A stretch of DNA of 51,699 nucleotides, from the NCBI GenBank assembly GCA_002869265.1, contig PKTH01000030.1:1-51699 (forward strand), in the 5' to 3' direction. The translations under genes and the position numbers were made by a program. A model generated the notes under the pieces. It ran no database searches. It worked only from the letters and a program-made list of their open reading frames with translations, and had not been told where the DNA came from. Below, in pieces: positions 1 through 51,699 of the stretch (position 1 is its first letter; the number at the start of each line of letters is the position of its first letter). This stretch comes from Candidatus Parcubacteria bacterium. GTDB taxonomy: Bacteria; Patescibacteriota; Patescibacteriia; Patescibacteriales; BM507.

Positions 1-26
1 ATAAGTTTTCTAAACTCTTGTGGATA

Positions 27-35
27 ATTATAACA
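27..35 (-). promoter_or_regulatory. Extended -10 promoter element (TGTTATAAT) pointing leftwards out of the window
   Basis: The reverse complement of 27..35 reads TGTTATAAT (TGnTATAAT type). The identical 9-mer recurs upstream of two other minus-strand genes (12881..12889, 43429..43437). The target gene lies beyond the window edge. Confidence 0.35.
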
Positions 36-95
36 CAATAATTAAATAAATCAAATCTTTTTTTAATAAATCGTTTTTTATTGCTAATTTTAGAT

Positions 96-123
96 AAAAA
101 AAGCGAGGTCTTTTGACCTCGCT
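96..123 (-). terminator. Rho-independent terminator of leuA
   Basis: Perfect 9-bp stem AGCGAGGTC (102..110) / GACCTCGCT (115..123) with a 4-nt loop. On the minus strand it is followed by a U-run (rc of A-run 96..101). It starts 7 nt after the leuA TGA stop. Confidence 0.9.
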
Positions 124-130
124 ACATAAA

Positions 131-1726
131 TCAGGAAGCAATCACTTTATCACTTTCTTCTTTTTCAAAAACTTCAAGTTGGTGAAGCTCCCATTTTACA
201 ATTTTATTCAAAGCATTCGTATATGCCATGCCCGCTGCCGCGATTGAATCGGTATGAACTCCGTGACCACTAAAAGTTCGATCATACGCTTCAAGAACGA
301 CCGAGCAGGTTGCCTGAGCAGATATCCCCTTTGTGACATTGTCCATGCTGAAGACATCCAGCCGATAATCAGTCTTTGTAATCTCCTTGATTGCCTTAAA
401 GACCGCATCAACTGGTCCATTCCCCTTACATTCAAACTCTTTGTCTTTGCCATCACACTCCAGAGAAACATAGGCCTTCGCTTCCGACTCAGAATTGAAG
501 CTCCCTTCGATTAAATTGACGACAAACATATCGTCTTCAGCCGAGTCTCCTTGAACCAGGGTTAGAAGGTCGTCATCAAAGACTTCCATCTTCTTGTCAG
601 CCAATTCCTTGAAGCGCATAAATAGCTCTTCAATCTCTTCTTTGGAGAAGGTAAAACCCATTGCCTTTAGGCGGTTGGCAAGAACACGCTTGCTAGAGTG
701 TTTACCTAAAGGCAATTTGCTTTCCTTGAGACCAACCGACTCGGGAGTCATGATTTCGTAGGTTCTCTTATCCATCAGGAAACCATGTTGATGAATGCCT
801 GCCTCATGAGCAAAGGCATTGCCACCGACAATCGCTTTGTTGCGCTGAACCTGCATCCCCGTTGTGGCAACCAGCAGGCGGCTAGCTGGAACAATCTTTT
901 CAGTCACGACATCGGAATAGAAAGGAATGATGTCTCCCCTGGTCCGAAGAGCCATAACGATTTCTTCTAGGGAACAATTTCCGGCCCGTTCGCCAATACC
1001 ATTGATAGTACACTCGACCTGGCGAGCCCCAGCCATTACAGCTGAAAGCGAATTGGCAACTGCTAAACCGAGATCATTGTGACAATGGACTGAAATAATT
1101 GCCTGGTTGATATTGGGGACAAACTCCCGTAAGAAAGCAATGATTTGGCCGTACTCCCAAGGGGTGGTGTAACCCACCGTATCAGGAATATTTACCACAG
1201 TTGCCCCAGCGTCGATTACTTCTGTGATTACCTGTGCTAAAAATGGCAACCTGGTGCGTACTGCATCTTCGGCTGAGAATTCAACATTGCCTGCCGAATA
1301 AGAAGCCGCTCTCTTAACCGCCGCACGTGCTGCATTTACCACTTCTGATTCTGTCATCCGTAGCTTGTGCACCAAGTGAAGCTCGCTAGTCGCGATAAAG
1401 GTATGAATACGCGCCTTTTCTTCTGCATGCTGCAGTGCTTCCCAAGCTCGATCAATGTCCTTGTCGTTTGCGCGACAGAGACCAGCGACCTGCGGACCCT
1501 TGACCTCCTGAGCAATTCTTTTTACTGCCTCGAAATCACCCGGGGAAGCGATCGGAAAACCTGCCTCGATAACGTCAACATTCATTTCTGCCAACAAATG
1601 CGCAATTTGCAGCTTTTGCTCTGTGTTCATGGAACAGCCCGGTGATTGTTCACCATCTCGGAGGGTGGTATCGAAAATCTGAACCTTTCCCCCTTTTTCT
1701 TTTTCTACTACACTTTTGTCAGCCAT
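131..1726 (-). CDS. leuA: 2-isopropylmalate synthase
   Basis: 531-aa ORF with HMGL-like/DRE-TIM motifs (DTTLRDGEQSPG, HCHNDLGLAVANS, GERAGN) and a long C-terminal LeuA-type regulatory/dimerisation region. SD AAAGGAGA lies upstream of the ATG. Stop is TGA. Confidence 0.95.
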   Translation of the reverse strand: MADKSVVEKEKGGKVQIFDTTLRDGEQSPGCSMNTEQKLQIAHLLAEMNVDVIEAGFPIASPGDFEAVKRIAQEVKGPQVAGLCRANDKDIDRAWEALQHAEEKARIHTFIATSELHLVHKLRMTESEVVNAARAAVKRAASYSAGNVEFSAEDAVRTRLPFLAQVITEVIDAGATVVNIPDTVGYTTPWEYGQIIAFLREFVPNINQAIISVHCHNDLGLAVANSLSAVMAGARQVECTINGIGERAGNCSLEEIVMALRTRGDIIPFYSDVVTEKIVPASRLLVATTGMQVQRNKAIVGGNAFAHEAGIHQHGFLMDKRTYEIMTPESVGLKESKLPLGKHSSKRVLANRLKAMGFTFSKEEIEELFMRFKELADKKMEVFDDDLLTLVQGDSAEDDMFVVNLIEGSFNSESEAKAYVSLECDGKDKEFECKGNGPVDAVFKAIKEITKTDYRLDVFSMDNVTKGISAQATCSVVLEAYDRTFSGHGVHTDSIAAAGMAYTNALNKIVKWELHQLEVFEKEESDKVIAS

Positions 1727-1798
1727 TCTTTATCTCCTTTGCTTGGGTTAGCTCAATAATTGAGCATTGGTTAAATAAAATTGAAAATTTCAAAGAAC

Positions 1799-1822
1799 AA
1801 AAAAATCACCCTCTTGGGTGAT
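1799..1822 (-). terminator. Attenuator terminator in the leuA leader
   Basis: Minus-strand RNA reads AUCACCC-AAGA-GGGUGAU followed by a U-run (rc of 1799..1804), about 75 nt upstream of the leuA ATG. The 5' arm can alternatively pair with an upstream GGGUGACUUG segment (rc of 1864..1873). Confidence 0.7.
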
Positions 1823-1847
1823 CTTGCTTTTTTAGTTTATTTAAAAA

Positions 1848-1928
1848 CTATTTCATACGAAAACAAGTCACCCCTGGGGTAAGCAGTAATAAACCTAATA
1901 GTAAATTTTGCTTTTTAACTTGTATCAT
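1848..1928 (-). CDS. Putative leucine-rich leader peptide of leuA (26 aa, MIQVKKQNLLLGLLLLTPGVTCFRMK)
   Basis: ATG (1928..1926) to TAG (1850..1848), hand-translated codon by codon. It has 7 Leu codons within 8 positions (UUA CUA UUA GGU UUA UUA CUG CUU), immediately followed by alternative hairpin segments and the terminator at 1799..1822. Too short for the supplied ORF track. Confidence 0.6.
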   Translation of the reverse strand: MIQVKKQNLLLGLLLLTPGVTCFRMK

Positions 1929-1936
1929 ATATGCCT

Positions 1937-1965
1937 AATATATATTAAAAATAGCTTTTTGTCAA
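1937..1965 (-). promoter_or_regulatory. Sigma70-like promoter for the leuA leader
   Basis: On the minus strand: -35 TTGACA (rc of 1960..1965), 17-nt spacer, -10 TATATT (rc of 1937..1942). The predicted start is close to the leader-peptide ATG. Confidence 0.5.
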
Positions 1966-1987
1966 TCAAATAAAAAATTGTGGTATT

Positions 1988-2155
1988 TTATTCTTTCCAG
2001 TCAGAAATAAGCAAATCCTTCCCCTTCTTTTTAACTACCAGCTTTTGCGACTCTCTCCAGCCGAGCTCTTTGACCAAATCCACCGGCAAAGTGAGGGCAT
2101 AGCTATTACCACTTTTAAAAATTTTTCTTATGCTTCTATTAATTATTTTTCTCAT
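1988..2155 (-). CDS. AbrB/MazE/SpoVT-family DNA-binding protein (55 aa, not in the ORF track)
   Basis: Hand translation gives MRKIINRSIRKIFKSGNSYALTLPVDLVKELGWRESQKLVVKKKGKDLLISDWKE. The pattern K-x-G-N-S-x-A-x-T-L-P...EL-G...G..L is typical of the SpoVT-AbrB swapped-hairpin domain. No obvious SD and no adjacent toxin-like ORF. Confidence 0.6.
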   Translation of the reverse strand: MRKIINRSIRKIFKSGNSYALTLPVDLVKELGWRESQKLVVKKKGKDLLISDWKE

Positions 2156-2160
2156 ATAAA

Positions 2161-2194
2161 TGTCTATACATGTGTCTATACATATGTATAGACA
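2161..2194. promoter_or_regulatory. Operator-like repeats: three copies of TGTCTATACAT, including a perfect 22-bp palindrome
   Basis: TGTCTATACAT occurs at 2161..2171 and 2173..2183 (direct), and its exact reverse complement ATGTATAGACA at 2184..2194. Thus 2173..2194 is a perfect palindrome. It lies between the argS stop (2203) and the AbrB-like start (2155). Confidence 0.5.
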
Positions 2195-2202
2195 TAAATT
2201 TA

Positions 2203-3900
2203 TTACATCTCTTCCATGGTGTCTATCCCTAAGAGGTTTAAACCATTTTTTATAATATTTTGGACGCTAAAAACCAAGGCCAATCTAGCTTTTTTCTCCT
2301 CTTCTCCAGATTTCAATATTTTTACCGAGTGATAGTAGTCATTTAGTGACTGAGCTAGGTCAAATAAATATTTAGCTATTTCGCTTGGGTTATAGTCCTC
2401 AGCTGCCTTTTTCACCACCTCTGAATATTTTGCTATTTTAATTACTAAAATATTTTCTTTGTCTTCTTTTAATTCTGAAAAATCAATGCTCTTTTTATCA
2501 AAATCTCCAGCTTTACGAAGAATGCTTGCTATACGAGCGTAAGTGTATTGTAAATAAGCAGCAGTATAACCATCGAAACGCAGGGCTTGATCGGTATCAA
2601 AAGTAATAACCTGGTCTGAGCCAACCTTAAGCATCTCAAACTTCATCGCTCCAAAGATTATTTTCTCTGCCACTTCTTTTACTTTATACTCTGGCCAATC
2701 TTCATGTCTTTTTTTAGTTTCATCAAAAGATTTTTTGAAGGCTTCTTCTTTGAGCTGTTCATAGGTAACTGTATTGCCGCTCCTGGAAGACATCGCGCCA
2801 TCAGGAAGAGTTACAAAATCATGATCAAGATGAACAAGCTTTTGCTTGTAGCCCATCAATTCAATAACTTTAAAAAGCTGTTTAAAGTGAAGTTTTTGCC
2901 TATTATCAACTACGTATATTGATTCGTTTAATTTATACTTTTCAATTTTGTATTTAGCTAGTGGAATATCAGCCACTGGATACAGGGCTGTCCCGTCACT
3001 ACGCATAAAAACCATTACCCCTAAATTGTATTCTTCTAGATCGGCAATAATTGCTCCATCACTTTCTTTTAAAATCCCCTTTTTCAGCATCTCCGTCACT
3101 TGTTTGATGCCTTCATCAATAAATTCATTTTCATAAAAAACATGATCTATTTTTACTCCCAGTTCTTTATAAATAGCATCAAATTGCTTAATACTCCACT
3201 CTCTGGTTTTTTTCCATAATTCATATTCTGGCCCTTCTCGTGACTCTATCTTTTTCATTATAAAAGCGGCTGTTTGTTTACCAACTTCATTGTTTTCAAG
3301 CTCCTTACTGGCCCGAACATAAATCTCACCTAAAAATGCTCCCTTATTACTTGGGACCAAGGTTCTTTTATAAAACTCATTATAGGCCCACAGGGTTTTA
3401 GCTGTATGGATACCAAAGTCATTAATATAAGAAACCGGCAAAACATCATAACCATTAGCTGAAAGAATTCTAGAAACTGAATCTCCAAAACTAATATTTC
3501 GAAGATGCCCCACATGATATTCTTTATGAGTATTTACGTTTGAAAATTCAATCATCACTCTCTTTTTTTTGCCAGACTTATTTGTTCCAAAACCTTCCGT
3601 CTTTTTAGAAACATCCTTAAATATTTCTTTAAAAAGCATTGACTTGTTTAAAAAGAAGTTGAGATAAGGCCCCATGGCAACCAAGGACTGAATTTCTTCA
3701 AATTTATCACCTAGATCTTTAACCAGTTCTTGGGAAAGTTCAACTGGAGTTTTGCCCAATTCTTTAGAAAGTTTAAAGCAAGGCATACTCAGGTCTCCCA
3801 TTTCTTTATTCGGTGGATAAGAAAAATCGGACATCTCTAAAATGTCTTTATTGTATTTTGTATTTAACTCTTTGAGTATTTTTTTCTTTATGTTTTCCAT
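2203..3900 (-). CDS. argS: Arginine--tRNA ligase
   Basis: 565-aa ORF with the class I HIGH-type motif HVGHLRN and the ArgRS-type KMSKS-equivalent MSSRSG. The DALR-like C-terminal anticodon-binding region ends in Met, as is typical for ArgRS. Confidence 0.93.
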   Translation of the reverse strand: MENIKKKILKELNTKYNKDILEMSDFSYPPNKEMGDLSMPCFKLSKELGKTPVELSQELVKDLGDKFEEIQSLVAMGPYLNFFLNKSMLFKEIFKDVSKKTEGFGTNKSGKKKRVMIEFSNVNTHKEYHVGHLRNISFGDSVSRILSANGYDVLPVSYINDFGIHTAKTLWAYNEFYKRTLVPSNKGAFLGEIYVRASKELENNEVGKQTAAFIMKKIESREGPEYELWKKTREWSIKQFDAIYKELGVKIDHVFYENEFIDEGIKQVTEMLKKGILKESDGAIIADLEEYNLGVMVFMRSDGTALYPVADIPLAKYKIEKYKLNESIYVVDNRQKLHFKQLFKVIELMGYKQKLVHLDHDFVTLPDGAMSSRSGNTVTYEQLKEEAFKKSFDETKKRHEDWPEYKVKEVAEKIIFGAMKFEMLKVGSDQVITFDTDQALRFDGYTAAYLQYTYARIASILRKAGDFDKKSIDFSELKEDKENILVIKIAKYSEVVKKAAEDYNPSEIAKYLFDLAQSLNDYYHSVKILKSGEEEKKARLALVFSVQNIIKNGLNLLGIDTMEEM

Positions 3901-4605
3901 TTAATTAAATATCCCTTCTTTTTGTATCTCCTTTTCTTCCTCTTTAACTTCAGAAATAAGCCTCTTTCTGGATTTGTAGAATTGTAGCAAGGTAAAGACA
4001 ATAATGCTAGCCACCAGTATCCCTGATATATTTAAACCAGTAACAGCTATAAATCTATAAAAATAATCTAACTCTTTCAGTGATAATGAAAGACCTGAGG
4101 CAGTTAGAGGTGGAATAAGTGTAACAGTAATTGCAATCCCAGGCAATATAGAATTTAGGTCAGGTTTTACCCAGGTATAGCTAGCAGCGAGTCCAGCAAT
4201 AAAAGCTATCACAAAAGGAATCCAACCCACTTCGAGATTGTTTAGAAGAGTGATGCTCTCGATGTCAAAAATATTAAAATGTCCTACCAAAAATGCAATA
4301 AAAAGGGTCCAAGTAGCTGAGTAGAAAAATATCTTTAGAGACCTAGCTAAAACGTGGGCATTTAGAATAACTACTCCCAAGGAAAGCGCTAAAATGGGTG
4401 ATAAAATAGGGGTCACTAACATTCCCCCAATAACCAAAACAACGTTGTCTAGAATAAGACCAAAGGAAACAATAAGAGTCGATAAAACAACCAAAAAATA
4501 AAAATCAAACTTCGGAGCGCTTGATTCAATGATTGTAGTACAGAAATGATTTCTGTCTGATTGATCAACCTTTAGAAAGGCAAAAGAATCTAAAATTTTC
4601 TTCAT
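3901..4605 (-). CDS. DUF389-like integral membrane protein
   Basis: 234-aa ORF with multiple TM helices. The motif VIGGMLVTPILSPILALSLG resembles the conserved DUF389 core (GAMLxxPLMxP). Its TAA stop abuts the argS ATG, suggesting translational coupling. Confidence 0.55.
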   Translation of the reverse strand: MKKILDSFAFLKVDQSDRNHFCTTIIESSAPKFDFYFLVVLSTLIVSFGLILDNVVLVIGGMLVTPILSPILALSLGVVILNAHVLARSLKIFFYSATWTLFIAFLVGHFNIFDIESITLLNNLEVGWIPFVIAFIAGLAASYTWVKPDLNSILPGIAITVTLIPPLTASGLSLSLKELDYFYRFIAVTGLNISGILVASIIVFTLLQFYKSRKRLISEVKEEEKEIQKEGIFN

Positions 4606-4614
4606 AAGCTATAA

Positions 4615-4625
4615 TCTATACATAT
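4615..4625. promoter_or_regulatory. Fourth copy of the TCTATACATAT operator-like motif
   Basis: TCTATACATAT at 4615..4625 matches the core of the repeats at 2161..2194. It lies ~10 nt upstream of the DUF389 start codon (4605). Confidence 0.35.
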
Positions 4626-4755
4626 ATTGTATCTTATCTATATTAATTTTTCAATTTGATTTTGCTTATATCAGCCTAAAAAAATATTTATTAAACAATT
4701 TTTTCTATTTTTTGTCTAATATAAGGTATTTTTTAATTTTTTTCTTAGTTTTTTG

Positions 4756-4764
4756 TGCTATAAT
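4756..4764 (+). promoter_or_regulatory. Extended -10 promoter (TGCTATAAT) of the small cohesin-like gene
   Basis: TGCTATAAT at 4756..4764, 20 nt upstream of the ATG at 4784. Confidence 0.45.
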
Positions 4765-4783
4765 TTAACAAGTAAATATCTCT

Positions 4784-5287
4784 ATGACTAAAAAATTAAT
4801 CAAATTTGGATTTTTCGTTTTTGTGTTTTTTTCTGCTTTTGGAATTGTGAATGCCGATGAGCGAATTGCAAACGAAAACGTAATAAGTGACGCTAGTATT
4901 TCTCTCGAACTTGCCTTCTTTGATGCTAGCTCAAGTACTGGAATTTTAAATATCATGGTTGACCCGGGCTCACAAAGTGCTAACGCCAGTGGTCTCGTTC
5001 TAAACTTTGCAACTAGCACGATCCAAATAAATAGCATACTAACTGGAAACTCGTTTTGCAGTTTTTTTCTTGAAAACAATTTCGATAATAGTACTGGAAA
5101 ATTGAGTTTAAGCGGAATGAAACCCTACCCTGGAATAGCCACCTCAAGCCTTATGGGACAAATATTTTTTGAAAAGATCTCAACTAGTTCATCTGATATT
5201 ATCATCAACCAAGACGAATCAATGGTCTTAGCCAACAACGGCTATGCTACGAACGTCCTAGCAACAAGCAGCTCACTTAAGTTGTAA
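4784..5287 (+). CDS. Small secreted cohesin-like domain protein
   Basis: 167 aa with signal peptide MTKKLIKFGFFVFVFFSAFGIVNA. The single domain is collinear with the cohesin-like domains of 5560..7314 and 33497..35260. For example, KLSLSGMKPYPG...GQIFFEK...MVLANNGYATNVL aligns with SISFGGGIPRPG...FSVTFKA...AVLANDGKGTNIL. Confidence 0.55.
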   Translation: MTKKLIKFGFFVFVFFSAFGIVNADERIANENVISDASISLELAFFDASSSTGILNIMVDPGSQSANASGLVLNFATSTIQINSILTGNSFCSFFLENNFDNSTGKLSLSGMKPYPGIATSSLMGQIFFEKISTSSSDIIINQDESMVLANNGYATNVLATSSSLKL

Positions 5288-5304
5288 TTAATTTAAGACA
5301 CAAT

Positions 5305-5450
5305 TCCCCCGAACATTGAAAATTTTGGAGTAAAATGAAGCGTAGAAATCTTTGCAAAACATCCGATGATTGAGCGCAGGGAGTTCGGAATTTTGCTAGA
5401 TTTCATAGCGAAATGATCCAAAGTTATTCCTGTTCGGGGTTTTTACTCCA
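5305..5450. other. Structured intergenic element (candidate small RNA; strand unresolved)
   Basis: Nested and crossing complementarities. CCCCGAACA 5307..5315 pairs with TGTTCGGGG 5431..5439. GGAGTAAAA 5327..5335 pairs with TTTTACTCC 5441..5449. GAAATCT 5345..5351 pairs with AGATTTC 5398..5404. GCAAAA 5354..5359 pairs with TTTTGC 5391..5396. TCCGA 5362..5366 pairs with TCGGA 5385..5389. Confidence 0.3.
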
Positions 5451-5511
5451 CTTTTTTTAAAAAAGTGGATCTGAAAATTGTTTTTAACTTAACTATATTC
5501 TTATAATCAAT

Positions 5512-5545
5512 AAAAAAGTACGCACAAATACTGCGTACTTTTTTG
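5512..5545. terminator. Bidirectional Rho-independent terminator between convergent genes
   Basis: Perfect 9-bp stem AAGTACGCA (5516..5524) / TGCGTACTT (5532..5540), flanked by an A-run on the left and a T-run on the right. It lies 15 nt beyond the TAG stop of 5560..7314. Confidence 0.8.
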
Positions 5546-5559
5546 ATATTTAAGCCTAG

Positions 5560-7314
5560 CTATCTAGCTAAATCCTCTACATCTTCAACCTCTTTCATAA
5601 CCTTTTTCTCCATCGCATCAATCTTTGCTCTTAAGGTGGTTTGAGTTTCATCGAGTAGTTTCTTCTGAGCGGCTGAAGTTCTTCCCTTGGCTAAGGTCTT
5701 AAAGTCCTCTTCTATTTCCTTTCTGAGTTCTTTAATGTTTTGTTTTAAAACATCCTCAACCTCTGTTGCCTCTTTTCTTAGTTTCTTCCGAGCAATCCTC
5801 GCCAAGAAGATGGACATTATAATTATTAGCAGTATCAAGAACAAAAGACTGACAAAAACAGTAAAATAATTAACTACAAAATCACCAATTCTAGTAAATA
5901 TAGGAGGGCTTACTAAGATACCGACCTTTTCGCTGTTTGCACTACTGAGACCGTTTTTATTCTTTGCTTGAACCCAGGCCATATAACTGCCGTTTGGCAT
6001 GTCATCTTCGTTTATGATAAACCAGTTTCCATTTTGATCAGACTTTGTCTCCTTGCTTATCATTGTGCCATCTTTTTGCACAAATAGTTTTATAAGCACA
6101 TCTGGAAGAGCTGTACCACTAATATATAGGTTATCACTAGAGGTCATCTCAGTAGGATAGTGTAGAATAACTGGGGTCTCGATAGCATTTATATAAAATT
6201 TCTGCTCAGCATATGTTTCATTTCCAGCTGCATCGATTGCTTTTACTAAAACCGTGTGTTCTCCCACCTCTAAACCACTAACTTTCAAATATGGTTCCTC
6301 TGCTCCATTTTCATAAGCATCTTCGTTTAAACTATTAACGATAATCTCGTAATTAACAACACCTGAGTATTCGTCTAGAGCTTCGAAGAAAAGAGACGGC
6401 CAGTCTTCACCTTCTTCTTTTTTTACTTCAATTTCAAATGGTAATGGAGGAGTATTATCTATCTGAAATCGGAAATGAGAAACTGTACCCCAACCACTTG
6501 AATCTCTAAACTTCAAATGAAAATAGTATATTCCATCCTCATTATCATTAAATTCCATATTGTCCTCAAGTCCATCAGAAACATTGCCCGGAACACTTGA
6601 TGGAGAATCATCCATTAGATAACTTATGCCAGTTACCCCCGATGGCAGATCCCAGTTTAATTGAACATTTCTGTTTTTATACCAAACCTGACTATCAGGA
6701 TGAGTGGCCGAGCTTATTGTAGGCTTAATTCTTGCTGTTTCAACTGGCTCTGGTTTTGTTGTTGGTTTAGTGTCTGTATTGTCTGAGGTGTTGTTATTTG
6801 CTGGAGGGGTTACCTTTGGGGAGATTGTATACCTACCTGAACCCATGCTAGCCAATATGTTTGTTCCCTTTCCATCATTCGCTAAAACTGCTCCAGATGA
6901 GAAACTAATTTGAGCGCCATCTGTTTTTACTGCCTTAAAAGTAACAGAAAAAAGTGTTCCTCCAGCTCCTGTGTAACCTGGCCTTGGGATGCCTCCACCA
7001 AAACTTATGGATGAACCAGTATCAACCGGATCAGCTGTCCAAAGGTTAAAGATAGAACCTCCTTTTGAAATACTAACCACATCCAATCTGTCAGTATCAT
7101 AGACAAGCGTTCCTTCCGCGGCATTAATCGGGGCGCCATCTGTATTCACCTTTACTGTAACAGTAAAAGTAGAATTGATAACATGGGTGCCTGATGATGG
7201 AGTCAAATAGAGTGAAGCACTGGCAGCGTCTGCTTGTTCTACATTAATTAGTCCAAAAAATAAAAATACAAAAACTGTCAAAAGAATTTTTGATTTTAAA
7301 AATATTTTATTCAT
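5560..7314 (-). CDS. Membrane-anchored cohesin-domain surface protein with cytoplasmic coiled-coil tail
   Basis: 584 aa. Order: signal peptide, N-terminal cohesin-like domain (ASLYLTPSSG...SISFGGGIPRPGYTG...VLANDGKGTNIL), Thr/Pro-rich linker, Ig-like beta domains, one TM helix (FTVFVSLLFLILLIIIMSIFL), then a ~75-aa charged heptad-like tail. SD AGGAGG. Collinear paralog of 33497..35260. Confidence 0.7.
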   Translation of the reverse strand: MNKIFLKSKILLTVFVFLFFGLINVEQADAASASLYLTPSSGTHVINSTFTVTVKVNTDGAPINAAEGTLVYDTDRLDVVSISKGGSIFNLWTADPVDTGSSISFGGGIPRPGYTGAGGTLFSVTFKAVKTDGAQISFSSGAVLANDGKGTNILASMGSGRYTISPKVTPPANNNTSDNTDTKPTTKPEPVETARIKPTISSATHPDSQVWYKNRNVQLNWDLPSGVTGISYLMDDSPSSVPGNVSDGLEDNMEFNDNEDGIYYFHLKFRDSSGWGTVSHFRFQIDNTPPLPFEIEVKKEEGEDWPSLFFEALDEYSGVVNYEIIVNSLNEDAYENGAEEPYLKVSGLEVGEHTVLVKAIDAAGNETYAEQKFYINAIETPVILHYPTEMTSSDNLYISGTALPDVLIKLFVQKDGTMISKETKSDQNGNWFIINEDDMPNGSYMAWVQAKNKNGLSSANSEKVGILVSPPIFTRIGDFVVNYFTVFVSLLFLILLIIIMSIFLARIARKKLRKEATEVEDVLKQNIKELRKEIEEDFKTLAKGRTSAAQKKLLDETQTTLRAKIDAMEKKVMKEVEDVEDLAR

Positions 7315-7335
7315 ACCTCCTTGATATAATTATTA

Positions 7336-8427
7336 TTATTGTTGTTTGTTTTCTAAGTCCTCTGTCTCATCCATCTCTTCCTCTACTGCTTTCATAGACT
7401 TTAATTTCCTGTAGATATATCTGGCAAAAATAAATACCAGGAATGCTATTATTAATAATATTAGCACAGCTGCCCCTATTATTAAATAGTCAAAGTCAAC
7501 CACTTTAGCTGTGTTAGGCTTTTCTGGGATATATTCAACACTCCTCTCGTTTCCAGCCCTATCAACTGCCTTAACTCGAATAATGCTCCTTAGACTTTGA
7601 TCTTTTAGAAGCTGTGGTGTTTTGGCTATCTCCCACTCTGCTTCAGGTGACTCTTTGAAAAATTCAATTAATTTCTCTGTTAAAGTTTTCTCAACATTTT
7701 GCTTTGCGCTTTCTAATATTTCGTAATGGTCTATACCACTCTGTTTATCTATACTTGAAAAAATTGCAAAATATTGTCCTTGAAAAATATTATCGCTTTG
7801 GTGTAATTCAATCACAAAGGGTTCTGGTTTTATGCTGTCGCTTTTTATATAAGCATCATAATCGCCCGCTTCGGTGCCTGAATTTTTATTCAATTTAATG
7901 CTAAGATTTTTTGTTTTAAGCCTATCTTCTGTTCCTAGGCCGTCATTGACATACACCTTGGCATCTTCAAGTTTGATGTTAAGAGTTTCTGGAATAGCCT
8001 CTCCAACGTAAAAACCTGGTATTCTAAAAAGAAGTCGTCCCACTAGATTGCTTTCTCCCGGGTCTCCTGGAATCTTTCCGCAATAACCGCCTGGGATTCC
8101 TCCAGCAATATAGATTTCCCCAATTCCACTTGAATCTAGAATCTCGGCCTCGGATGGTTGCTCCACCCAAACGTTTATCAAAGACTCCCCGCTGACAAAA
8201 TCTTCTAAATAAAGAAGGTTAGGAGGAAAGGTAATTTTTGTTTCTACGGTGTTCACACAAACATCGTCTATGTCGAGTGAAATATTTACAGTAAAAGAGT
8301 CCCCTAGCCCATATTCTTGCTTAGCTGAATCTAGACTCAGGCTGGCGGCTTGAGCATTTAGAGGTATTAAAGTTATAAATAATAATCCTAGTAAATATTT
8401 TTTCATAAAATTATTTGAAATTTTCAT
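7336..8427 (-). CDS. Membrane-anchored cohesin-like protein
   Basis: 363 aa. Order: signal peptide, cohesin-like domain (ASLSLDSAKQEYGLGDSFTVNISL...IYIAGGIPGGYCG...LLFRIPG), a second beta domain, C-terminal TM helix (IIGAAVLILLIIAFLVFIF), and a short acidic tail. An alternative start lies at Met8 (8406). Confidence 0.55.
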   Translation of the reverse strand: MKISNNFMKKYLLGLLFITLIPLNAQAASLSLDSAKQEYGLGDSFTVNISLDIDDVCVNTVETKITFPPNLLYLEDFVSGESLINVWVEQPSEAEILDSSGIGEIYIAGGIPGGYCGKIPGDPGESNLVGRLLFRIPGFYVGEAIPETLNIKLEDAKVYVNDGLGTEDRLKTKNLSIKLNKNSGTEAGDYDAYIKSDSIKPEPFVIELHQSDNIFQGQYFAIFSSIDKQSGIDHYEILESAKQNVEKTLTEKLIEFFKESPEAEWEIAKTPQLLKDQSLRSIIRVKAVDRAGNERSVEYIPEKPNTAKVVDFDYLIIGAAVLILLIIAFLVFIFARYIYRKLKSMKAVEEEMDETEDLENKQQ

Positions 8428-8434
8428 AAATATA

Positions 8435-9685
8435 TCAACCTGTCCAATAATACATCATTACAGAAAAATCGATCAAATCAACTTCACCATTTTGGTTCTG
8501 ATCGGCACATTCATTGTCAGTTCCCCAATGATAAAGAAGAATTGAAAAGTCTGTTATATTAACCCTGCCATCGGCATTTAAATCAGCCTCATCACAAACC
8601 GCTGTTCCACCAACTGTTCCCACAAAGAAGCTGATAGACTTCGAAAAGCCACTTTGTAAGTCAGTGTCTTCCGAAGCAATAGTGAACATGGCCTTGGCTG
8701 TATGAAATTCCTCTTCTAGGGGTTCCGTGTTGAAAACAAACTCCCAGGCGCCATCTTCAGTACTTTCAACGCTATTTATAAACTCTTGGGGAGAATTAAT
8801 GTGTACGTTTACTCCTGACTCTGGAATAGTATTACCAAACACCATTATATCATCTCCTCTTTTCACAGTTTTTTTATCTATATCAATGGTCGGTGAAATA
8901 TAAACCCCGCTAATATTTGTGACTGCTCCTGAGGTAACCCTAAAAGTCAGAGAAAGCAAGGTAGATTTTAGGCCAACAGGGTCTTCAGACCAAAAACCAA
9001 ATCCCGAAACGCCCGGAGCAAGCTCGTCAGTTTCAAAATAAAAGTCTGCCAGTGAATCTGTTCGAGCTATACCAATAACTTTACCATCTAGAAGTATGTG
9101 CACATCTGAATTCGGGTATGACTTTCCTCTTACTATCACCTTGGTCTCTCCTGGGGGAACATCTGAGCCTGGATTAAAACCGGTTGCATTGCCAGAATTC
9201 CCTCCAGTCGAACCACCGCCTCCGCCACCACCAAAAATAACGTCCTCACTCTCACAATTATCTAAACTAATACGACAGTCTCCTGTACAACTAAGGGAGC
9301 CTCCCGTAAAACCAAATGTTATGCAGGTGGAAGAGCCAAAATCACTAGCATCGCACTCTTCGGCATCTTCTTTTGTCAAATTTCCGCAAGTATAACAACT
9401 TCCTGTATCATAGTCAGTACAATCAGAGAGACAACCAAGATCTCCTGAGTTGTATCCATAGTCGAGACAAGTTAGTCCATTTAAGTCAGGAGGCATAATT
9501 GGTGGTTCTCCGGGATCACAAACCTCAAGACCCTGAATAAAACCATCACCGCAAACCAAAAGTAGCGTGACAGAAGTAATTAGGCTTTCCTGAGTAGCTG
9601 CACTAACCCTAAACGGGGAAAGAGACAACGAAAAAAGTAGTAAATAAAATATTGTATAGCGAATTTTTTCTTTTATACTTTGCAT
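8435..9685 (-). CDS. Secreted dockerin-terminated protein with Cys-rich head
   Basis: 416 aa with a signal peptide. Cys-rich repeats of the CGDG-x(n)-E-x-CD type are followed by a poly-Gly linker (GGGGGGGSTGG) and two Ig-like domains. The C-terminal dockerin has two Ca-binding-loop-like repeats (DLNADGRVNITDFSILLYHW / DQNQNGEVDLIDFSVMMYYW). Confidence 0.75.
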   Translation of the reverse strand: MQSIKEKIRYTIFYLLLFSLSLSPFRVSAATQESLITSVTLLLVCGDGFIQGLEVCDPGEPPIMPPDLNGLTCLDYGYNSGDLGCLSDCTDYDTGSCYTCGNLTKEDAEECDASDFGSSTCITFGFTGGSLSCTGDCRISLDNCESEDVIFGGGGGGGSTGGNSGNATGFNPGSDVPPGETKVIVRGKSYPNSDVHILLDGKVIGIARTDSLADFYFETDELAPGVSGFGFWSEDPVGLKSTLLSLTFRVTSGAVTNISGVYISPTIDIDKKTVKRGDDIMVFGNTIPESGVNVHINSPQEFINSVESTEDGAWEFVFNTEPLEEEFHTAKAMFTIASEDTDLQSGFSKSISFFVGTVGGTAVCDEADLNADGRVNITDFSILLYHWGTDNECADQNQNGEVDLIDFSVMMYYWTG

Positions 9686-9705
9686 GGGGGAAAATGGATT
9701 TATTT

Positions 9706-10770
9706 TTATTTTTCTCTATCGCTGTCTTGATACTTTGAAGCTTTTCTTGCCATCCATTTCCAAAATCTAACCTTAACATCTGAAAAAGAGGAACCAATGA
9801 GACTAAAAATAAATTTAAATGGGATCAAAATAACTGAAATTGCCCAAAATAGCGCTCGCCAAGATCTAAGTTTGATAAGTACAGCGAGGATTATCAGAAG
9901 AATAAACACGTACAAAGCTAAGAGAAGCCATGGCCAAATTCCAAAGTCGGGAGCTCTGTCTCCAAGCTCTCCCGGATTATATATAGTAAAGGTTCTGTCT
10001 TCTGCACGCAGAATGTCATTGTCTTTATATACTTTAATTTTTGCCCAATACTGCCCTGGCTCAAGATCAATCGGGAAGCTTGCTTCAACATCTCCTGTTG
10101 AAAATGGCGCAATCTTATCAAAGCTTTTATCGTCGACAGAGGCGAGGACGTTCTTTTTGGAAATATCTGTAACTTCTAAATTAACTCTAGTTGGTGCTAT
10201 TTCTGAGTTACCAAGGTTTTCAATTGTCATTACCGCTCTCAACCTATAAAAAAACCATGAGAAAATTTTCATATCCCATGGAAAACTAAGCTTTTCAAAA
10301 TCAACTAAATTGATTTTTTCAATTTTAAAATTAAATACCGTTTGATTGCTAACGGTTAGGTCTATTTCTACCCTTGCACCAAGAGCAATAGCCACTCCGC
10401 TTTGCTGATCTCCCTTTGGGGTGATTTTAATATTTATATTACCCTTATAATTATCTAGCTCAGCGTCCTTGGGGACATCTACCACTACTACCATTGGAAC
10501 CTGTAATTTGCCTTTTGGCAGGTCGAAGTTATTACCTTCTTTAATTGTAATCCAAGAAGAAATTTCAGGGGCGTTTATAACAATCGAGGCCTCTAAGTCC
10601 TCATCCGCAGCAGACCTGAGAAGGGTTATGGTTTGTTCGTAATGAATCCCTGGTGTTAATTTGTCTGATTTAACATAGGGAGGAGAAATTCCAAAGCCTG
10701 CCATCACAGGACTAGCCTGGAAGACGAATGTTGCTAACAAAATAATTGTTAAAACTTTCTTAAACATCAA
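9706..10770 (-). CDS. TM-anchored surface protein, DUF916/DUF3324-like (WxL-interacting-protein-like) architecture
   Basis: 354 aa. Signal peptide, two beta-sandwich-like domains (GFGISPPYVKSDKLTPGIHYEQTITLLRS...SSWITI...VPKDAELDNYKGNINI), then C-terminal TM segments. Same layout as 38859..39932, 39929..40912 and 40914..42020. Confidence 0.45.
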   Translation of the reverse strand: MMFKKVLTIILLATFVFQASPVMAGFGISPPYVKSDKLTPGIHYEQTITLLRSAADEDLEASIVINAPEISSWITIKEGNNFDLPKGKLQVPMVVVVDVPKDAELDNYKGNINIKITPKGDQQSGVAIALGARVEIDLTVSNQTVFNFKIEKINLVDFEKLSFPWDMKIFSWFFYRLRAVMTIENLGNSEIAPTRVNLEVTDISKKNVLASVDDKSFDKIAPFSTGDVEASFPIDLEPGQYWAKIKVYKDNDILRAEDRTFTIYNPGELGDRAPDFGIWPWLLLALYVFILLIILAVLIKLRSWRALFWAISVILIPFKFIFSLIGSSFSDVKVRFWKWMARKASKYQDSDREK

Positions 10771-10997
10771 ATAACAAAAATAACTAAATGTTTTTAGTTT
10801 TTTGTACTTATTTTTTATTAAAATTTTTACTAATAATTAGCATTTTTTTAGGGGTAGACATTTTCTACCCTTACATAAAATATACTATAATTTGAAAAAT
10901 AAATCAACTAAATATTCAACCCCCTCCCCTGGTATAAAAATTATCACAATTTTCTTATTGTTTATTAAAATTTCATTATAATTATTCATATAAAAAA

Positions 10998-11024
10998 AGA
11001 GACTCCTTAGGAGCCTCTTTTTTT
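10998..11024 (-). terminator. Terminator downstream of 11043..12809
   Basis: Stem AGAGACTCC (10998..11006) / GGAGCCTCT (11010..11018) with one internal mismatch. It is flanked by an A-run and a T-run, so it could act in both directions. Confidence 0.6.
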
Positions 11025-11042
11025 ATATGAACTTTTTATATT

Positions 11043-12809
11043 TTACCACTCACCAGCTACATTGTCATCTAAGGCTGCTGAGAAGGTGTTCAATCCGTAA
11101 TAATCACCCGATAAGATAATTGGTACTGCGATTCCCCAGTAAATCTCATCTTCAACATTCGTGACACTTGTTGGTCTTGGAATTACTGTATCTGCTAAAG
11201 TTTGTGAAGAAGAGGCTATGTTTGTACCTCCTCCATATGTAAAGTTTGATAACAAGAATTCCTGATTACTAGCTGGGATATATTCAGGCCCTACTAGCTC
11301 CCTAAGCATGTCGTCACCAATTAAATTAGTATCTAGAGGAGAATTTCCAGCGTTTACTACAGTGGTTGTAGCATTATCTGATCCTGAATCTGTATTGGCT
11401 ATCAATGATCCATAAGCAATTTCTGGTTCAGTTACCTCAATGGCTGAAGAGGTGTTCACATCAACACCTGGGGAAGTAGAAGCATAAGAAGCAGCTTCAT
11501 CGAAAGCCCTAATTGAGGCGAACCAAGCTGTGTCCCAAGCTCCATTAGCATCCGTTCCGTCGCCACTTGTAGGTTTTGCATAAAAAACTAAATCTGTAGT
11601 GCATTGAACAACAACATCAATATCATTACCACCGGTACAGCCTGAAACAGTACAAGAGCCGCTAGCTATCTGATAACAATCATTATCGTCGGCTGAACAA
11701 TCAGCTCCTCCAACTGCATCTTCCCAGAAAATAGTTCCAGTAGCTGAGTCTATATCTCCACAACCATTATTATCTGTTATTGTTGTTGAACTAGCATAAA
11801 CTGTTTTATCAGCTGCGCCTTTTATATTTAGAGTAATAGCGGTTCCATTGTTTAGGAGAACTGAAGAAACCGATGGAGTAGCATTGGCAGCTGTGTAAGT
11901 GCTTGTCTGAGAATTTCCGCTTGCAGCCATATCGTTATCATCCATCACAAAACCATAATATGAAATAGCTGTGTCATCTTGAAGAGGTATTGGACTGGTC
12001 CAAGTACAGCTCACATTTGCAGATGTTGAAGTAGCTGTACAAATCGTAGAATCGGCACACCCAGTAGAGGTGGCCCAAGAATTTGTAGTACAAACATCAA
12101 GGGTTAGAACATCGGCCCCACCGATAACATCTCCATCAGTAACGACTGCCTCTACTGTGAAGTCTTGACCTGGTTCATTTAAATCATCTGTTGTAGAAAT
12201 TGAGGAAAAAGAAGGTGCATGGTTTAGATGAAAGGGGGTTCCAGAGTCACCACTACCACTATTTGAAGTAGCGGCGCAAGCAGCTTCTGTTCCGTGGTTA
12301 TCACAGACATAGGCTACCCAAGCCCTGGTTTCTGGTGCCCAGGCTTGAACTGTATAAGAACAAGAAGCTGGGTTTGAGGCCGTAGTTGCTCCTGAAACAC
12401 AGAATTGAACATTGTCGCAACTTGGAGCGGCTCCTGCCACTCCTGGAGTAGCACCATCAGAATCACAAACTAATAAATAATAATCATTACCCTCAGCATC
12501 GTCTCCAGTCCCTGTAAACGTTAAAGAATCTCCAATATTCGTCGGAGTAGTTGAAGCAGAAGCAGGACTCTCTGCTGGGTTAACTGTGAAATAAGGGGCA
12601 GCATTTCTAACTGTAACTGTAGTGGTTGCTACATCAGTTACTTGAGCCTCAACTTCTGGAAGTTCAACGCTCAAGCCCAGTTTATTGCCTACCTTCTCAA
12701 TACTAATATCAAAATTAAAAACCAAGCCAGAAACAGAAAGGCTTAGCAGACAAAGTATTAAAAAGAATGGCAAAGAATTTTTAAATTTATTCTTGATTAT
12801 TTTAGCCAT
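11043..12809 (-). CDS. Secreted protein, standalone paralog of the C-terminal ~520 aa of the 4677-aa giant
   Basis: 588 aa with a signal peptide. From NAAPYFTVNPAESPASASTTPTNIGDSLTFTGTGDDAEGNDYYLLVCDSD onward it is collinear with the giant-1 segment SNSAPSFTANPSDNNSATSTPTNLGQDVTFTATALDAETDDYYLAICQTD. The collinearity continues to the C-terminal tails (IYWGIAVP...SGDYYGLNTF versus LYWGIGIP...ASIYNGQNDF). Confidence 0.7.
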   Translation of the reverse strand: MAKIIKNKFKNSLPFFLILCLLSLSVSGLVFNFDISIEKVGNKLGLSVELPEVEAQVTDVATTTVTVRNAAPYFTVNPAESPASASTTPTNIGDSLTFTGTGDDAEGNDYYLLVCDSDGATPGVAGAAPSCDNVQFCVSGATTASNPASCSYTVQAWAPETRAWVAYVCDNHGTEAACAATSNSGSGDSGTPFHLNHAPSFSSISTTDDLNEPGQDFTVEAVVTDGDVIGGADVLTLDVCTTNSWATSTGCADSTICTATSTSANVSCTWTSPIPLQDDTAISYYGFVMDDNDMAASGNSQTSTYTAANATPSVSSVLLNNGTAITLNIKGAADKTVYASSTTITDNNGCGDIDSATGTIFWEDAVGGADCSADDNDCYQIASGSCTVSGCTGGNDIDVVVQCTTDLVFYAKPTSGDGTDANGAWDTAWFASIRAFDEAASYASTSPGVDVNTSSAIEVTEPEIAYGSLIANTDSGSDNATTTVVNAGNSPLDTNLIGDDMLRELVGPEYIPASNQEFLLSNFTYGGGTNIASSSQTLADTVIPRPTSVTNVEDEIYWGIAVPIILSGDYYGLNTFSAALDDNVAGEW

Positions 12810-12880
12810 GGGGACTATTTAAATTTTTATATAGTTTTAATTAAAGTTTTATGGAAATACTTATCCACAATACTATCAAT

Positions 12881-12889
12881 ATTATAACA
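12881..12889 (-). promoter_or_regulatory. Extended -10 promoter (TGTTATAAT) of 11043..12809
   Basis: The rc of 12881..12889 is TGTTATAAT, ~70 nt upstream of the ATG at 12809. A perfect DnaA-box 9-mer (TTATCCACA, 12861..12869) lies just downstream of it. Confidence 0.45.
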
Positions 12890-12926
12890 TATTATTGCCA
12901 AAATATATATAAAATATTATAGTATT

Positions 12927-13397
12927 TTATTTGCTAATTTTAAAGCTTTTAATTAGTTCTGTAACGGAATCTAGCATTTTGAAATACATATCATTATCAA
13001 AAGAATCATTTTCTCCGTTGCGGAAAACAAATATAATCCCATCACTCTCGCCTATTATTATGTCTTCTGTGTTTTCTTGATATTCTTTCTCGGGGTAAAA
13101 AGATATACTAAAAAGCTCGCTTTCATTTAAAACACCTTCAAAATAATAAAAAGCTACTTTATTACCATTTTCCTTTACGCGATAATTGCCTTCCCAATAA
13201 TCAGGAATTGCTAAACTGGCTTTATGAGGACTACTGAGAAAAAAATTTATTCTAGAATACTTAACTATCTCTACTGCCTGTTCCCTCTCTTCGCTGAGAA
13301 TATTTTCTCCCTCAGGAGTTGAGTCTTTTTTAAAAAAATAAAAGGCAATAAGAACTAAAGAAATTATTATTAAAATTAAAAATGTTTTTTTGTTCAT
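12927..13397 (-). CDS. Small N-terminally anchored hypothetical protein
   Basis: 156 aa with one N-terminal TM/signal-anchor (FLILIIISLVLIAFYFF). No recognisable motif. Last gene of the ABC transporter operon. Confidence 0.5.
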   Translation of the reverse strand: MNKKTFLILIIISLVLIAFYFFKKDSTPEGENILSEEREQAVEIVKYSRINFFLSSPHKASLAIPDYWEGNYRVKENGNKVAFYYFEGVLNESELFSISFYPEKEYQENTEDIIIGESDGIIFVFRNGENDSFDNDMYFKMLDSVTELIKSFKISK

Positions 13398-13400
13398 ACT

Positions 13401-14138
13401 TTAACTATATCTAATAGCGTCTAGGGGGTTTAGACTTGAAGCGCGCTGAGACGGGAAAAGTCCGGTCAAAAAGCCCATCACCGCTGAAAAAGAAGCTATA
13501 AATAATAAAAATGGAATTGGGAATCTAAAAAGAGCAATCGATTCTCCTCCCATTTTGGAGGCAACTGAGTTTAGGAGGAAATTTACTGTCAAACCACCAC
13601 CAACACCAATGGCCATACCAACCACCCCTCCAAGAAAGCCCATGATAACTGACTCTGTTAAAAATAAAGTTTTGATAATTGAGGGTGAACCACCAATGGT
13701 TCTCATGATACCAATCTCCTTGGTTCTTTCGAGTAGGGTAACCGTCATGGTGTTAAACATACCAATCGCTGACACCATAAGAGCGATGCCACCAAAAATA
13801 GCCAAAGTTACTTGGATTCCTTGAAAAATTTTATTTGCCTGGTCAACGGTCTTTGAGAGAGCGGTTACTATAAAACCTTTATCTAGAATCTGGGCTTCAG
13901 CTGCATCTAAAAATTCGTTGCTGGTTATTTTTACTCTAGCTTTATCGTAATAAGGAATAGCAAAATTATCACTAAACTCAGTTAAAGGAATATAGGCAAA
14001 AAGAGATGCTTGGTCATCTATAACCCCAGCGATTGTATATTCTTTTTTTAGAGGGGCCTCAATAACATCTTCGGAATTTAGTTGAGGAATAAAAACCTTA
14101 AAACTCACCTTTTTGCCGAGAGCATCAACTGGTTCCAT
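13401..14138 (-). CDS. ABC transporter permease, C-terminal part (end of MacB-type periplasmic domain plus FtsX 3-TM domain)
   Basis: 245 aa with a typical FtsX-domain core (LLERTKEIGIMRTIGGSPSIIKTLFLTES) and three TM helices. Its ATG immediately follows the TAG stop of 14139..14597 in the same frame. Confidence 0.8.
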   Translation of the reverse strand: MEPVDALGKKVSFKVFIPQLNSEDVIEAPLKKEYTIAGVIDDQASLFAYIPLTEFSDNFAIPYYDKARVKITSNEFLDAAEAQILDKGFIVTALSKTVDQANKIFQGIQVTLAIFGGIALMVSAIGMFNTMTVTLLERTKEIGIMRTIGGSPSIIKTLFLTESVIMGFLGGVVGMAIGVGGGLTVNFLLNSVASKMGGESIALFRFPIPFLLFIASFSAVMGFLTGLFPSQRASSLNPLDAIRYS

Positions 14139-14597
14139 CTAAAATAGTTTTAACACAGCCGCCGATATTACTATACTATCGTCTTGTCCTTCTGTATATA
14201 ATTCTCCTTCAGCTGCAATAACACCTGCATAATTGAAATATGCTGGGTTTGCCCCCTGTAGCATCACAGAACCTGTCAGATCATCGACCGTTACCAAGGA
14301 GGTAAAACTAGCCATAGGCTCAACTGCCTCAACATTATCAAGATCATAAAATTCTTGAACCATCTCATCATCAATAATAACAACTTTAGATGGTGGTGTT
14401 CCTACATTTAAACTTAAAAGAGCTTCACCGAAAACGATTTTTTCGAGTAAAACGCCCTGTAAACCATATCCAAGACCAACCAAAACAACCACTGCCGCAA
14501 TACCAACGCCAATACCAAGGATTGTCAACCAGGTCCTTGCTGGCCTGGTCTTAAACATCCTAGTCGAAAGCTTTAATGAATCTTGAACTCTAATCAT
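14139..14597 (-). CDS. ABC transporter permease, N-terminal part (TM1 plus start of MacB-type periplasmic domain)
   Basis: 152 aa with a MacB/FtsX-family N-terminus (RPARTWLTILGIGVGIAAVVVLVGLG). It ends ...VISAAVLKLF-TAG, exactly where full-length homologs continue. The two parts together total 397 aa, a normal full length. Confidence 0.75.
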   Translation of the reverse strand: MIRVQDSLKLSTRMFKTRPARTWLTILGIGVGIAAVVVLVGLGYGLQGVLLEKIVFGEALLSLNVGTPPSKVVIIDDEMVQEFYDLDNVEAVEPMASFTSLVTVDDLTGSVMLQGANPAYFNYAGVIAAEGELYTEGQDDSIVISAAVLKLF

Positions 14598-14600
14598 ATA

Positions 14601-15923
14601 TTAATGGGCAGCTTTTGCCTCAATTCCTTGAATAATTATTTTTTCAAAATATTCCGTAACATTTCTAGCCGAAATTTTATTAAATCCAACCCCGCCCTCT
14701 TTCATAGATTTGTTTAATTGATTATAAAACTCTTCTTTTCTGGTGACTCCAGAAATCCTCTCCCTAACCGCTTCTCTCATTAAACGAAGTCTATAGGGAG
14801 TCATCTGTCCCCTAAACTCCTCTAGAACGTATTTAGTTAGCTTATTTACAATACGGTCCTCCTTAGAAAAAAAGACATTGTGTTCGAATCTCCTTCTATA
14901 CCTTCTAACATCTTCTGATTGCGCTAAAATATGATCAACCTTCTCAGCCATTGCTTCAGAAACAGATTCTGTCAAACCAACTCCTCCATCAGAATATTTC
15001 AATGTTAAAAATTCGTAAAATTCTTTTTTGGACATTTTTCTTTCAATCATTCCGGCGACAACTTCTTCTAGCCTTATTATTTTATCAAAACTAATGTCTT
15101 GGGTTAAATAATTAACAATACTTTTCACTTTTAACTCAATCGGATTTGAGTAAGGATAAATTTTTGATAACTGGTCAAGCTCTGTAACCATTGTTTTTTG
15201 CTTGTCGATTTTAGCAATTTGTTTTTTATCTGGATTGGGGACTATTCTCTTGAGTTTGCCATCACCCATATAAAAAACCCTATGAGCATACATCAATTGA
15301 GCGGCGTTATGAGTAATCAGAATAATTGTAGTTTTCTCTGTCTCATTAATCTCGGCTAAAAGCTCCATAACTTGCTTTGTAGAAACCGAATCAAGATTTC
15401 CGGTTGGTTCATCGGCTAATAAAATTTTAGGGTTATTAACCATTGCTCTAGCAACCGAAACTCTTTGAATCTGTCCACCAGACAAATCTGTTGGAAATTT
15501 TTCACCTTGCGCTCCAAGTCCTACTCTTTCTAATAGTTGTTGAGCTTTCTTTCTTCTCTTTTTTTCGTTATAGCCCAAAAAAGTGAGAGGCAAAGCAACA
15601 TTTTCTATAACAGAAACAGAATTAATTAAGAAAAAAGCCTGATAAATAATACCAATAGTTTTTGTCTGGAAATGAACCATCTGCTCGGCGGTATAAGAAT
15701 ATGGATTTTCACCCAAAACATAAAGTTCGCCCGCTGATGGTTCCAGAATTCCTAAAATAGAATAAAAAATTGTTGACTTCCCACAACCAGAAGGGCCGAA
15801 AAATGAAATAACCTCTCCGGGATATATTTCAGAAGTTACTCCTCTAGTTGCTTTGTATTCATTTTCCTTTCCAAGGTTATAAGTAATTTCTAGGTTTTTT
15901 GTTTTGATAATAGGTTGTGGCAT
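14601..15923 (-). CDS. ABC transporter ATP-binding protein (MacB/LolD-like NBD) with ~210-aa C-terminal extension
   Basis: Walker A GPSGCGKST, signature LSGGQIQRVSVARA, Walker B ILLADEPTGNLD, H-loop ITHN. The NBD ends near aa 228 of 440. The extension contains two related ~80-aa repeats (KKEFYEFLTLKYSDGGVGLTESVSEAMAEKV / KEEFYNQLNKSMKEGGVGFNKISARNVTEYFEKI). Confidence 0.9.
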   Translation of the reverse strand: MPQPIIKTKNLEITYNLGKENEYKATRGVTSEIYPGEVISFFGPSGCGKSTIFYSILGILEPSAGELYVLGENPYSYTAEQMVHFQTKTIGIIYQAFFLINSVSVIENVALPLTFLGYNEKKRRKKAQQLLERVGLGAQGEKFPTDLSGGQIQRVSVARAMVNNPKILLADEPTGNLDSVSTKQVMELLAEINETEKTTIILITHNAAQLMYAHRVFYMGDGKLKRIVPNPDKKQIAKIDKQKTMVTELDQLSKIYPYSNPIELKVKSIVNYLTQDISFDKIIRLEEVVAGMIERKMSKKEFYEFLTLKYSDGGVGLTESVSEAMAEKVDHILAQSEDVRRYRRRFEHNVFFSKEDRIVNKLTKYVLEEFRGQMTPYRLRLMREAVRERISGVTRKEEFYNQLNKSMKEGGVGFNKISARNVTEYFEKIIIQGIEAKAAH

Positions 15924-15926
15924 TTG

Positions 15927-17570
15927 CTACATTTTTATATTTTTAATCCAACCGAAGGTACCTTCAAAGTTCTTGAGTATTATATCAATAATACTTTCTT
16001 CTTGGGACGGGGTAAGCATAGTAAAGTCCTGAGATCTAGCTTGGTTTAGGGCATCATCACGGCAAACAATCCAGAATTTATAAACATTTGCTGGTAAAAA
16101 GTTGGTAACGACTTGGACATGATCAGTAACTGGGTCTTCCTCTTCTGGTAAAACCTCTGCTCCGTCCAATGGTATGATCCCTCTATGATAATTTAGTTGA
16201 CACTTTGCTAGCTCGTCGGTTTCGTAACTAATAATAGTTTGAACTTTATTATCTGCTCCTGGATAAAGGGTTGATTCTGTATTTACTTTCAATATAGTTG
16301 GTGGGTCCTCATCTCTGGTAGTAATGAATGTAAGAGGTTCACTAACTGCTTTTTCATTTTGCTCATTCTCAACAGTAACAATTGCTGAATAGTAAGTATC
16401 AAAAATAAGATTGTTAAGTCTAATGGTGTGATTTGTAATATAAGCCGATTGTCCCTCAAGTTTTGACTCTCCATTGTTTAAATTTGTATATTCAATAATA
16501 GCGGTTGTAGGAATATTGGTTGTAAAAGCGATAGTGGCTGAAGTCTCCTCTACTTTAGATAAACTAAGATTTTGAATTACGGGTAATACTGATTTGGTAG
16601 TAAAGGTCTTGTCTTCACTTTTTGCTTCCTGTTCCAAAATAGTTTTTGAAGAAACCTGGAAATGATAGGTTGTGGCCGGTTCCAAACCAGTTATCTCTAT
16701 TCTATGATCTGTTACTTCATCATCTGGTTCTCCTTCGTTCCAGGTGTAAGGATCTTCGGAGTCGTAATCAAAAGACTCGTCTAGCGCCAGAGAAACAATA
16801 GAATTTGCTTCTTTATTTGTTTGCCAATATATAATTACATAGTCCGTACCAACTTCAATATCTGCATTACTTAAAATAATAGAAAGTTCAGAAACAATAT
16901 CTTCGGCTACCGCCTGAATGTGCTCCTCAATAATCTCTAGAGTCTTTTCCTCTTGAACTTGATCAATTCTTTCAAGTATTTCTAATAAAAGCTCTTTTTC
17001 CTCAACTTCTTCTATCTCTTCCAGCTGTTCAATGTCAACATCTATGTCCACCTTCCCCTCTTGGTCAACTCCAGACTGACCATCACCAAACATCTCAGCG
17101 CAGACTGCTCCGAGGTCTTCGTCTAGATTGCCGTAGCTATAATCTCTGTCCGCTTCAGTGGTAAAAGTAAAGTCGTTAGAAATTTTCTGGTTCCCGGATG
17201 CATCCGTTGAGGTTATACGGAAAAAATACTGTGAATTTGGTAATAAATCATCTAAAAATATTGTGTGTTCTGTTTTGTCAAAATGAGGATCACGTGAAAC
17301 ACCGTAGTTTCTATTCAGACTGTAATTAATTAAAGAGTCTGATTCTTCACTAGTTTTCCATTGAATCATTGTAGAGGTAGAGGTAGTATCTGAAACTACT
17401 ATATTGGAAATATCAGGTGGGGTTTCGTCCCCCGCCGCTATGGCTCTGTCTACTTTTTGGTTTTGCATGAACACAAAAAAACCCAAGCCTAAAACCACTA
17501 GGCTCGCCACAATAAACATTATAAAATTTACTATGAAAAATTTCTTTGCTTTCATTCCTCCTTCATACAT
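15927..17570 (-). CDS. N-terminally TM-anchored protein with four FN3-like domains and an acidic helical linker
   Basis: 547 aa with TM FFIVNFIMFIVASLVVLGLGFFVF. FN3-like units include PPDISNIVVSDTTSTSTMIQWKTSEESDSLINY...YFFRITSTDASGN. An acidic Glu-rich helix follows the first unit. An alternative start lies at Met6 (17555). The gene is tightly packed between the giant gene and the ABC ATPase. Confidence 0.65.
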   Translation of the reverse strand: MYEGGMKAKKFFIVNFIMFIVASLVVLGLGFFVFMQNQKVDRAIAAGDETPPDISNIVVSDTTSTSTMIQWKTSEESDSLINYSLNRNYGVSRDPHFDKTEHTIFLDDLLPNSQYFFRITSTDASGNQKISNDFTFTTEADRDYSYGNLDEDLGAVCAEMFGDGQSGVDQEGKVDIDVDIEQLEEIEEVEEKELLLEILERIDQVQEEKTLEIIEEHIQAVAEDIVSELSIILSNADIEVGTDYVIIYWQTNKEANSIVSLALDESFDYDSEDPYTWNEGEPDDEVTDHRIEITGLEPATTYHFQVSSKTILEQEAKSEDKTFTTKSVLPVIQNLSLSKVEETSATIAFTTNIPTTAIIEYTNLNNGESKLEGQSAYITNHTIRLNNLIFDTYYSAIVTVENEQNEKAVSEPLTFITTRDEDPPTILKVNTESTLYPGADNKVQTIISYETDELAKCQLNYHRGIIPLDGAEVLPEEEDPVTDHVQVVTNFLPANVYKFWIVCRDDALNQARSQDFTMLTPSQEESIIDIILKNFEGTFGWIKNIKM

Positions 17571-17614
17571 TTGTTTATTATAACAGATTTTATCTATTTT
17601 TTAAAAATATTTAT

Positions 17615-20600
17615 TTAATATAATTGCCAATCGTCATTATCTAGCTTTACAGAAAAATCGTTTTGTCCATTGTAGATTGAGGCGTCTGCCCCGAATGGTA
17701 TGCCGATCCCCCAATAAAGCTGATCGCTAACTTCACTAGCATCAGTTGGATTCGGAGTTATTATGTTCACGTCTTGTCCGATGGCTGTTAAGTTTGTGCC
17801 TCCTGACCAAGTAAAATTATTCATATCCCATTCTATATTGTTTACCGTGATTGTCCCAGAGGGACTTCCTGACATGTCAGTTCCTGACAAGGTTGTATCA
17901 ATTGGAGAGTTACCTAGATTCACAATTGTGGTTGTAGCATTTTCTGCTCCGGTGTCCTCACCAACGAAAAGATCTGAACCAAAATCAATAGTGTCTTCAT
18001 TTACACCCAGAGCAATAGTGGTGTTCAGCTCTACTGGCTGAGAACTTGTTGCGGCATAAGAAAGTCCATCAAAAATACTTATATAAGATAGCCAATTAAA
18101 CAATGACCATGGGTTATTCTCGGCATCATCGGTTGGAACTGCAAAATATTCCATTGTTGTGCTACAAGTATAAGCTGCTGTCGCGTCGGTATCACCAGAG
18201 CAGTCTGTTTTTGTACAAGAAAGAGGGTTTATTTGATAACAATCACTGTCATTTGGTGTACAATTAAATCCTCCGGTGGCATCCGACATGTATATTGCAG
18301 CCGAAGCTCCCACTATACCAGTATCACAACCATTTTGGTCAGACACTGAGGCAAGTACGGTATTCATCGGTGTTCCGCCTGCTCCTTTTAGGTTTAGAGT
18401 AATAGCCGAACCGCCATTTAGAGTCAAGGATCCTAAAACTGGTGCTACATTATTTATGGTATAGGTATTTGTTCTATAATTGTCCGTAGCTGCTAAACTA
18501 TGATTATCAAAAAGAAAGGCGTTATATGTATAATCACCACTTGGGGTCGGGGCTGTATCAGTGAAGGAACAAGAAACGTTATCTGTTGATGTGGCGTAAG
18601 AACAAATTGTATCAGTAGGACCGCCACTACAACCCGCAAAACCGGCCGAGGTTCCGATACAAACATAAAGTGAAACAATATCATCTCCTCCCAGACTATC
18701 CGGGTCGTTTGAGGTAGTAGTTATGGTGAAACTTGAGCCTGGGTCATTGTCGTCATCGCTTGTGATAATAGAGGTAAAAACTGGGGGGTGATTTACCACA
18801 AAAGGACTATCATTTGCTATACCGGTGCCAGACCCTTGTGAAGATGTCGAACATTTCGCATTACCAACACCCGCATATTTATCGCACAAGAAAGCATACC
18901 ACTCTAGAGATTCTGAGCTAGTCACAGTTGTATAATTACAGGTTGCCTCTGCGGTGCTTGAAGCTAATTCAGAAGTACACCAAGATCCCCCCTGACATAT
19001 CGGTGGCCCGTCATTACCAGGTTGAATGCTGTCTGTCTGACAGATTGCTAAATAATAGTCATCTGTCTCAGCATCTAGGGCTGTCGCGGTAAAAGTAACA
19101 TCTTGTCCAAGATTGGTTGGGGTCGAAGTAGCTGAATTGTTGTCACTTGGATTAGCGGTAAAGCTTGGAGCCGAGTTTGAAATCCCAGCCAATGTCAATT
19201 CCGGATAAATATCATAAGAATCAAGAGTAGAACCGGAGTCAGTCACCCGGAAACAATATGTACCAGCCGTTACAGCATCAACCGTCGCTCTAATAGCATA
19301 TTCTATCTCTGTATATCTATTTTCAATTAAAGTAATATTTCCAGAAGAATTTGAGGGGTCTGCCACCATTGCTCCACTAACGAAGGTGTAAGTTTCTGTG
19401 TTTGCAAGTTGAGCGGTTGTTGAATCTCCGTCAGTAAAATAAGAACTCGTAGTCATCTCCCACTCTTCAGTAGTCGCGCCCACCGGAACAGTTGTCCATC
19501 CTCCTGGATCTGTGGCACAACCTGAAGTAGTATAGGCGTATTCTATTTGGTAATCATAGTCTGTGGCACTCCCTCCTCCGGTGTTAGCAACCTCGATCCT
19601 AAGTCTTGTGGTACTACCTATTGCAAGAGCTGTCCCAGTCAGAGGATCTCCATCGTCTTCATCTTCTCTCCAGGTGGCTAGAGTTTCTGTATTATCGTCA
19701 TTTCTAAATCTATAGTGAATTTGTTTTGTGTCAGGAGAAGCGGCACTAAATGAAAAGCTTATATAGTCAGAACTAAAAGTTGTTGAAGAAGCAATGTCCT
19801 GATAAACCCGCCAAGAAGTATAATTTGAACCGTTATAATATTCTGTCAAAGCTGAATTAAGACTGCCTACCAAGCTAAAGTCAGTATTAGCGATTGAGGC
19901 TGTAGTTGAAGCTATGGTCACCCAAGCATTTGTAGACCCAAATCTGTAAGCTTGCAAATAAACCGCTCCGTCTGCCCCTCCAATACCAGATTGACCGTTC
20001 CAAGTAACATCTACAGCGTCTGTATTGTTTGTATGCTTTCTTACAAAATTATATATAGGATATTCTGAACTCGTGTCTAGAGTATCTCTAACTCCATTAT
20101 CACTAGCAACATCCGAATAGCCATTCGGATCAAGATAGTAGACAAGATCAGAAGAAGCGCTTGGAACGATAGAGACATTTTCTTTTGAATATCTCAAAGT
20201 GTCAGTTGCAACAGTAGAAAAATTTAAGTAAGAAGAATAATTATCGAGTGCTTTATCTTCGCTTAGGTTATACAAACGAACTCGATAAGTATCCCCCACT
20301 AAGGCGTTGCTAGTTTCAAGAGCAAAAACAAACTCTGTATAATAATTTTGGTTCAGAGAGAATACCCCAGTTTGGCCAGACTCTTCATGCCAGGTGCCAT
20401 TTGTCCAAGTGTTTGCATTTAATGCCGCTTTGCTTGATGTAATTAAATCGCCATCTGTCCCAGAGATTCCAGCTGAATAGGAAATTTCTGTAGCCACGCC
20501 TACATCTATCCAATTACCAGGATCATTTGTTTGATTTTCAAATTGAATTTTATAAGTTGTGTTTAAGGCAGCATCGCCTCCGGTGTTTTCTAGTTGCAGA

Positions 20601-23600
20601 CGAGCGTTGAAGCGCTCTCCAACATATAGATTTGATAAAGTTGTATCTATGGTAGCGGCACTAGTGTTGTTGTTTACTCCCGTACCGTCATCATTTTCTA
20701 TTATGAAAGAGGCTTGATCTAGATATGGCGCTTGGTTTGTTGTTACTGATGTCTGGGTAGAGCTAGCCTTATTGCCAGCCTCGTCGTAGGCCCAAATATT
20801 TATATAATAAGTGGTGTTAGCATCTAGATTATAAATAGTTGTGTCACTTGCTCCACTGTAGTTTTTGCTTGATAAATTTGCATCAACATGTTCGATATCT
20901 AGTTCACTAACTGGCGATGTAGTTGAATAAAATATTTTATACTCTGAGAAATTTAGTTCGGTGGTTTCCGCTCCAAAGTCTAGAATAATACTACTGCTTG
21001 TTTTTGACTGTTCGCTTAGGGCGCCTGGAGCACTTGGGTTAACAGTATCTACCTTGAAGTTTGGAGTTGTTAGATTATATTTTACCCAGTTTGAACATTT
21101 TGCTTGATCATCACAAGCAATAACCTGCCACTTGTAACCAGTGCTAGAGTCTGGGACCGAAGGAATGCTTAGACTATCGCTAAATTTGGTCACACTATAA
21201 TCACCAGCCGTACTGGTTGAAACAAACCAGATCTTTGTTCCACAAGATCCATAGGCTGTCCCCCAAGAACAAGCTCCACTAGGTTCAAGGGTGCTGGTTT
21301 CAAAAGAAGAGGCCTCTGGAATTAATTGAATATACAAAGATATAACCTCGGAGGTGTCGGGGTCATTGGTGGTTGCTTCTAAATAAACTTCGGGAGTCTT
21401 TGACCAACCCTGATTAGAAATGGTGGTTGTAGCGTCTGATTCGTACTGAACAAGTAGGCTTGGAGTATTTGGAGCAGAGTTTCTTTTAGCATAAGAAAAA
21501 CTAGTTGCATCATCATCGTAGTCACTCGGAGTGATACCTGTCGCAATTGTAGTCCATATCTGATTTGAACTAGGATTGTCACTTGAATTGTAAAAACGAG
21601 CATTAAAGCCATCCCAAAAAACTGCAGTGTAGTCGCTAGAACTGTTTTGATAAATTGCAATAAATTCATTTTCATTTGGGTCAATATCTGTCCGCACCCT
21701 AGACCATGTTCCAGCAGCTGCGCCAGGGACAGCAGTGCTTGTAGCATCCAAAGAATTGGCACTGGCATCAAGATTTCTATATTTTGGGGTTGCGCTTGTG
21801 TTTTCATTCCAAAGGGCAACTCCTAAGTCCACATCATAAAATACAATATCATAGGGCTTTTGTGCATCATTGGCGTATGAATAAGAATTAGTGCCTGAGA
21901 TATTGTCACTATTGGCAGGGGTTGACCAAACCGGTGCCGCAGTAGAAATATCAACTTTAAAAACGTTCACCTCACCATTTATATCATCTCCAATATAGTA
22001 GGCCACACCATCTGATTCTGGATTGACAGCAAATTCACCGTGGACAAAATCTCCTGACCAAGTAGCGGGGCTGTTTGCGGCTGTTCCGTAATTGATCGTA
22101 TTGTTGGTTACCACAAAATATTTTGCTTGAGTGTAGGCATTAACATCCGAGCTTGAAAAATTGATTGCCCCTTCTGTGTTGTCACTATCATTAAAATAAA
22201 CTTCCCCAACATAATTAGCCAGGTCTTCTTCCTCGACTGAATGTTCTGTCCAGCTTGTCCATGAGTTGGTATAACTTGAACCACCATAATAATATGCGGT
22301 GCCAACGTTTCCATAATAATCATGTCCAGATTGTCTATGATAATGATTGTCAAAAGTAGTTAAAACATAATTGTCTGTACCTGGGCGCCTAGTTAGTCGA
22401 CAGCCATTTACAACCTCGCCAGGATCAGGACCGACTGCTTCCGTAGTCCAGCCAGATGAGTCCCAAGAATAAACAAGAGTTCCATTACTAGCATTATTGT
22501 TTCTAATTACAAAGAATTCCCCGTCAGAAAGAGAGGCCAAACAAGATGATATTTTATCATTGTCGGTTGCTGCCGTTAGAGCAGAACCCAATTGAGAAGA
22601 GTTTATGAAATCATTGGCTGCATACCGATAAACAGTCCCCCACCATTCCTGGTTTGTACCATCCCAGGTTTTAACTACTACCAATATCCTCGCTCCATCG
22701 TCCGAGCGGATTGAATCAATATGTCTAATATTGTCTCCAGCGGCACTACCAAGAGTCGGACCAGTCTGTTCTGAACTCCAAGCTGCACCATCCCAATATT
22801 TATAAAAAAGAGTTCTGGTATTTTTTGTATAGAAGAAAACACCAGGAGTAGAAGATATAGGATCAGTAGTAATAGAGCTTTCAGTGGCGCTTGTTTTATT
22901 ACCCGCTTCATCGTAGGCCCAGATATTAAAGAAATATTGAGTATTTGATTCTAGGTCAGAAACCGTAGTGATTGATACTCCATTATAATTTTTATAGGCT
23001 AGGTTGGCATCTGTGTGTTCTATGTCTGATTCTGTTACTGGACTAGAGGTTGAATAAAATATTTTATAAGTTGAGAAATTAATTTCATCTGTGGATGTCC
23101 CAAAGGTCATAGTAATATTTGAACTATTTTTGCTAGACTCGACCAGTGATCCTGGGGCCGATGGCGCAGTGTCATCAACCTTGAAGTTTGGCGTTGTTGC
23201 ATTAAAGCCCTCCCAATCGCCAACACAACCACCGTCATCATCGCAGGCAAAAGCCTGCCATTTATAACCGGTGCTAGAGTCAGGAATATTGGTTATACTG
23301 GTTGTGGCATAAAAAGGAATAACAGAAAAATCTCCCGGGGTCGAGGTAGAGATAAACCAAATATTTGAACCACAAGATGTGTAAGCAGTTCCCCAAGCAC
23401 AAGCTCCACTAGGGGTGGTGGTGGCGCTAGTAAATGTGTCGCCTGTCTCGATTAATTCAAAATATATTGTTGGAATCTCTGAACTGTCCTGGTCAAGCAC
23501 TGAAGCCGATAAATATATATCATCATTGGTTATCCACGAACCATTTGATATTGGTGTTAGCCCATCATTCCAATATTGATCTCCTATTACTAAAGTGCTT

Positions 23601-26600
23601 GGTAAATAATTTGTGGTCACAGACAGCTGGGTGGAGCTAGCATTATTTCCATTGTCATCATAGGCCCAAATATTAAAGTAATACGTGACACCTGGAGTTA
23701 AACCACTCACTGTAGTAGTGGCTGCAAAATTATAATCTATATCAGATAAATTAGAATCTGTGTGTTCTGTACCTGCTTCTGTTACAGGGCTAGATGTCGC
23801 GTAAAATATTTTATAGCCGGCAAAGTTATTTTCGGTAGTAGCTCCTCCAAGATTTAGAACTACACTCTCACTATTTTTTTGGTTTAGAGTAAGCGCCCCA
23901 GGGCTTGTGGGATCAATAGTGTCAAGCAAGACTAGTTTGTTTCCTGGTGAACTTTGATCAAAAACTCCATCGTTTATAGTTGAACGAAGACAGTAAGTCC
24001 CTTCAACCCCAGGGACGTCTGTCTTGGCCAGCCAATCAAAAGCTACATAGTTTTCTCCGGGGGCTGTCCATATCCAACCAGTTGAAGAACCAACTTGATA
24101 ACTTTGATTATTGTCGACCTTGGGGTCTCCATAGTCAGCCGAGGTGAAGGCGTCTCTCTCATCAATCGTCGCTACATTTGGTGAAGAAAAATCACAAGCG
24201 ATTCCAGCCACATATTGTATCTTCGCTCTCAGGGTGTTGTCATTGTCTGGATCATCGGCACGCAATAATATATCTACTGCTCCGGTTCCGTCTGTTTTTT
24301 GAACTGTCGAAACCATCGAGCCTGTTGGCGGAGTTAATGAGCTGTTGGTGGTAGTAGATAGCTCAATAGTTGAACTAGCCTTGTTGCCTGCTTTGTCATA
24401 TGCCCAAATATTTAAAACATATTGTGTGCCCGCCGAAAGACTGCCAATTTCCGTTGAGGTGGCTCCATTATAATTTTGATAATCAAGAACACTAGGGTTT
24501 AGATATTCGAAATCACTTTCGGTCACTCCCGAAGATCCTTCTTTATAAAATATTTTGTATTCTAGGAAGTTTGTTTCTGTTGTAGATGCTCCGAAAGAAA
24601 CTGTAATACTGGTCGGACTAACCGCAATATCCCCCAAGGCTCCTGGGGGGCTTGGATCCACTGTATCTATCTTGAAATTTGGATTTGCTCCAGGAACTAC
24701 CCAGCTAGAACACTCGGCATTGTCATCACAAGACAAAACATGCCACTTATAAGAACCATCTGGAATAGCAGTAATGCTGGTAGTTCCAACATAGGGGTTG
24801 TATCTAAAAAAGTCTGGGGAACTTGTTGCCACATACCAAATATTTGAAGCACAAGAACCATAAGCAGTCCCCCAAACACAGGCCCCAGTGGGCTCAGAAG
24901 TGGCAGTAGTAAAAGAACTTAGATTATCAATGACTTCAAAATAGAGGGTAATTGTTTCATTTACATCGGGGTCTGTTGCCTGAGCTCTAAGTCTAACGTT
25001 ATTTTCACTAATCCAATTTTGATTATTAATGACAGTAATCTCATCATCAAAAAATTGTTCTAAATTTGTGGCCACCGACGGAGCGGTATTTGCTGGACTA
25101 GTGCTTAGCTTAGGATAGCCATCTGTATTGTAGTATTCAAATTCTGTGTCGTCTGATTCCACCATTCGGAAACAATAATCCGCACTTGAGCTAGCATTGT
25201 TATTATATAGAGCCCAATCCCATTCAGCGACTTCTCCTTTAGGAACCGCATTAATTACAGTTGCACTTGGATTTTCTTCTTCGTAAGTCTCAACAATTGT
25301 TGAAGATGCTAGTAAGGTAGAGGTGGCCGAGATGCCATCACTTACTGACGAATTATTATAACCTTCCCAAGCTTCTCCACTCCCAATATCCCCGACATCA
25401 GTCCAAGAAGCAATAACTGAACAATCTGACCCCTTGCCAAATTGTAATTTAAAACTTTTCGAAGATGTTGCCATGTCTTCTTTCGCTACTGAAACATTCA
25501 TTCTAAGTCTTAAGACATCAGCCAAATAAACCTGACTAATGGCTGTGTTTTCTGATGCTTTCGCACTTGTCGGTAGTTCAGAATCAATATTGTCATACCA
25601 GCGCCAATCATTTTGAGTAAATTCTGGTGGTGGTGGAGTGTATTGATAGGTATAAGACAAAATAGAGTTCATTTTAGCTCCCCCTGTACCACTACCTACT
25701 CCATTGTTTGAATAACAACTTGTGTATTGAGTGCTATTTACCGCGACTAGGGCAGAGCTGACATCATTATAAAAACGTGAAAAAGCATTTGTGCTATCAA
25801 CAGCAGCCTGATAAGTATTTGAACAACTTGGGGTAGAAGTAGATATGTCAGAATCAATGGTTGCATTTCCACCAGTAACGGTGCCGCTGCTATCGCTTAT
25901 TAAGTAACTTGTTTCTAGTTGAGCCCCTACTATTGTTTTTGTCCCAACAATCTCCGGAGCGACTATCCGAGCAGTTGTGCTAGTGGCTAGCTGAGAGTTA
26001 CCATTTACATCACTTTGTCCAGCATAGAGACTAACATTACTTAAATATCCATTTGATTCTTCAGTGTAGGTATAAGTAATCATCAATTCAGCTGAAAGAC
26101 CAGCTTGATTGGCGGTGCTGTTTGTGGTGTTAACTGTAACTGTTTTTGGGCTAGTCCCATTAGCAAGGGACAGCTCAGCATAATCACTAGAAGGAATAAT
26201 ATGATAAATATCGAAAGTTGGATTAACAATTACTGCCCCTGGGTCATAATTATAAGCATAGTTTCCTGACTGGGTGTTTGTCCCCACTTGAGTTGAAACC
26301 GTAACAGAGACTGGGGCGGATACATAATTACTGCTAACTATTCTAACCCAAGCATCCTTGACACTCACTACTCCACTGGCTGCTCCATTTTCTGGAAAAT
26401 AAACATCTACAGCTGCACTTGAAAGAGCTGTACTAGCTCCGTTATTGAGAACGCCTAGTGGATAAGAAACAGTTCTGGTTTTTGTAGCAGCCGAACTAGA
26501 GGCAACATAGGTCATGGCAACCTCTCCTCCCATTAGATAATAAACGTAAGCGAGACTGGAGGCGGGATGCATTTCTAATTTCTGAGCAGTATTTGGACTG

Positions 26601-29600
26601 AGCCCAGGTAAGCCTCCAAAATAATAAACAGGCGGTCTTGCCTGTGTGCCGGCATTGACATTTTCATGAACAACAGTAGCTGAGTTAACGTTAACCGTCT
26701 CAATGTTTACATCAAGGCTGACATCTTCAGTTTTATTAGAGTTATTGTGGTCATTTACATACTGTGTTTTAAACCAATTAGAAAGACTTGTGCCATATTC
26801 GGGAATATCCATTTGATAATCGAATGTTGGGCAGTCTGTATCAAGAGTACAACCATTAGCCTGCGAAGAAAGTCTGGTCCCGCTATCTCCAGCTACATCT
26901 GAGTCAAGAGGATAATAAACAGTTTTTGTAATATTCTCAGTCAAAGAGTCGTTATAGACATAAGTGATTACCAACTGCGCTGAAGCATGGGCAATTGAAT
27001 CAGTGATTGCGCCTCTTTCAATCCTATATCCTACTTGAGCTTCCATTAACGAACTATTTCCGGTGTAGGCTGCTAACTGGGTTTCATTGGTAACATCATA
27101 AAGAATTCGAATATGATTTGATTCGGTTTCATCGTATGAAAGAACTGTGTTGTCATCTTTTAAAATTCGATTGGTCCCGCTGAAAGCATCAGCCGTGCAT
27201 GGCTCTGCACAAGTGTCAAAAGCCAAATTATATCCACTGTAATTTCCGACATTATTAGCATAGGCTTCATATTGAGCTTCAAATATAATATAGGCATTTT
27301 TTATTTCCACGGAACTTTCACCCAATAGGAAATTAAATGCAGTAAAGGTTTGATCTGTGTCGGAGTTTTCTCCAGTCGTCCCATCACCATAGTTCATCCC
27401 CGCTAAAAAGGTTACAGAATTAGCTCTTCTTGGGATTGCTTCTGAGGTGGTAAAATTAACTTCACTTGAACTAGCTTTGTTACCATAATCATCATAAGCC
27501 CAAACTTTAAAATAATATGTAGTTTCCGGGTTTAGGTCAGTAACCTTTGTGCTTGATGTGTCATTGAAATCTATATATAGTAAATCATCATCCAGGTGCT
27601 CAAAATCACTCTCTGAGACCCCTCCTGATCCCTCTTTGTAAAATATCTTATATTCTGAAAAGTTGGAGTCCGTTGAGCTAGCGCCAAAATTTAAGGTTAT
27701 ACTAGTGTCGCTAGACGTGGAAAGTGATAGAGCTCCAGGAACGCTTGGGGAAACATTATCAATTAAGAGGGTCGAGGTTGCTGGAGTGGTTTGATCACCA
27801 CTACCTGAATCATTGGCAGTGAATTGAAGACAATATGTACCGTCGGCTGTTGGTATGTCTAGACTAGTGTCCCAATCAAATAACAGAGTATTTGAACCAG
27901 AGGCTGTAGAAATAAGCCCGGTACTAGTTCCTATCTGATATGTACTAGCATTGTCAATTATTAGAGTCCCAAAATCAGCACTAATATTTGCTGGTGTCTC
28001 ATCAAAACTGGGGTCAAGGGGGGTTGTAAAATCACAAGTTGAACCAGCCACATAGTCTACTCTCATTTTTACATCATCATCATTACCATCATCAACTTCA
28101 ACTGAAATATCCACCACCCCTGAGCCATCTGTCTTTTGAGCAACTGAATTAACTGAAGAAATTGGTGGAACCAATTGAGCGGTAGTTGTGGTGGAAACCT
28201 CCGTACCGGCAAGTGCCAGGTTTCCAAAGTCATCATAGGCCCAAATATTAAATACATACTGAGTGCTAGGAAACAAACTACCAATATTGACTGTGCTCGC
28301 CCCATTATAATTTGCTAAATCCATATCTGAATTAGTAAAAGAGCTGTCTGTCGTTGTTGCCCCCGAAGAGCCTGCTTTGTAATAAATAATATATTTATCA
28401 AAATTCGTATCACTAGAAGCTGATCCAAAATTTAGAGTGACTGAAGTTCCATCCACTGAGGCCACTGAAAGATTTCCCGGGGTACTTGGGTCCACATTGT
28501 CGATTGTGACTGTTTGAGTATCAGAAGTTGTCTGATCAACAGTCCCGTCATTTGCTGTTAACCGCAAACAATATGTTCCATCTCCTGTGGGGATATCTGT
28601 ATTTGAATCCCAGTCAAAAATAACTGAGTTAGAACCTGAAGCAGTTTCTATCCAGCCTGTAGCATTACCAACCTGGTAAGTATTATAATTCAGAACATTT
28701 GGATCGCCAAAGTCGGCACTGGTGTCTCCATCAACTTCGCTTAAGGTTGGATCTTGAGGAGAGGCAAAAGTACAGCCCGAACCCGACTCATATTCGATTT
28801 GAGCACTTACATCATCGTCATCAGGATCATCAATCTCTATAGAGATATCAACTACGCCTGTGCCATCTGTTTTTTGAGCGATCGAATTAAAAGAACCCGT
28901 TGGAGGATCATTTGGTATTGTATACTCAACCCTTATTCTCACTTGGTCTATATATAAAAATCTTGGTTGTCCATTATCAGAGTTGTTACCATAAATCCTA
29001 ACATCGAGATTTTGCACATCAGTCCAAGTCCAGGTTCCTGGAGCTTGTGAGTCGTTTGTTATATCAACATAAAAAGTTGCATCGGAGTCACTTGCTCCAA
29101 GAGTCGCTCCTGAAACACTCTGGGCTGTTCCATCCGTACTCCCTCCGAATCTCGGAAGAAGGTAAGCGGTCACATCTCCTGTGTCTTCGGTGTAACCCTC
29201 AAGTCCTATTTCAACTTTTGTAATTGCATATGAATATGAAGGGGCGGTATTAGAATTTACTTCTAAATAATTACTAGAGTCTGGTTCATCTCTTCTTGGG
29301 ATGTCACGTGAAGCATAATTATTATCAATTGAGTTATATGCGTTGGAAGCGTTGGTCCAATTGACGCTTGTCCCCCCATCATAGTCATAAGTTGATACTG
29401 CATCTGAAGCTATCTGCCACTTTCTTGTCTCGCTAAAGACTGTTGCCCCATTATTGTTTGCTACTTGAGCAGGGCCCAATAAGAAAAATTCAGGTGAAAC
29501 ATCCGGAGCATCAAAAACATAGCTTAAATCATAAGAACCACCTTGTTGCCAATCCACTTCCCAAATAATAACTTTTTCGTCTTCAAGCTCTATCACCTGA

Positions 29601-31648
29601 GCTCCATCATCAAGAGATTTTACCTTAAAGCTCTTTGGCACATATTCTCTCAATTGTCCTGAAAAATTATCTTCCGGACGCACTCTAATAGTCATCCCAT
29701 AATCAGCTATCGGATATATTCTGGTAGGGCCCAGTCGCTCGATACTGAAATCAAGCTTGTCTCTAACATCTATTGAGTCAGTAACCTCAAAATAACCACT
29801 ATTGGTTTTGGCGGTTAAAACCAAGTTATACTGACCCTCCTCTCCTAGACCGTAACGAGCAAAATAATCTGGCTCATCAATGACATTATCAGGACCACAT
29901 AAAGGATTTCTTTTTAAAAGACCGTTGTCTGTGCTTAAAATAATAGTATTCCCTACAGGAGTTTCAAGGGCTAAGGAGAGCTCAGCATCACAAACAGTGT
30001 GACCAACACTGTCCAAAACAGCCATTTGGAAAAAAGCAATTTCTTCTGCCTCAAAAATTGATTTATTTATGTTTAGAGCCAATACTCCCCAAGAAAAATC
30101 TTGAATATAGCTAGAGACAAAACCACCATCATTTACAAAAAGCTCAACTTTGTAGTTCCCAGGTTTAAACTGTCGAATATTTTCATCTAAAGATATTTCA
30201 AACTCTCCAGAGCCGAGATAATTAACAAAATAAGGTGCTACAATCTCTCTGCCATCCATATCTTTTACTTGAGCTTCAATTTCTATATTTTTATATTGAT
30301 CAATAAATATGTCAGCAATACTTGAGCCAATTTTTCCCAAAAGACCTCTTCTGGTTTTTTTGTATTCAAAAATAAATTCTGGTGTTTCATCATTTGTAAA
30401 ATAAACATTTTCTTCTTCAGGGATAATCTCTCGACTAGTACTCAAGTCTTGTTCGGCGGGTATTAATGTCTTGTCCTTAATAATAGAAAGCTCTTCATCT
30501 GCTTGATCGTAATTTATCTCAAGCCATAGGGCATCAATAAATATTTTTAGATCTGCTTCGGTTAATAGATCATCTTGCGGACTATCGTAAACGACTCTTA
30601 ATTTCAAATCTGAAAGCTGATCAATTTTATTATTAATCGGAAGTGAAAATGAAAAATAATCTTCATGATCAATGTTTGAAATCCCTGGATTGATTTTTAT
30701 CTCAGCAATGTCTTGCCAGTCATTACCAAAAGAATATTCAAAACGAATTTTATCATCTAAAAGATTGCTTCGCGCTGCCATGGAAACCTTCAATTTAATG
30801 TCTTTAATTTCGTTTTTTGAGTAATCAATCGGTAAACTAAATCCAGAAATAATCAAAGAGTTCGACTTTTTATTGTCTATTAGTGTTTCTTTATTCTGAG
30901 CCTTGGCAGTTTTGTATGAAAAAGGATAAAAAGTAGATTTAAGGAAATTAAAAGCAGATATCAGACCAGCAGATTCATCAACACTAGACTCTTCGCCTGT
31001 AGGAATGCTTACATCTTCCACCGACCACTCGTTTTGTTCAGAGTCATTAACTGGAAGCTGTTCCTCGGTGGCTGATTCTACGCTATCTGTGTTTTCAGGC
31101 GAAGAAATAACATCTTCAATAATTACCGACTCATCAGAAGGCAAAATCTCCTCTGCGGGCAAAGTAGTCAGCGGAGGATCTTCAGCTTGAATCTGATCAC
31201 TTTGCTCATTTAAGTCCGTAGGCTCAACGAGGTCTTCAGGATCGTCAATTACTTCTATGCTTTCATCCACTGGGTAGCTAGAATTGTTGAGTACTTCCAA
31301 ATTTTCTTCATCAATACCCAGAACCTCTCCACTAAGATCCGTTCCACTCTCCTCTTCGGGAGCTGTTTTAGGAAAAGAAATATAGGAAGAATTAGAATAA
31401 TCAAACTTGTTAAAATTATCTTCGCTAGACAAGTCTTGGAATAAAACATTACCAGGTGAACTCCAGGAAAAAAAATGATCGCTCACCTCAGTGTTGTAAG
31501 TGTCTGGATAGATATTGATATTTGCGTTTGATGCCTCAACCGAGAAAAAAATTCTAGAAAAAATATTGCTCAATAGAAACAAAAATATTACTAGAAAAAC
31601 AAGTCTAGAAAACAAGAATTTTGATTGTATTATTCTACGAATTCGCAT
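17615..31648 (-). CDS. Giant secreted modular surface protein (4677 aa), adhesin-like
   Basis: Single uninterrupted ORF with an N-terminal signal/anchor (FLFSRLVFLVIFLFLLSNIF), an acidic low-complexity region and a unique ~900-aa head. It then carries six FN3-like modules (consensus PSxPGxL...NFxEYKIFYKEG...FNIWAYDxxGN). These are interleaved with three 'AQKTDGxGVVDISxExDD' modules, three 4-Cys 'GACxWGTAY..GYKWQ..ACDD' modules, three 'WRW/WRE' beta-sandwich-like modules and a ~450-aa propeller-like insert. The C-terminal ~520 aa are shared with 11043..12809. Confidence 0.85.
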   Translation of the reverse strand: MRIRRIIQSKFLFSRLVFLVIFLFLLSNIFSRIFFSVEASNANINIYPDTYNTEVSDHFFSWSSPGNVLFQDLSSEDNFNKFDYSNSSYISFPKTAPEEESGTDLSGEVLGIDEENLEVLNNSSYPVDESIEVIDDPEDLVEPTDLNEQSDQIQAEDPPLTTLPAEEILPSDESVIIEDVISSPENTDSVESATEEQLPVNDSEQNEWSVEDVSIPTGEESSVDESAGLISAFNFLKSTFYPFSYKTAKAQNKETLIDNKKSNSLIISGFSLPIDYSKNEIKDIKLKVSMAARSNLLDDKIRFEYSFGNDWQDIAEIKINPGISNIDHEDYFSFSLPINNKIDQLSDLKLRVVYDSPQDDLLTEADLKIFIDALWLEINYDQADEELSIIKDKTLIPAEQDLSTSREIIPEEENVYFTNDETPEFIFEYKKTRRGLLGKIGSSIADIFIDQYKNIEIEAQVKDMDGREIVAPYFVNYLGSGEFEISLDENIRQFKPGNYKVELFVNDGGFVSSYIQDFSWGVLALNINKSIFEAEEIAFFQMAVLDSVGHTVCDAELSLALETPVGNTIILSTDNGLLKRNPLCGPDNVIDEPDYFARYGLGEEGQYNLVLTAKTNSGYFEVTDSIDVRDKLDFSIERLGPTRIYPIADYGMTIRVRPEDNFSGQLREYVPKSFKVKSLDDGAQVIELEDEKVIIWEVDWQQGGSYDLSYVFDAPDVSPEFFLLGPAQVANNNGATVFSETRKWQIASDAVSTYDYDGGTSVNWTNASNAYNSIDNNYASRDIPRRDEPDSSNYLEVNSNTAPSYSYAITKVEIGLEGYTEDTGDVTAYLLPRFGGSTDGTAQSVSGATLGASDSDATFYVDITNDSQAPGTWTWTDVQNLDVRIYGNNSDNGQPRFLYIDQVRIRVEYTIPNDPPTGSFNSIAQKTDGTGVVDISIEIDDPDDDDVSAQIEYESGSGCTFASPQDPTLSEVDGDTSADFGDPNVLNYNTYQVGNATGWIETASGSNSVIFDWDSNTDIPTGDGTYCLRLTANDGTVDQTTSDTQTVTIDNVDPSTPGNLSVASVDGTSVTLNFGSASSDTNFDKYIIYYKAGSSGATTTDSSFTNSDMDLANYNGASTVNIGSLFPSTQYVFNIWAYDDFGNLALAGTEVSTTTTAQLVPPISSVNSVAQKTDGSGVVDISVEVDDGNDDDVKMRVDYVAGSTCDFTTPLDPSFDETPANISADFGTLIIDNASTYQIGTSTGLISTASGSNTLLFDWDTSLDIPTADGTYCLQFTANDSGSGDQTTPATSTLLIDNVSPSVPGALSLSTSSDTSITLNFGASSTDSNFSEYKIFYKEGSGGVSESDFEHLDDDLLYIDFNDTSSTKVTDLNPETTYYFKVWAYDDYGNKASSSEVNFTTSEAIPRRANSVTFLAGMNYGDGTTGENSDTDQTFTAFNFLLGESSVEIKNAYIIFEAQYEAYANNVGNYSGYNLAFDTCAEPCTADAFSGTNRILKDDNTVLSYDETESNHIRILYDVTNETQLAAYTGNSSLMEAQVGYRIERGAITDSIAHASAQLVITYVYNDSLTENITKTVYYPLDSDVAGDSGTRLSSQANGCTLDTDCPTFDYQMDIPEYGTSLSNWFKTQYVNDHNNSNKTEDVSLDVNIETVNVNSATVVHENVNAGTQARPPVYYFGGLPGLSPNTAQKLEMHPASSLAYVYYLMGGEVAMTYVASSSAATKTRTVSYPLGVLNNGASTALSSAAVDVYFPENGAASGVVSVKDAWVRIVSSNYVSAPVSVTVSTQVGTNTQSGNYAYNYDPGAVIVNPTFDIYHIIPSSDYAELSLANGTSPKTVTVNTTNSTANQAGLSAELMITYTYTEESNGYLSNVSLYAGQSDVNGNSQLATSTTARIVAPEIVGTKTIVGAQLETSYLISDSSGTVTGGNATIDSDISTSTPSCSNTYQAAVDSTNAFSRFYNDVSSALVAVNSTQYTSCYSNNGVGSGTGGAKMNSILSYTYQYTPPPPEFTQNDWRWYDNIDSELPTSAKASENTAISQVYLADVLRLRMNVSVAKEDMATSSKSFKLQFGKGSDCSVIASWTDVGDIGSGEAWEGYNNSSVSDGISATSTLLASSTIVETYEEENPSATVINAVPKGEVAEWDWALYNNNASSSADYCFRMVESDDTEFEYYNTDGYPKLSTSPANTAPSVATNLEQFFDDEITVINNQNWISENNVRLRAQATDPDVNETITLYFEVIDNLSSFTTATSEPTGACVWGTAYGSCASNIWYVATSSPDFFRYNPYVGTTSITAIPDGSYKWHVLSCDDNAECSSWVVPGANPNFKIDTVDPSPPGALGDIAVSPTSITVSFGASTTETNFLEYKIFYKEGSSGVTESDFEYLNPSVLDYQNYNGATSTEIGSLSAGTQYVLNIWAYDKAGNKASSTIELSTTTNSSLTPPTGSMVSTVQKTDGTGAVDILLRADDPDNDNTLRAKIQYVAGIACDFSSPNVATIDERDAFTSADYGDPKVDNNQSYQVGSSTGWIWTAPGENYVAFDWLAKTDVPGVEGTYCLRSTINDGVFDQSSPGNKLVLLDTIDPTSPGALTLNQKNSESVVLNLGGATTENNFAGYKIFYATSSPVTEAGTEHTDSNLSDIDYNFAATTTVSGLTPGVTYYFNIWAYDDNGNNASSTQLSVTTNYLPSTLVIGDQYWNDGLTPISNGSWITNDDIYLSASVLDQDSSEIPTIYFELIETGDTFTSATTTPSGACAWGTAYTSCGSNIWFISTSTPGDFSVIPFYATTSITNIPDSSTGYKWQAFACDDDGGCVGDWEGFNATTPNFKVDDTAPSAPGSLVESSKNSSNITMTFGTSTDEINFSTYKIFYSTSSPVTESDIEHTDANLAYKNYNGVSITTVSDLESNTQYFFNIWAYDEAGNKTSATESSITTDPISSTPGVFFYTKNTRTLFYKYWDGAAWSSEQTGPTLGSAAGDNIRHIDSIRSDDGARILVVVKTWDGTNQEWWGTVYRYAANDFINSSQLGSALTAATDNDKISSCLASLSDGEFFVIRNNNASNGTLVYSWDSSGWTTEAVGPDPGEVVNGCRLTRRPGTDNYVLTTFDNHYHRQSGHDYYGNVGTAYYYGGSSYTNSWTSWTEHSVEEEDLANYVGEVYFNDSDNTEGAINFSSSDVNAYTQAKYFVVTNNTINYGTAANSPATWSGDFVHGEFAVNPESDGVAYYIGDDINGEVNVFKVDISTAAPVWSTPANSDNISGTNSYSYANDAQKPYDIVFYDVDLGVALWNENTSATPKYRNLDASANSLDATSTAVPGAAAGTWSRVRTDIDPNENEFIAIYQNSSSDYTAVFWDGFNARFYNSSDNPSSNQIWTTIATGITPSDYDDDATSFSYAKRNSAPNTPSLLVQYESDATTTISNQGWSKTPEVYLEATTNDPDTSEVISLYIQLIPEASSFETSTLEPSGACSWGTAYGSCGTKIWFVSTSTAGDYSVTKFSDSLSIPSVPDSSTGYKWQVIACDDQAKCSNWVKYNLTTPNFKVDTVNPSAPGALSEQSKTSSSIILDFGAETTELNFSEYKIFYSTTSPVSELDIEHVDANLSSKNYSGASDTTIYNLDANTTYYINIWAYDEAGNKASSTQTSVTTNQAPYLDQASFIIENDDGTGVNNNTSAATIDTTLSNLYVGERFNARLQLENTGGDAALNTTYKIQFENQTNDPGNWIDVGVATEISYSAGISGTDGDLITSSKAALNANTWTNGTWHEESGQTGVFSLNQNYYTEFVFALETSNALVGDTYRVRLYNLSEDKALDNYSSYLNFSTVATDTLRYSKENVSIVPSASSDLVYYLDPNGYSDVASDNGVRDTLDTSSEYPIYNFVRKHTNNTDAVDVTWNGQSGIGGADGAVYLQAYRFGSTNAWVTIASTTASIANTDFSLVGSLNSALTEYYNGSNYTSWRVYQDIASSTTFSSDYISFSFSAASPDTKQIHYRFRNDDNTETLATWREDEDDGDPLTGTALAIGSTTRLRIEVANTGGGSATDYDYQIEYAYTTSGCATDPGGWTTVPVGATTEEWEMTTSSYFTDGDSTTAQLANTETYTFVSGAMVADPSNSSGNITLIENRYTEIEYAIRATVDAVTAGTYCFRVTDSGSTLDSYDIYPELTLAGISNSAPSFTANPSDNNSATSTPTNLGQDVTFTATALDAETDDYYLAICQTDSIQPGNDGPPICQGGSWCTSELASSTAEATCNYTTVTSSESLEWYAFLCDKYAGVGNAKCSTSSQGSGTGIANDSPFVVNHPPVFTSIITSDDDNDPGSSFTITTTSNDPDSLGGDDIVSLYVCIGTSAGFAGCSGGPTDTICSYATSTDNVSCSFTDTAPTPSGDYTYNAFLFDNHSLAATDNYRTNTYTINNVAPVLGSLTLNGGSAITLNLKGAGGTPMNTVLASVSDQNGCDTGIVGASAAIYMSDATGGFNCTPNDSDCYQINPLSCTKTDCSGDTDATAAYTCSTTMEYFAVPTDDAENNPWSLFNWLSYISIFDGLSYAATSSQPVELNTTIALGVNEDTIDFGSDLFVGEDTGAENATTTIVNLGNSPIDTTLSGTDMSGSPSGTITVNNIEWDMNNFTWSGGTNLTAIGQDVNIITPNPTDASEVSDQLYWGIGIPFGADASIYNGQNDFSVKLDNDDWQLY

Positions 31649-31755
31649 GGGGACAAATATCGAGATGAAACTTTAATTTTACACTAAAATTAGCAGTTAA
31701 ATTGGACAAAAAATTTAACTGATTTTTACAGTATTTATTTCATATTTATTAAACT

Positions 31756-31785
31756 ATTATACCATATAAAGCTATGAATTTTCAA
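31756..31785 (-). promoter_or_regulatory. Promoter of the giant gene
   Basis: Minus strand: -35 TTGAAA (rc of 31780..31785), 18-nt spacer, extended -10 TGGTATAAT (rc of 31756..31764). This leaves a ~100-nt 5' UTR before the ATG at 31648. Confidence 0.5.
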
Positions 31786-31821
31786 ATAAGAAATTTCAGA
31801 ATTTTAGGAAAATTTTCCATC

Positions 31822-31846
31822 AAAAAAAGCCCACTTTCAAGCGGGC
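31822..31846 (-). terminator. Terminator of the PilM-like gene
   Basis: Minus-strand RNA reads GCCCGC-UUGAAA-GUGGGC (6 bp including one G-U) followed by U7 (rc of A-run 31822..31828). On the plus strand the same stem would contain an A-C mismatch, which favours minus-strand function. Confidence 0.7.
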
Positions 31847-31867
31847 CAAAGGAAGAAAATTTTACAA

Positions 31868-32785
31868 TTAAAGTAAATTAAAATATTTAAAAATACCCTT
31901 TAATACACTTTGCTCGTTTTTATAAACTAATTTTTCTTTAAAGGGATCACAATTCGCTGCCCCAAAAGATAAAAGAAAATTTTGTTTACTCTCCCCTGCA
32001 AGAAATTCAAGTTTATTAATTTTTTTTACTTGATTGTCTGTTTCTTTTTTAACAAAATGTTCGAAAGAATTATTTAGAAAGTCCAATCCGCAAAAAAACA
32101 ATGCATCAACATTTTTGTTTACTTCGTTGATAGAGAAATGGATAGCTTTTTCCAGCTCGAGAATAACATCTTCAAAAATTATATGGACAGTATTTGTATT
32201 TCTATTCATTTTATTTAAATCGATTTTACTTTTTGAAATACTTTCATAAATTTCCTGAAAGTTTTCTTCTATTTTTTTTACTGATCTATAATGCAATTGT
32301 CCTTCAGAAAAAAAAGATACTGAGAATAAACTTTTTGAAAAATTACAAAGAAAATAATTTTCATCTCTGCTGCGGTGGACAACTTTAGAAGCAATAAGCT
32401 CTGGAATAAATAAATTTATTTTTAAACTAAATTTTTTAAATACATTCGTCCAAGTTTCCAGATAATCCACATCAATAGCAAGTCCCAAAATTCTCTTATC
32501 TTTTTTGTTTGAATAATTAGAACCCAAAAGAATTTGATATAAATATTTATAATCGTTTATCTTACCTGGAAGACTTTCATTGAATTCTTTGTCTAGGGCT
32601 TTTTTAGACAATTTTGAATTGTTGTTTGTAAATAATTTAAAAAAACACTTTGACTCTTCTGCTACAAAGTAAATATTATCGCCTGAAAATGGGCCATTTT
32701 GACCATTACGAAGAACTTTCTCTATATGACTAAGCAAGACAGCCTGTTCTCTTGGTAATCCATTTTTTACAAGTCCATCAGGCAA
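31868..32785 (-). CDS. PilM/FtsA-like actin-fold protein (tentative); true start probably upstream
   Basis: 305 aa from a TTG start as listed. The frame stays open upstream to ~32930 and encodes SKLFNKKITGIKISGTEIEIVEQ...SLPDGLVKNGLPREQAVLLSHIEKVL. This mirrors the PilM N-terminus (LF-KKK-x-x-G-[IL]-D-I-G...E, then P-x-G-x-[IV]-x-x-G-x-[IV]...). No other pilus genes are adjacent. Confidence 0.45.
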   Translation of the reverse strand: MPDGLVKNGLPREQAVLLSHIEKVLRNGQNGPFSGDNIYFVAEESKCFFKLFTNNNSKLSKKALDKEFNESLPGKINDYKYLYQILLGSNYSNKKDKRILGLAIDVDYLETWTNVFKKFSLKINLFIPELIASKVVHRSRDENYFLCNFSKSLFSVSFFSEGQLHYRSVKKIEENFQEIYESISKSKIDLNKMNRNTNTVHIIFEDVILELEKAIHFSINEVNKNVDALFFCGLDFLNNSFEHFVKKETDNQVKKINKLEFLAGESKQNFLLSFGAANCDPFKEKLVYKNEQSVLKGIFKYFNLL

Positions 32786-32931
32786 AGAATGCTTAATTAA
32801 ATTTGTGGTATGTGAAAAATTATCACCAAAAGATTGCTCTACTATTTCTATTTCTGTACCCGATATTTTTATTCCGGTTATTTTTTTGTTAAACAGTTTT
32901 GAAATATTTTTTTTATTATTTTTATTTATAA

Positions 32932-32940
32932 ATTATAGCA
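32932..32940 (-). promoter_or_regulatory. Extended -10 promoter (TGCTATAAT) of the PilM-like gene
   Basis: The rc of 32932..32940 is TGCTATAAT. The in-frame stop that opens the PilM-like reading frame lies inside this box. Confidence 0.4.
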
Positions 32941-32997
32941 TAGAAAAATATTTTTTATAATTTAGTCTAAAAAATCATTGTATAATAAATTTTATTT

Positions 32998-33006
32998 TGA
33001 TATAAT
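32998..33006 (+). promoter_or_regulatory. Extended -10 promoter (TGATATAAT) of the H1-like gene
   Basis: TGATATAAT at 32998..33006, ~50 nt upstream of the ATG at 33056. A strong SD AGAGGAGGTG precedes the ATG. Confidence 0.45.
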
Positions 33007-33055
33007 TTAAGTATAAAAAATTTAAAATATTTTACTCAAGAGAGGAGGTGATAAT

Positions 33056-33361
33056 ATGGCAAAAAAAGTAGTCGCTAAGAAAAAAGTTGCAAAGAAACCT
33101 GCAGCTAAAAAGAAAGTTGTAAAAAAAGCAGCTCCAAAGAAAAAAGTAGTCGCTAAGAAAAAAGCAGCTCCAAAGAAAAAAGTTGCAAAGAAACCTGCAG
33201 CTAAAAAGAAAGTTGTGAAAAAAGCAGCTCCAAAGAAAAAAGTTGCAAAGAAACCTGCTAAGAAAAAGGTGGTTAAAAAGAAAGCGGTGAAAAAAGCAGC
33301 TCCAAAGAAAAAAGTTGCAAAGAAACCTGCTAAGAAAAAAGTTGCAAAAAAGAAAAAATAA
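33056..33361 (+). CDS. Histone H1-like lysine/alanine-rich repetitive protein
   Basis: 101 aa composed almost entirely of K, A, V and P in repeats (KKVAKKPAAKKKVVKKAAPKKK). Similar to bacterial H1-like nucleoid proteins such as the Hc1/AlgP-tail type. Strong SD and a terminator downstream. Confidence 0.7.
   Translation: MAKKVVAKKKVAKKPAAKKKVVKKAAPKKKVVAKKKAAPKKKVAKKPAAKKKVVKKAAPKKKVAKKPAKKKVVKKKAVKKAAPKKKVAKKPAKKKVAKKKK
33062..33358 (+). repeat. Coding tandem repeats (about 60-nt period) within the H1-like gene
   Basis: The unit GCAGCTCCAAAGAAAAAAGTTGCAAAGAAACCTGC recurs three times and longer ~60-nt units recur twice, all in frame. Confidence 0.8.
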
Positions 33362-33413
33362 AAATACTTTCTATATTGAATTTTAAAACTAGCTTAATTC
33401 AAGGAGAAAAAAA

Positions 33414-33448
33414 GAAAACGTTCTACCAAGATACGTTTTCTTTTTTTT
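33414..33448 (+). terminator. Rho-independent terminator of the H1-like gene
   Basis: Stem GAAAACGT (33414..33421) / ACGTTTTC (33433..33440), 11-nt loop, then T8 (33441..33448). Confidence 0.8.
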
Positions 33449-33496
33449 CAATAAAAAAGGACTTTTTAGAATAGCCCTTTTTTATATATTTACTTA

Positions 33497-35260
33497 CTAT
33501 TTTTTGTGCTTAAGATGGATTTCTTTATTTACATCTTCTATTTCTTTCCCTATAAACTCCTCTGAGATATCAAGAGCGTCTTGTAATTTATCCTTCACTC
33601 TTTTCTCAGACTCGCTTAAACCAGTCTTTTTGTCAGCTAGAGCCATTAATTCCTCTACCTCTTCTCTTAGGGCTGTAAAAATCTCTCCTAGTTTTAACTT
33701 GGCTTCTTCGGTCTCTCTGGCAATTCTTATTCGCTCTTCGCCAAACTTATGCTTAATAAACCAAATATATGTACATAAGCCTATAATAATCAAAAGTAGG
33801 ATAAGTATTATTATAAGACCATATGCCTCTATAATACTTGGACTAACAACAAGGAGAATATGTTTTGCTGTTTTGAAACTTTGTGCTCCTCTATCGTCCA
33901 CAATCCAAGCACGAACTTCGTAATTCCCCTTTTCTAGCTTATCTTGATGGAAATATGACCAATTCCCTTCTTCGTCTGTTCTTGTAGTATAGACTTCCAA
34001 CTCTTTTTCTGATTTAGCAATACTGATGTTTATTGTCACGTCTGGGTAAAATGATTTACCTCTAATAACAAGCTCCTGGTTTGTTTTAATAGATCCTGGT
34101 ATATCTGAGATAATTGGTGATTTTAGAGGCTCAACAAAGAAGCTAATTGAAGATGAGGCAGAATTTTGTGCTTTATCATATGCAATTAATTGGAATTTGT
34201 GTTCGCCTGGGTCGAGTCTATCAACAGTGTACTTTCCGCCCGTAACTTCTCCAACCTCTACTCTCTTAACATCTGTACCCTTTACCAGTTCATAATAATC
34301 AATACCAGAAGTCTTATCTTCAGCTGAGAATAATAAATCAGGTGATGGATTGTTGGAGTCGCCACCATTATCTGCTCTTAGATTTTTTAACTCTGGGGCG
34401 TTTGTATCAATCAAAAATTTTCTGTGGGCAATCTTTCCCCAACCAGAATTATTTTGATATTTAATATGTACATACCACTCACCATCTTCAACATTGTCAA
34501 ATTTTTTACTCTCGATTATACCATCAGAAATTGGTCCTGGGTCAGATTCCGGAGAATCTGTTATCGATATACTAACTCCTGTTAATTCGGCTAACATTTT
34601 CCAATTAAATTCTGGGTCATTGTCAGCATACCAAGCATCAACCTCTTCATGACTTTTAGATTTAATTTCAGGCTTAGGTGGTAATATTCCTCGAACAACC
34701 TCTTCTTCTTTTGGCTCTGGTTTTTTTTCAGGTTGTTTTTCTTCTATTACTTCTTCTGGCTCTTCAATTAATGTATAAGATGCATTGCCAAAACTCCCTA
34801 AAACATCTGTCCCTTTACCATCCTGAGCTAAAACAGAACCTGAAGAGAAACTTACTGTCGTATCACCTGCTTTTTTTACCTTAAAATTTGCTGTAAATAT
34901 AAGACCGGCCGCACCTTTATAAGCGCCTGGCAAACCACCTCCAAAGGAAATAGTGCCGGCTGAATTAGAATAGGTGGGCTCTGTTACCCATAGTTTAAAA
35001 ATAGTTCCTGAATCTGAAAGACTTGAAACACTTAAAAATTCTGGGTCAAATTTTATAAGACCCTCAGCCGCATTTATTCCAGGACTTCCACCACTATTAA
35101 CCATCACCTTCACTGAAATACTTTTTCCTTGAACATATTCTCCACTGGATGGTGACAAAAAGAGTGTGGCTTCTGCGGCTCTACTTTCTCTAACTAAAAG
35201 AGGGGAAATATTTATTCCCAAAAAAAATAACAATATTATTAAAAATTTTATCCTCCTCAT
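33497..35260 (-). CDS. Membrane-anchored cohesin-domain surface protein with cytoplasmic coiled-coil tail (paralog of 5560..7314)
   Basis: 587 aa. Signal peptide, cohesin-like domain (ATLFLSPSSGEYVQGKSISVKVMVNSGG...ISFGGGLPGAYKG...VLAQDGKGTDVL), charged linker, Ig-like domains, TM helix (LIIILILLLIIIGLCTYIWFI), then an ~85-aa charged helical tail. Confidence 0.7.
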   Translation of the reverse strand: MRRIKFLIILLFFLGINISPLLVRESRAAEATLFLSPSSGEYVQGKSISVKVMVNSGGSPGINAAEGLIKFDPEFLSVSSLSDSGTIFKLWVTEPTYSNSAGTISFGGGLPGAYKGAAGLIFTANFKVKKAGDTTVSFSSGSVLAQDGKGTDVLGSFGNASYTLIEEPEEVIEEKQPEKKPEPKEEEVVRGILPPKPEIKSKSHEEVDAWYADNDPEFNWKMLAELTGVSISITDSPESDPGPISDGIIESKKFDNVEDGEWYVHIKYQNNSGWGKIAHRKFLIDTNAPELKNLRADNGGDSNNPSPDLLFSAEDKTSGIDYYELVKGTDVKRVEVGEVTGGKYTVDRLDPGEHKFQLIAYDKAQNSASSSISFFVEPLKSPIISDIPGSIKTNQELVIRGKSFYPDVTINISIAKSEKELEVYTTRTDEEGNWSYFHQDKLEKGNYEVRAWIVDDRGAQSFKTAKHILLVVSPSIIEAYGLIIILILLLIIIGLCTYIWFIKHKFGEERIRIARETEEAKLKLGEIFTALREEVEELMALADKKTGLSESEKRVKDKLQDALDISEEFIGKEIEDVNKEIHLKHKK

Positions 35261-35272
35261 AAATTAAAACTT

Positions 35273-35707
35273 TTAGTTTTTTTCGATTTCTATTTTCATT
35301 TTTCCTTTCTGTAGACGCAAGAAAGGAAGCTTTAAAACCAAAATACCATTTTTAACCTTTGCATCAATTCGAGAAACATCAACTTCTTGCGGCAGTATGA
35401 TCTGTCTGTAAAATGACCCCCAGGAACATTCTTGCCTTAAATATTCTTTAGCCTCTTCGTCAACTTCAATCATTGGTAGCATTCTTTTCCCTTTTAGAGT
35501 CAAAACATCATTTTCATTTTCGATTGAGATATCTAATGTTTCAATATTTATACCCGCAATTAATGCTATGATAAAAATTTCTTCTTTAGTCTGAAAAATA
35601 TCAACATCTAATTGCATAAAACCTTGGGGTTTTTTATCCTTCTTGGGTTCTTCTTTTTTTACTTCCTCGGTTTCAATTTTATCTTTTATTTTATCTAGAA
35701 ATCCCAT
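35273..35707 (-). CDS. Small heat-shock protein, Hsp20/alpha-crystallin family
   Basis: 144 aa with an alpha-crystallin domain pattern (...DISIENENDVLTLKGKR...GSFYRQIILPQEVDVSRIDAKVKNGILVLKLP). Confidence 0.85.
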   Translation of the reverse strand: MGFLDKIKDKIETEEVKKEEPKKDKKPQGFMQLDVDIFQTKEEIFIIALIAGINIETLDISIENENDVLTLKGKRMLPMIEVDEEAKEYLRQECSWGSFYRQIILPQEVDVSRIDAKVKNGILVLKLPFLRLQKGKMKIEIEKN

Positions 35708-35771
35708 AATTTTCTTTTTAATTATTTACTTTATTATAACACATATCAAACAATCATACCAAATATTTATA

Positions 35772-37583
35772 TCAGCCTGTCCAGTAAAACATCATTATCG
35801 AAAAATCAATCAAGTCAACGTTTCCTGAGTCATTCTGATCTGCACAATCATTATCTGTGTTCCAGTGATAAAGCATAATAGAAAAGTCTGTAATATTTAC
35901 CTTACCATCGCCATTTAAGTCTCCTCCCGAACATTCATCTAACTGTTTTTCTACAGTTTCTCCTACACCAATATTAATAACATTTGAAAACTCGGAAAAA
36001 CCCATCTCTTCACTATACGACCTGGCTTTCAATCTATACTGGCCACTAAAGACACCACTTGCAGGGAATTCTATTTCCCATAAACCATTACTTTGAGTAT
36101 CCACCTGTTGTTTGAGAATTTCTTCTTCTCTAAGGGTTCTTTCAATGTATGGATAGAACCACAGCTCTGTGTAAGTATTGAATGCCCCATAGCCATGCAA
36201 GCCCATTGAGTCCCCCGGGTCTATTTCAATTGTATCTGTTTGAATGGTTGGGGATATAAAAATGTCTGAAACTGCTGACTTGGTTCCTTCTTCCACAAAA
36301 AATGTTGTGTTATAAGTCAAAGATTTCTCCCCCTCGGGGTCTGTCGCTATAAGCCCAAATGTATAGACACCTCTAGTTATTTCGTCAGCCCCGAAGCTAA
36401 AAACACCGGAACTATTAGCGTTTGTTGTTTTGGTTTCAACCCCATCGATCAATAGGGCTATCTTAGCGTTAGGATATGCTATACCAGAGAACTCTACCAT
36501 TGGGTCTCCCGGTAATTCAGGATAAGGATCGTAAATGCCGCCGCCTCCGCCTCCGCCGCCTCCGCCGCCTCCGCCAGTACCTCCGCCAGTACCTCCATCG
36601 TCACCTATATCATCGCCCTCATCCCCACCTGTTCCAACATCGGAACCATCATTGGAGGTTGTCCCTTCACCATCACCAGTGGTCCCCCCACCAGCTTCAG
36701 CTTCAATGTAGAAAAATATTTCATAATCATCTGTGTCGGGCACTAAATCTTCATCTAGACAACGAATATAATAAACATGCAAACCACCAGTTAAGCCAAC
36801 AATGGTTTGAGAATGAAAAAAATTACCAGTATAAGAAAAATCATTTTCCATTAGAGCATAAGGTGTTCCAGACGCATTTGTATATCGACATGAAGCATCG
36901 TAGTTTGTAACCAAAGAAAGGATAGTGGTAACTGTACCAAAAGTAAGAGTTCCTGTCGGTGCTCCACGGGATCTTATCTTGGGTCCTGTTGAAGAAAGAT
37001 TTATTGGCTGAACAATAGCTATCATCGGAGTGGCCCTGTCAAGCAAATTTGCACCAGCATCAAATGTTTCAACTTCTATGTTATAAGAACCAACAGTCCC
37101 GGGATTTATAACATAGGAATCACCAATAGCTTCATGAGTAGCTATATCACCAATTTTAATCTGAACATAAGCACCAGCCGGTATTCCAAGAGTGTTTCTA
37201 AGTGTTATTTCAATTACTTTGCTTGTGGTTGCCCCACTCAAACTAAGTCCATCAGCACTAAAAATGGGAAAAGAAAATAAATTTCTTTCTACATATCCAA
37301 AATCGCGATCACTCGAAGTGGCAAAGTCTATATCATTGAAATCCAGGTCAGCTGGTATCATAAACTTCCCTGGCTCAGGGGTTATTCTTATTTTACCACT
37401 GGGTGGGATTGCCTCAGTGGTTTTAAATTTAATAGTATGGTTTGCTTGGTAGCCTGGTCTAGAAGTTGTTATAAAATCACTAATTTGTGTTAGATTTTTT
37501 GCCTCAACTCTTGGAATAAGCGAAAAGACTATCGCAAACAAAAGAAAATATATGTTAAACTTTTTTAAAAAAATTCTAAACAT
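35772..37583 (-). CDS. Secreted dockerin-terminated protein (paralogous chassis to 8435..9685, different head)
   Basis: 603 aa with a signal peptide. The N-terminal module is shared with the two WxL-like proteins (ISDFITTSRPGYQANHTIKFKTT). It is followed by further beta domains, a long poly-Gly linker (GGTGGGTGGGGGGGGGGGGG) and two Ig-like domains. The C-terminal dockerin reads DLNGDGKVNITDFSIMLYHW / DQNDSGNVDLIDFSIMMFYW. Confidence 0.75.
   Translation of the reverse strand: MFRIFLKKFNIYFLLFAIVFSLIPRVEAKNLTQISDFITTSRPGYQANHTIKFKTTEAIPPSGKIRITPEPGKFMIPADLDFNDIDFATSSDRDFGYVERNLFSFPIFSADGLSLSGATTSKVIEITLRNTLGIPAGAYVQIKIGDIATHEAIGDSYVINPGTVGSYNIEVETFDAGANLLDRATPMIAIVQPINLSSTGPKIRSRGAPTGTLTFGTVTTILSLVTNYDASCRYTNASGTPYALMENDFSYTGNFFHSQTIVGLTGGLHVYYIRCLDEDLVPDTDDYEIFFYIEAEAGGGTTGDGEGTTSNDGSDVGTGGDEGDDIGDDGGTGGGTGGGGGGGGGGGGGIYDPYPELPGDPMVEFSGIAYPNAKIALLIDGVETKTTNANSSGVFSFGADEITRGVYTFGLIATDPEGEKSLTYNTTFFVEEGTKSAVSDIFISPTIQTDTIEIDPGDSMGLHGYGAFNTYTELWFYPYIERTLREEEILKQQVDTQSNGLWEIEFPASGVFSGQYRLKARSYSEEMGFSEFSNVINIGVGETVEKQLDECSGGDLNGDGKVNITDFSIMLYHWNTDNDCADQNDSGNVDLIDFSIMMFYWTG
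36537..36596 (-). repeat. GC-rich simple repeat (GGN)n encoding the poly-Gly linker
   Basis: Plus strand reads CCGCCGCCTCCGCCTCCGCCGCCTCCGCCGCCTCCGCCAGTACCTCCGCCAGTACCTCC. This is a striking GC island in an AT-rich gene, with short direct repeats of CCGCCTCCG and CCGCCAGTACCT. Confidence 0.8.
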
Positions 37584-37591
37584 TATTAATT

Positions 37592-37990
37592 TTAGAAATC
37601 TTTTTTATTCCCCCTTTTTCTCCTCCAATCAAGAATAAAATTAATTATTATTAATAAAAATAAAACTATAATACCGATTAGCATCCCCCAGATTAATTTG
37701 TTCTCTAGAATATAGTTTGCTGATTCTATATCTGCCTCCCTTTTATCTAGTTGCTTCTCACGTATATTTAAGTCATCTTGTTTCTCTTTGAGTTGCATAG
37801 CCAAGGTGTTCATAGGATTTTCTGGAACCGATGCTGACGAACCAACTCCTACGGCACTAGAAAAACGAGCCCCAAGATATTTTGAATATTCAAAGGGGCT
37901 TACACCGTAAGTACTTAAAAAGGAGAATAAAATAAAAGCAAAGAATAATATTCTAAATTTATGAATGTGCTTAACTGTTTTTTTTATCAT
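37592..37990 (-). CDS. Bitopic membrane protein with coiled-coil segment (hypothetical)
   Basis: I prefer the ATG at 37990 (MIKKTVKHIHKF...), which is preceded by SD AAGGAGG (rc of 38001..38007), over the listed start at 38026. It has an N-terminal hydrophobic segment, a charged helical region (LKEKQDDLNIREKQLDKREADIES) and a C-terminal TM. Confidence 0.5.
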   Translation of the reverse strand: MIKKTVKHIHKFRILFFAFILFSFLSTYGVSPFEYSKYLGARFSSAVGVGSSASVPENPMNTLAMQLKEKQDDLNIREKQLDKREADIESANYILENKLIWGMLIGIIVLFLLIIINFILDWRRKRGNKKDF

Positions 37991-38013
37991 ATAATTATAG
38001 CCTCCTTTTTTTA

Positions 38014-38853
38014 TTATTTCACACATCTAAAACCAACACCGACTCCAGTATATGATGGTTCAGAAACTAAATAAGTTGCGTAAACGCCTGCTTGTTCCTC
38101 ATTTGAGTAAAAGCCTCCACGAGCAACGCCTCTTACTCCACTATTTTTTATCCAAAAATAATCATTATTATAATTTTGATTTGTCTCTGACCCTGTCTCC
38201 ATTGCCAGCCCTTCATCATCAGTCTCATAAACAAAACCTTGTTTAGGCAGCTCTACTCCATCTAGCTTGCCGTTATTGATTGTTTCATCTGTCCACTCCC
38301 AAACATTCCCTATCATATCAAAAGCACCGAAAGAAGAGGAACAGTTCTCTCCGCTACCTGTTAATCCTGGTTGTGATTCCCAATTTTCTGAAACATGACA
38401 ATCACTCGCCCCCCAAGAAGATTCTTTGTCAGGTGTCCCAAGTGAAGCGCTTAACCATTCTTTATTAGTCGGCAATCTTTTCCCAACACGAGCACAAGCC
38501 TCTCTAGCTTGGTTTTGAGAAATAAATACCCACGGACTCGCATCAACTATTGAGTCTGGCTTACAATCAGCGCTAGCCATATTTTCCCTAGAGTCTTTTT
38601 GAGTGAAAACGTCTACAACAGGGCAATCATCACTAGCCGAAGCCTCATATCTATCTATACAAAAACCACCTGATGAAGAAGGAATAAAAACCATCTCAGG
38701 TGGACAAAGAGCATTATCACCAGACTCACCCAAAAGACTATCACTGGCCTTGATCCCTGCAGTAGCTAAAATAATAGCCAAAACCGAGACTATTATCTCT
38801 CTTTTGCCGATAAGTTTCTTTTTTTTCTGTTGTAGATTTATGGTTGAGGACAT
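38014..38853 (-). CDS. Membrane-anchored extracytoplasmic FGE/SUMF1-like (sulfatase-modifying-factor fold) protein
   Basis: 279 aa with an N-terminal TM anchor (IIVSVLAIILATAGI). FGE-sulfatase family hallmarks are present: MVFIPSSSGGFCIDRYEAS, RLPTNKEWLSA, GNVWEWTDE, ARGGFY and a C-terminal GFRCVK. Confidence 0.8.
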   Translation of the reverse strand: MSSTINLQQKKKKLIGKREIIVSVLAIILATAGIKASDSLLGESGDNALCPPEMVFIPSSSGGFCIDRYEASASDDCPVVDVFTQKDSRENMASADCKPDSIVDASPWVFISQNQAREACARVGKRLPTNKEWLSASLGTPDKESSWGASDCHVSENWESQPGLTGSGENCSSSFGAFDMIGNVWEWTDETINNGKLDGVELPKQGFVYETDDEGLAMETGSETNQNYNNDYFWIKNSGVRGVARGGFYSNEEQAGVYATYLVSEPSYTGVGVGFRCVK

Positions 38854-38858
38854 AAAAA

Positions 38859-39932
38859 CTATTTTTTATTCTTCATGATTTCTCTAAGATCAACTACCTC
38901 CCGGTGAGACTTTGACGTGTTTTGTTTTTTAGTTTCGATCGGCTCTTCGTTCGTCTCGATACTGTGTGGTCTTATTTTTTCTATTTCTCTCTGACTTTGT
39001 TTAATAGCCCTTCTGATATAGAATTTAATCAATAAAAATATAAAAAGAAGAATCCCTAAAATTGTTCCGGCTATTATAGAAACAATCTTAAAATCAACAT
39101 ACCAAAAATAAAAAGTTCTATTATCAACCTCTGTTGTCTGCTCACCGTAATGTATTGTAATAACTGCCTCATATTTGCCCATTTTAAAAATGCCCGACTC
39201 CCCTTCCCAAGAAAAATCCCAAGTTTTTGTACTCCCAGGCAAAACATTTCCATAGGCAGTGTCCTTATTTATATCTATAAGCCCCTTTTCGTTGCCAAAC
39301 ATATCCTTAATCACAATATTCCCCTTGGGCTGCAAATGAACATTACCGGTATTTTCAAATCGTAGTTTAAAATTAACTTCTGGATCTTTATAATAATTTT
39401 TGTCTGTTGTAAATTCTCTAATTCGCCCCTCCTCCACTACATCTCCAGAAATATTTACTAGAATTAAAGAAGAAATCATTGAAGAGATGCTAATACCAGA
39501 CCCTTGAATCTCCCCGGTTGGTTTTGTGCCAACCAAAATAGCGGCATAATGACCTCCTGGCTCCGCGCTTTCTGGAACTTTTATTTCAAAAGGTATTTCA
39601 ACGCTTCCAAAAGAGGAAATCGTGATTGGTCCATCCATTATTGTCATCCACTTTCTCAAAAAACCACTACCTGAGTCTTCTCCCTCCGATTCTTCTTTTG
39701 GTATTAGTTCAACTCCACCATCGGGGCTACTTCTAAAATCTTGGATATCTGTATACACAACCAAGTCGTTTTGATTATTGTTTACGAGCTTAACAGTACT
39801 AACCCAGGTCTCACCCGGGTTCATGTTGTTTTTCACCAGAGGAGGAGTTAGGGTCATTTTCAAAGTGTCTTCCTGAGCGAAGACAGATGACAAGGGAAAA
39901 AATATTAAAATTAAAATTAAAAGTTTTTTCAT
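38859..39932 (-). CDS. TM-anchored surface protein, DUF916/DUF3324-like (WxL-interacting-protein-like)
   Basis: 357 aa. Signal peptide, first beta domain (LTPPLVKNNMNPGETWVSTVKLVNNNQNDLVVY...WMTI...VPESAEPGGHYAAILVGT), second beta domain, TM helix (IIAGTILGILLFIFLLI), and a basic tail. Its ATG overlaps the upstream TGA (ATGA). Confidence 0.5.
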   Translation of the reverse strand: MKKLLILILIFFPLSSVFAQEDTLKMTLTPPLVKNNMNPGETWVSTVKLVNNNQNDLVVYTDIQDFRSSPDGGVELIPKEESEGEDSGSGFLRKWMTIMDGPITISSFGSVEIPFEIKVPESAEPGGHYAAILVGTKPTGEIQGSGISISSMISSLILVNISGDVVEEGRIREFTTDKNYYKDPEVNFKLRFENTGNVHLQPKGNIVIKDMFGNEKGLIDINKDTAYGNVLPGSTKTWDFSWEGESGIFKMGKYEAVITIHYGEQTTEVDNRTFYFWYVDFKIVSIIAGTILGILLFIFLLIKFYIRRAIKQSQREIEKIRPHSIETNEEPIETKKQNTSKSHREVVDLREIMKNKK

Positions 39933-40912
39933 TTTCTTTTTAGATCAATAATATCACTATTGTTATCATTGTTTATTTTTACTTTTTCTTTCCCAATTTG
40001 AAGACTTGCTTGGTGCTGTGGATGGGGATGATGGGTTTTTCTAAAAATTAATATACTCAAAAGAATTATAAATAAGATAATTAAAGTTCCAAAGAATATT
40101 AGAAATGGAAGGGTTATGACAATTAAATAAACAGTATCCTGTATATCCCTGGTCTGCTTGTCTCCATACTCGATCTCTAGCTTGGCTTTATATTTACCGG
40201 TTTTCAATTTAGTTGTACCGGTGATCTCAAAATTTGAAATATTTGCCGGAGGGATTGTCTTTGCTTCTGGGTTCACCTTAATAAAATCTACCTCCTCTCC
40301 TCTCTTGTTATAAACATAAATATTCCCCTGAGGAACTATATCTACATTACCTGAATTATTTATCTCTAAGAACAATGATGGAATTGGGTTTGTAAAAACT
40401 TTTTTTGTTGGGTAATAGTTGAGTGCACTGGCTTTCTCTACTGTTTGATCTTCTACAATAAGATTAATAAACAATTTGGGAGGACTCATTTCCAATGCAT
40501 TATTTTCTGCCTCAAGGCGGTGATTACCGTGGGCAAAAGTAATGGCTGCAAAATAATCACCAGGAACCGCGTCATAATTAATATCAATTTTTAGAGGAAG
40601 TGTAATTTCTGCATTTGGCATTATCTCTATCGCTCCTCTTTTAATACTAATCCAATCAATCAATTTAAACTGTCTATCCATTAATTCCGGATTATCTGTC
40701 GATCCTTCTTCCTGTAATTCTTCTAGGAGGGGGAAAATATTTAATTTATAGTTTGCGTTATTTTTTAGCTTAATATTATATTCCAAAATGTCTCTTGCTG
40801 CCCCCTCATCATCAATGATCTTGGGGCTCAGACTTAGTTCTCCTTCTTTTTGAGCACTAACACCAAAAATCGGCAGAAAAAGGAATAATATTATAAAGAA
40901 TATTTTTTTCAT
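39929..40912 (-). CDS. TM-anchored surface protein, DUF916/DUF3324-like
   Basis: I prefer the ATG at 40912 (MKKIFFIILFLFLPIFGVSAQ) over the TTG at 40921. The architecture matches its neighbours (LSLSPKIIDDEGAARDILEYNIKLKNN...WISI...DAVPGDYFAAITF, then TM LIILFIILLSILIF). Confidence 0.5.
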   Translation of the reverse strand: MKKIFFIILFLFLPIFGVSAQKEGELSLSPKIIDDEGAARDILEYNIKLKNNANYKLNIFPLLEELQEEGSTDNPELMDRQFKLIDWISIKRGAIEIMPNAEITLPLKIDINYDAVPGDYFAAITFAHGNHRLEAENNALEMSPPKLFINLIVEDQTVEKASALNYYPTKKVFTNPIPSLFLEINNSGNVDIVPQGNIYVYNKRGEEVDFIKVNPEAKTIPPANISNFEITGTTKLKTGKYKAKLEIEYGDKQTRDIQDTVYLIVITLPFLIFFGTLIILFIILLSILIFRKTHHPHPQHQASLQIGKEKVKINNDNNSDIIDLKRK

Positions 40913-40913
40913 A

Positions 40914-42020
40914 TTAAGCAAAGACTAAAAGATACACAATTCCCAAAACTAATAAAACTGAAATTATAACAACTGAAACTATCAATAATATATGAGTTGT
41001 AGAGGATGGCCCCTCGTAACTCTTGACGTACTTAACTTCAGCTAGACCCGCCTCTTCCATTGCTTTTTTAACTGCTTTGTTTTTATACATCTTTAAAAGA
41101 AGCCAAAAAATCAAAGCAAATATTAATATACTGGAAATTGTCAAATAAATAATTTTCCATGGTAGTATCCAAAAAGTTCTAACAGCTACCAATGATTGCA
41201 TACCTTGACCACCCAAATTAGTTGGCGTTCCGTAAGTCAAAACCAGATTAGCAGAATATTTACCGAAGGCCATATCACCGCTCCAGGAATGTTGAAACTT
41301 TCTAAATGTTTTTGGTAAAACGTTAGAAATTTTCTCATTAAATATTATTTCTTCAACGGTTTTCCCAAACTGATTTTTTATAGAAATAGTTCCTACTGGC
41401 GCCATGTGAACATTACCCTTGTTCTCAATCCTGGTTGTAAAATTAATCTCAAATGGAGTGTTGTAGTACTGTTTATCAGTGCTAAACTCACGTATATCAG
41501 CTCGTTCATCAGCATCACCCTTAACACGTAGTAAGATTAATGTGGCTGCTTGCTGTCCTATAGACATACCAGCCCCCCTATCTTCACTGTCTTGATTAAA
41601 CTCTGGGGGAAGTGTTCCAAAAACCACTGCCCCATAATAACCTCCTGGCCCAGCTTCTTCGGGAACATTTATGAAAACAGGAAGCTCTTTTGTTTCACCC
41701 GGAGCAAACATAATGCCGGAAGTAGCGGTATCAATCCAAGAGGCTAAGAATGAGCCTTCTTCACTGCCTGGTTCAAGCAAAGTTGCTTGACCTCCTTCGC
41801 CCTCGGCTTTAAAGTCTCGTAAAAAAGTAAAAATCTCCCTTGAAGAATTAGATTGATTAGTAACTTCAACTAATTTGGTCAGGGTTTGACCGGGATCCAC
41901 TAGATCACCTATTCTCACTGGAGAAATTTTTATACCCTCCTCAGACTGAGCTTTTATTTTATTTGCTGGAATTAAAACAAATAAAAAAATAAAAATAACT
42001 AAGTAATACCTTTTTGCCAT
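40914..42020 (-). CDS. TM-anchored surface protein, DUF916/DUF3324-like
   Basis: I prefer the ATG at 42020 (MAKRYYLVIFIFLFVLIPANKIKAQ) over the TTG at 42083. Motifs: IKISPVRIGDLVDPGQTLTKLVEVTNQS...SWID...VPEEAGPGGYYGAVVFGT. There are two C-terminal TM segments. Confidence 0.5.
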   Translation of the reverse strand: MAKRYYLVIFIFLFVLIPANKIKAQSEEGIKISPVRIGDLVDPGQTLTKLVEVTNQSNSSREIFTFLRDFKAEGEGGQATLLEPGSEEGSFLASWIDTATSGIMFAPGETKELPVFINVPEEAGPGGYYGAVVFGTLPPEFNQDSEDRGAGMSIGQQAATLILLRVKGDADERADIREFSTDKQYYNTPFEINFTTRIENKGNVHMAPVGTISIKNQFGKTVEEIIFNEKISNVLPKTFRKFQHSWSGDMAFGKYSANLVLTYGTPTNLGGQGMQSLVAVRTFWILPWKIIYLTISSILIFALIFWLLLKMYKNKAVKKAMEEAGLAEVKYVKSYEGPSSTTHILLIVSVVIISVLLVLGIVYLLVFA

Positions 42021-42216
42021 TTTAAATATAATTTTTGCATTAAACTTTGGTCCAAATAAAACAAATATACAAAAGTTGCTCAATTTTTACCCAACATTTT
42101 AATCGCAAATATATTAGTAATTTTCTAAATAAATTTAACTATATTTTACCAATTTTTTGGCTAATTTACAAATAAAAATTTTATTAATTTTTCCAAATAT
42201 TTTAAGTGTTTTTATA

Positions 42217-42244
42217 ATAAAAAACCCTCTTTAGTAAGAGAGTT
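42217..42244 (-). terminator. Terminator of 42270..43310
   Basis: Minus-strand RNA reads AACUCUCUU-ACUA-AAGAGGGUU (9 bp including one G-U) followed by a U-run. On the plus strand the equivalent stem has a mismatch. Confidence 0.7.
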
Positions 42245-42269
42245 TTTTATTATATGTAATCTATTTCAA

Positions 42270-43310
42270 CTAGTAAGTTGGAGTTACGACATATGTTAGG
42301 GTAGTTTCATAATCACCAGCTTCTTGCAAAGCATTGATTTGAACTGAATAAGCTACGTTGGTTAACCCTTTGTCAGCTTCTGTGTTTGAAGAAGGTCCAT
42401 TGTGACCCATTATGACAAATGGTGTACCAACGGTTAGTCCTGCGTAGAATCCATCTGCAAATGTTGTCTCTCCATTTAGAGAGTCATTTTCATCGGAAGC
42501 AAAACCTAGATGCCCCCAAGTTGTTGGAGTGTCAAGATCTCCACTTGGAGCAATCCAGTCTGTAGGAGTGGTTGTAGCTGAGCCGTCAACAAAACTATCA
42601 ATAATAGCTCCAGCAGCTGTATCAAAATCAGAATTTTGAGTAACAGTTACTTGAAAACCATCCGAAGCATTTGTGGTGACACCTAATTGTTGGCCAAGTA
42701 TGTATTGGGTGCCTGGCAAGATATCTCCGAAAGCAGTTGTTGTCGCGGTTGATGTTCCTGTGGTTGCATCTCCATTGATTGTCACGCCATTATTAACACC
42801 ACTAAGTGCAAATGTTAGAGTTGAATCAACGTGAGCTGTAACAGTAACTGTATCAATAACAGCAACTTTTACAATTGATGACTCAAGTAATGTATCTCCT
42901 GAATCATAGGTCCTGATCTCGACATCATAGATTCCAGCAGTTGGGTTTGTAATATTATTAATTACAATTTGCTGGGTCCCAGTAGCTAGACCGTCTGTAT
43001 CATACAAACAGCTGGCTGTTCTAGGAGTTGATGTTCCTTCTGTACCATTGCCCTGACAGGTTATGTCAGCAGTGTCACCGATAATTCCAAAACTGGCACT
43101 TTGAAGTTCAACTTCAATATAACCGTTTGTGTCGAGAACTACAGCTGTGTCGAAATCAACAGTGTGATTAGCAAGAGTGCTAGGGGCTGATGTTGATAGG
43201 GTATCACTTACATTTGAAAGTGACGCTGCGTTTGCAACTGGAATAACAGCATATGTTAAGACCAATGAAAACACCACAACGAGCGTTAGCGCTTTTCTAA
43301 CTTTTTTCAT
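42270..43310 (-). CDS. Secreted surface protein with WxL-like C-terminal module
   Basis: 346 aa with a signal peptide. The N-terminal module reads NVSDTLSTSAPSTLANHTVDFDT. The C-terminal module resembles the WxL domain layout (FGDILPG...TTNASDGFQVTVTQ...LQEAGDYETTLTYVVTPTY) and is homologous to 43676..44782 and to the last ~170 aa of giant 2. Confidence 0.55.
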   Translation of the reverse strand: MKKVRKALTLVVVFSLVLTYAVIPVANAASLSNVSDTLSTSAPSTLANHTVDFDTAVVLDTNGYIEVELQSASFGIIGDTADITCQGNGTEGTSTPRTASCLYDTDGLATGTQQIVINNITNPTAGIYDVEIRTYDSGDTLLESSIVKVAVIDTVTVTAHVDSTLTFALSGVNNGVTINGDATTGTSTATTTAFGDILPGTQYILGQQLGVTTNASDGFQVTVTQNSDFDTAAGAIIDSFVDGSATTTPTDWIAPSGDLDTPTTWGHLGFASDENDSLNGETTFADGFYAGLTVGTPFVIMGHNGPSSNTEADKGLTNVAYSVQINALQEAGDYETTLTYVVTPTY

Positions 43311-43428
43311 GGGAATTGAAAATATTAGTTTTTTAAAAACAAGCTTGTTTTCAATTATTTGTTCTTATGGGTCGACCTTTTGCCGCATGGGGATCATGGA
43401 CAGCCCCAAAGCTCAAACAATTAACATT

Positions 43429-43437
43429 ATTATAACA
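43429..43437 (-). promoter_or_regulatory. Extended -10 promoter (TGTTATAAT) of 42270..43310
   Basis: The rc of 43429..43437 is TGTTATAAT. This predicts a ~110-nt 5' UTR that is unusually GC-rich for intergenic DNA in this window. Confidence 0.45.
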
Positions 43438-43606
43438 TATTTTAAACATATTATTAACTACTTGTCCCCATTTCTTTGTTTAAGCCTATTATAAACTGCA
43501 TTATTCTTTATTTTACTATAATATTTTAAAATTATTTTACTAAAATAAGCCTTCTTTTTTTCAAATATATGATATCGTATTGTAAACTTATCCACAGCTC
43601 AGAAAT

Positions 43607-43644
43607 AAAAAAAACTAAGCCCCCAGTAGGGACTTAGTTTTTTT
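43607..43644 (-). terminator. Terminator of 43676..44782
   Basis: Stem ACTAAG+CCC (43614..43622) / GGG-a-CTTAGT (43629..43638) with one bulge, flanked by an A-run (43607..43613) and a T-run (43638..43644). Confidence 0.7.
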
Positions 43645-43675
43645 GAGTGAGATATATTTGCTTGTCTTGGCTTTT

Positions 43676-44782
43676 TTAGTAGACAGGAGTTGCTACATAA
43701 GTAAGAACTGTTTCGTAGTCACCGGCTTCCTGTAGTGAGGAAACCTCTGCAGTATAAGCTACTAGAGTTCTACCTTTGTCAATGGTTTTACCATCAGCCG
43801 GAGAGTTGTGGTACATAACTTCAACTGAGTTAGCTGAACCGTATCCGTTGAAACCTACATACAAACCAGAGTTTGTATTTGCATCAAATGGATCTAGATC
43901 ACCCCAGTTAAGAGTTTCATCATCTGATGTTAATCCCATATGACCATAAGTCTCAAATGAATCAAGAATAGCTGATGGTTGTGCCCAAGCAGCAGGAGTG
44001 CTTGAACCAGTTCCGTCTGCGGCGTTATTAAAACTGTTAATAGTTGAATTAGAATCAGATCTAAGTTCATCATCTTGATAAACTACTACTGAATAACCAT
44101 CATCAGCATTAGTAATAACTTTTAACTCTTGGCAAAGTGTTTTTGGAGTATCTACAGCAAGTGTTCCGAAATCTAGTAATGTAGAAGAAGCAGAAGTATC
44201 AACATCACAAGCTTCACCATTTACCACAGCAGCTGTTGTAGTACCAGTAATTGTGAAGTTAAGAGTTGAAGTAACTCTAGCTGTCATTAGAACATTATCT
44301 ACGATAGCAACCATAGGGTATGCTTGATCGTATGTAACTGTCTCACCAGCATTTGTTGTATGAATATCCATTCTATAAAAACCTGCAGCTGGGTTTACTA
44401 CATCTGTAACAACTACTTGTAAAGTGCCAGATGCTACTCCACCAGCAGTTACTGGGCAAGTAATTGTGTTCACAGCTACTACTGCAGCTCCGAAGTTTCC
44501 AGCAGGACAAGTAACGTTTCCTTGAGCAATCCCCGAGAAATCATCATCATCTTCATCAATCTCAATGATTAGAAGATCTGTGTCCACTAAAGGAGTGACA
44601 GTTGTGAAATCAAAAGTGTGGGTTGCGGTTGCTCCTGGATCTGAGTCAGTAAGTGTATCACTAACATCGATCAAAGAGTTAATTTGCGCGTTTGCGAATG
44701 GGACCATTGGAAAGGCTCCATACATTGTCATCATCGATAGCATCACTATCCCAATGACTATTTTTTTTCTTAATTTTTTCAT
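43676..44782 (-). CDS. Secreted surface protein with WxL-like C-terminal module (paralog of 42270..43310)
   Basis: 368 aa with a signal peptide. The N-terminal module reads DVSDTLTDSDPGATATHTFDFTT. The C-terminal module reads FGTLAVD...ITNADDGYSVVVYQ...LQEAGDYETVLTYVATPVY. Confidence 0.55.
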   Translation of the reverse strand: MKKLRKKIVIGIVMLSMMTMYGAFPMVPFANAQINSLIDVSDTLTDSDPGATATHTFDFTTVTPLVDTDLLIIEIDEDDDDFSGIAQGNVTCPAGNFGAAVVAVNTITCPVTAGGVASGTLQVVVTDVVNPAAGFYRMDIHTTNAGETVTYDQAYPMVAIVDNVLMTARVTSTLNFTITGTTTAAVVNGEACDVDTSASSTLLDFGTLAVDTPKTLCQELKVITNADDGYSVVVYQDDELRSDSNSTINSFNNAADGTGSSTPAAWAQPSAILDSFETYGHMGLTSDDETLNWGDLDPFDANTNSGLYVGFNGYGSANSVEVMYHNSPADGKTIDKGRTLVAYTAEVSSLQEAGDYETVLTYVATPVY

Positions 44783-44890
44783 AAATTTTTTTATTTTTAT
44801 TTTTTATTTATATTAAGGAATTTAAACTTTGTTTAGGGTGCTAATCACTTAGCACTTACCTATAATCGACCTTTTAACAGAAAGGTAATA

Positions 44891-44927
44891 AAAAAATGCT
44901 TTCTGTTTAAACAAAAAGCATTTTTTT
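44891..44927. terminator. AT-rich bidirectional hairpin, possible terminator downstream of giant 2
   Basis: AAAAAATGCTTT (44891..44902) pairs with AAAGCATTTTTT (44915..44926), a 12-bp stem that is mostly A-T. It lies ~350 nt beyond the giant-2 stop. Confidence 0.4.
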
Positions 44928-45278
44928 ATATAAAATATCTAATTTTATACGAGTTTTGAATAGTTTAAGCTATTCTTGTTTGTTTTTGCTTTTTGTTTTT
45001 GAATTTGCTAGTTTTTCTAACAAATTTGTTTTTTAGTCTAGATGTAATTGTCAACGAACTTCCCTTTTTTTATCTTATATTACCATTATACACTATATAC
45101 TAGTTTTAGTCAATGTGCGTGAGCATTTATATACTATGGTTAACTAATATTAAATAAAATATTTAGTATTAATTATTTTAATAATTTTTTAACTTTTGAC
45201 TTATCAACAGTTATTTTTATTTAATGATAGCAAGTTAAAAAATAACATTAGAACATTTTTTTAAAATATTGTATATAT

Positions 45279-48200
45279 TTAATAGAAAGAAGGTATTAAT
45301 ATATAGTTAATTTGGGTAGCATAGTCTCCAGCCGCTTGGTTTGCTGTAATGTTAGTCCTAAAAACCATATCAACCACTTCATTACTAACTGGTATTTGGC
45401 TATATGAAACCTCCCTCATGGCTGTTTCTAGCTTTGCGTATGTATTATTAGGGGAAAATCTGGATGGAGAAGCTCCAGACAAGGTGTCATCTCCACTATG
45501 ATAACCAAAAGCACTTGGGTCTGGTGAAGAAGGCCAGGCAGACGGGGATGAATTTTCTGAGCTAACAGGGACTATTATATCACCTCCGTTACTAATCAGC
45601 TCTTGTGTTTGATAGACAAATAATTGGTAACCAGCACTAGCATTTGTGCTAATATTAAACCTTTGCACGGCAATTGCATCAAAGCCAGGACTTAAAGAAC
45701 CAAAAGGAATGCTTGAGGGGGTTGTGCTAATATTAGCTGTTACACCTTCTGTGCTTTGACCAGCGTCAAAGCTGTCAACTGCATAGCTAATACTCCCTGC
45801 ACTTGTCAAAAGACTTGGGAAGGAATTTACACTATTCTTAGCTATTGGTTCAGACTCATTGTTATCATAAGCCCTAAAATAATAGGTTACATAATCTGTA
45901 GCTCCATTGTTTCTAATTGTAAATTCCCACTCTCCAATGTCACCGGCTGGCAGATCATAAGTAGTAGTTGAAATACCAGATTCATTATGAGAGCCTCCTA
46001 TTATAATATCAGGCAATAGATTTGTGGTTACCGGATCATTGTCATCATCAACACCATTACCATATGTCCAAATTTCAGATGTTCCTATTTCACCCACTAA
46101 ATGGACATCAGTCGAAAAATCAGAATAAGTTGAATATTGTAAACGAATTTTAACATCATCACCGGTAATTCCTTCAATCTCTCTAATTCCTAATCTTAGT
46201 TTAATTATCGCCCCATCAGAGATGTCATTTGGGCTAGTGTTTAGGTTGGCGGCGCTACTGGTTGGTGTTTCATTTTGTTCATCATGATACCAATGCCAAT
46301 CAGCTGTTTCTGCTTGATATTTAATAATTATTGTTACCTCATTATCTGATACCGCCTTGTTACCATATTCATCAAATGCCCATATTCTAAACACATATTG
46401 ATGATTTGTTTCCAGTCCTGTAACTGTGGTTGTGGTTGCCCCATTATAATTAATATAGTCTAGATTTGCGTCAGAACTAGTTCCCCAGAGAGTATCTGAC
46501 AAAGTAACTCCACTAGAGCCTTCTTTGTAATATATTCTATAATCGCTGAAGTTTGTATCGAAGGTGCTTGTCGCAAATCCTAGAGTGATGCTATTGCTTG
46601 TCTTACTGACCTCAAATAAATCCCCTGGCGTACTTGGGTCTATATTATCTATTGTCAAAGTCGTGGTTGCTGACACTAGTTGTTCCTCAATCCCATCGAA
46701 AGTTGTGAGTTGTAAACAATAGTCACCATCGGCTGTTGGAATATCTGAGTTGGTAAGCCAATCAAAATTTACGGTATTTGGTCCAGCCGCACTAACAATC
46801 ATCCCCGAACTAGTTCCAACTTGGTAAGGGTAATCGTTGTCTATCTTTGGCTGCCCAAAATCGGCAGTAATGTTTGTGAGGTTTTCATCTAGGCTAGGAT
46901 CGAGAGGTGTTGTGAAGTCACAATCAATCCCGGAAACATAATCAATTCTTGCTTGATCCAAATCTCCACCAGCATCACTAACCTCTATAGAAATATCAAC
47001 TACTCCAGAACCATCGCTTTTTTGATTTACACTATTGAATACTCCCTCGACAGGTGGCGCCAAAGTAAGCTCTGGATATTTACTGTAAACCTCAACTGCT
47101 GTCCCTGAGTTTGTTAATCTAAAACAATAAACGTTTCCCGCTCTCGCATTTAAAGAAGGTTTAAAAGAGTATTCCATTTCAGTATAATCACCAGAGGCCA
47201 GATCTACTGCGTTTGCACTATTACCGGGATTTTCGACCATGTGTCCTGAAATAAAGTTATAAGCTTCGGAATTAGAAAGCTTCTGGGTTGTTGATAGCTG
47301 ATCTGAAAAATATATACTATCAATCATTTCAAAATGCTCTGTCGTTGCTGTGTCGGGTAAGCCAATCCAGGTTGAAATGTTTTCACAAAAATCATCTTTG
47401 AGACCATATTCGATATCAAAATTATAAGTACTAACATCAACGTCCCCTGTATTGGCCATAGAGATTCTCAGCCTAATCGGATCTTCTCTGCCAATTGGGA
47501 TAGATGCTGTTGGGTCATTGACGTCCTCGTTCTCCCTCCAGGTAGCAGAGACAATAATTGTCGTTGTAGTCGAAACCTCTCCACTGGCACTTGATTTATT
47601 CCCATAATCATCATAAGCCCAAATATTAAAGACATAGTCTGTGTTTTGCACTAAATTCTCAATAGTAGTTGTAGCAGCTGAATTATAGGAGATGTCTCCT
47701 AAGTTGAAATCATTATACTGATTAAATTCTAGATCGCTTTCACTCACTCCATTAGTCCCCTGCTTATAATATATTTTATATTCTGAAAAATTTGAATCTG
47801 TGCTAGAAGCTCCAAAATCAAGAGTCACTCCATACCCTGTTACACTGTTGACCGAAAGGTCTCCTGGAGCGCTGGGACTAACATTGTCAATATATATGGT
47901 AGTTGTAGCTGGAACGTTTTGATCGTCGATTCCATCATTTACCACGAGACGCATGCAATATACACCATCAGCTGAAGGTAGCTGAGATTTACTATCTCCA
48001 TCAAAGTTTACTGTATTTGAGCCACTAGAGGTTATGATACCTGTGCTTGTACCGATTTGATACTCATTGTCATTTTCAATGCCGACAATTCCATAATCGG
48101 CGCTTATGTTTTCCGGGCTTTCATCAAGCAGTGGAACTTGTGGTGAAGAAAAATCACAATCAGCCCCGGCAAAATCCAATTTAGCATAAACCAGATCACC

Positions 48201-51200
48201 ATTTGGATCATAGACCTCTATGGAAATATCAACCGTTCCTGATCCATCAATTTTTTGAGCAACAGAATTAAAGATACCGGTTGGAGGGGCATTAGTAGTA
48301 AGGGTGGTTTGCCCTGAATAATTTTTATTTCCAAAATCATCATAAGCATAAATTTTAAAACTGTATTGAGTATTTGCTAAAAGCCCCCCTATTGTAGTGG
48401 TGGTGGTCTCATTGAAATTTAGATCTAGAAGATCGGCGTCTATATGCTCTAAATCATTTTCCGTCACAGAAGCTGCTCCTTGTTTATAAAATATTTTGTA
48501 ATATTTAAAATTACTGTCTGTAGTGCTCGCTCCGAAACTAAGAGTTAAGCTATCACTAGTTCTACTAACATAAGATAGATCTCCTGGTGCAGTCGGGACA
48601 ACATTATCAATCACTAGGGTTGTGGTAGCTGGATTTGTTTCAGAGTCTTCTCCATCAAAAGCAGTCATTTTGAGGCAATAAGTTCCGTCGGCACTAGCTT
48701 CGTCACTAGCACTAAACCAGTCAAAGCTTACTGTGTTTGCGCCAGCACTTGTTTCAATCCAACCTGAAACATTACCGATCTGATATTCATTGTCATTCTC
48801 TACTTTAGCGTCTCCTGTTGTCGAGGTAGCGTTTGCATCTGTTTCATCTAGACTTGGATCTAGAGGGCTAGCAAAATTACAGTCGCTGCCAGAAACATAT
48901 TGAAGTCTTGCTTGCAAATCATCATCATTATCATCATCAAACTCAACAAAAATATCAACCAAGCCACTACCGTCTGTTCTCTGGGTAGCGCTTAGAATGT
49001 TTGAGCTTGGTGGAGCATTGGTGGTAATTGCCAGCTCAGTAGCACTTGCCTTATTTCCTGCTTCATCATAAACCCAGATATTAAACACATAATCAGTAAA
49101 GGGAGAAAGCCCGCCGATGACTGTTGTAGCAGCACTGTTGTAATCAATATCTGCTAAATTTATATCAGTCGAAGATGAATGGAGAGAATCGGTTTCAGCA
49201 ACCCCACTTAAGCCTTCTTTATAATAAATTTTATATTCTGCAAAATTTAGTTCTGTACTGGCTGAGCCAAAATTAAGAGTAACTGAGTTTTGGGTTCTAG
49301 AATCTAGACTTAGATTTCCGGGACTACTTGGCACTGTATTATCAACCTTGAAATTTGGGTCAACTCCATAATCCACCCAAAAAGAGCAAACACTATCATC
49401 GTCACAGGCCATTACTTGCCATTTATAACCTATGCTTGAGTCTGGAATATTTGTCGGATTTATCTGACCAATAAATGGAGTAACACTATAGTCACCCGAA
49501 GCAGATGTAATTGACCAAACCTTGGACGAACAAGAATCCCAAACTGCATCAAAAGAACAAGCTGAGCTTGTGCTGTTAGTAAAAGAGTCTGTGCTAGTGG
49601 CCAGCTCGAAATAAAGAGTGATAACTTCACTTGTATCACCGTCCAGAACTGAAGCCTCTAGTTTTATGTTATCCTCTTCTGTCCATGAATCATTTGTAAT
49701 TTGAGTACTTCCATTATTTTTGTATTGAACTAAAGACCCCGGGGAGGCTGGGATATCGTTTGTGCTGACTGTAAGCTCTGAAGCACTTGTCTTGTTTCCA
49801 TAAACATCATATGCCCAAATATTAAATACATAATCCGTCCCTTCGCTCAATCCACTAATGGTAGTTGAATTGCTTTGATTAAAATTTTGATCTAGGAGAT
49901 CACTATCTATGTGCTCTGTGTCAGTTTCTAACACTCCACTAGTCCCCTCTTTATAAAATATTTTATAATGAGAAAAATTTGGGTCACTAGAAGTCGCACC
50001 AAAGTCTATGATTATTTCATAAGTGTCTCTAGTATTTAGATTTAGATTGCCAGGAGCGCTAGGAGCAACGTTGTCTATTAAGACTGTAGTAGTGGCTGGA
50101 TTAGCCTGATCAAACGTTCCATCATTTGCAGTTAATTGCAAACAATAAATATTGTTTGGTGATGTAACATCAACACTTGAGAGCCAGTCAAAGTTTACAG
50201 TGTTCGAACCAGGGGAAGTTTGAATCCAAGCTGTACTTGAACCTACCTGATAAGTAGTGTTGTTATCTATGTCTGGATCTCCGTAATCAGCGGTTACATT
50301 TGAATCGGTTTCATCAAGACTAGGATCAAGCGGTGTTGTGAAATCACAGCTTGTTCCAGCTACATAATCAATACGTGCTCTAAGAGTATCATCATTGTCG
50401 TTATCGTCGACTTCAATAGAAATATCTACAGTACCACTGCCGTCGGTTTTTTGAGCCGCTGAATTAAAAAGGGCTACTGGAGGCGTGGCTGCTGTTTGGG
50501 TGGTGGTACTATATTCAGTCGCCCCAACATAATTTCCTGCCAAGTCAAAAGCGTAAATGTTAAATACATATGTAGTTCCAGCTGGCAAATCATTAACAAC
50601 TACTGTGCTTGCTCCGTTGTAATCAGAATATCCTAAATTTGGATCATCTGTGGAATTAAATTCTGTATCATTTATTGAAACTCCTGAACCCCCCTCTTTA
50701 TAAAAAATCTTATATTCAGAAAAATTAGAATCACTTGAGGTCGCCCCAAAATTCAAAGTTACATCTGTACTAGTTTTTGAGTTAAAAGTCAGATCCCCAG
50801 GAGTACTAGGGTCTATTGTGTCAACCTTAAAGTTTGGATTGCTGTCAAAAACTGTCCACTCAGAACAAACCCCATTAATTCCACAAGCCAAAGATTGCCA
50901 TTTGTAACCACTGGCTGAATCATCGATATTTGTCACATTTACTGTTCCAACATAAGGGCTAACAGTAAAATCTCCGGAACCTGATTGAACATACCAGACA
51001 CCTGAAAGACAAGAGGCGAAATCAGTTCCGCTAACACAAGCTCCACTAGGTTCGGAAGTTGCCGTAGTAAAAGAGCCTCCGTCTACCAAGACTTCAAAAT
51101 ATATTCTTATAGTTTCTGGATTATCACCATCGTTTACGCTGGCTCTTAGTTTTATATTGTCTTCATCGGTCCAGGCTCCATTTAAAATTTCGGTAACTTC

Positions 51201-51699
51201 ATCATTTTTATATTGATACAAATTAAAGGGGTCTGTGGGCACATAAGCTGTTTTATAAGAAACTTCCGTAGCCGATGATTTGTTCCCCGCTTGATCATAT
51301 GCCCAAATATTAAAAACATAATCTGTTCCCTCAGATAAATTATTGATAGTGGTTGTTGTCGCTCCATTATAGTTTATAAAAGAAAGATTTCCGTCAGAAT
51401 GCTCTGTATTTATTTCAGACACTCCACTTAGTCCTTCTTTATAGAATATTTTATATTCCAAAAAGTTTGATTCGGTGGCCTCTGATCCAAAGTTTAAGGT
51501 GATTGAATTGTTAGTTTTACTACTTAGGCTTAAGTCGCCAGGGCTGGTTGGGTTAGTTGCATCCACTCCTGGTCTGTTACCTGCATCGCTGGTGGTATAG
51601 GCCACTGAATTATTGCCGGCTGGGTCAACTAAGCTAATGTTAACTGGTAAGTCATTAGCATCTAGAATATCCGTGTGTCCCTCAGCCACGGTGTAGCTA
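45279..51699 (-). CDS. Second giant modular surface protein, 5'-partial (at least 2136 aa) with WxL-like C-terminus
   Basis: The reading frame is open to the window edge; the listed Met at 51689 is a GTG and upstream codons carry no stop. It contains seven FN3-like modules, four AQKTDGSG-type modules, two 4-Cys GYKWQ..ACDD modules and two WRE/WHWY modules. The last ~170 aa (..NASAGYQLFVYQ..AFGYHSGDD..AAGDYATQINYILIPSFY) are homologous to the C-termini of 42270..43310 and 43676..44782. Confidence 0.85.
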   Translation of the reverse strand, partial: SYTVAEGHTDILDANDLPVNISLVDPAGNNSVAYTTSDAGNRPGVDATNPTSPGDLSLSSKTNNSITLNFGSEATESNFLEYKIFYKEGLSGVSEINTEHSDGNLSFINYNGATTTTINNLSEGTDYVFNIWAYDQAGNKSSATEVSYKTAYVPTDPFNLYQYKNDEVTEILNGAWTDEDNIKLRASVNDGDNPETIRIYFEVLVDGGSFTTATSEPSGACVSGTDFASCLSGVWYVQSGSGDFTVSPYVGTVNVTNIDDSASGYKWQSLACGINGVCSEWTVFDSNPNFKVDTIDPSTPGDLTFNSKTSTDVTLNFGATSSDSNFSEYKIFYKEGGSGVSINDTEFNSTDDPNLGYSDYNGASTVVVNDLPAGTTYVFNIYAFDLAGNYVGATEYSTTTQTAATPPVALFNSAAQKTDGSGTVDISIEVDDNDNDDTLRARIDYVAGTSCDFTTPLDPSLDETDSNVTADYGDPDIDNNTTYQVGSSTAWIQTSPGSNTVNFDWLSSVDVTSPNNIYCLQLTANDGTFDQANPATTTVLIDNVAPSAPGNLNLNTRDTYEIIIDFGATSSDPNFSHYKIFYKEGTSGVLETDTEHIDSDLLDQNFNQSNSTTISGLSEGTDYVFNIWAYDVYGNKTSASELTVSTNDIPASPGSLVQYKNNGSTQITNDSWTEEDNIKLEASVLDGDTSEVITLYFELATSTDSFTNSTSSACSFDAVWDSCSSKVWSITSASGDYSVTPFIGQINPTNIPDSSIGYKWQVMACDDDSVCSFWVDYGVDPNFKVDNTVPSSPGNLSLDSRTQNSVTLNFGSASTELNFAEYKIYYKEGLSGVAETDSLHSSSTDINLADIDYNSAATTVIGGLSPFTDYVFNIWVYDEAGNKASATELAITTNAPPSSNILSATQRTDGSGLVDIFVEFDDDNDDDLQARLQYVSGSDCNFASPLDPSLDETDANATSTTGDAKVENDNEYQIGNVSGWIETSAGANTVSFDWFSASDEASADGTYCLKMTAFDGEDSETNPATTTLVIDNVVPTAPGDLSYVSRTSDSLTLSFGASTTDSNFKYYKIFYKQGAASVTENDLEHIDADLLDLNFNETTTTTIGGLLANTQYSFKIYAYDDFGNKNYSGQTTLTTNAPPTGIFNSVAQKIDGSGTVDISIEVYDPNGDLVYAKLDFAGADCDFSSPQVPLLDESPENISADYGIVGIENDNEYQIGTSTGIITSSGSNTVNFDGDSKSQLPSADGVYCMRLVVNDGIDDQNVPATTTIYIDNVSPSAPGDLSVNSVTGYGVTLDFGASSTDSNFSEYKIYYKQGTNGVSESDLEFNQYNDFNLGDISYNSAATTTIENLVQNTDYVFNIWAYDDYGNKSSASGEVSTTTTIIVSATWRENEDVNDPTASIPIGREDPIRLRISMANTGDVDVSTYNFDIEYGLKDDFCENISTWIGLPDTATTEHFEMIDSIYFSDQLSTTQKLSNSEAYNFISGHMVENPGNSANAVDLASGDYTEMEYSFKPSLNARAGNVYCFRLTNSGTAVEVYSKYPELTLAPPVEGVFNSVNQKSDGSGVVDISIEVSDAGGDLDQARIDYVSGIDCDFTTPLDPSLDENLTNITADFGQPKIDNDYPYQVGTSSGMIVSAAGPNTVNFDWLTNSDIPTADGDYCLQLTTFDGIEEQLVSATTTLTIDNIDPSTPGDLFEVSKTSNSITLGFATSTFDTNFSDYRIYYKEGSSGVTLSDTLWGTSSDANLDYINYNGATTTTVTGLETNHQYVFRIWAFDEYGNKAVSDNEVTIIIKYQAETADWHWYHDEQNETPTSSAANLNTSPNDISDGAIIKLRLGIREIEGITGDDVKIRLQYSTYSDFSTDVHLVGEIGTSEIWTYGNGVDDDNDPVTTNLLPDIIIGGSHNESGISTTTYDLPAGDIGEWEFTIRNNGATDYVTYYFRAYDNNESEPIAKNSVNSFPSLLTSAGSISYAVDSFDAGQSTEGVTANISTTPSSIPFGSLSPGFDAIAVQRFNISTNASAGYQLFVYQTQELISNGGDIIVPVSSENSSPSAWPSSPDPSAFGYHSGDDTLSGASPSRFSPNNTYAKLETAMREVSYSQIPVSNEVVDMVFRTNITANQAAGDYATQINYILIPSFY

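Follow-up and report, generated by a model that had tools for sequence, protein, structure and literature searches.

The Pam pilus, which assembles by donor-strand exchange, was described from CPR bacteria in a 2026 preprint (bioRxiv 10.64898/2026.03.03.709456). In Candidatus Mycosynbacter amalyticus (Saccharimonadia) its components are the pilins PamA, PamB and PamE, the tip protein PamT, the chaperones PamC and PamD and the terminator PamR, which is RbmA-like and TM-anchored; PamC, PamD and PamR are three TM-anchored proteins of two beta domains each (bioRxiv 10.64898/2026.03.03.709456). The NCBIfam model CPR_Pam_pilin_C (NF058581; curated cut-off 55 bits) was built around experimentally imaged filament subunits. 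The Firmicute WxL/Csc cluster comprises a small and a large WxL protein, a WxLIP (DUF916, DUF3324 and a TM helix) and a small LPXTG protein (PMC9772566, PMC10599100; PDB 9i1y, 9i25). WxL proteins have been published as peptidoglycan-binding platforms and not as fibres, and WxLIP as the protein that stabilises this wall-bound, non-polymeric platform (PMC9772566, PMC10599100). Such a cluster is defined by at least two WxL-domain proteins (PF13731; two Trp-x-Leu motifs), LPXTG proteins and sortase being frequent and not obligatory.

The window, by which we mean the whole 51,699-nt stretch of DNA analysed, most likely derives from an ultra-small CPR (Patescibacteria) bacterium and carries two conserved operons for surface fibres, adjacent to each other at 33497-51699 (right-hand) and 4784-31648 (left-hand; Table 1). 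With moderate confidence, we read the right-hand operon as encoding a Pam-type pilus that is polymerised by donor-strand exchange, bears a giant adhesin at its tip and is held to the membrane by cohesin and dockerin, and the left-hand operon as a related second set.

Gene content and synteny of the two operons

An HMM scan of the window ORFs returned exactly three pilin C-terminal domains (CTD), three pilin N-terminal domains with linker strand (NTD+linker) and four chaperone domains. Signal-like N-terminal segments and C-terminal TM segments lie where a sequence-only reading of the window had placed them, and domain scans of the products agree with that reading in giving no signal for glycoside hydrolases, sortase, SLH or LPXTG. 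Lyases, esterases and CBMs are likewise absent from every product in Pfam and NCBIfam scans, which also returned no usher-like product among all ORFs of at least 100 aa. Neither a pilin-specific sortase nor LPXTG pilins were found among the window products, setting the locus apart from sortase-assembled pili.

The gene set is conserved and syntenic in related genomes, a check that the sequence-only reading had proposed: dozens of species-level Parcubacteria/Paceibacteria genomes have the genes in matching content and order, at protein identities of 35-45%. Among 30 complete loci of the right-hand (R) type, a chaperone gene is present in all, a dockerin protein and the 144-aa protein in 28 each, HSP20 in 22 (between the dockerin and cohesin genes) and a cohesin gene in 20; none of the 11 complete loci of the left-hand (L) type lacks the 588-like protein or the chaperone, dockerin or cohesin genes. 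Fortuitous clustering of unrelated surface-protein genes might be suspected where two separable operons merely adjoin, and in one close relative (L001) the right module is followed by a response regulator in giant 1's place. This explanation is already contradicted by the synteny counts and by the giant-1-like gene that comes after the cohesin gene in 8 of the 30 complete loci, and we give it a negligible probability. The earlier view of a conserved, non-enzymatic, non-sortase surface apparatus around giant adhesin-like proteins is supported.

Table 1. Features of the two operons, with positions in the window
Feature	Coordinates	Strand	Length (aa)	Description
Small secreted cohesin-like protein	4784..5287	+	167	No TM anchor
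Cohesin stalk protein (L module)	5560..7314	-	584	Cohesin 32.8 bits; Big_13
Cohesin-like protein	7336..8427	-	363	C-terminal TM helix 315-333
Dockerin protein (L module)	8435..9685	-	416	Cys-rich repeats, Gly spacer, Ig-like domains, dockerin (Dockerin_1 27.6 bits)
Fourth DUF916/WxLIP-like protein (L module)	9706..10770	-		TM-anchored; WxLIP_HBD E 0.012; chaperone HMM E 2e-50
588-aa secreted protein	11043..12809	-	588	Paralog of giant 1 C-terminus; 11/11 L-type loci
MacB-type ABC transporter	13401..15923	-		ATPase 14601-15923, permease 13401-14597; ABC_tran, MacB_PCD and FtsX matches
Membrane-anchored protein	15927..17570	-	547	fn3 / purple-acid-phosphatase-N-type domains; 10/11 L-type loci
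Giant 1	17615..31648	-	4677	Head of L module; fn3/Ig-rich (fn3 E 3.1e-35)
Cohesin stalk protein	33497..35260	-	587	Signal peptide, cohesin (35.1 bits), linker, Ig-like (Big_13, E 3.3e-10), TM 481-499, cytoplasmic coiled-coil tail; proposed membrane anchor
HSP20 small heat-shock protein	35273..35707	-		Pfam HSP20 E 3.7e-14; inside operon
603-aa dockerin protein	35772..37583	-	603	Pilin NTD + linker strand, Gly-rich spacer, Ig-like domains, C-terminal dockerin (Dockerin_1 28.1 bits); proposed donor-only base/terminator subunit
Small bitopic membrane protein	37592..38026	-	144	TM 24-42 and 114-132; conserved accessory, 28/30 R-type loci
FGE-sulfatase-fold protein	38014..38853	-		Membrane-anchored; Pfam FGE-sulfatase E 1.1e-17; conserved accessory, 20/30 complete R-type loci
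DUF916/WxLIP-like paralog	38859..39932	-	357	Modelled with AF2
DUF916/WxLIP-like paralog	39929..40921	-	330	C-terminal TM; WxLIP_HBD E 0.0016; chaperone HMM E 4e-77
DUF916/WxLIP-like paralog	40914..42083	-		Two Ig-like domains; TM 311-329 and 365-383; proposed membrane-anchored pilus chaperone or PamR-like terminator
Small protein 1	42270..43310	-	346	Signal peptide, NTD, linker, CTD, as small protein 2; proposed shaft pilin
Small protein 2	43676..44782	-	368	Signal peptide, beta-sandwich NTD, linker strand, CTD; proposed shaft pilin
Giant 2	45279..51699	-	at least 2136	N-terminus beyond window; fn3-rich (Pfam fn3 E 4.7e-54); C-terminal Pam-pilin-type acceptor CTD; proposed tip adhesin

Pilin-type subunits and their probable chaperones

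The sequence-only reading recognised no pilin genes, wrongly, as CPR_Pam_pilin_C matches three CTDs, one in giant 2 and one in each small protein. The three window proteins score 23.9, 33.3 and 31.4 bits (E 3.6e-5 to 4.7e-8), two of them over the full profile (3-148/148): small protein 2 (E 4.7e-8, 33 bits) and giant 2 (E 1.7e-7), whose CTD occupies roughly its last 170 aa. Of 72 relatives, 57 give a match with E<=0.01, the best being 1.6e-9; the 55-bit cut-off is reached by none of the 72 and none of the three window proteins. These scores of 24-33 bits, under the cut-off, count against a Pam reading, as does a PDB sequence search that gave no match; the likeness to PamA-PamT is drawn from the HMM and from description.

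In the AF2 model of small protein 1 (pLDDT 93), two all-beta domains flank an unpaired linker (residues 152-164), which is conserved with alternating hydrophobics (V155, A159, V161) and agrees with the description of PamA and PamB. The family of this protein comprises 3956 clusters at 50% identity. Its NTD resembles BslA (TM 0.7 by structure comparison), and the full-length pilin model retrieved only generic two-Ig adhesins in Foldseek, which counts against the Pam reading. The two small proteins are 37% identical. The pilins carry paired cysteines (small protein 2 has four Cys residues), and there is a promoter-like site at every pilin gene and a strong terminator at one of them; for small protein 2 the promoter-like site (11/12 match) spans 45113-45085 and the terminator, with a 17-bp stem, 43644-43608. 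Expression signals of their own are usual for major subunits.

The four DUF916-like proteins with a C-terminal TM helix noted previously each fall below the Pfam WxLIP_PGBD and WxLIP_HBD thresholds when taken singly, and are upheld at family level. The WxLIP combination of DUF916, DUF3324 and a TM helix is recovered through WxLIP_PGBD matches in 49 of 58 relatives (best E 4.8e-10), through hhalign against Firmicute WxLIPs (prob 97.4%, E 1.2e-11, 244 columns) and through Foldseek. The AF2 model of 38859-39932 (pLDDT 87) consists of two Ig-like domains and a helix (281-320), and its best Foldseek match is the E. faecium WxLIP (9i1y/9i25_C, E 1e-11), including the WxLIP-WxL complex, followed by the chaperones CfaA, CsuC and Caf1M (E 1e-9 to 1e-7) and RbmA; EfmWxLIP1 is also the best PDB-sequence match of the family. 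Three of the proteins form an array in the right-hand operon, headed by 40914-42083, with an order kept in 16 of 24 three-paralog loci. The chaperone HMM alignment of 40914-42083 (E 1e-97) begins at ORF residue 23, and its true start is probably an internal ATG near 42020. Because this fold is that of WxLIPs and of chaperone-usher chaperones, and the partners carry a Pam-pilin CTD, chaperones acting on polymerising pilins are the better reading. Judging from the model, the DUF916-like proteins are probably membrane-anchored PapD-like chaperones. Their previously proposed pairing with the C-terminal modules is, like that of cohesins with dockerins, real and recurrent, although a role as static wall-anchor receptors is probably not theirs.

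The same homology supports a different reading, a WxL/Csc-type complex in which the C-terminal modules would bind the wall and the DUF916-like proteins would stabilise a non-polymeric giant-adhesin platform on peptidoglycan; that WxLIP has been published as the stabiliser of such a platform counts against the Pam reading. A small protein, a large protein and a WxLIP-like protein together fit the WxL cluster definition, and the motifs are alike (GFxVTV and GWxLTV; AGDYxTTLTYIxTP and AGxYxxTLTWxLxxxP), with weak in-register hhalign matches (P 0.011 and 0.015, versus 0.4-0.7 for reversed controls). The WxL-like fold that the sequence-only reading assigned to the two small proteins and giant 2 had merit at the level of motifs and of WxLIP homology, but it failed the Pfam WxL test in these proteins and in all 72 relatives, whereas the cohesin, dockerin and DUF916/WxLIP folds withstood profile and structure comparison. 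Moreover, the hhalign probability against WxL is 3-4%, the defining tryptophan of both motif positions is replaced by F/Y in the CPR proteins, the Pam-pilin HMM does match, and a static platform would leave no task for the additional NTD, for the conserved linker or for the donor-only and acceptor-only proteins. We therefore consider a WxL/Csc-type complex quite unlikely, and sequence comparison favours taking the modules for Pam-pilin C-terminal domains.

The two kinds of cluster nevertheless share a TM-anchored two-Ig protein homologous to WxLIP, small proteins and one large adhesin with a common module at the extreme C-terminus, two corresponding C-terminal motifs and a tip/shaft/base pattern. 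The Firmicute small WxL and LPXTG proteins have an N-terminal S-x-G-x-[IV]-x-F strand in common, the LPXTG protein being without a WxL domain. The window proteins differ in their F/Y for Trp-x-Leu and the missing Pfam WxL match, in an additional NTD, in a presumed donor strand located in the NTD-CTD linker and not in an N-terminal segment, and in a dockerin-cohesin anchor as opposed to LPXTG-sortase. Tentatively, and as a possibility that we rate somewhat below even, the window operon could be a bridging form of one class with an acceptor-only adhesin tip and a donor-only base with an interchangeable anchor: here perhaps a dockerin on a cohesin-TM stalk, in Firmicutes LPXTG/sortase and in Saccharimonadia the TM helix of PamR. 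On that view, the WxL "platforms" would in fact be short fibres built by strand exchange, with WxLIP as their chaperone.

For the Pam-type pilus that we favour, we infer polymerisation and subunit order from the domain identities, the homologies and the distribution of donor and acceptor domains. All parts of the right-hand operon are predicted to be Sec-secreted. The three membrane-tethered two-Ig DUF916/WxLIP proteins would cap the open CTD of each subunit in the manner of PapD, and the linker strand of the next subunit would displace the chaperone from the CTD. In profile comparison the giant family (giant 2 and 20 relatives) matches the CTD (prob 99.8%, E 4e-30) from past the linker onwards, with the CTD HMM match confined to positions 15-196, and reaches a probability of only 0.3% against NTD+linker. 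With only an acceptor CTD, which lies behind its very long fn3 array, giant 2 would have no place but the distal tip of the fibre and would act there as the adhesin. The two proteins of ~350 aa, with NTD, linker and CTD, would be donors as well as acceptors of a strand and make up the shaft. The N-terminus of the 603-aa protein matches NTD+linker (prob 99.7%, E 3.9e-25) in an alignment that runs through the linker, and the protein scores a probability of 0.4% against the CTD profile; with a strand to donate and no CTD, it would lie at the fibre end, capping it as the last subunit. It counts against this reading that filaments have, to our knowledge, yet to be seen in Paceibacteria.

Resemblances to the Pam pilus are the Sec-secreted two-domain pilins with beta-sandwich NTD, linker strand, C-terminal truncated-Ig-type domain and paired cysteines as in PamA/B, chaperone-usher-like chaperones with a C-terminal TM helix as in PamC/PamD, encoded within the operon and PapD/FimC-like, an acceptor-domain-only tip subunit, PamT-like, and restriction to CPR bacteria, as well as the lack of any usher, any sortase and any assembly machine driven by an ATPase. 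In contrast, the lineage here is Parcubacteria/Paceibacteria as opposed to Saccharimonadia/Microgenomatia, and the tip subunit has a giant N-terminal extension, a multi-thousand-residue fn3 protein as opposed to a single small domain. Chaperone-usher pili (Pap/Fim, CFA/I, Csu, Caf1) have the same two-Ig-domain chaperone fold, the same subunit logic of acceptor-only adhesin tip, donor-plus-acceptor shaft and terminator, and major-subunit genes with strong expression signals of their own; here, however, there is no outer membrane or usher, the chaperones are membrane-tethered, and the subunits are two-domain proteins with an internal donor strand.

Cohesin and dockerin as a proposed fibre base

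Both dockerin proteins named in the sequence-only reading exceed the Dockerin_1 gathering score (22.9). Their dockerins have the canonical duplicated Ca-loop (DxNxDGxxxxxD, twice) and are identical at 39 of 49 positions, and the C-terminal 240 aa of the 416-aa protein are 39% identical to the 603-aa protein. The three TM-anchored cohesin proteins are likewise confirmed, two of them by Pfam (gathering score 24.1), these being paralogs with 33% identity over their full length, and the third, 7336-8427, which has no Pfam match, by comparison of its family with the Pfam-positive cohesin family (hhalign prob 99.6%, E 4.6e-24). To these we add a fourth without a TM segment, 4784-5287, which resembles the cohesin family (hhalign prob 93.5%, E 2.3e-7) and 5560-7314 (BLASTP E 8.6e-7). 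Each protein carries one cohesin, type-I-like in Pfam.

Domain identities and synteny suggest that the dockerin of the 603-aa protein binds the cohesin atop the membrane-anchored stalk protein, by which the pilus would stay on the cell without a sortase or an outer membrane. This tether is apparently a new way of anchoring a pilus. It differs from the Pam base in that a donor-only pilin derivative with a dockerin, paired with a cohesin-TM stalk, would replace or supplement an RbmA-like TM protein. Conserved FGE-fold, HSP20, 144-aa and cohesin/dockerin genes are further differences, and none of these, nor giant tips, is mentioned in the Pam preprint (bioRxiv 10.64898/2026.03.03.709456). Of the earlier statement that the system was not described, the part concerning the pilin/chaperone core is now superseded, while it stands for the cohesin-dockerin coupling, the giant tips and FGE/HSP20 as far as that preprint goes.

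The pilus could also be correctly identified and the cohesin-dockerin pair separate from it, the fibre being ended and anchored by a TM-anchored two-Ig paralog equivalent to PamR and the dockerin proteins being independent, merely co-regulated adhesins on cohesin stalks. In M. amalyticus, too, the TM-anchored proteins with two beta domains number three (PamC, PamD and PamR), Foldseek matches the modelled paralog to RbmA (E ~1e-8, ranked below WxLIP and the chaperones), and the second paralog, 39929-40921, is much the most divergent of the three (25% identity). Against this, the bona fide pilin NTD+linker of the 603-aa protein, with no strand acceptor, is hard to explain in an unrelated adhesin, and 13 loci with a single chaperone-like gene retain the dockerin protein, and the cohesin where the sequence allows, leaving no spare PamR-like candidate for anchoring. 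We judge a separate cohesin-dockerin system unlikely.

As in cellulosome anchoring, the dockerin is canonical, the cohesin type-I-like and the cohesin protein the cell-bound partner, and the presence of both domains might suggest a cellulosome-like, polysaccharide-degrading complex. No product, however, is a glycoside hydrolase, lyase, esterase or CBM protein, a single cohesin per protein leaves no multi-cohesin scaffoldin, and the just two dockerin proteins are both non-enzymatic, making such a complex very improbable. The anchor also differs, in that a TM helix at the C-terminal end and a cytoplasmic coiled coil take the place of SLH or sortase, and the cargo here would be a pilus.

The left-hand operon

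Giant 1 and its 588-aa paralog share the L module with a MacB-type ABC transporter, a single chaperone, a single dockerin protein and three cohesins; the module would constitute a second, related fibre set. The HMM scan found no pilin gene in the left operon of the window, which weighs against the Pam reading; in other genomes this operon does encode a pilin. The giants have long repeat blocks in common (48-51% identity), and the previously noted paralogy of the C-terminal 520 aa of giant 1 with the 588-aa protein is borne out (40% identity over 530 aa). The divergent WxL-like module proposed for this pair did not stand: hhalign gives a probability of 0.7% against the pilin CTD and of <1% against WxL, and the module is not pilin-like. 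ORFs with a 588-like C-terminal end occur upstream of fn3/ABC genes in other genomes. The permease of the transporter is interrupted by an in-frame TAG at 14139-14141 (junction LKLF*MEPVD), whereas it is unbroken in relatives, at about 402-435 aa.

Pilin-like subunits and TM-anchored chaperone-like proteins

The system encoded in the window is most likely a variant of the Pam-type pilus whose tip adhesins are giant proteins, whose anchor is proposed to be a cohesin-dockerin pair, and which has conserved accessory genes for an FGE-fold protein and HSP20. Pam pili were first identified in 2026 in one cultivated Saccharibacterium, Candidatus Mycosynbacter amalyticus, by cryo-EM of filaments composed of PamA and PamB; the operon also encodes PapD/FimC-like chaperones (PamC, WP_260763277.1, and PamD, WP_260763284.1, unusual in their C-terminal TM helix), a tip subunit with just one domain (PamT) and a TM-anchored terminator resembling RbmA (PamR, WP_260763282.1) (bioRxiv 10.64898/2026.03.03.709456). 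The NCBIfam model built from that preprint, NF058581 (CPR_Pam_pilin_C), matches the C-terminal domain (CTD) of small protein 2 (E 4.7e-8) and of giant 2 (E 1.7e-7) over profile positions 3-148 of 148, and that of small protein 1 partially (E 3.6e-5), none of the three matches reaching the 55 bits set as the model's curated cut-off. The same model matches 57 of 72 relatives. The sequence-only reading had described this domain as WxL-like, a label that finds no Pfam WxL match in the window proteins or in the 72 relatives.

Features of the window
Feature	Position	Strand	Remark
leuA	131-1726		housekeeping flank
argS	2203-3900		housekeeping flank
Cohesin-like protein	4784-5287	plus	small, fourth of its kind, without anchor
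Cohesin protein	5560-7314		Pfam Cohesin with Big_13
Third cohesin protein	7336-8427		no Pfam match
416-aa dockerin protein	8435-9685	minus	Dockerin_1
Chaperone-like protein	9706-10770		TM-anchored
588-aa protein	11043-12809		paralog of giant 1 C-terminus
MacB-type permease	13401-14597	minus	in-frame TAG at 14139-14141
ABC ATPase	14601-15923	minus	440 aa
Giant 1	17615-31648	minus	
305-aa ORF	31868-32785	minus	between the two operons
Histone-H1-like protein	33056-33361	plus	101 aa, Lys/Ala/Pro-rich
Cohesin stalk protein	33497-35260		Pfam Cohesin with Big_13
HSP20	35273-35707	minus	cytoplasmic type
603-aa dockerin protein	35772-37583		Dockerin_1
Chaperone-like protein	38859-39932		TM-anchored
Chaperone-like protein	39929-40921		TM-anchored
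Chaperone-like protein	40914-42083		TM-anchored
Small protein 1	42270-43310	minus	
Promoter-like site	43457-43429	minus	10/12
Terminator	43644-43608	minus	17-bp stem
Small protein 2	43676-44782	minus	
Promoter-like site	45113-45085	minus	11/12
Giant 2	45279-51699	minus	

Small protein 1, as modelled by AF2 (pLDDT 93), comprises two all-beta domains separated by unpaired residues 152-164 (VAVIDTVTVTAHV), a segment of alternating hydrophobics that ranks with the best-conserved stretches of the family. When the full-length model was compared by Foldseek, the matches were confined to integrins and generic adhesins with two Ig domains, and to BslA in the case of the N-terminal domain (NTD), leaving the CTD uninformed. 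Searches of PDB sequences with the pilin and CTD-only profiles found nothing at E<=10 in a set from which PamA and PamB (PDB 25PZ/25QA) are either missing or undetectable. The pilin family comprises 3956 clusters at 50% identity. Each small protein gene has its own promoter-like site, and a terminator follows the gene for small protein 2, an arrangement that fits separate, high expression of major subunits. Six giants among the representative proteins (P0248, P0249, P0251, P0253, P0268 and P0295; 1937-6395 aa) repeat the pilin NTD(+linker) region 14-39 times in tandem and look like covalently concatenated "pilus-like" arrays.

The four proteins previously called DUF916-like proved to be so: individually they give sub-threshold matches to WxLIP_PGBD or WxLIP_HBD, and 49 of 58 relatives match WxLIP_PGBD (best E 4.8e-10). 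In the AF2 model of the one at 38859-39932 (pLDDT 87), a long helix comes after two Ig-like domains. The best PDB matches of this model are the 2026 E. faecium WxLIP structures, one of which is a complex with a long WxL protein; behind them rank the chaperone-usher chaperones CfaA, CsuC and Caf1M, with RbmA next. Taken alone, the pilin and chaperone assignments are in our judgment probable. Many orthologs of the 38859-39932 protein, the third chaperone-like paralog (e.g., P0136, P0142 and P0196), are ~550 aa long with an additional C-terminal PF13399 domain, which we take to be LytR_C and which the window copy lacks.

Putative donor and acceptor domains and the proposed anchor

The strongest internal evidence for a fibre is, at the level of sequence, the distribution of putative donor and acceptor domains. 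Exactly three window ORFs carry a CTD (the two small proteins and giant 2), exactly three carry an NTD with linker (the two small proteins and the 603-aa dockerin protein), and four carry chaperone-like domains. The N-terminal ~200 residues of the 603-aa dockerin family align to the pilin NTD and linker (probability 99.7%, E 3.9e-25), with the alignment running through the linker itself (IAIVepV versus VaIIDxVxV; the 603-aa protein itself reads IAIVQPINL here), whereas comparison with the pilin CTD gives no alignment (0.4%). Conversely, the giant family aligns to the pilin CTD (99.8%, E 4e-30), beginning just past the linker, and gives no alignment to the NTD and linker (0.3%). Under donor-strand exchange, the acceptor-only giant 2 would form the fibre tip and the donor-plus-acceptor small proteins the shaft, while the donor-only 603-aa protein would occupy the fibre end, where its dockerin would bind the cohesin of a TM-anchored Ig stalk and so anchor the fibre.

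A dockerin forms the C-terminus of the donor-only protein, and the last gene of the operon encodes a TM-anchored cohesin stalk; we infer from these positions that the pair is the anchor, a step whose chances we judge to be about even. Pfam Cohesin and Dockerin_1 score above gathering threshold in two proteins each, the third cohesin belongs to a family that aligns to a Pfam-positive one (hhalign probability 99.6%), and a hydropathy scan recovered the signal-like and C-terminal TM segments at the positions first assigned. A fibre held instead by a PamR-like paralog, the cohesin-dockerin pair working independently, seems unlikely; in its favour, RbmA appears among the structural matches of the chaperone-like protein. 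An NCBIfam scan of the other window proteins matched no additional Pam model. A cellulosome-like complex is effectively excluded; cohesins and dockerins are present, and the window products were searched for glycoside hydrolases, sortases and SLH or LPXTG signals with negative outcome, as had been noted before. The role of apparent pilus anchor is unreported for the cohesin-dockerin pair, and the literature searched for cohesin or dockerin in CPR bacteria does not describe the combination seen here. The dockerins of the two dockerin proteins are 39/49 identical, making cross-binding between the two operons plausible.

Conservation and relation to Firmicute WxL clusters

Comparison of 84 loci from relatives revealed two architectures. 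R-type loci resemble the right-hand operon (33497-51699) and have the order giant with CTD (where present), pilin (1-2), chaperone-like (1-3), FGE-fold protein (0-3), 144-aa membrane protein, dockerin protein (~600 aa), HSP20 and cohesin stalk (~590 aa). L-type loci resemble the left-hand operon (4784-31648), with a giant ending in a 588-like region (where present), fn3 protein, ABC ATPase, MacB permease, 588-like protein, chaperone-like, dockerin protein (~390 aa), pilin (~400 aa) and three cohesin proteins.

Gene content of R-type loci (n = 30, at least 9.5 kb downstream) and L-type loci (n = 11, at least 4 kb downstream)
Gene	R-type	L-type
Chaperone-like	30/30	11/11
Dockerin protein	28/30	11/11
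144-aa membrane protein	28/30	outside module
HSP20	22/30	outside module
Cohesin	20/30	11/11
FGE-fold protein	20/30	outside module
588-like protein	outside module	11/11

The dockerin protein is retained in 13 loci with a single chaperone-like gene, and 8 of the 30 R-type loci resemble the window in having a giant-1-like gene after the cohesin gene. With ~70 loci syntenic with the window, a chance gene cluster is effectively excluded. CPR bacteria are generally regarded as living attached to the cells of a host; these loci suggest that a related fibre system, its tips bearing multi-thousand-residue adhesins, is widespread in Parcubacteria/Paceibacteria. In 22 of the 30 complete loci the HSP20 gene separates the dockerin gene from the cohesin gene. 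Since a coiled-coil tail of 80 aa extends from the cohesin stalk proteins into the cytoplasm, HSP20 and these proteins could conceivably be linked.

The earlier comparison with WxL systems stands for the chaperone-like family, which is homologous to Firmicute WxLIP (hhalign probability 97.4%, E 1.2e-11, 244 columns; reversed control 3%) and whose profile finds EfmWxLIP1 as its best match among PDB sequences. For the pilin CTD, hhalign similarity to WxL is not significant (3-4%). Whether the short or the long WxL set is used, the local CTD/WxL alignments nevertheless coincide with motif 1 of WxL (P 0.011 and 0.015, against 0.4-0.7 for reversed controls), and the C-terminal motifs correspond. 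Both the original observation and its interpretation are upheld in part. In nine Firmicute WxL clusters (L085 and L088-L095, obtained by contig look-up and plasmid tblastn; a homolog search seeded with an EfmWxLIP1 fragment gave 7 fragments only), an N-terminal S-x-G-x-[IV]-x-F strand is common to the short WxL and the small LPXTG proteins, a pattern that suggests a donor strand. NCBIfam EF0750_LPXTG matches residues 1-55..73 in 8 of 10 short WxL proteins, and none of the ten Firmicute WxL proteins scanned cross-matched CPR_Pam_pilin_C. The LPXTG proteins lack a WxL domain, giving the same tip, shaft and base pattern as the window with a different anchor. A non-polymeric WxL-type platform would share the WxLIP homology; given the donor/acceptor distribution, we regard it as improbable, and more so than a PamR-like anchor.

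The Pam-type system plausibly bridges to the Firmicute clusters, tying together the literatures on Pam pili and on WxL/WxLIP virulence clusters, which do not cite each other. The WxLIP paper reports an AF2 prediction of a DUF916 hairpin strand inserting into WxL, and nowhere in the literature searched is WxL linked with chaperone-usher systems or strand complementation. The bridge between the two systems provides a concrete testable mechanism, donor-strand exchange, for the WxL clusters of enterococci, listeriae and lactobacilli.

The left-hand operon and its surroundings

The left-hand operon of the window lacks a pilin, only 7 bp separating 8427 and 8435, and no remnant of one was found. A conserved C-terminal region that contains Cys and ends ...YWGI.VP....Y.G.NTF is common to giant 1 and the 588-aa protein; its proposed identity as a divergent WxL-like module was dropped for lack of support (hhalign probability <1% against pilin CTD, NTD, short and long WxL). 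The N-terminal part of the 416-aa dockerin protein (residues ~45-160) opens with a strand-like segment that is conserved, reading ATTTIxLSIC in relatives, and continues with Cys-rich CGDG...EECD repeats; the strand could serve as N-terminal donor for the L-type pilin of other genomes. The ABC ATPase carries a ~210-aa C-terminal extension past ABC_tran, conserved in length in relatives (440-460 aa). In the MacB-type permease, the in-frame TAG is followed directly by ATG (..LKLF*MEPVD..), whereas relatives have a single intact gene (402-435 aa); the split may mark a pseudogene, stem from a sequencing error or be tolerated. An alternative genetic code for this TAG is ruled out since all three stop codons terminate genes and a 4677-codon ORF is intact, indicating the standard bacterial code.

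Almost all window genes lie on the minus strand, and Rfam and tRNA scans of the window gave no match. Relatives of the island proteins are labelled Patescibacteria, Parcubacteria, Falkowbacteria, Kaiserbacteria, Nomurabacteria, Paceibacteria and Minisyncoccia, with a few MAG contigs under other, probably loose, labels; the nearest is "Patescibacteria group bacterium" GCA_027858235.1 (66-74% protein identity). The 305-aa ORF between the operons has neither a Pfam/NCBIfam match nor a counterpart in the 84 related loci. The histone-H1-like gene lies just beyond the cohesin gene on the opposite strand, a layout shared with a close relative (locus L001, 19162-19434).
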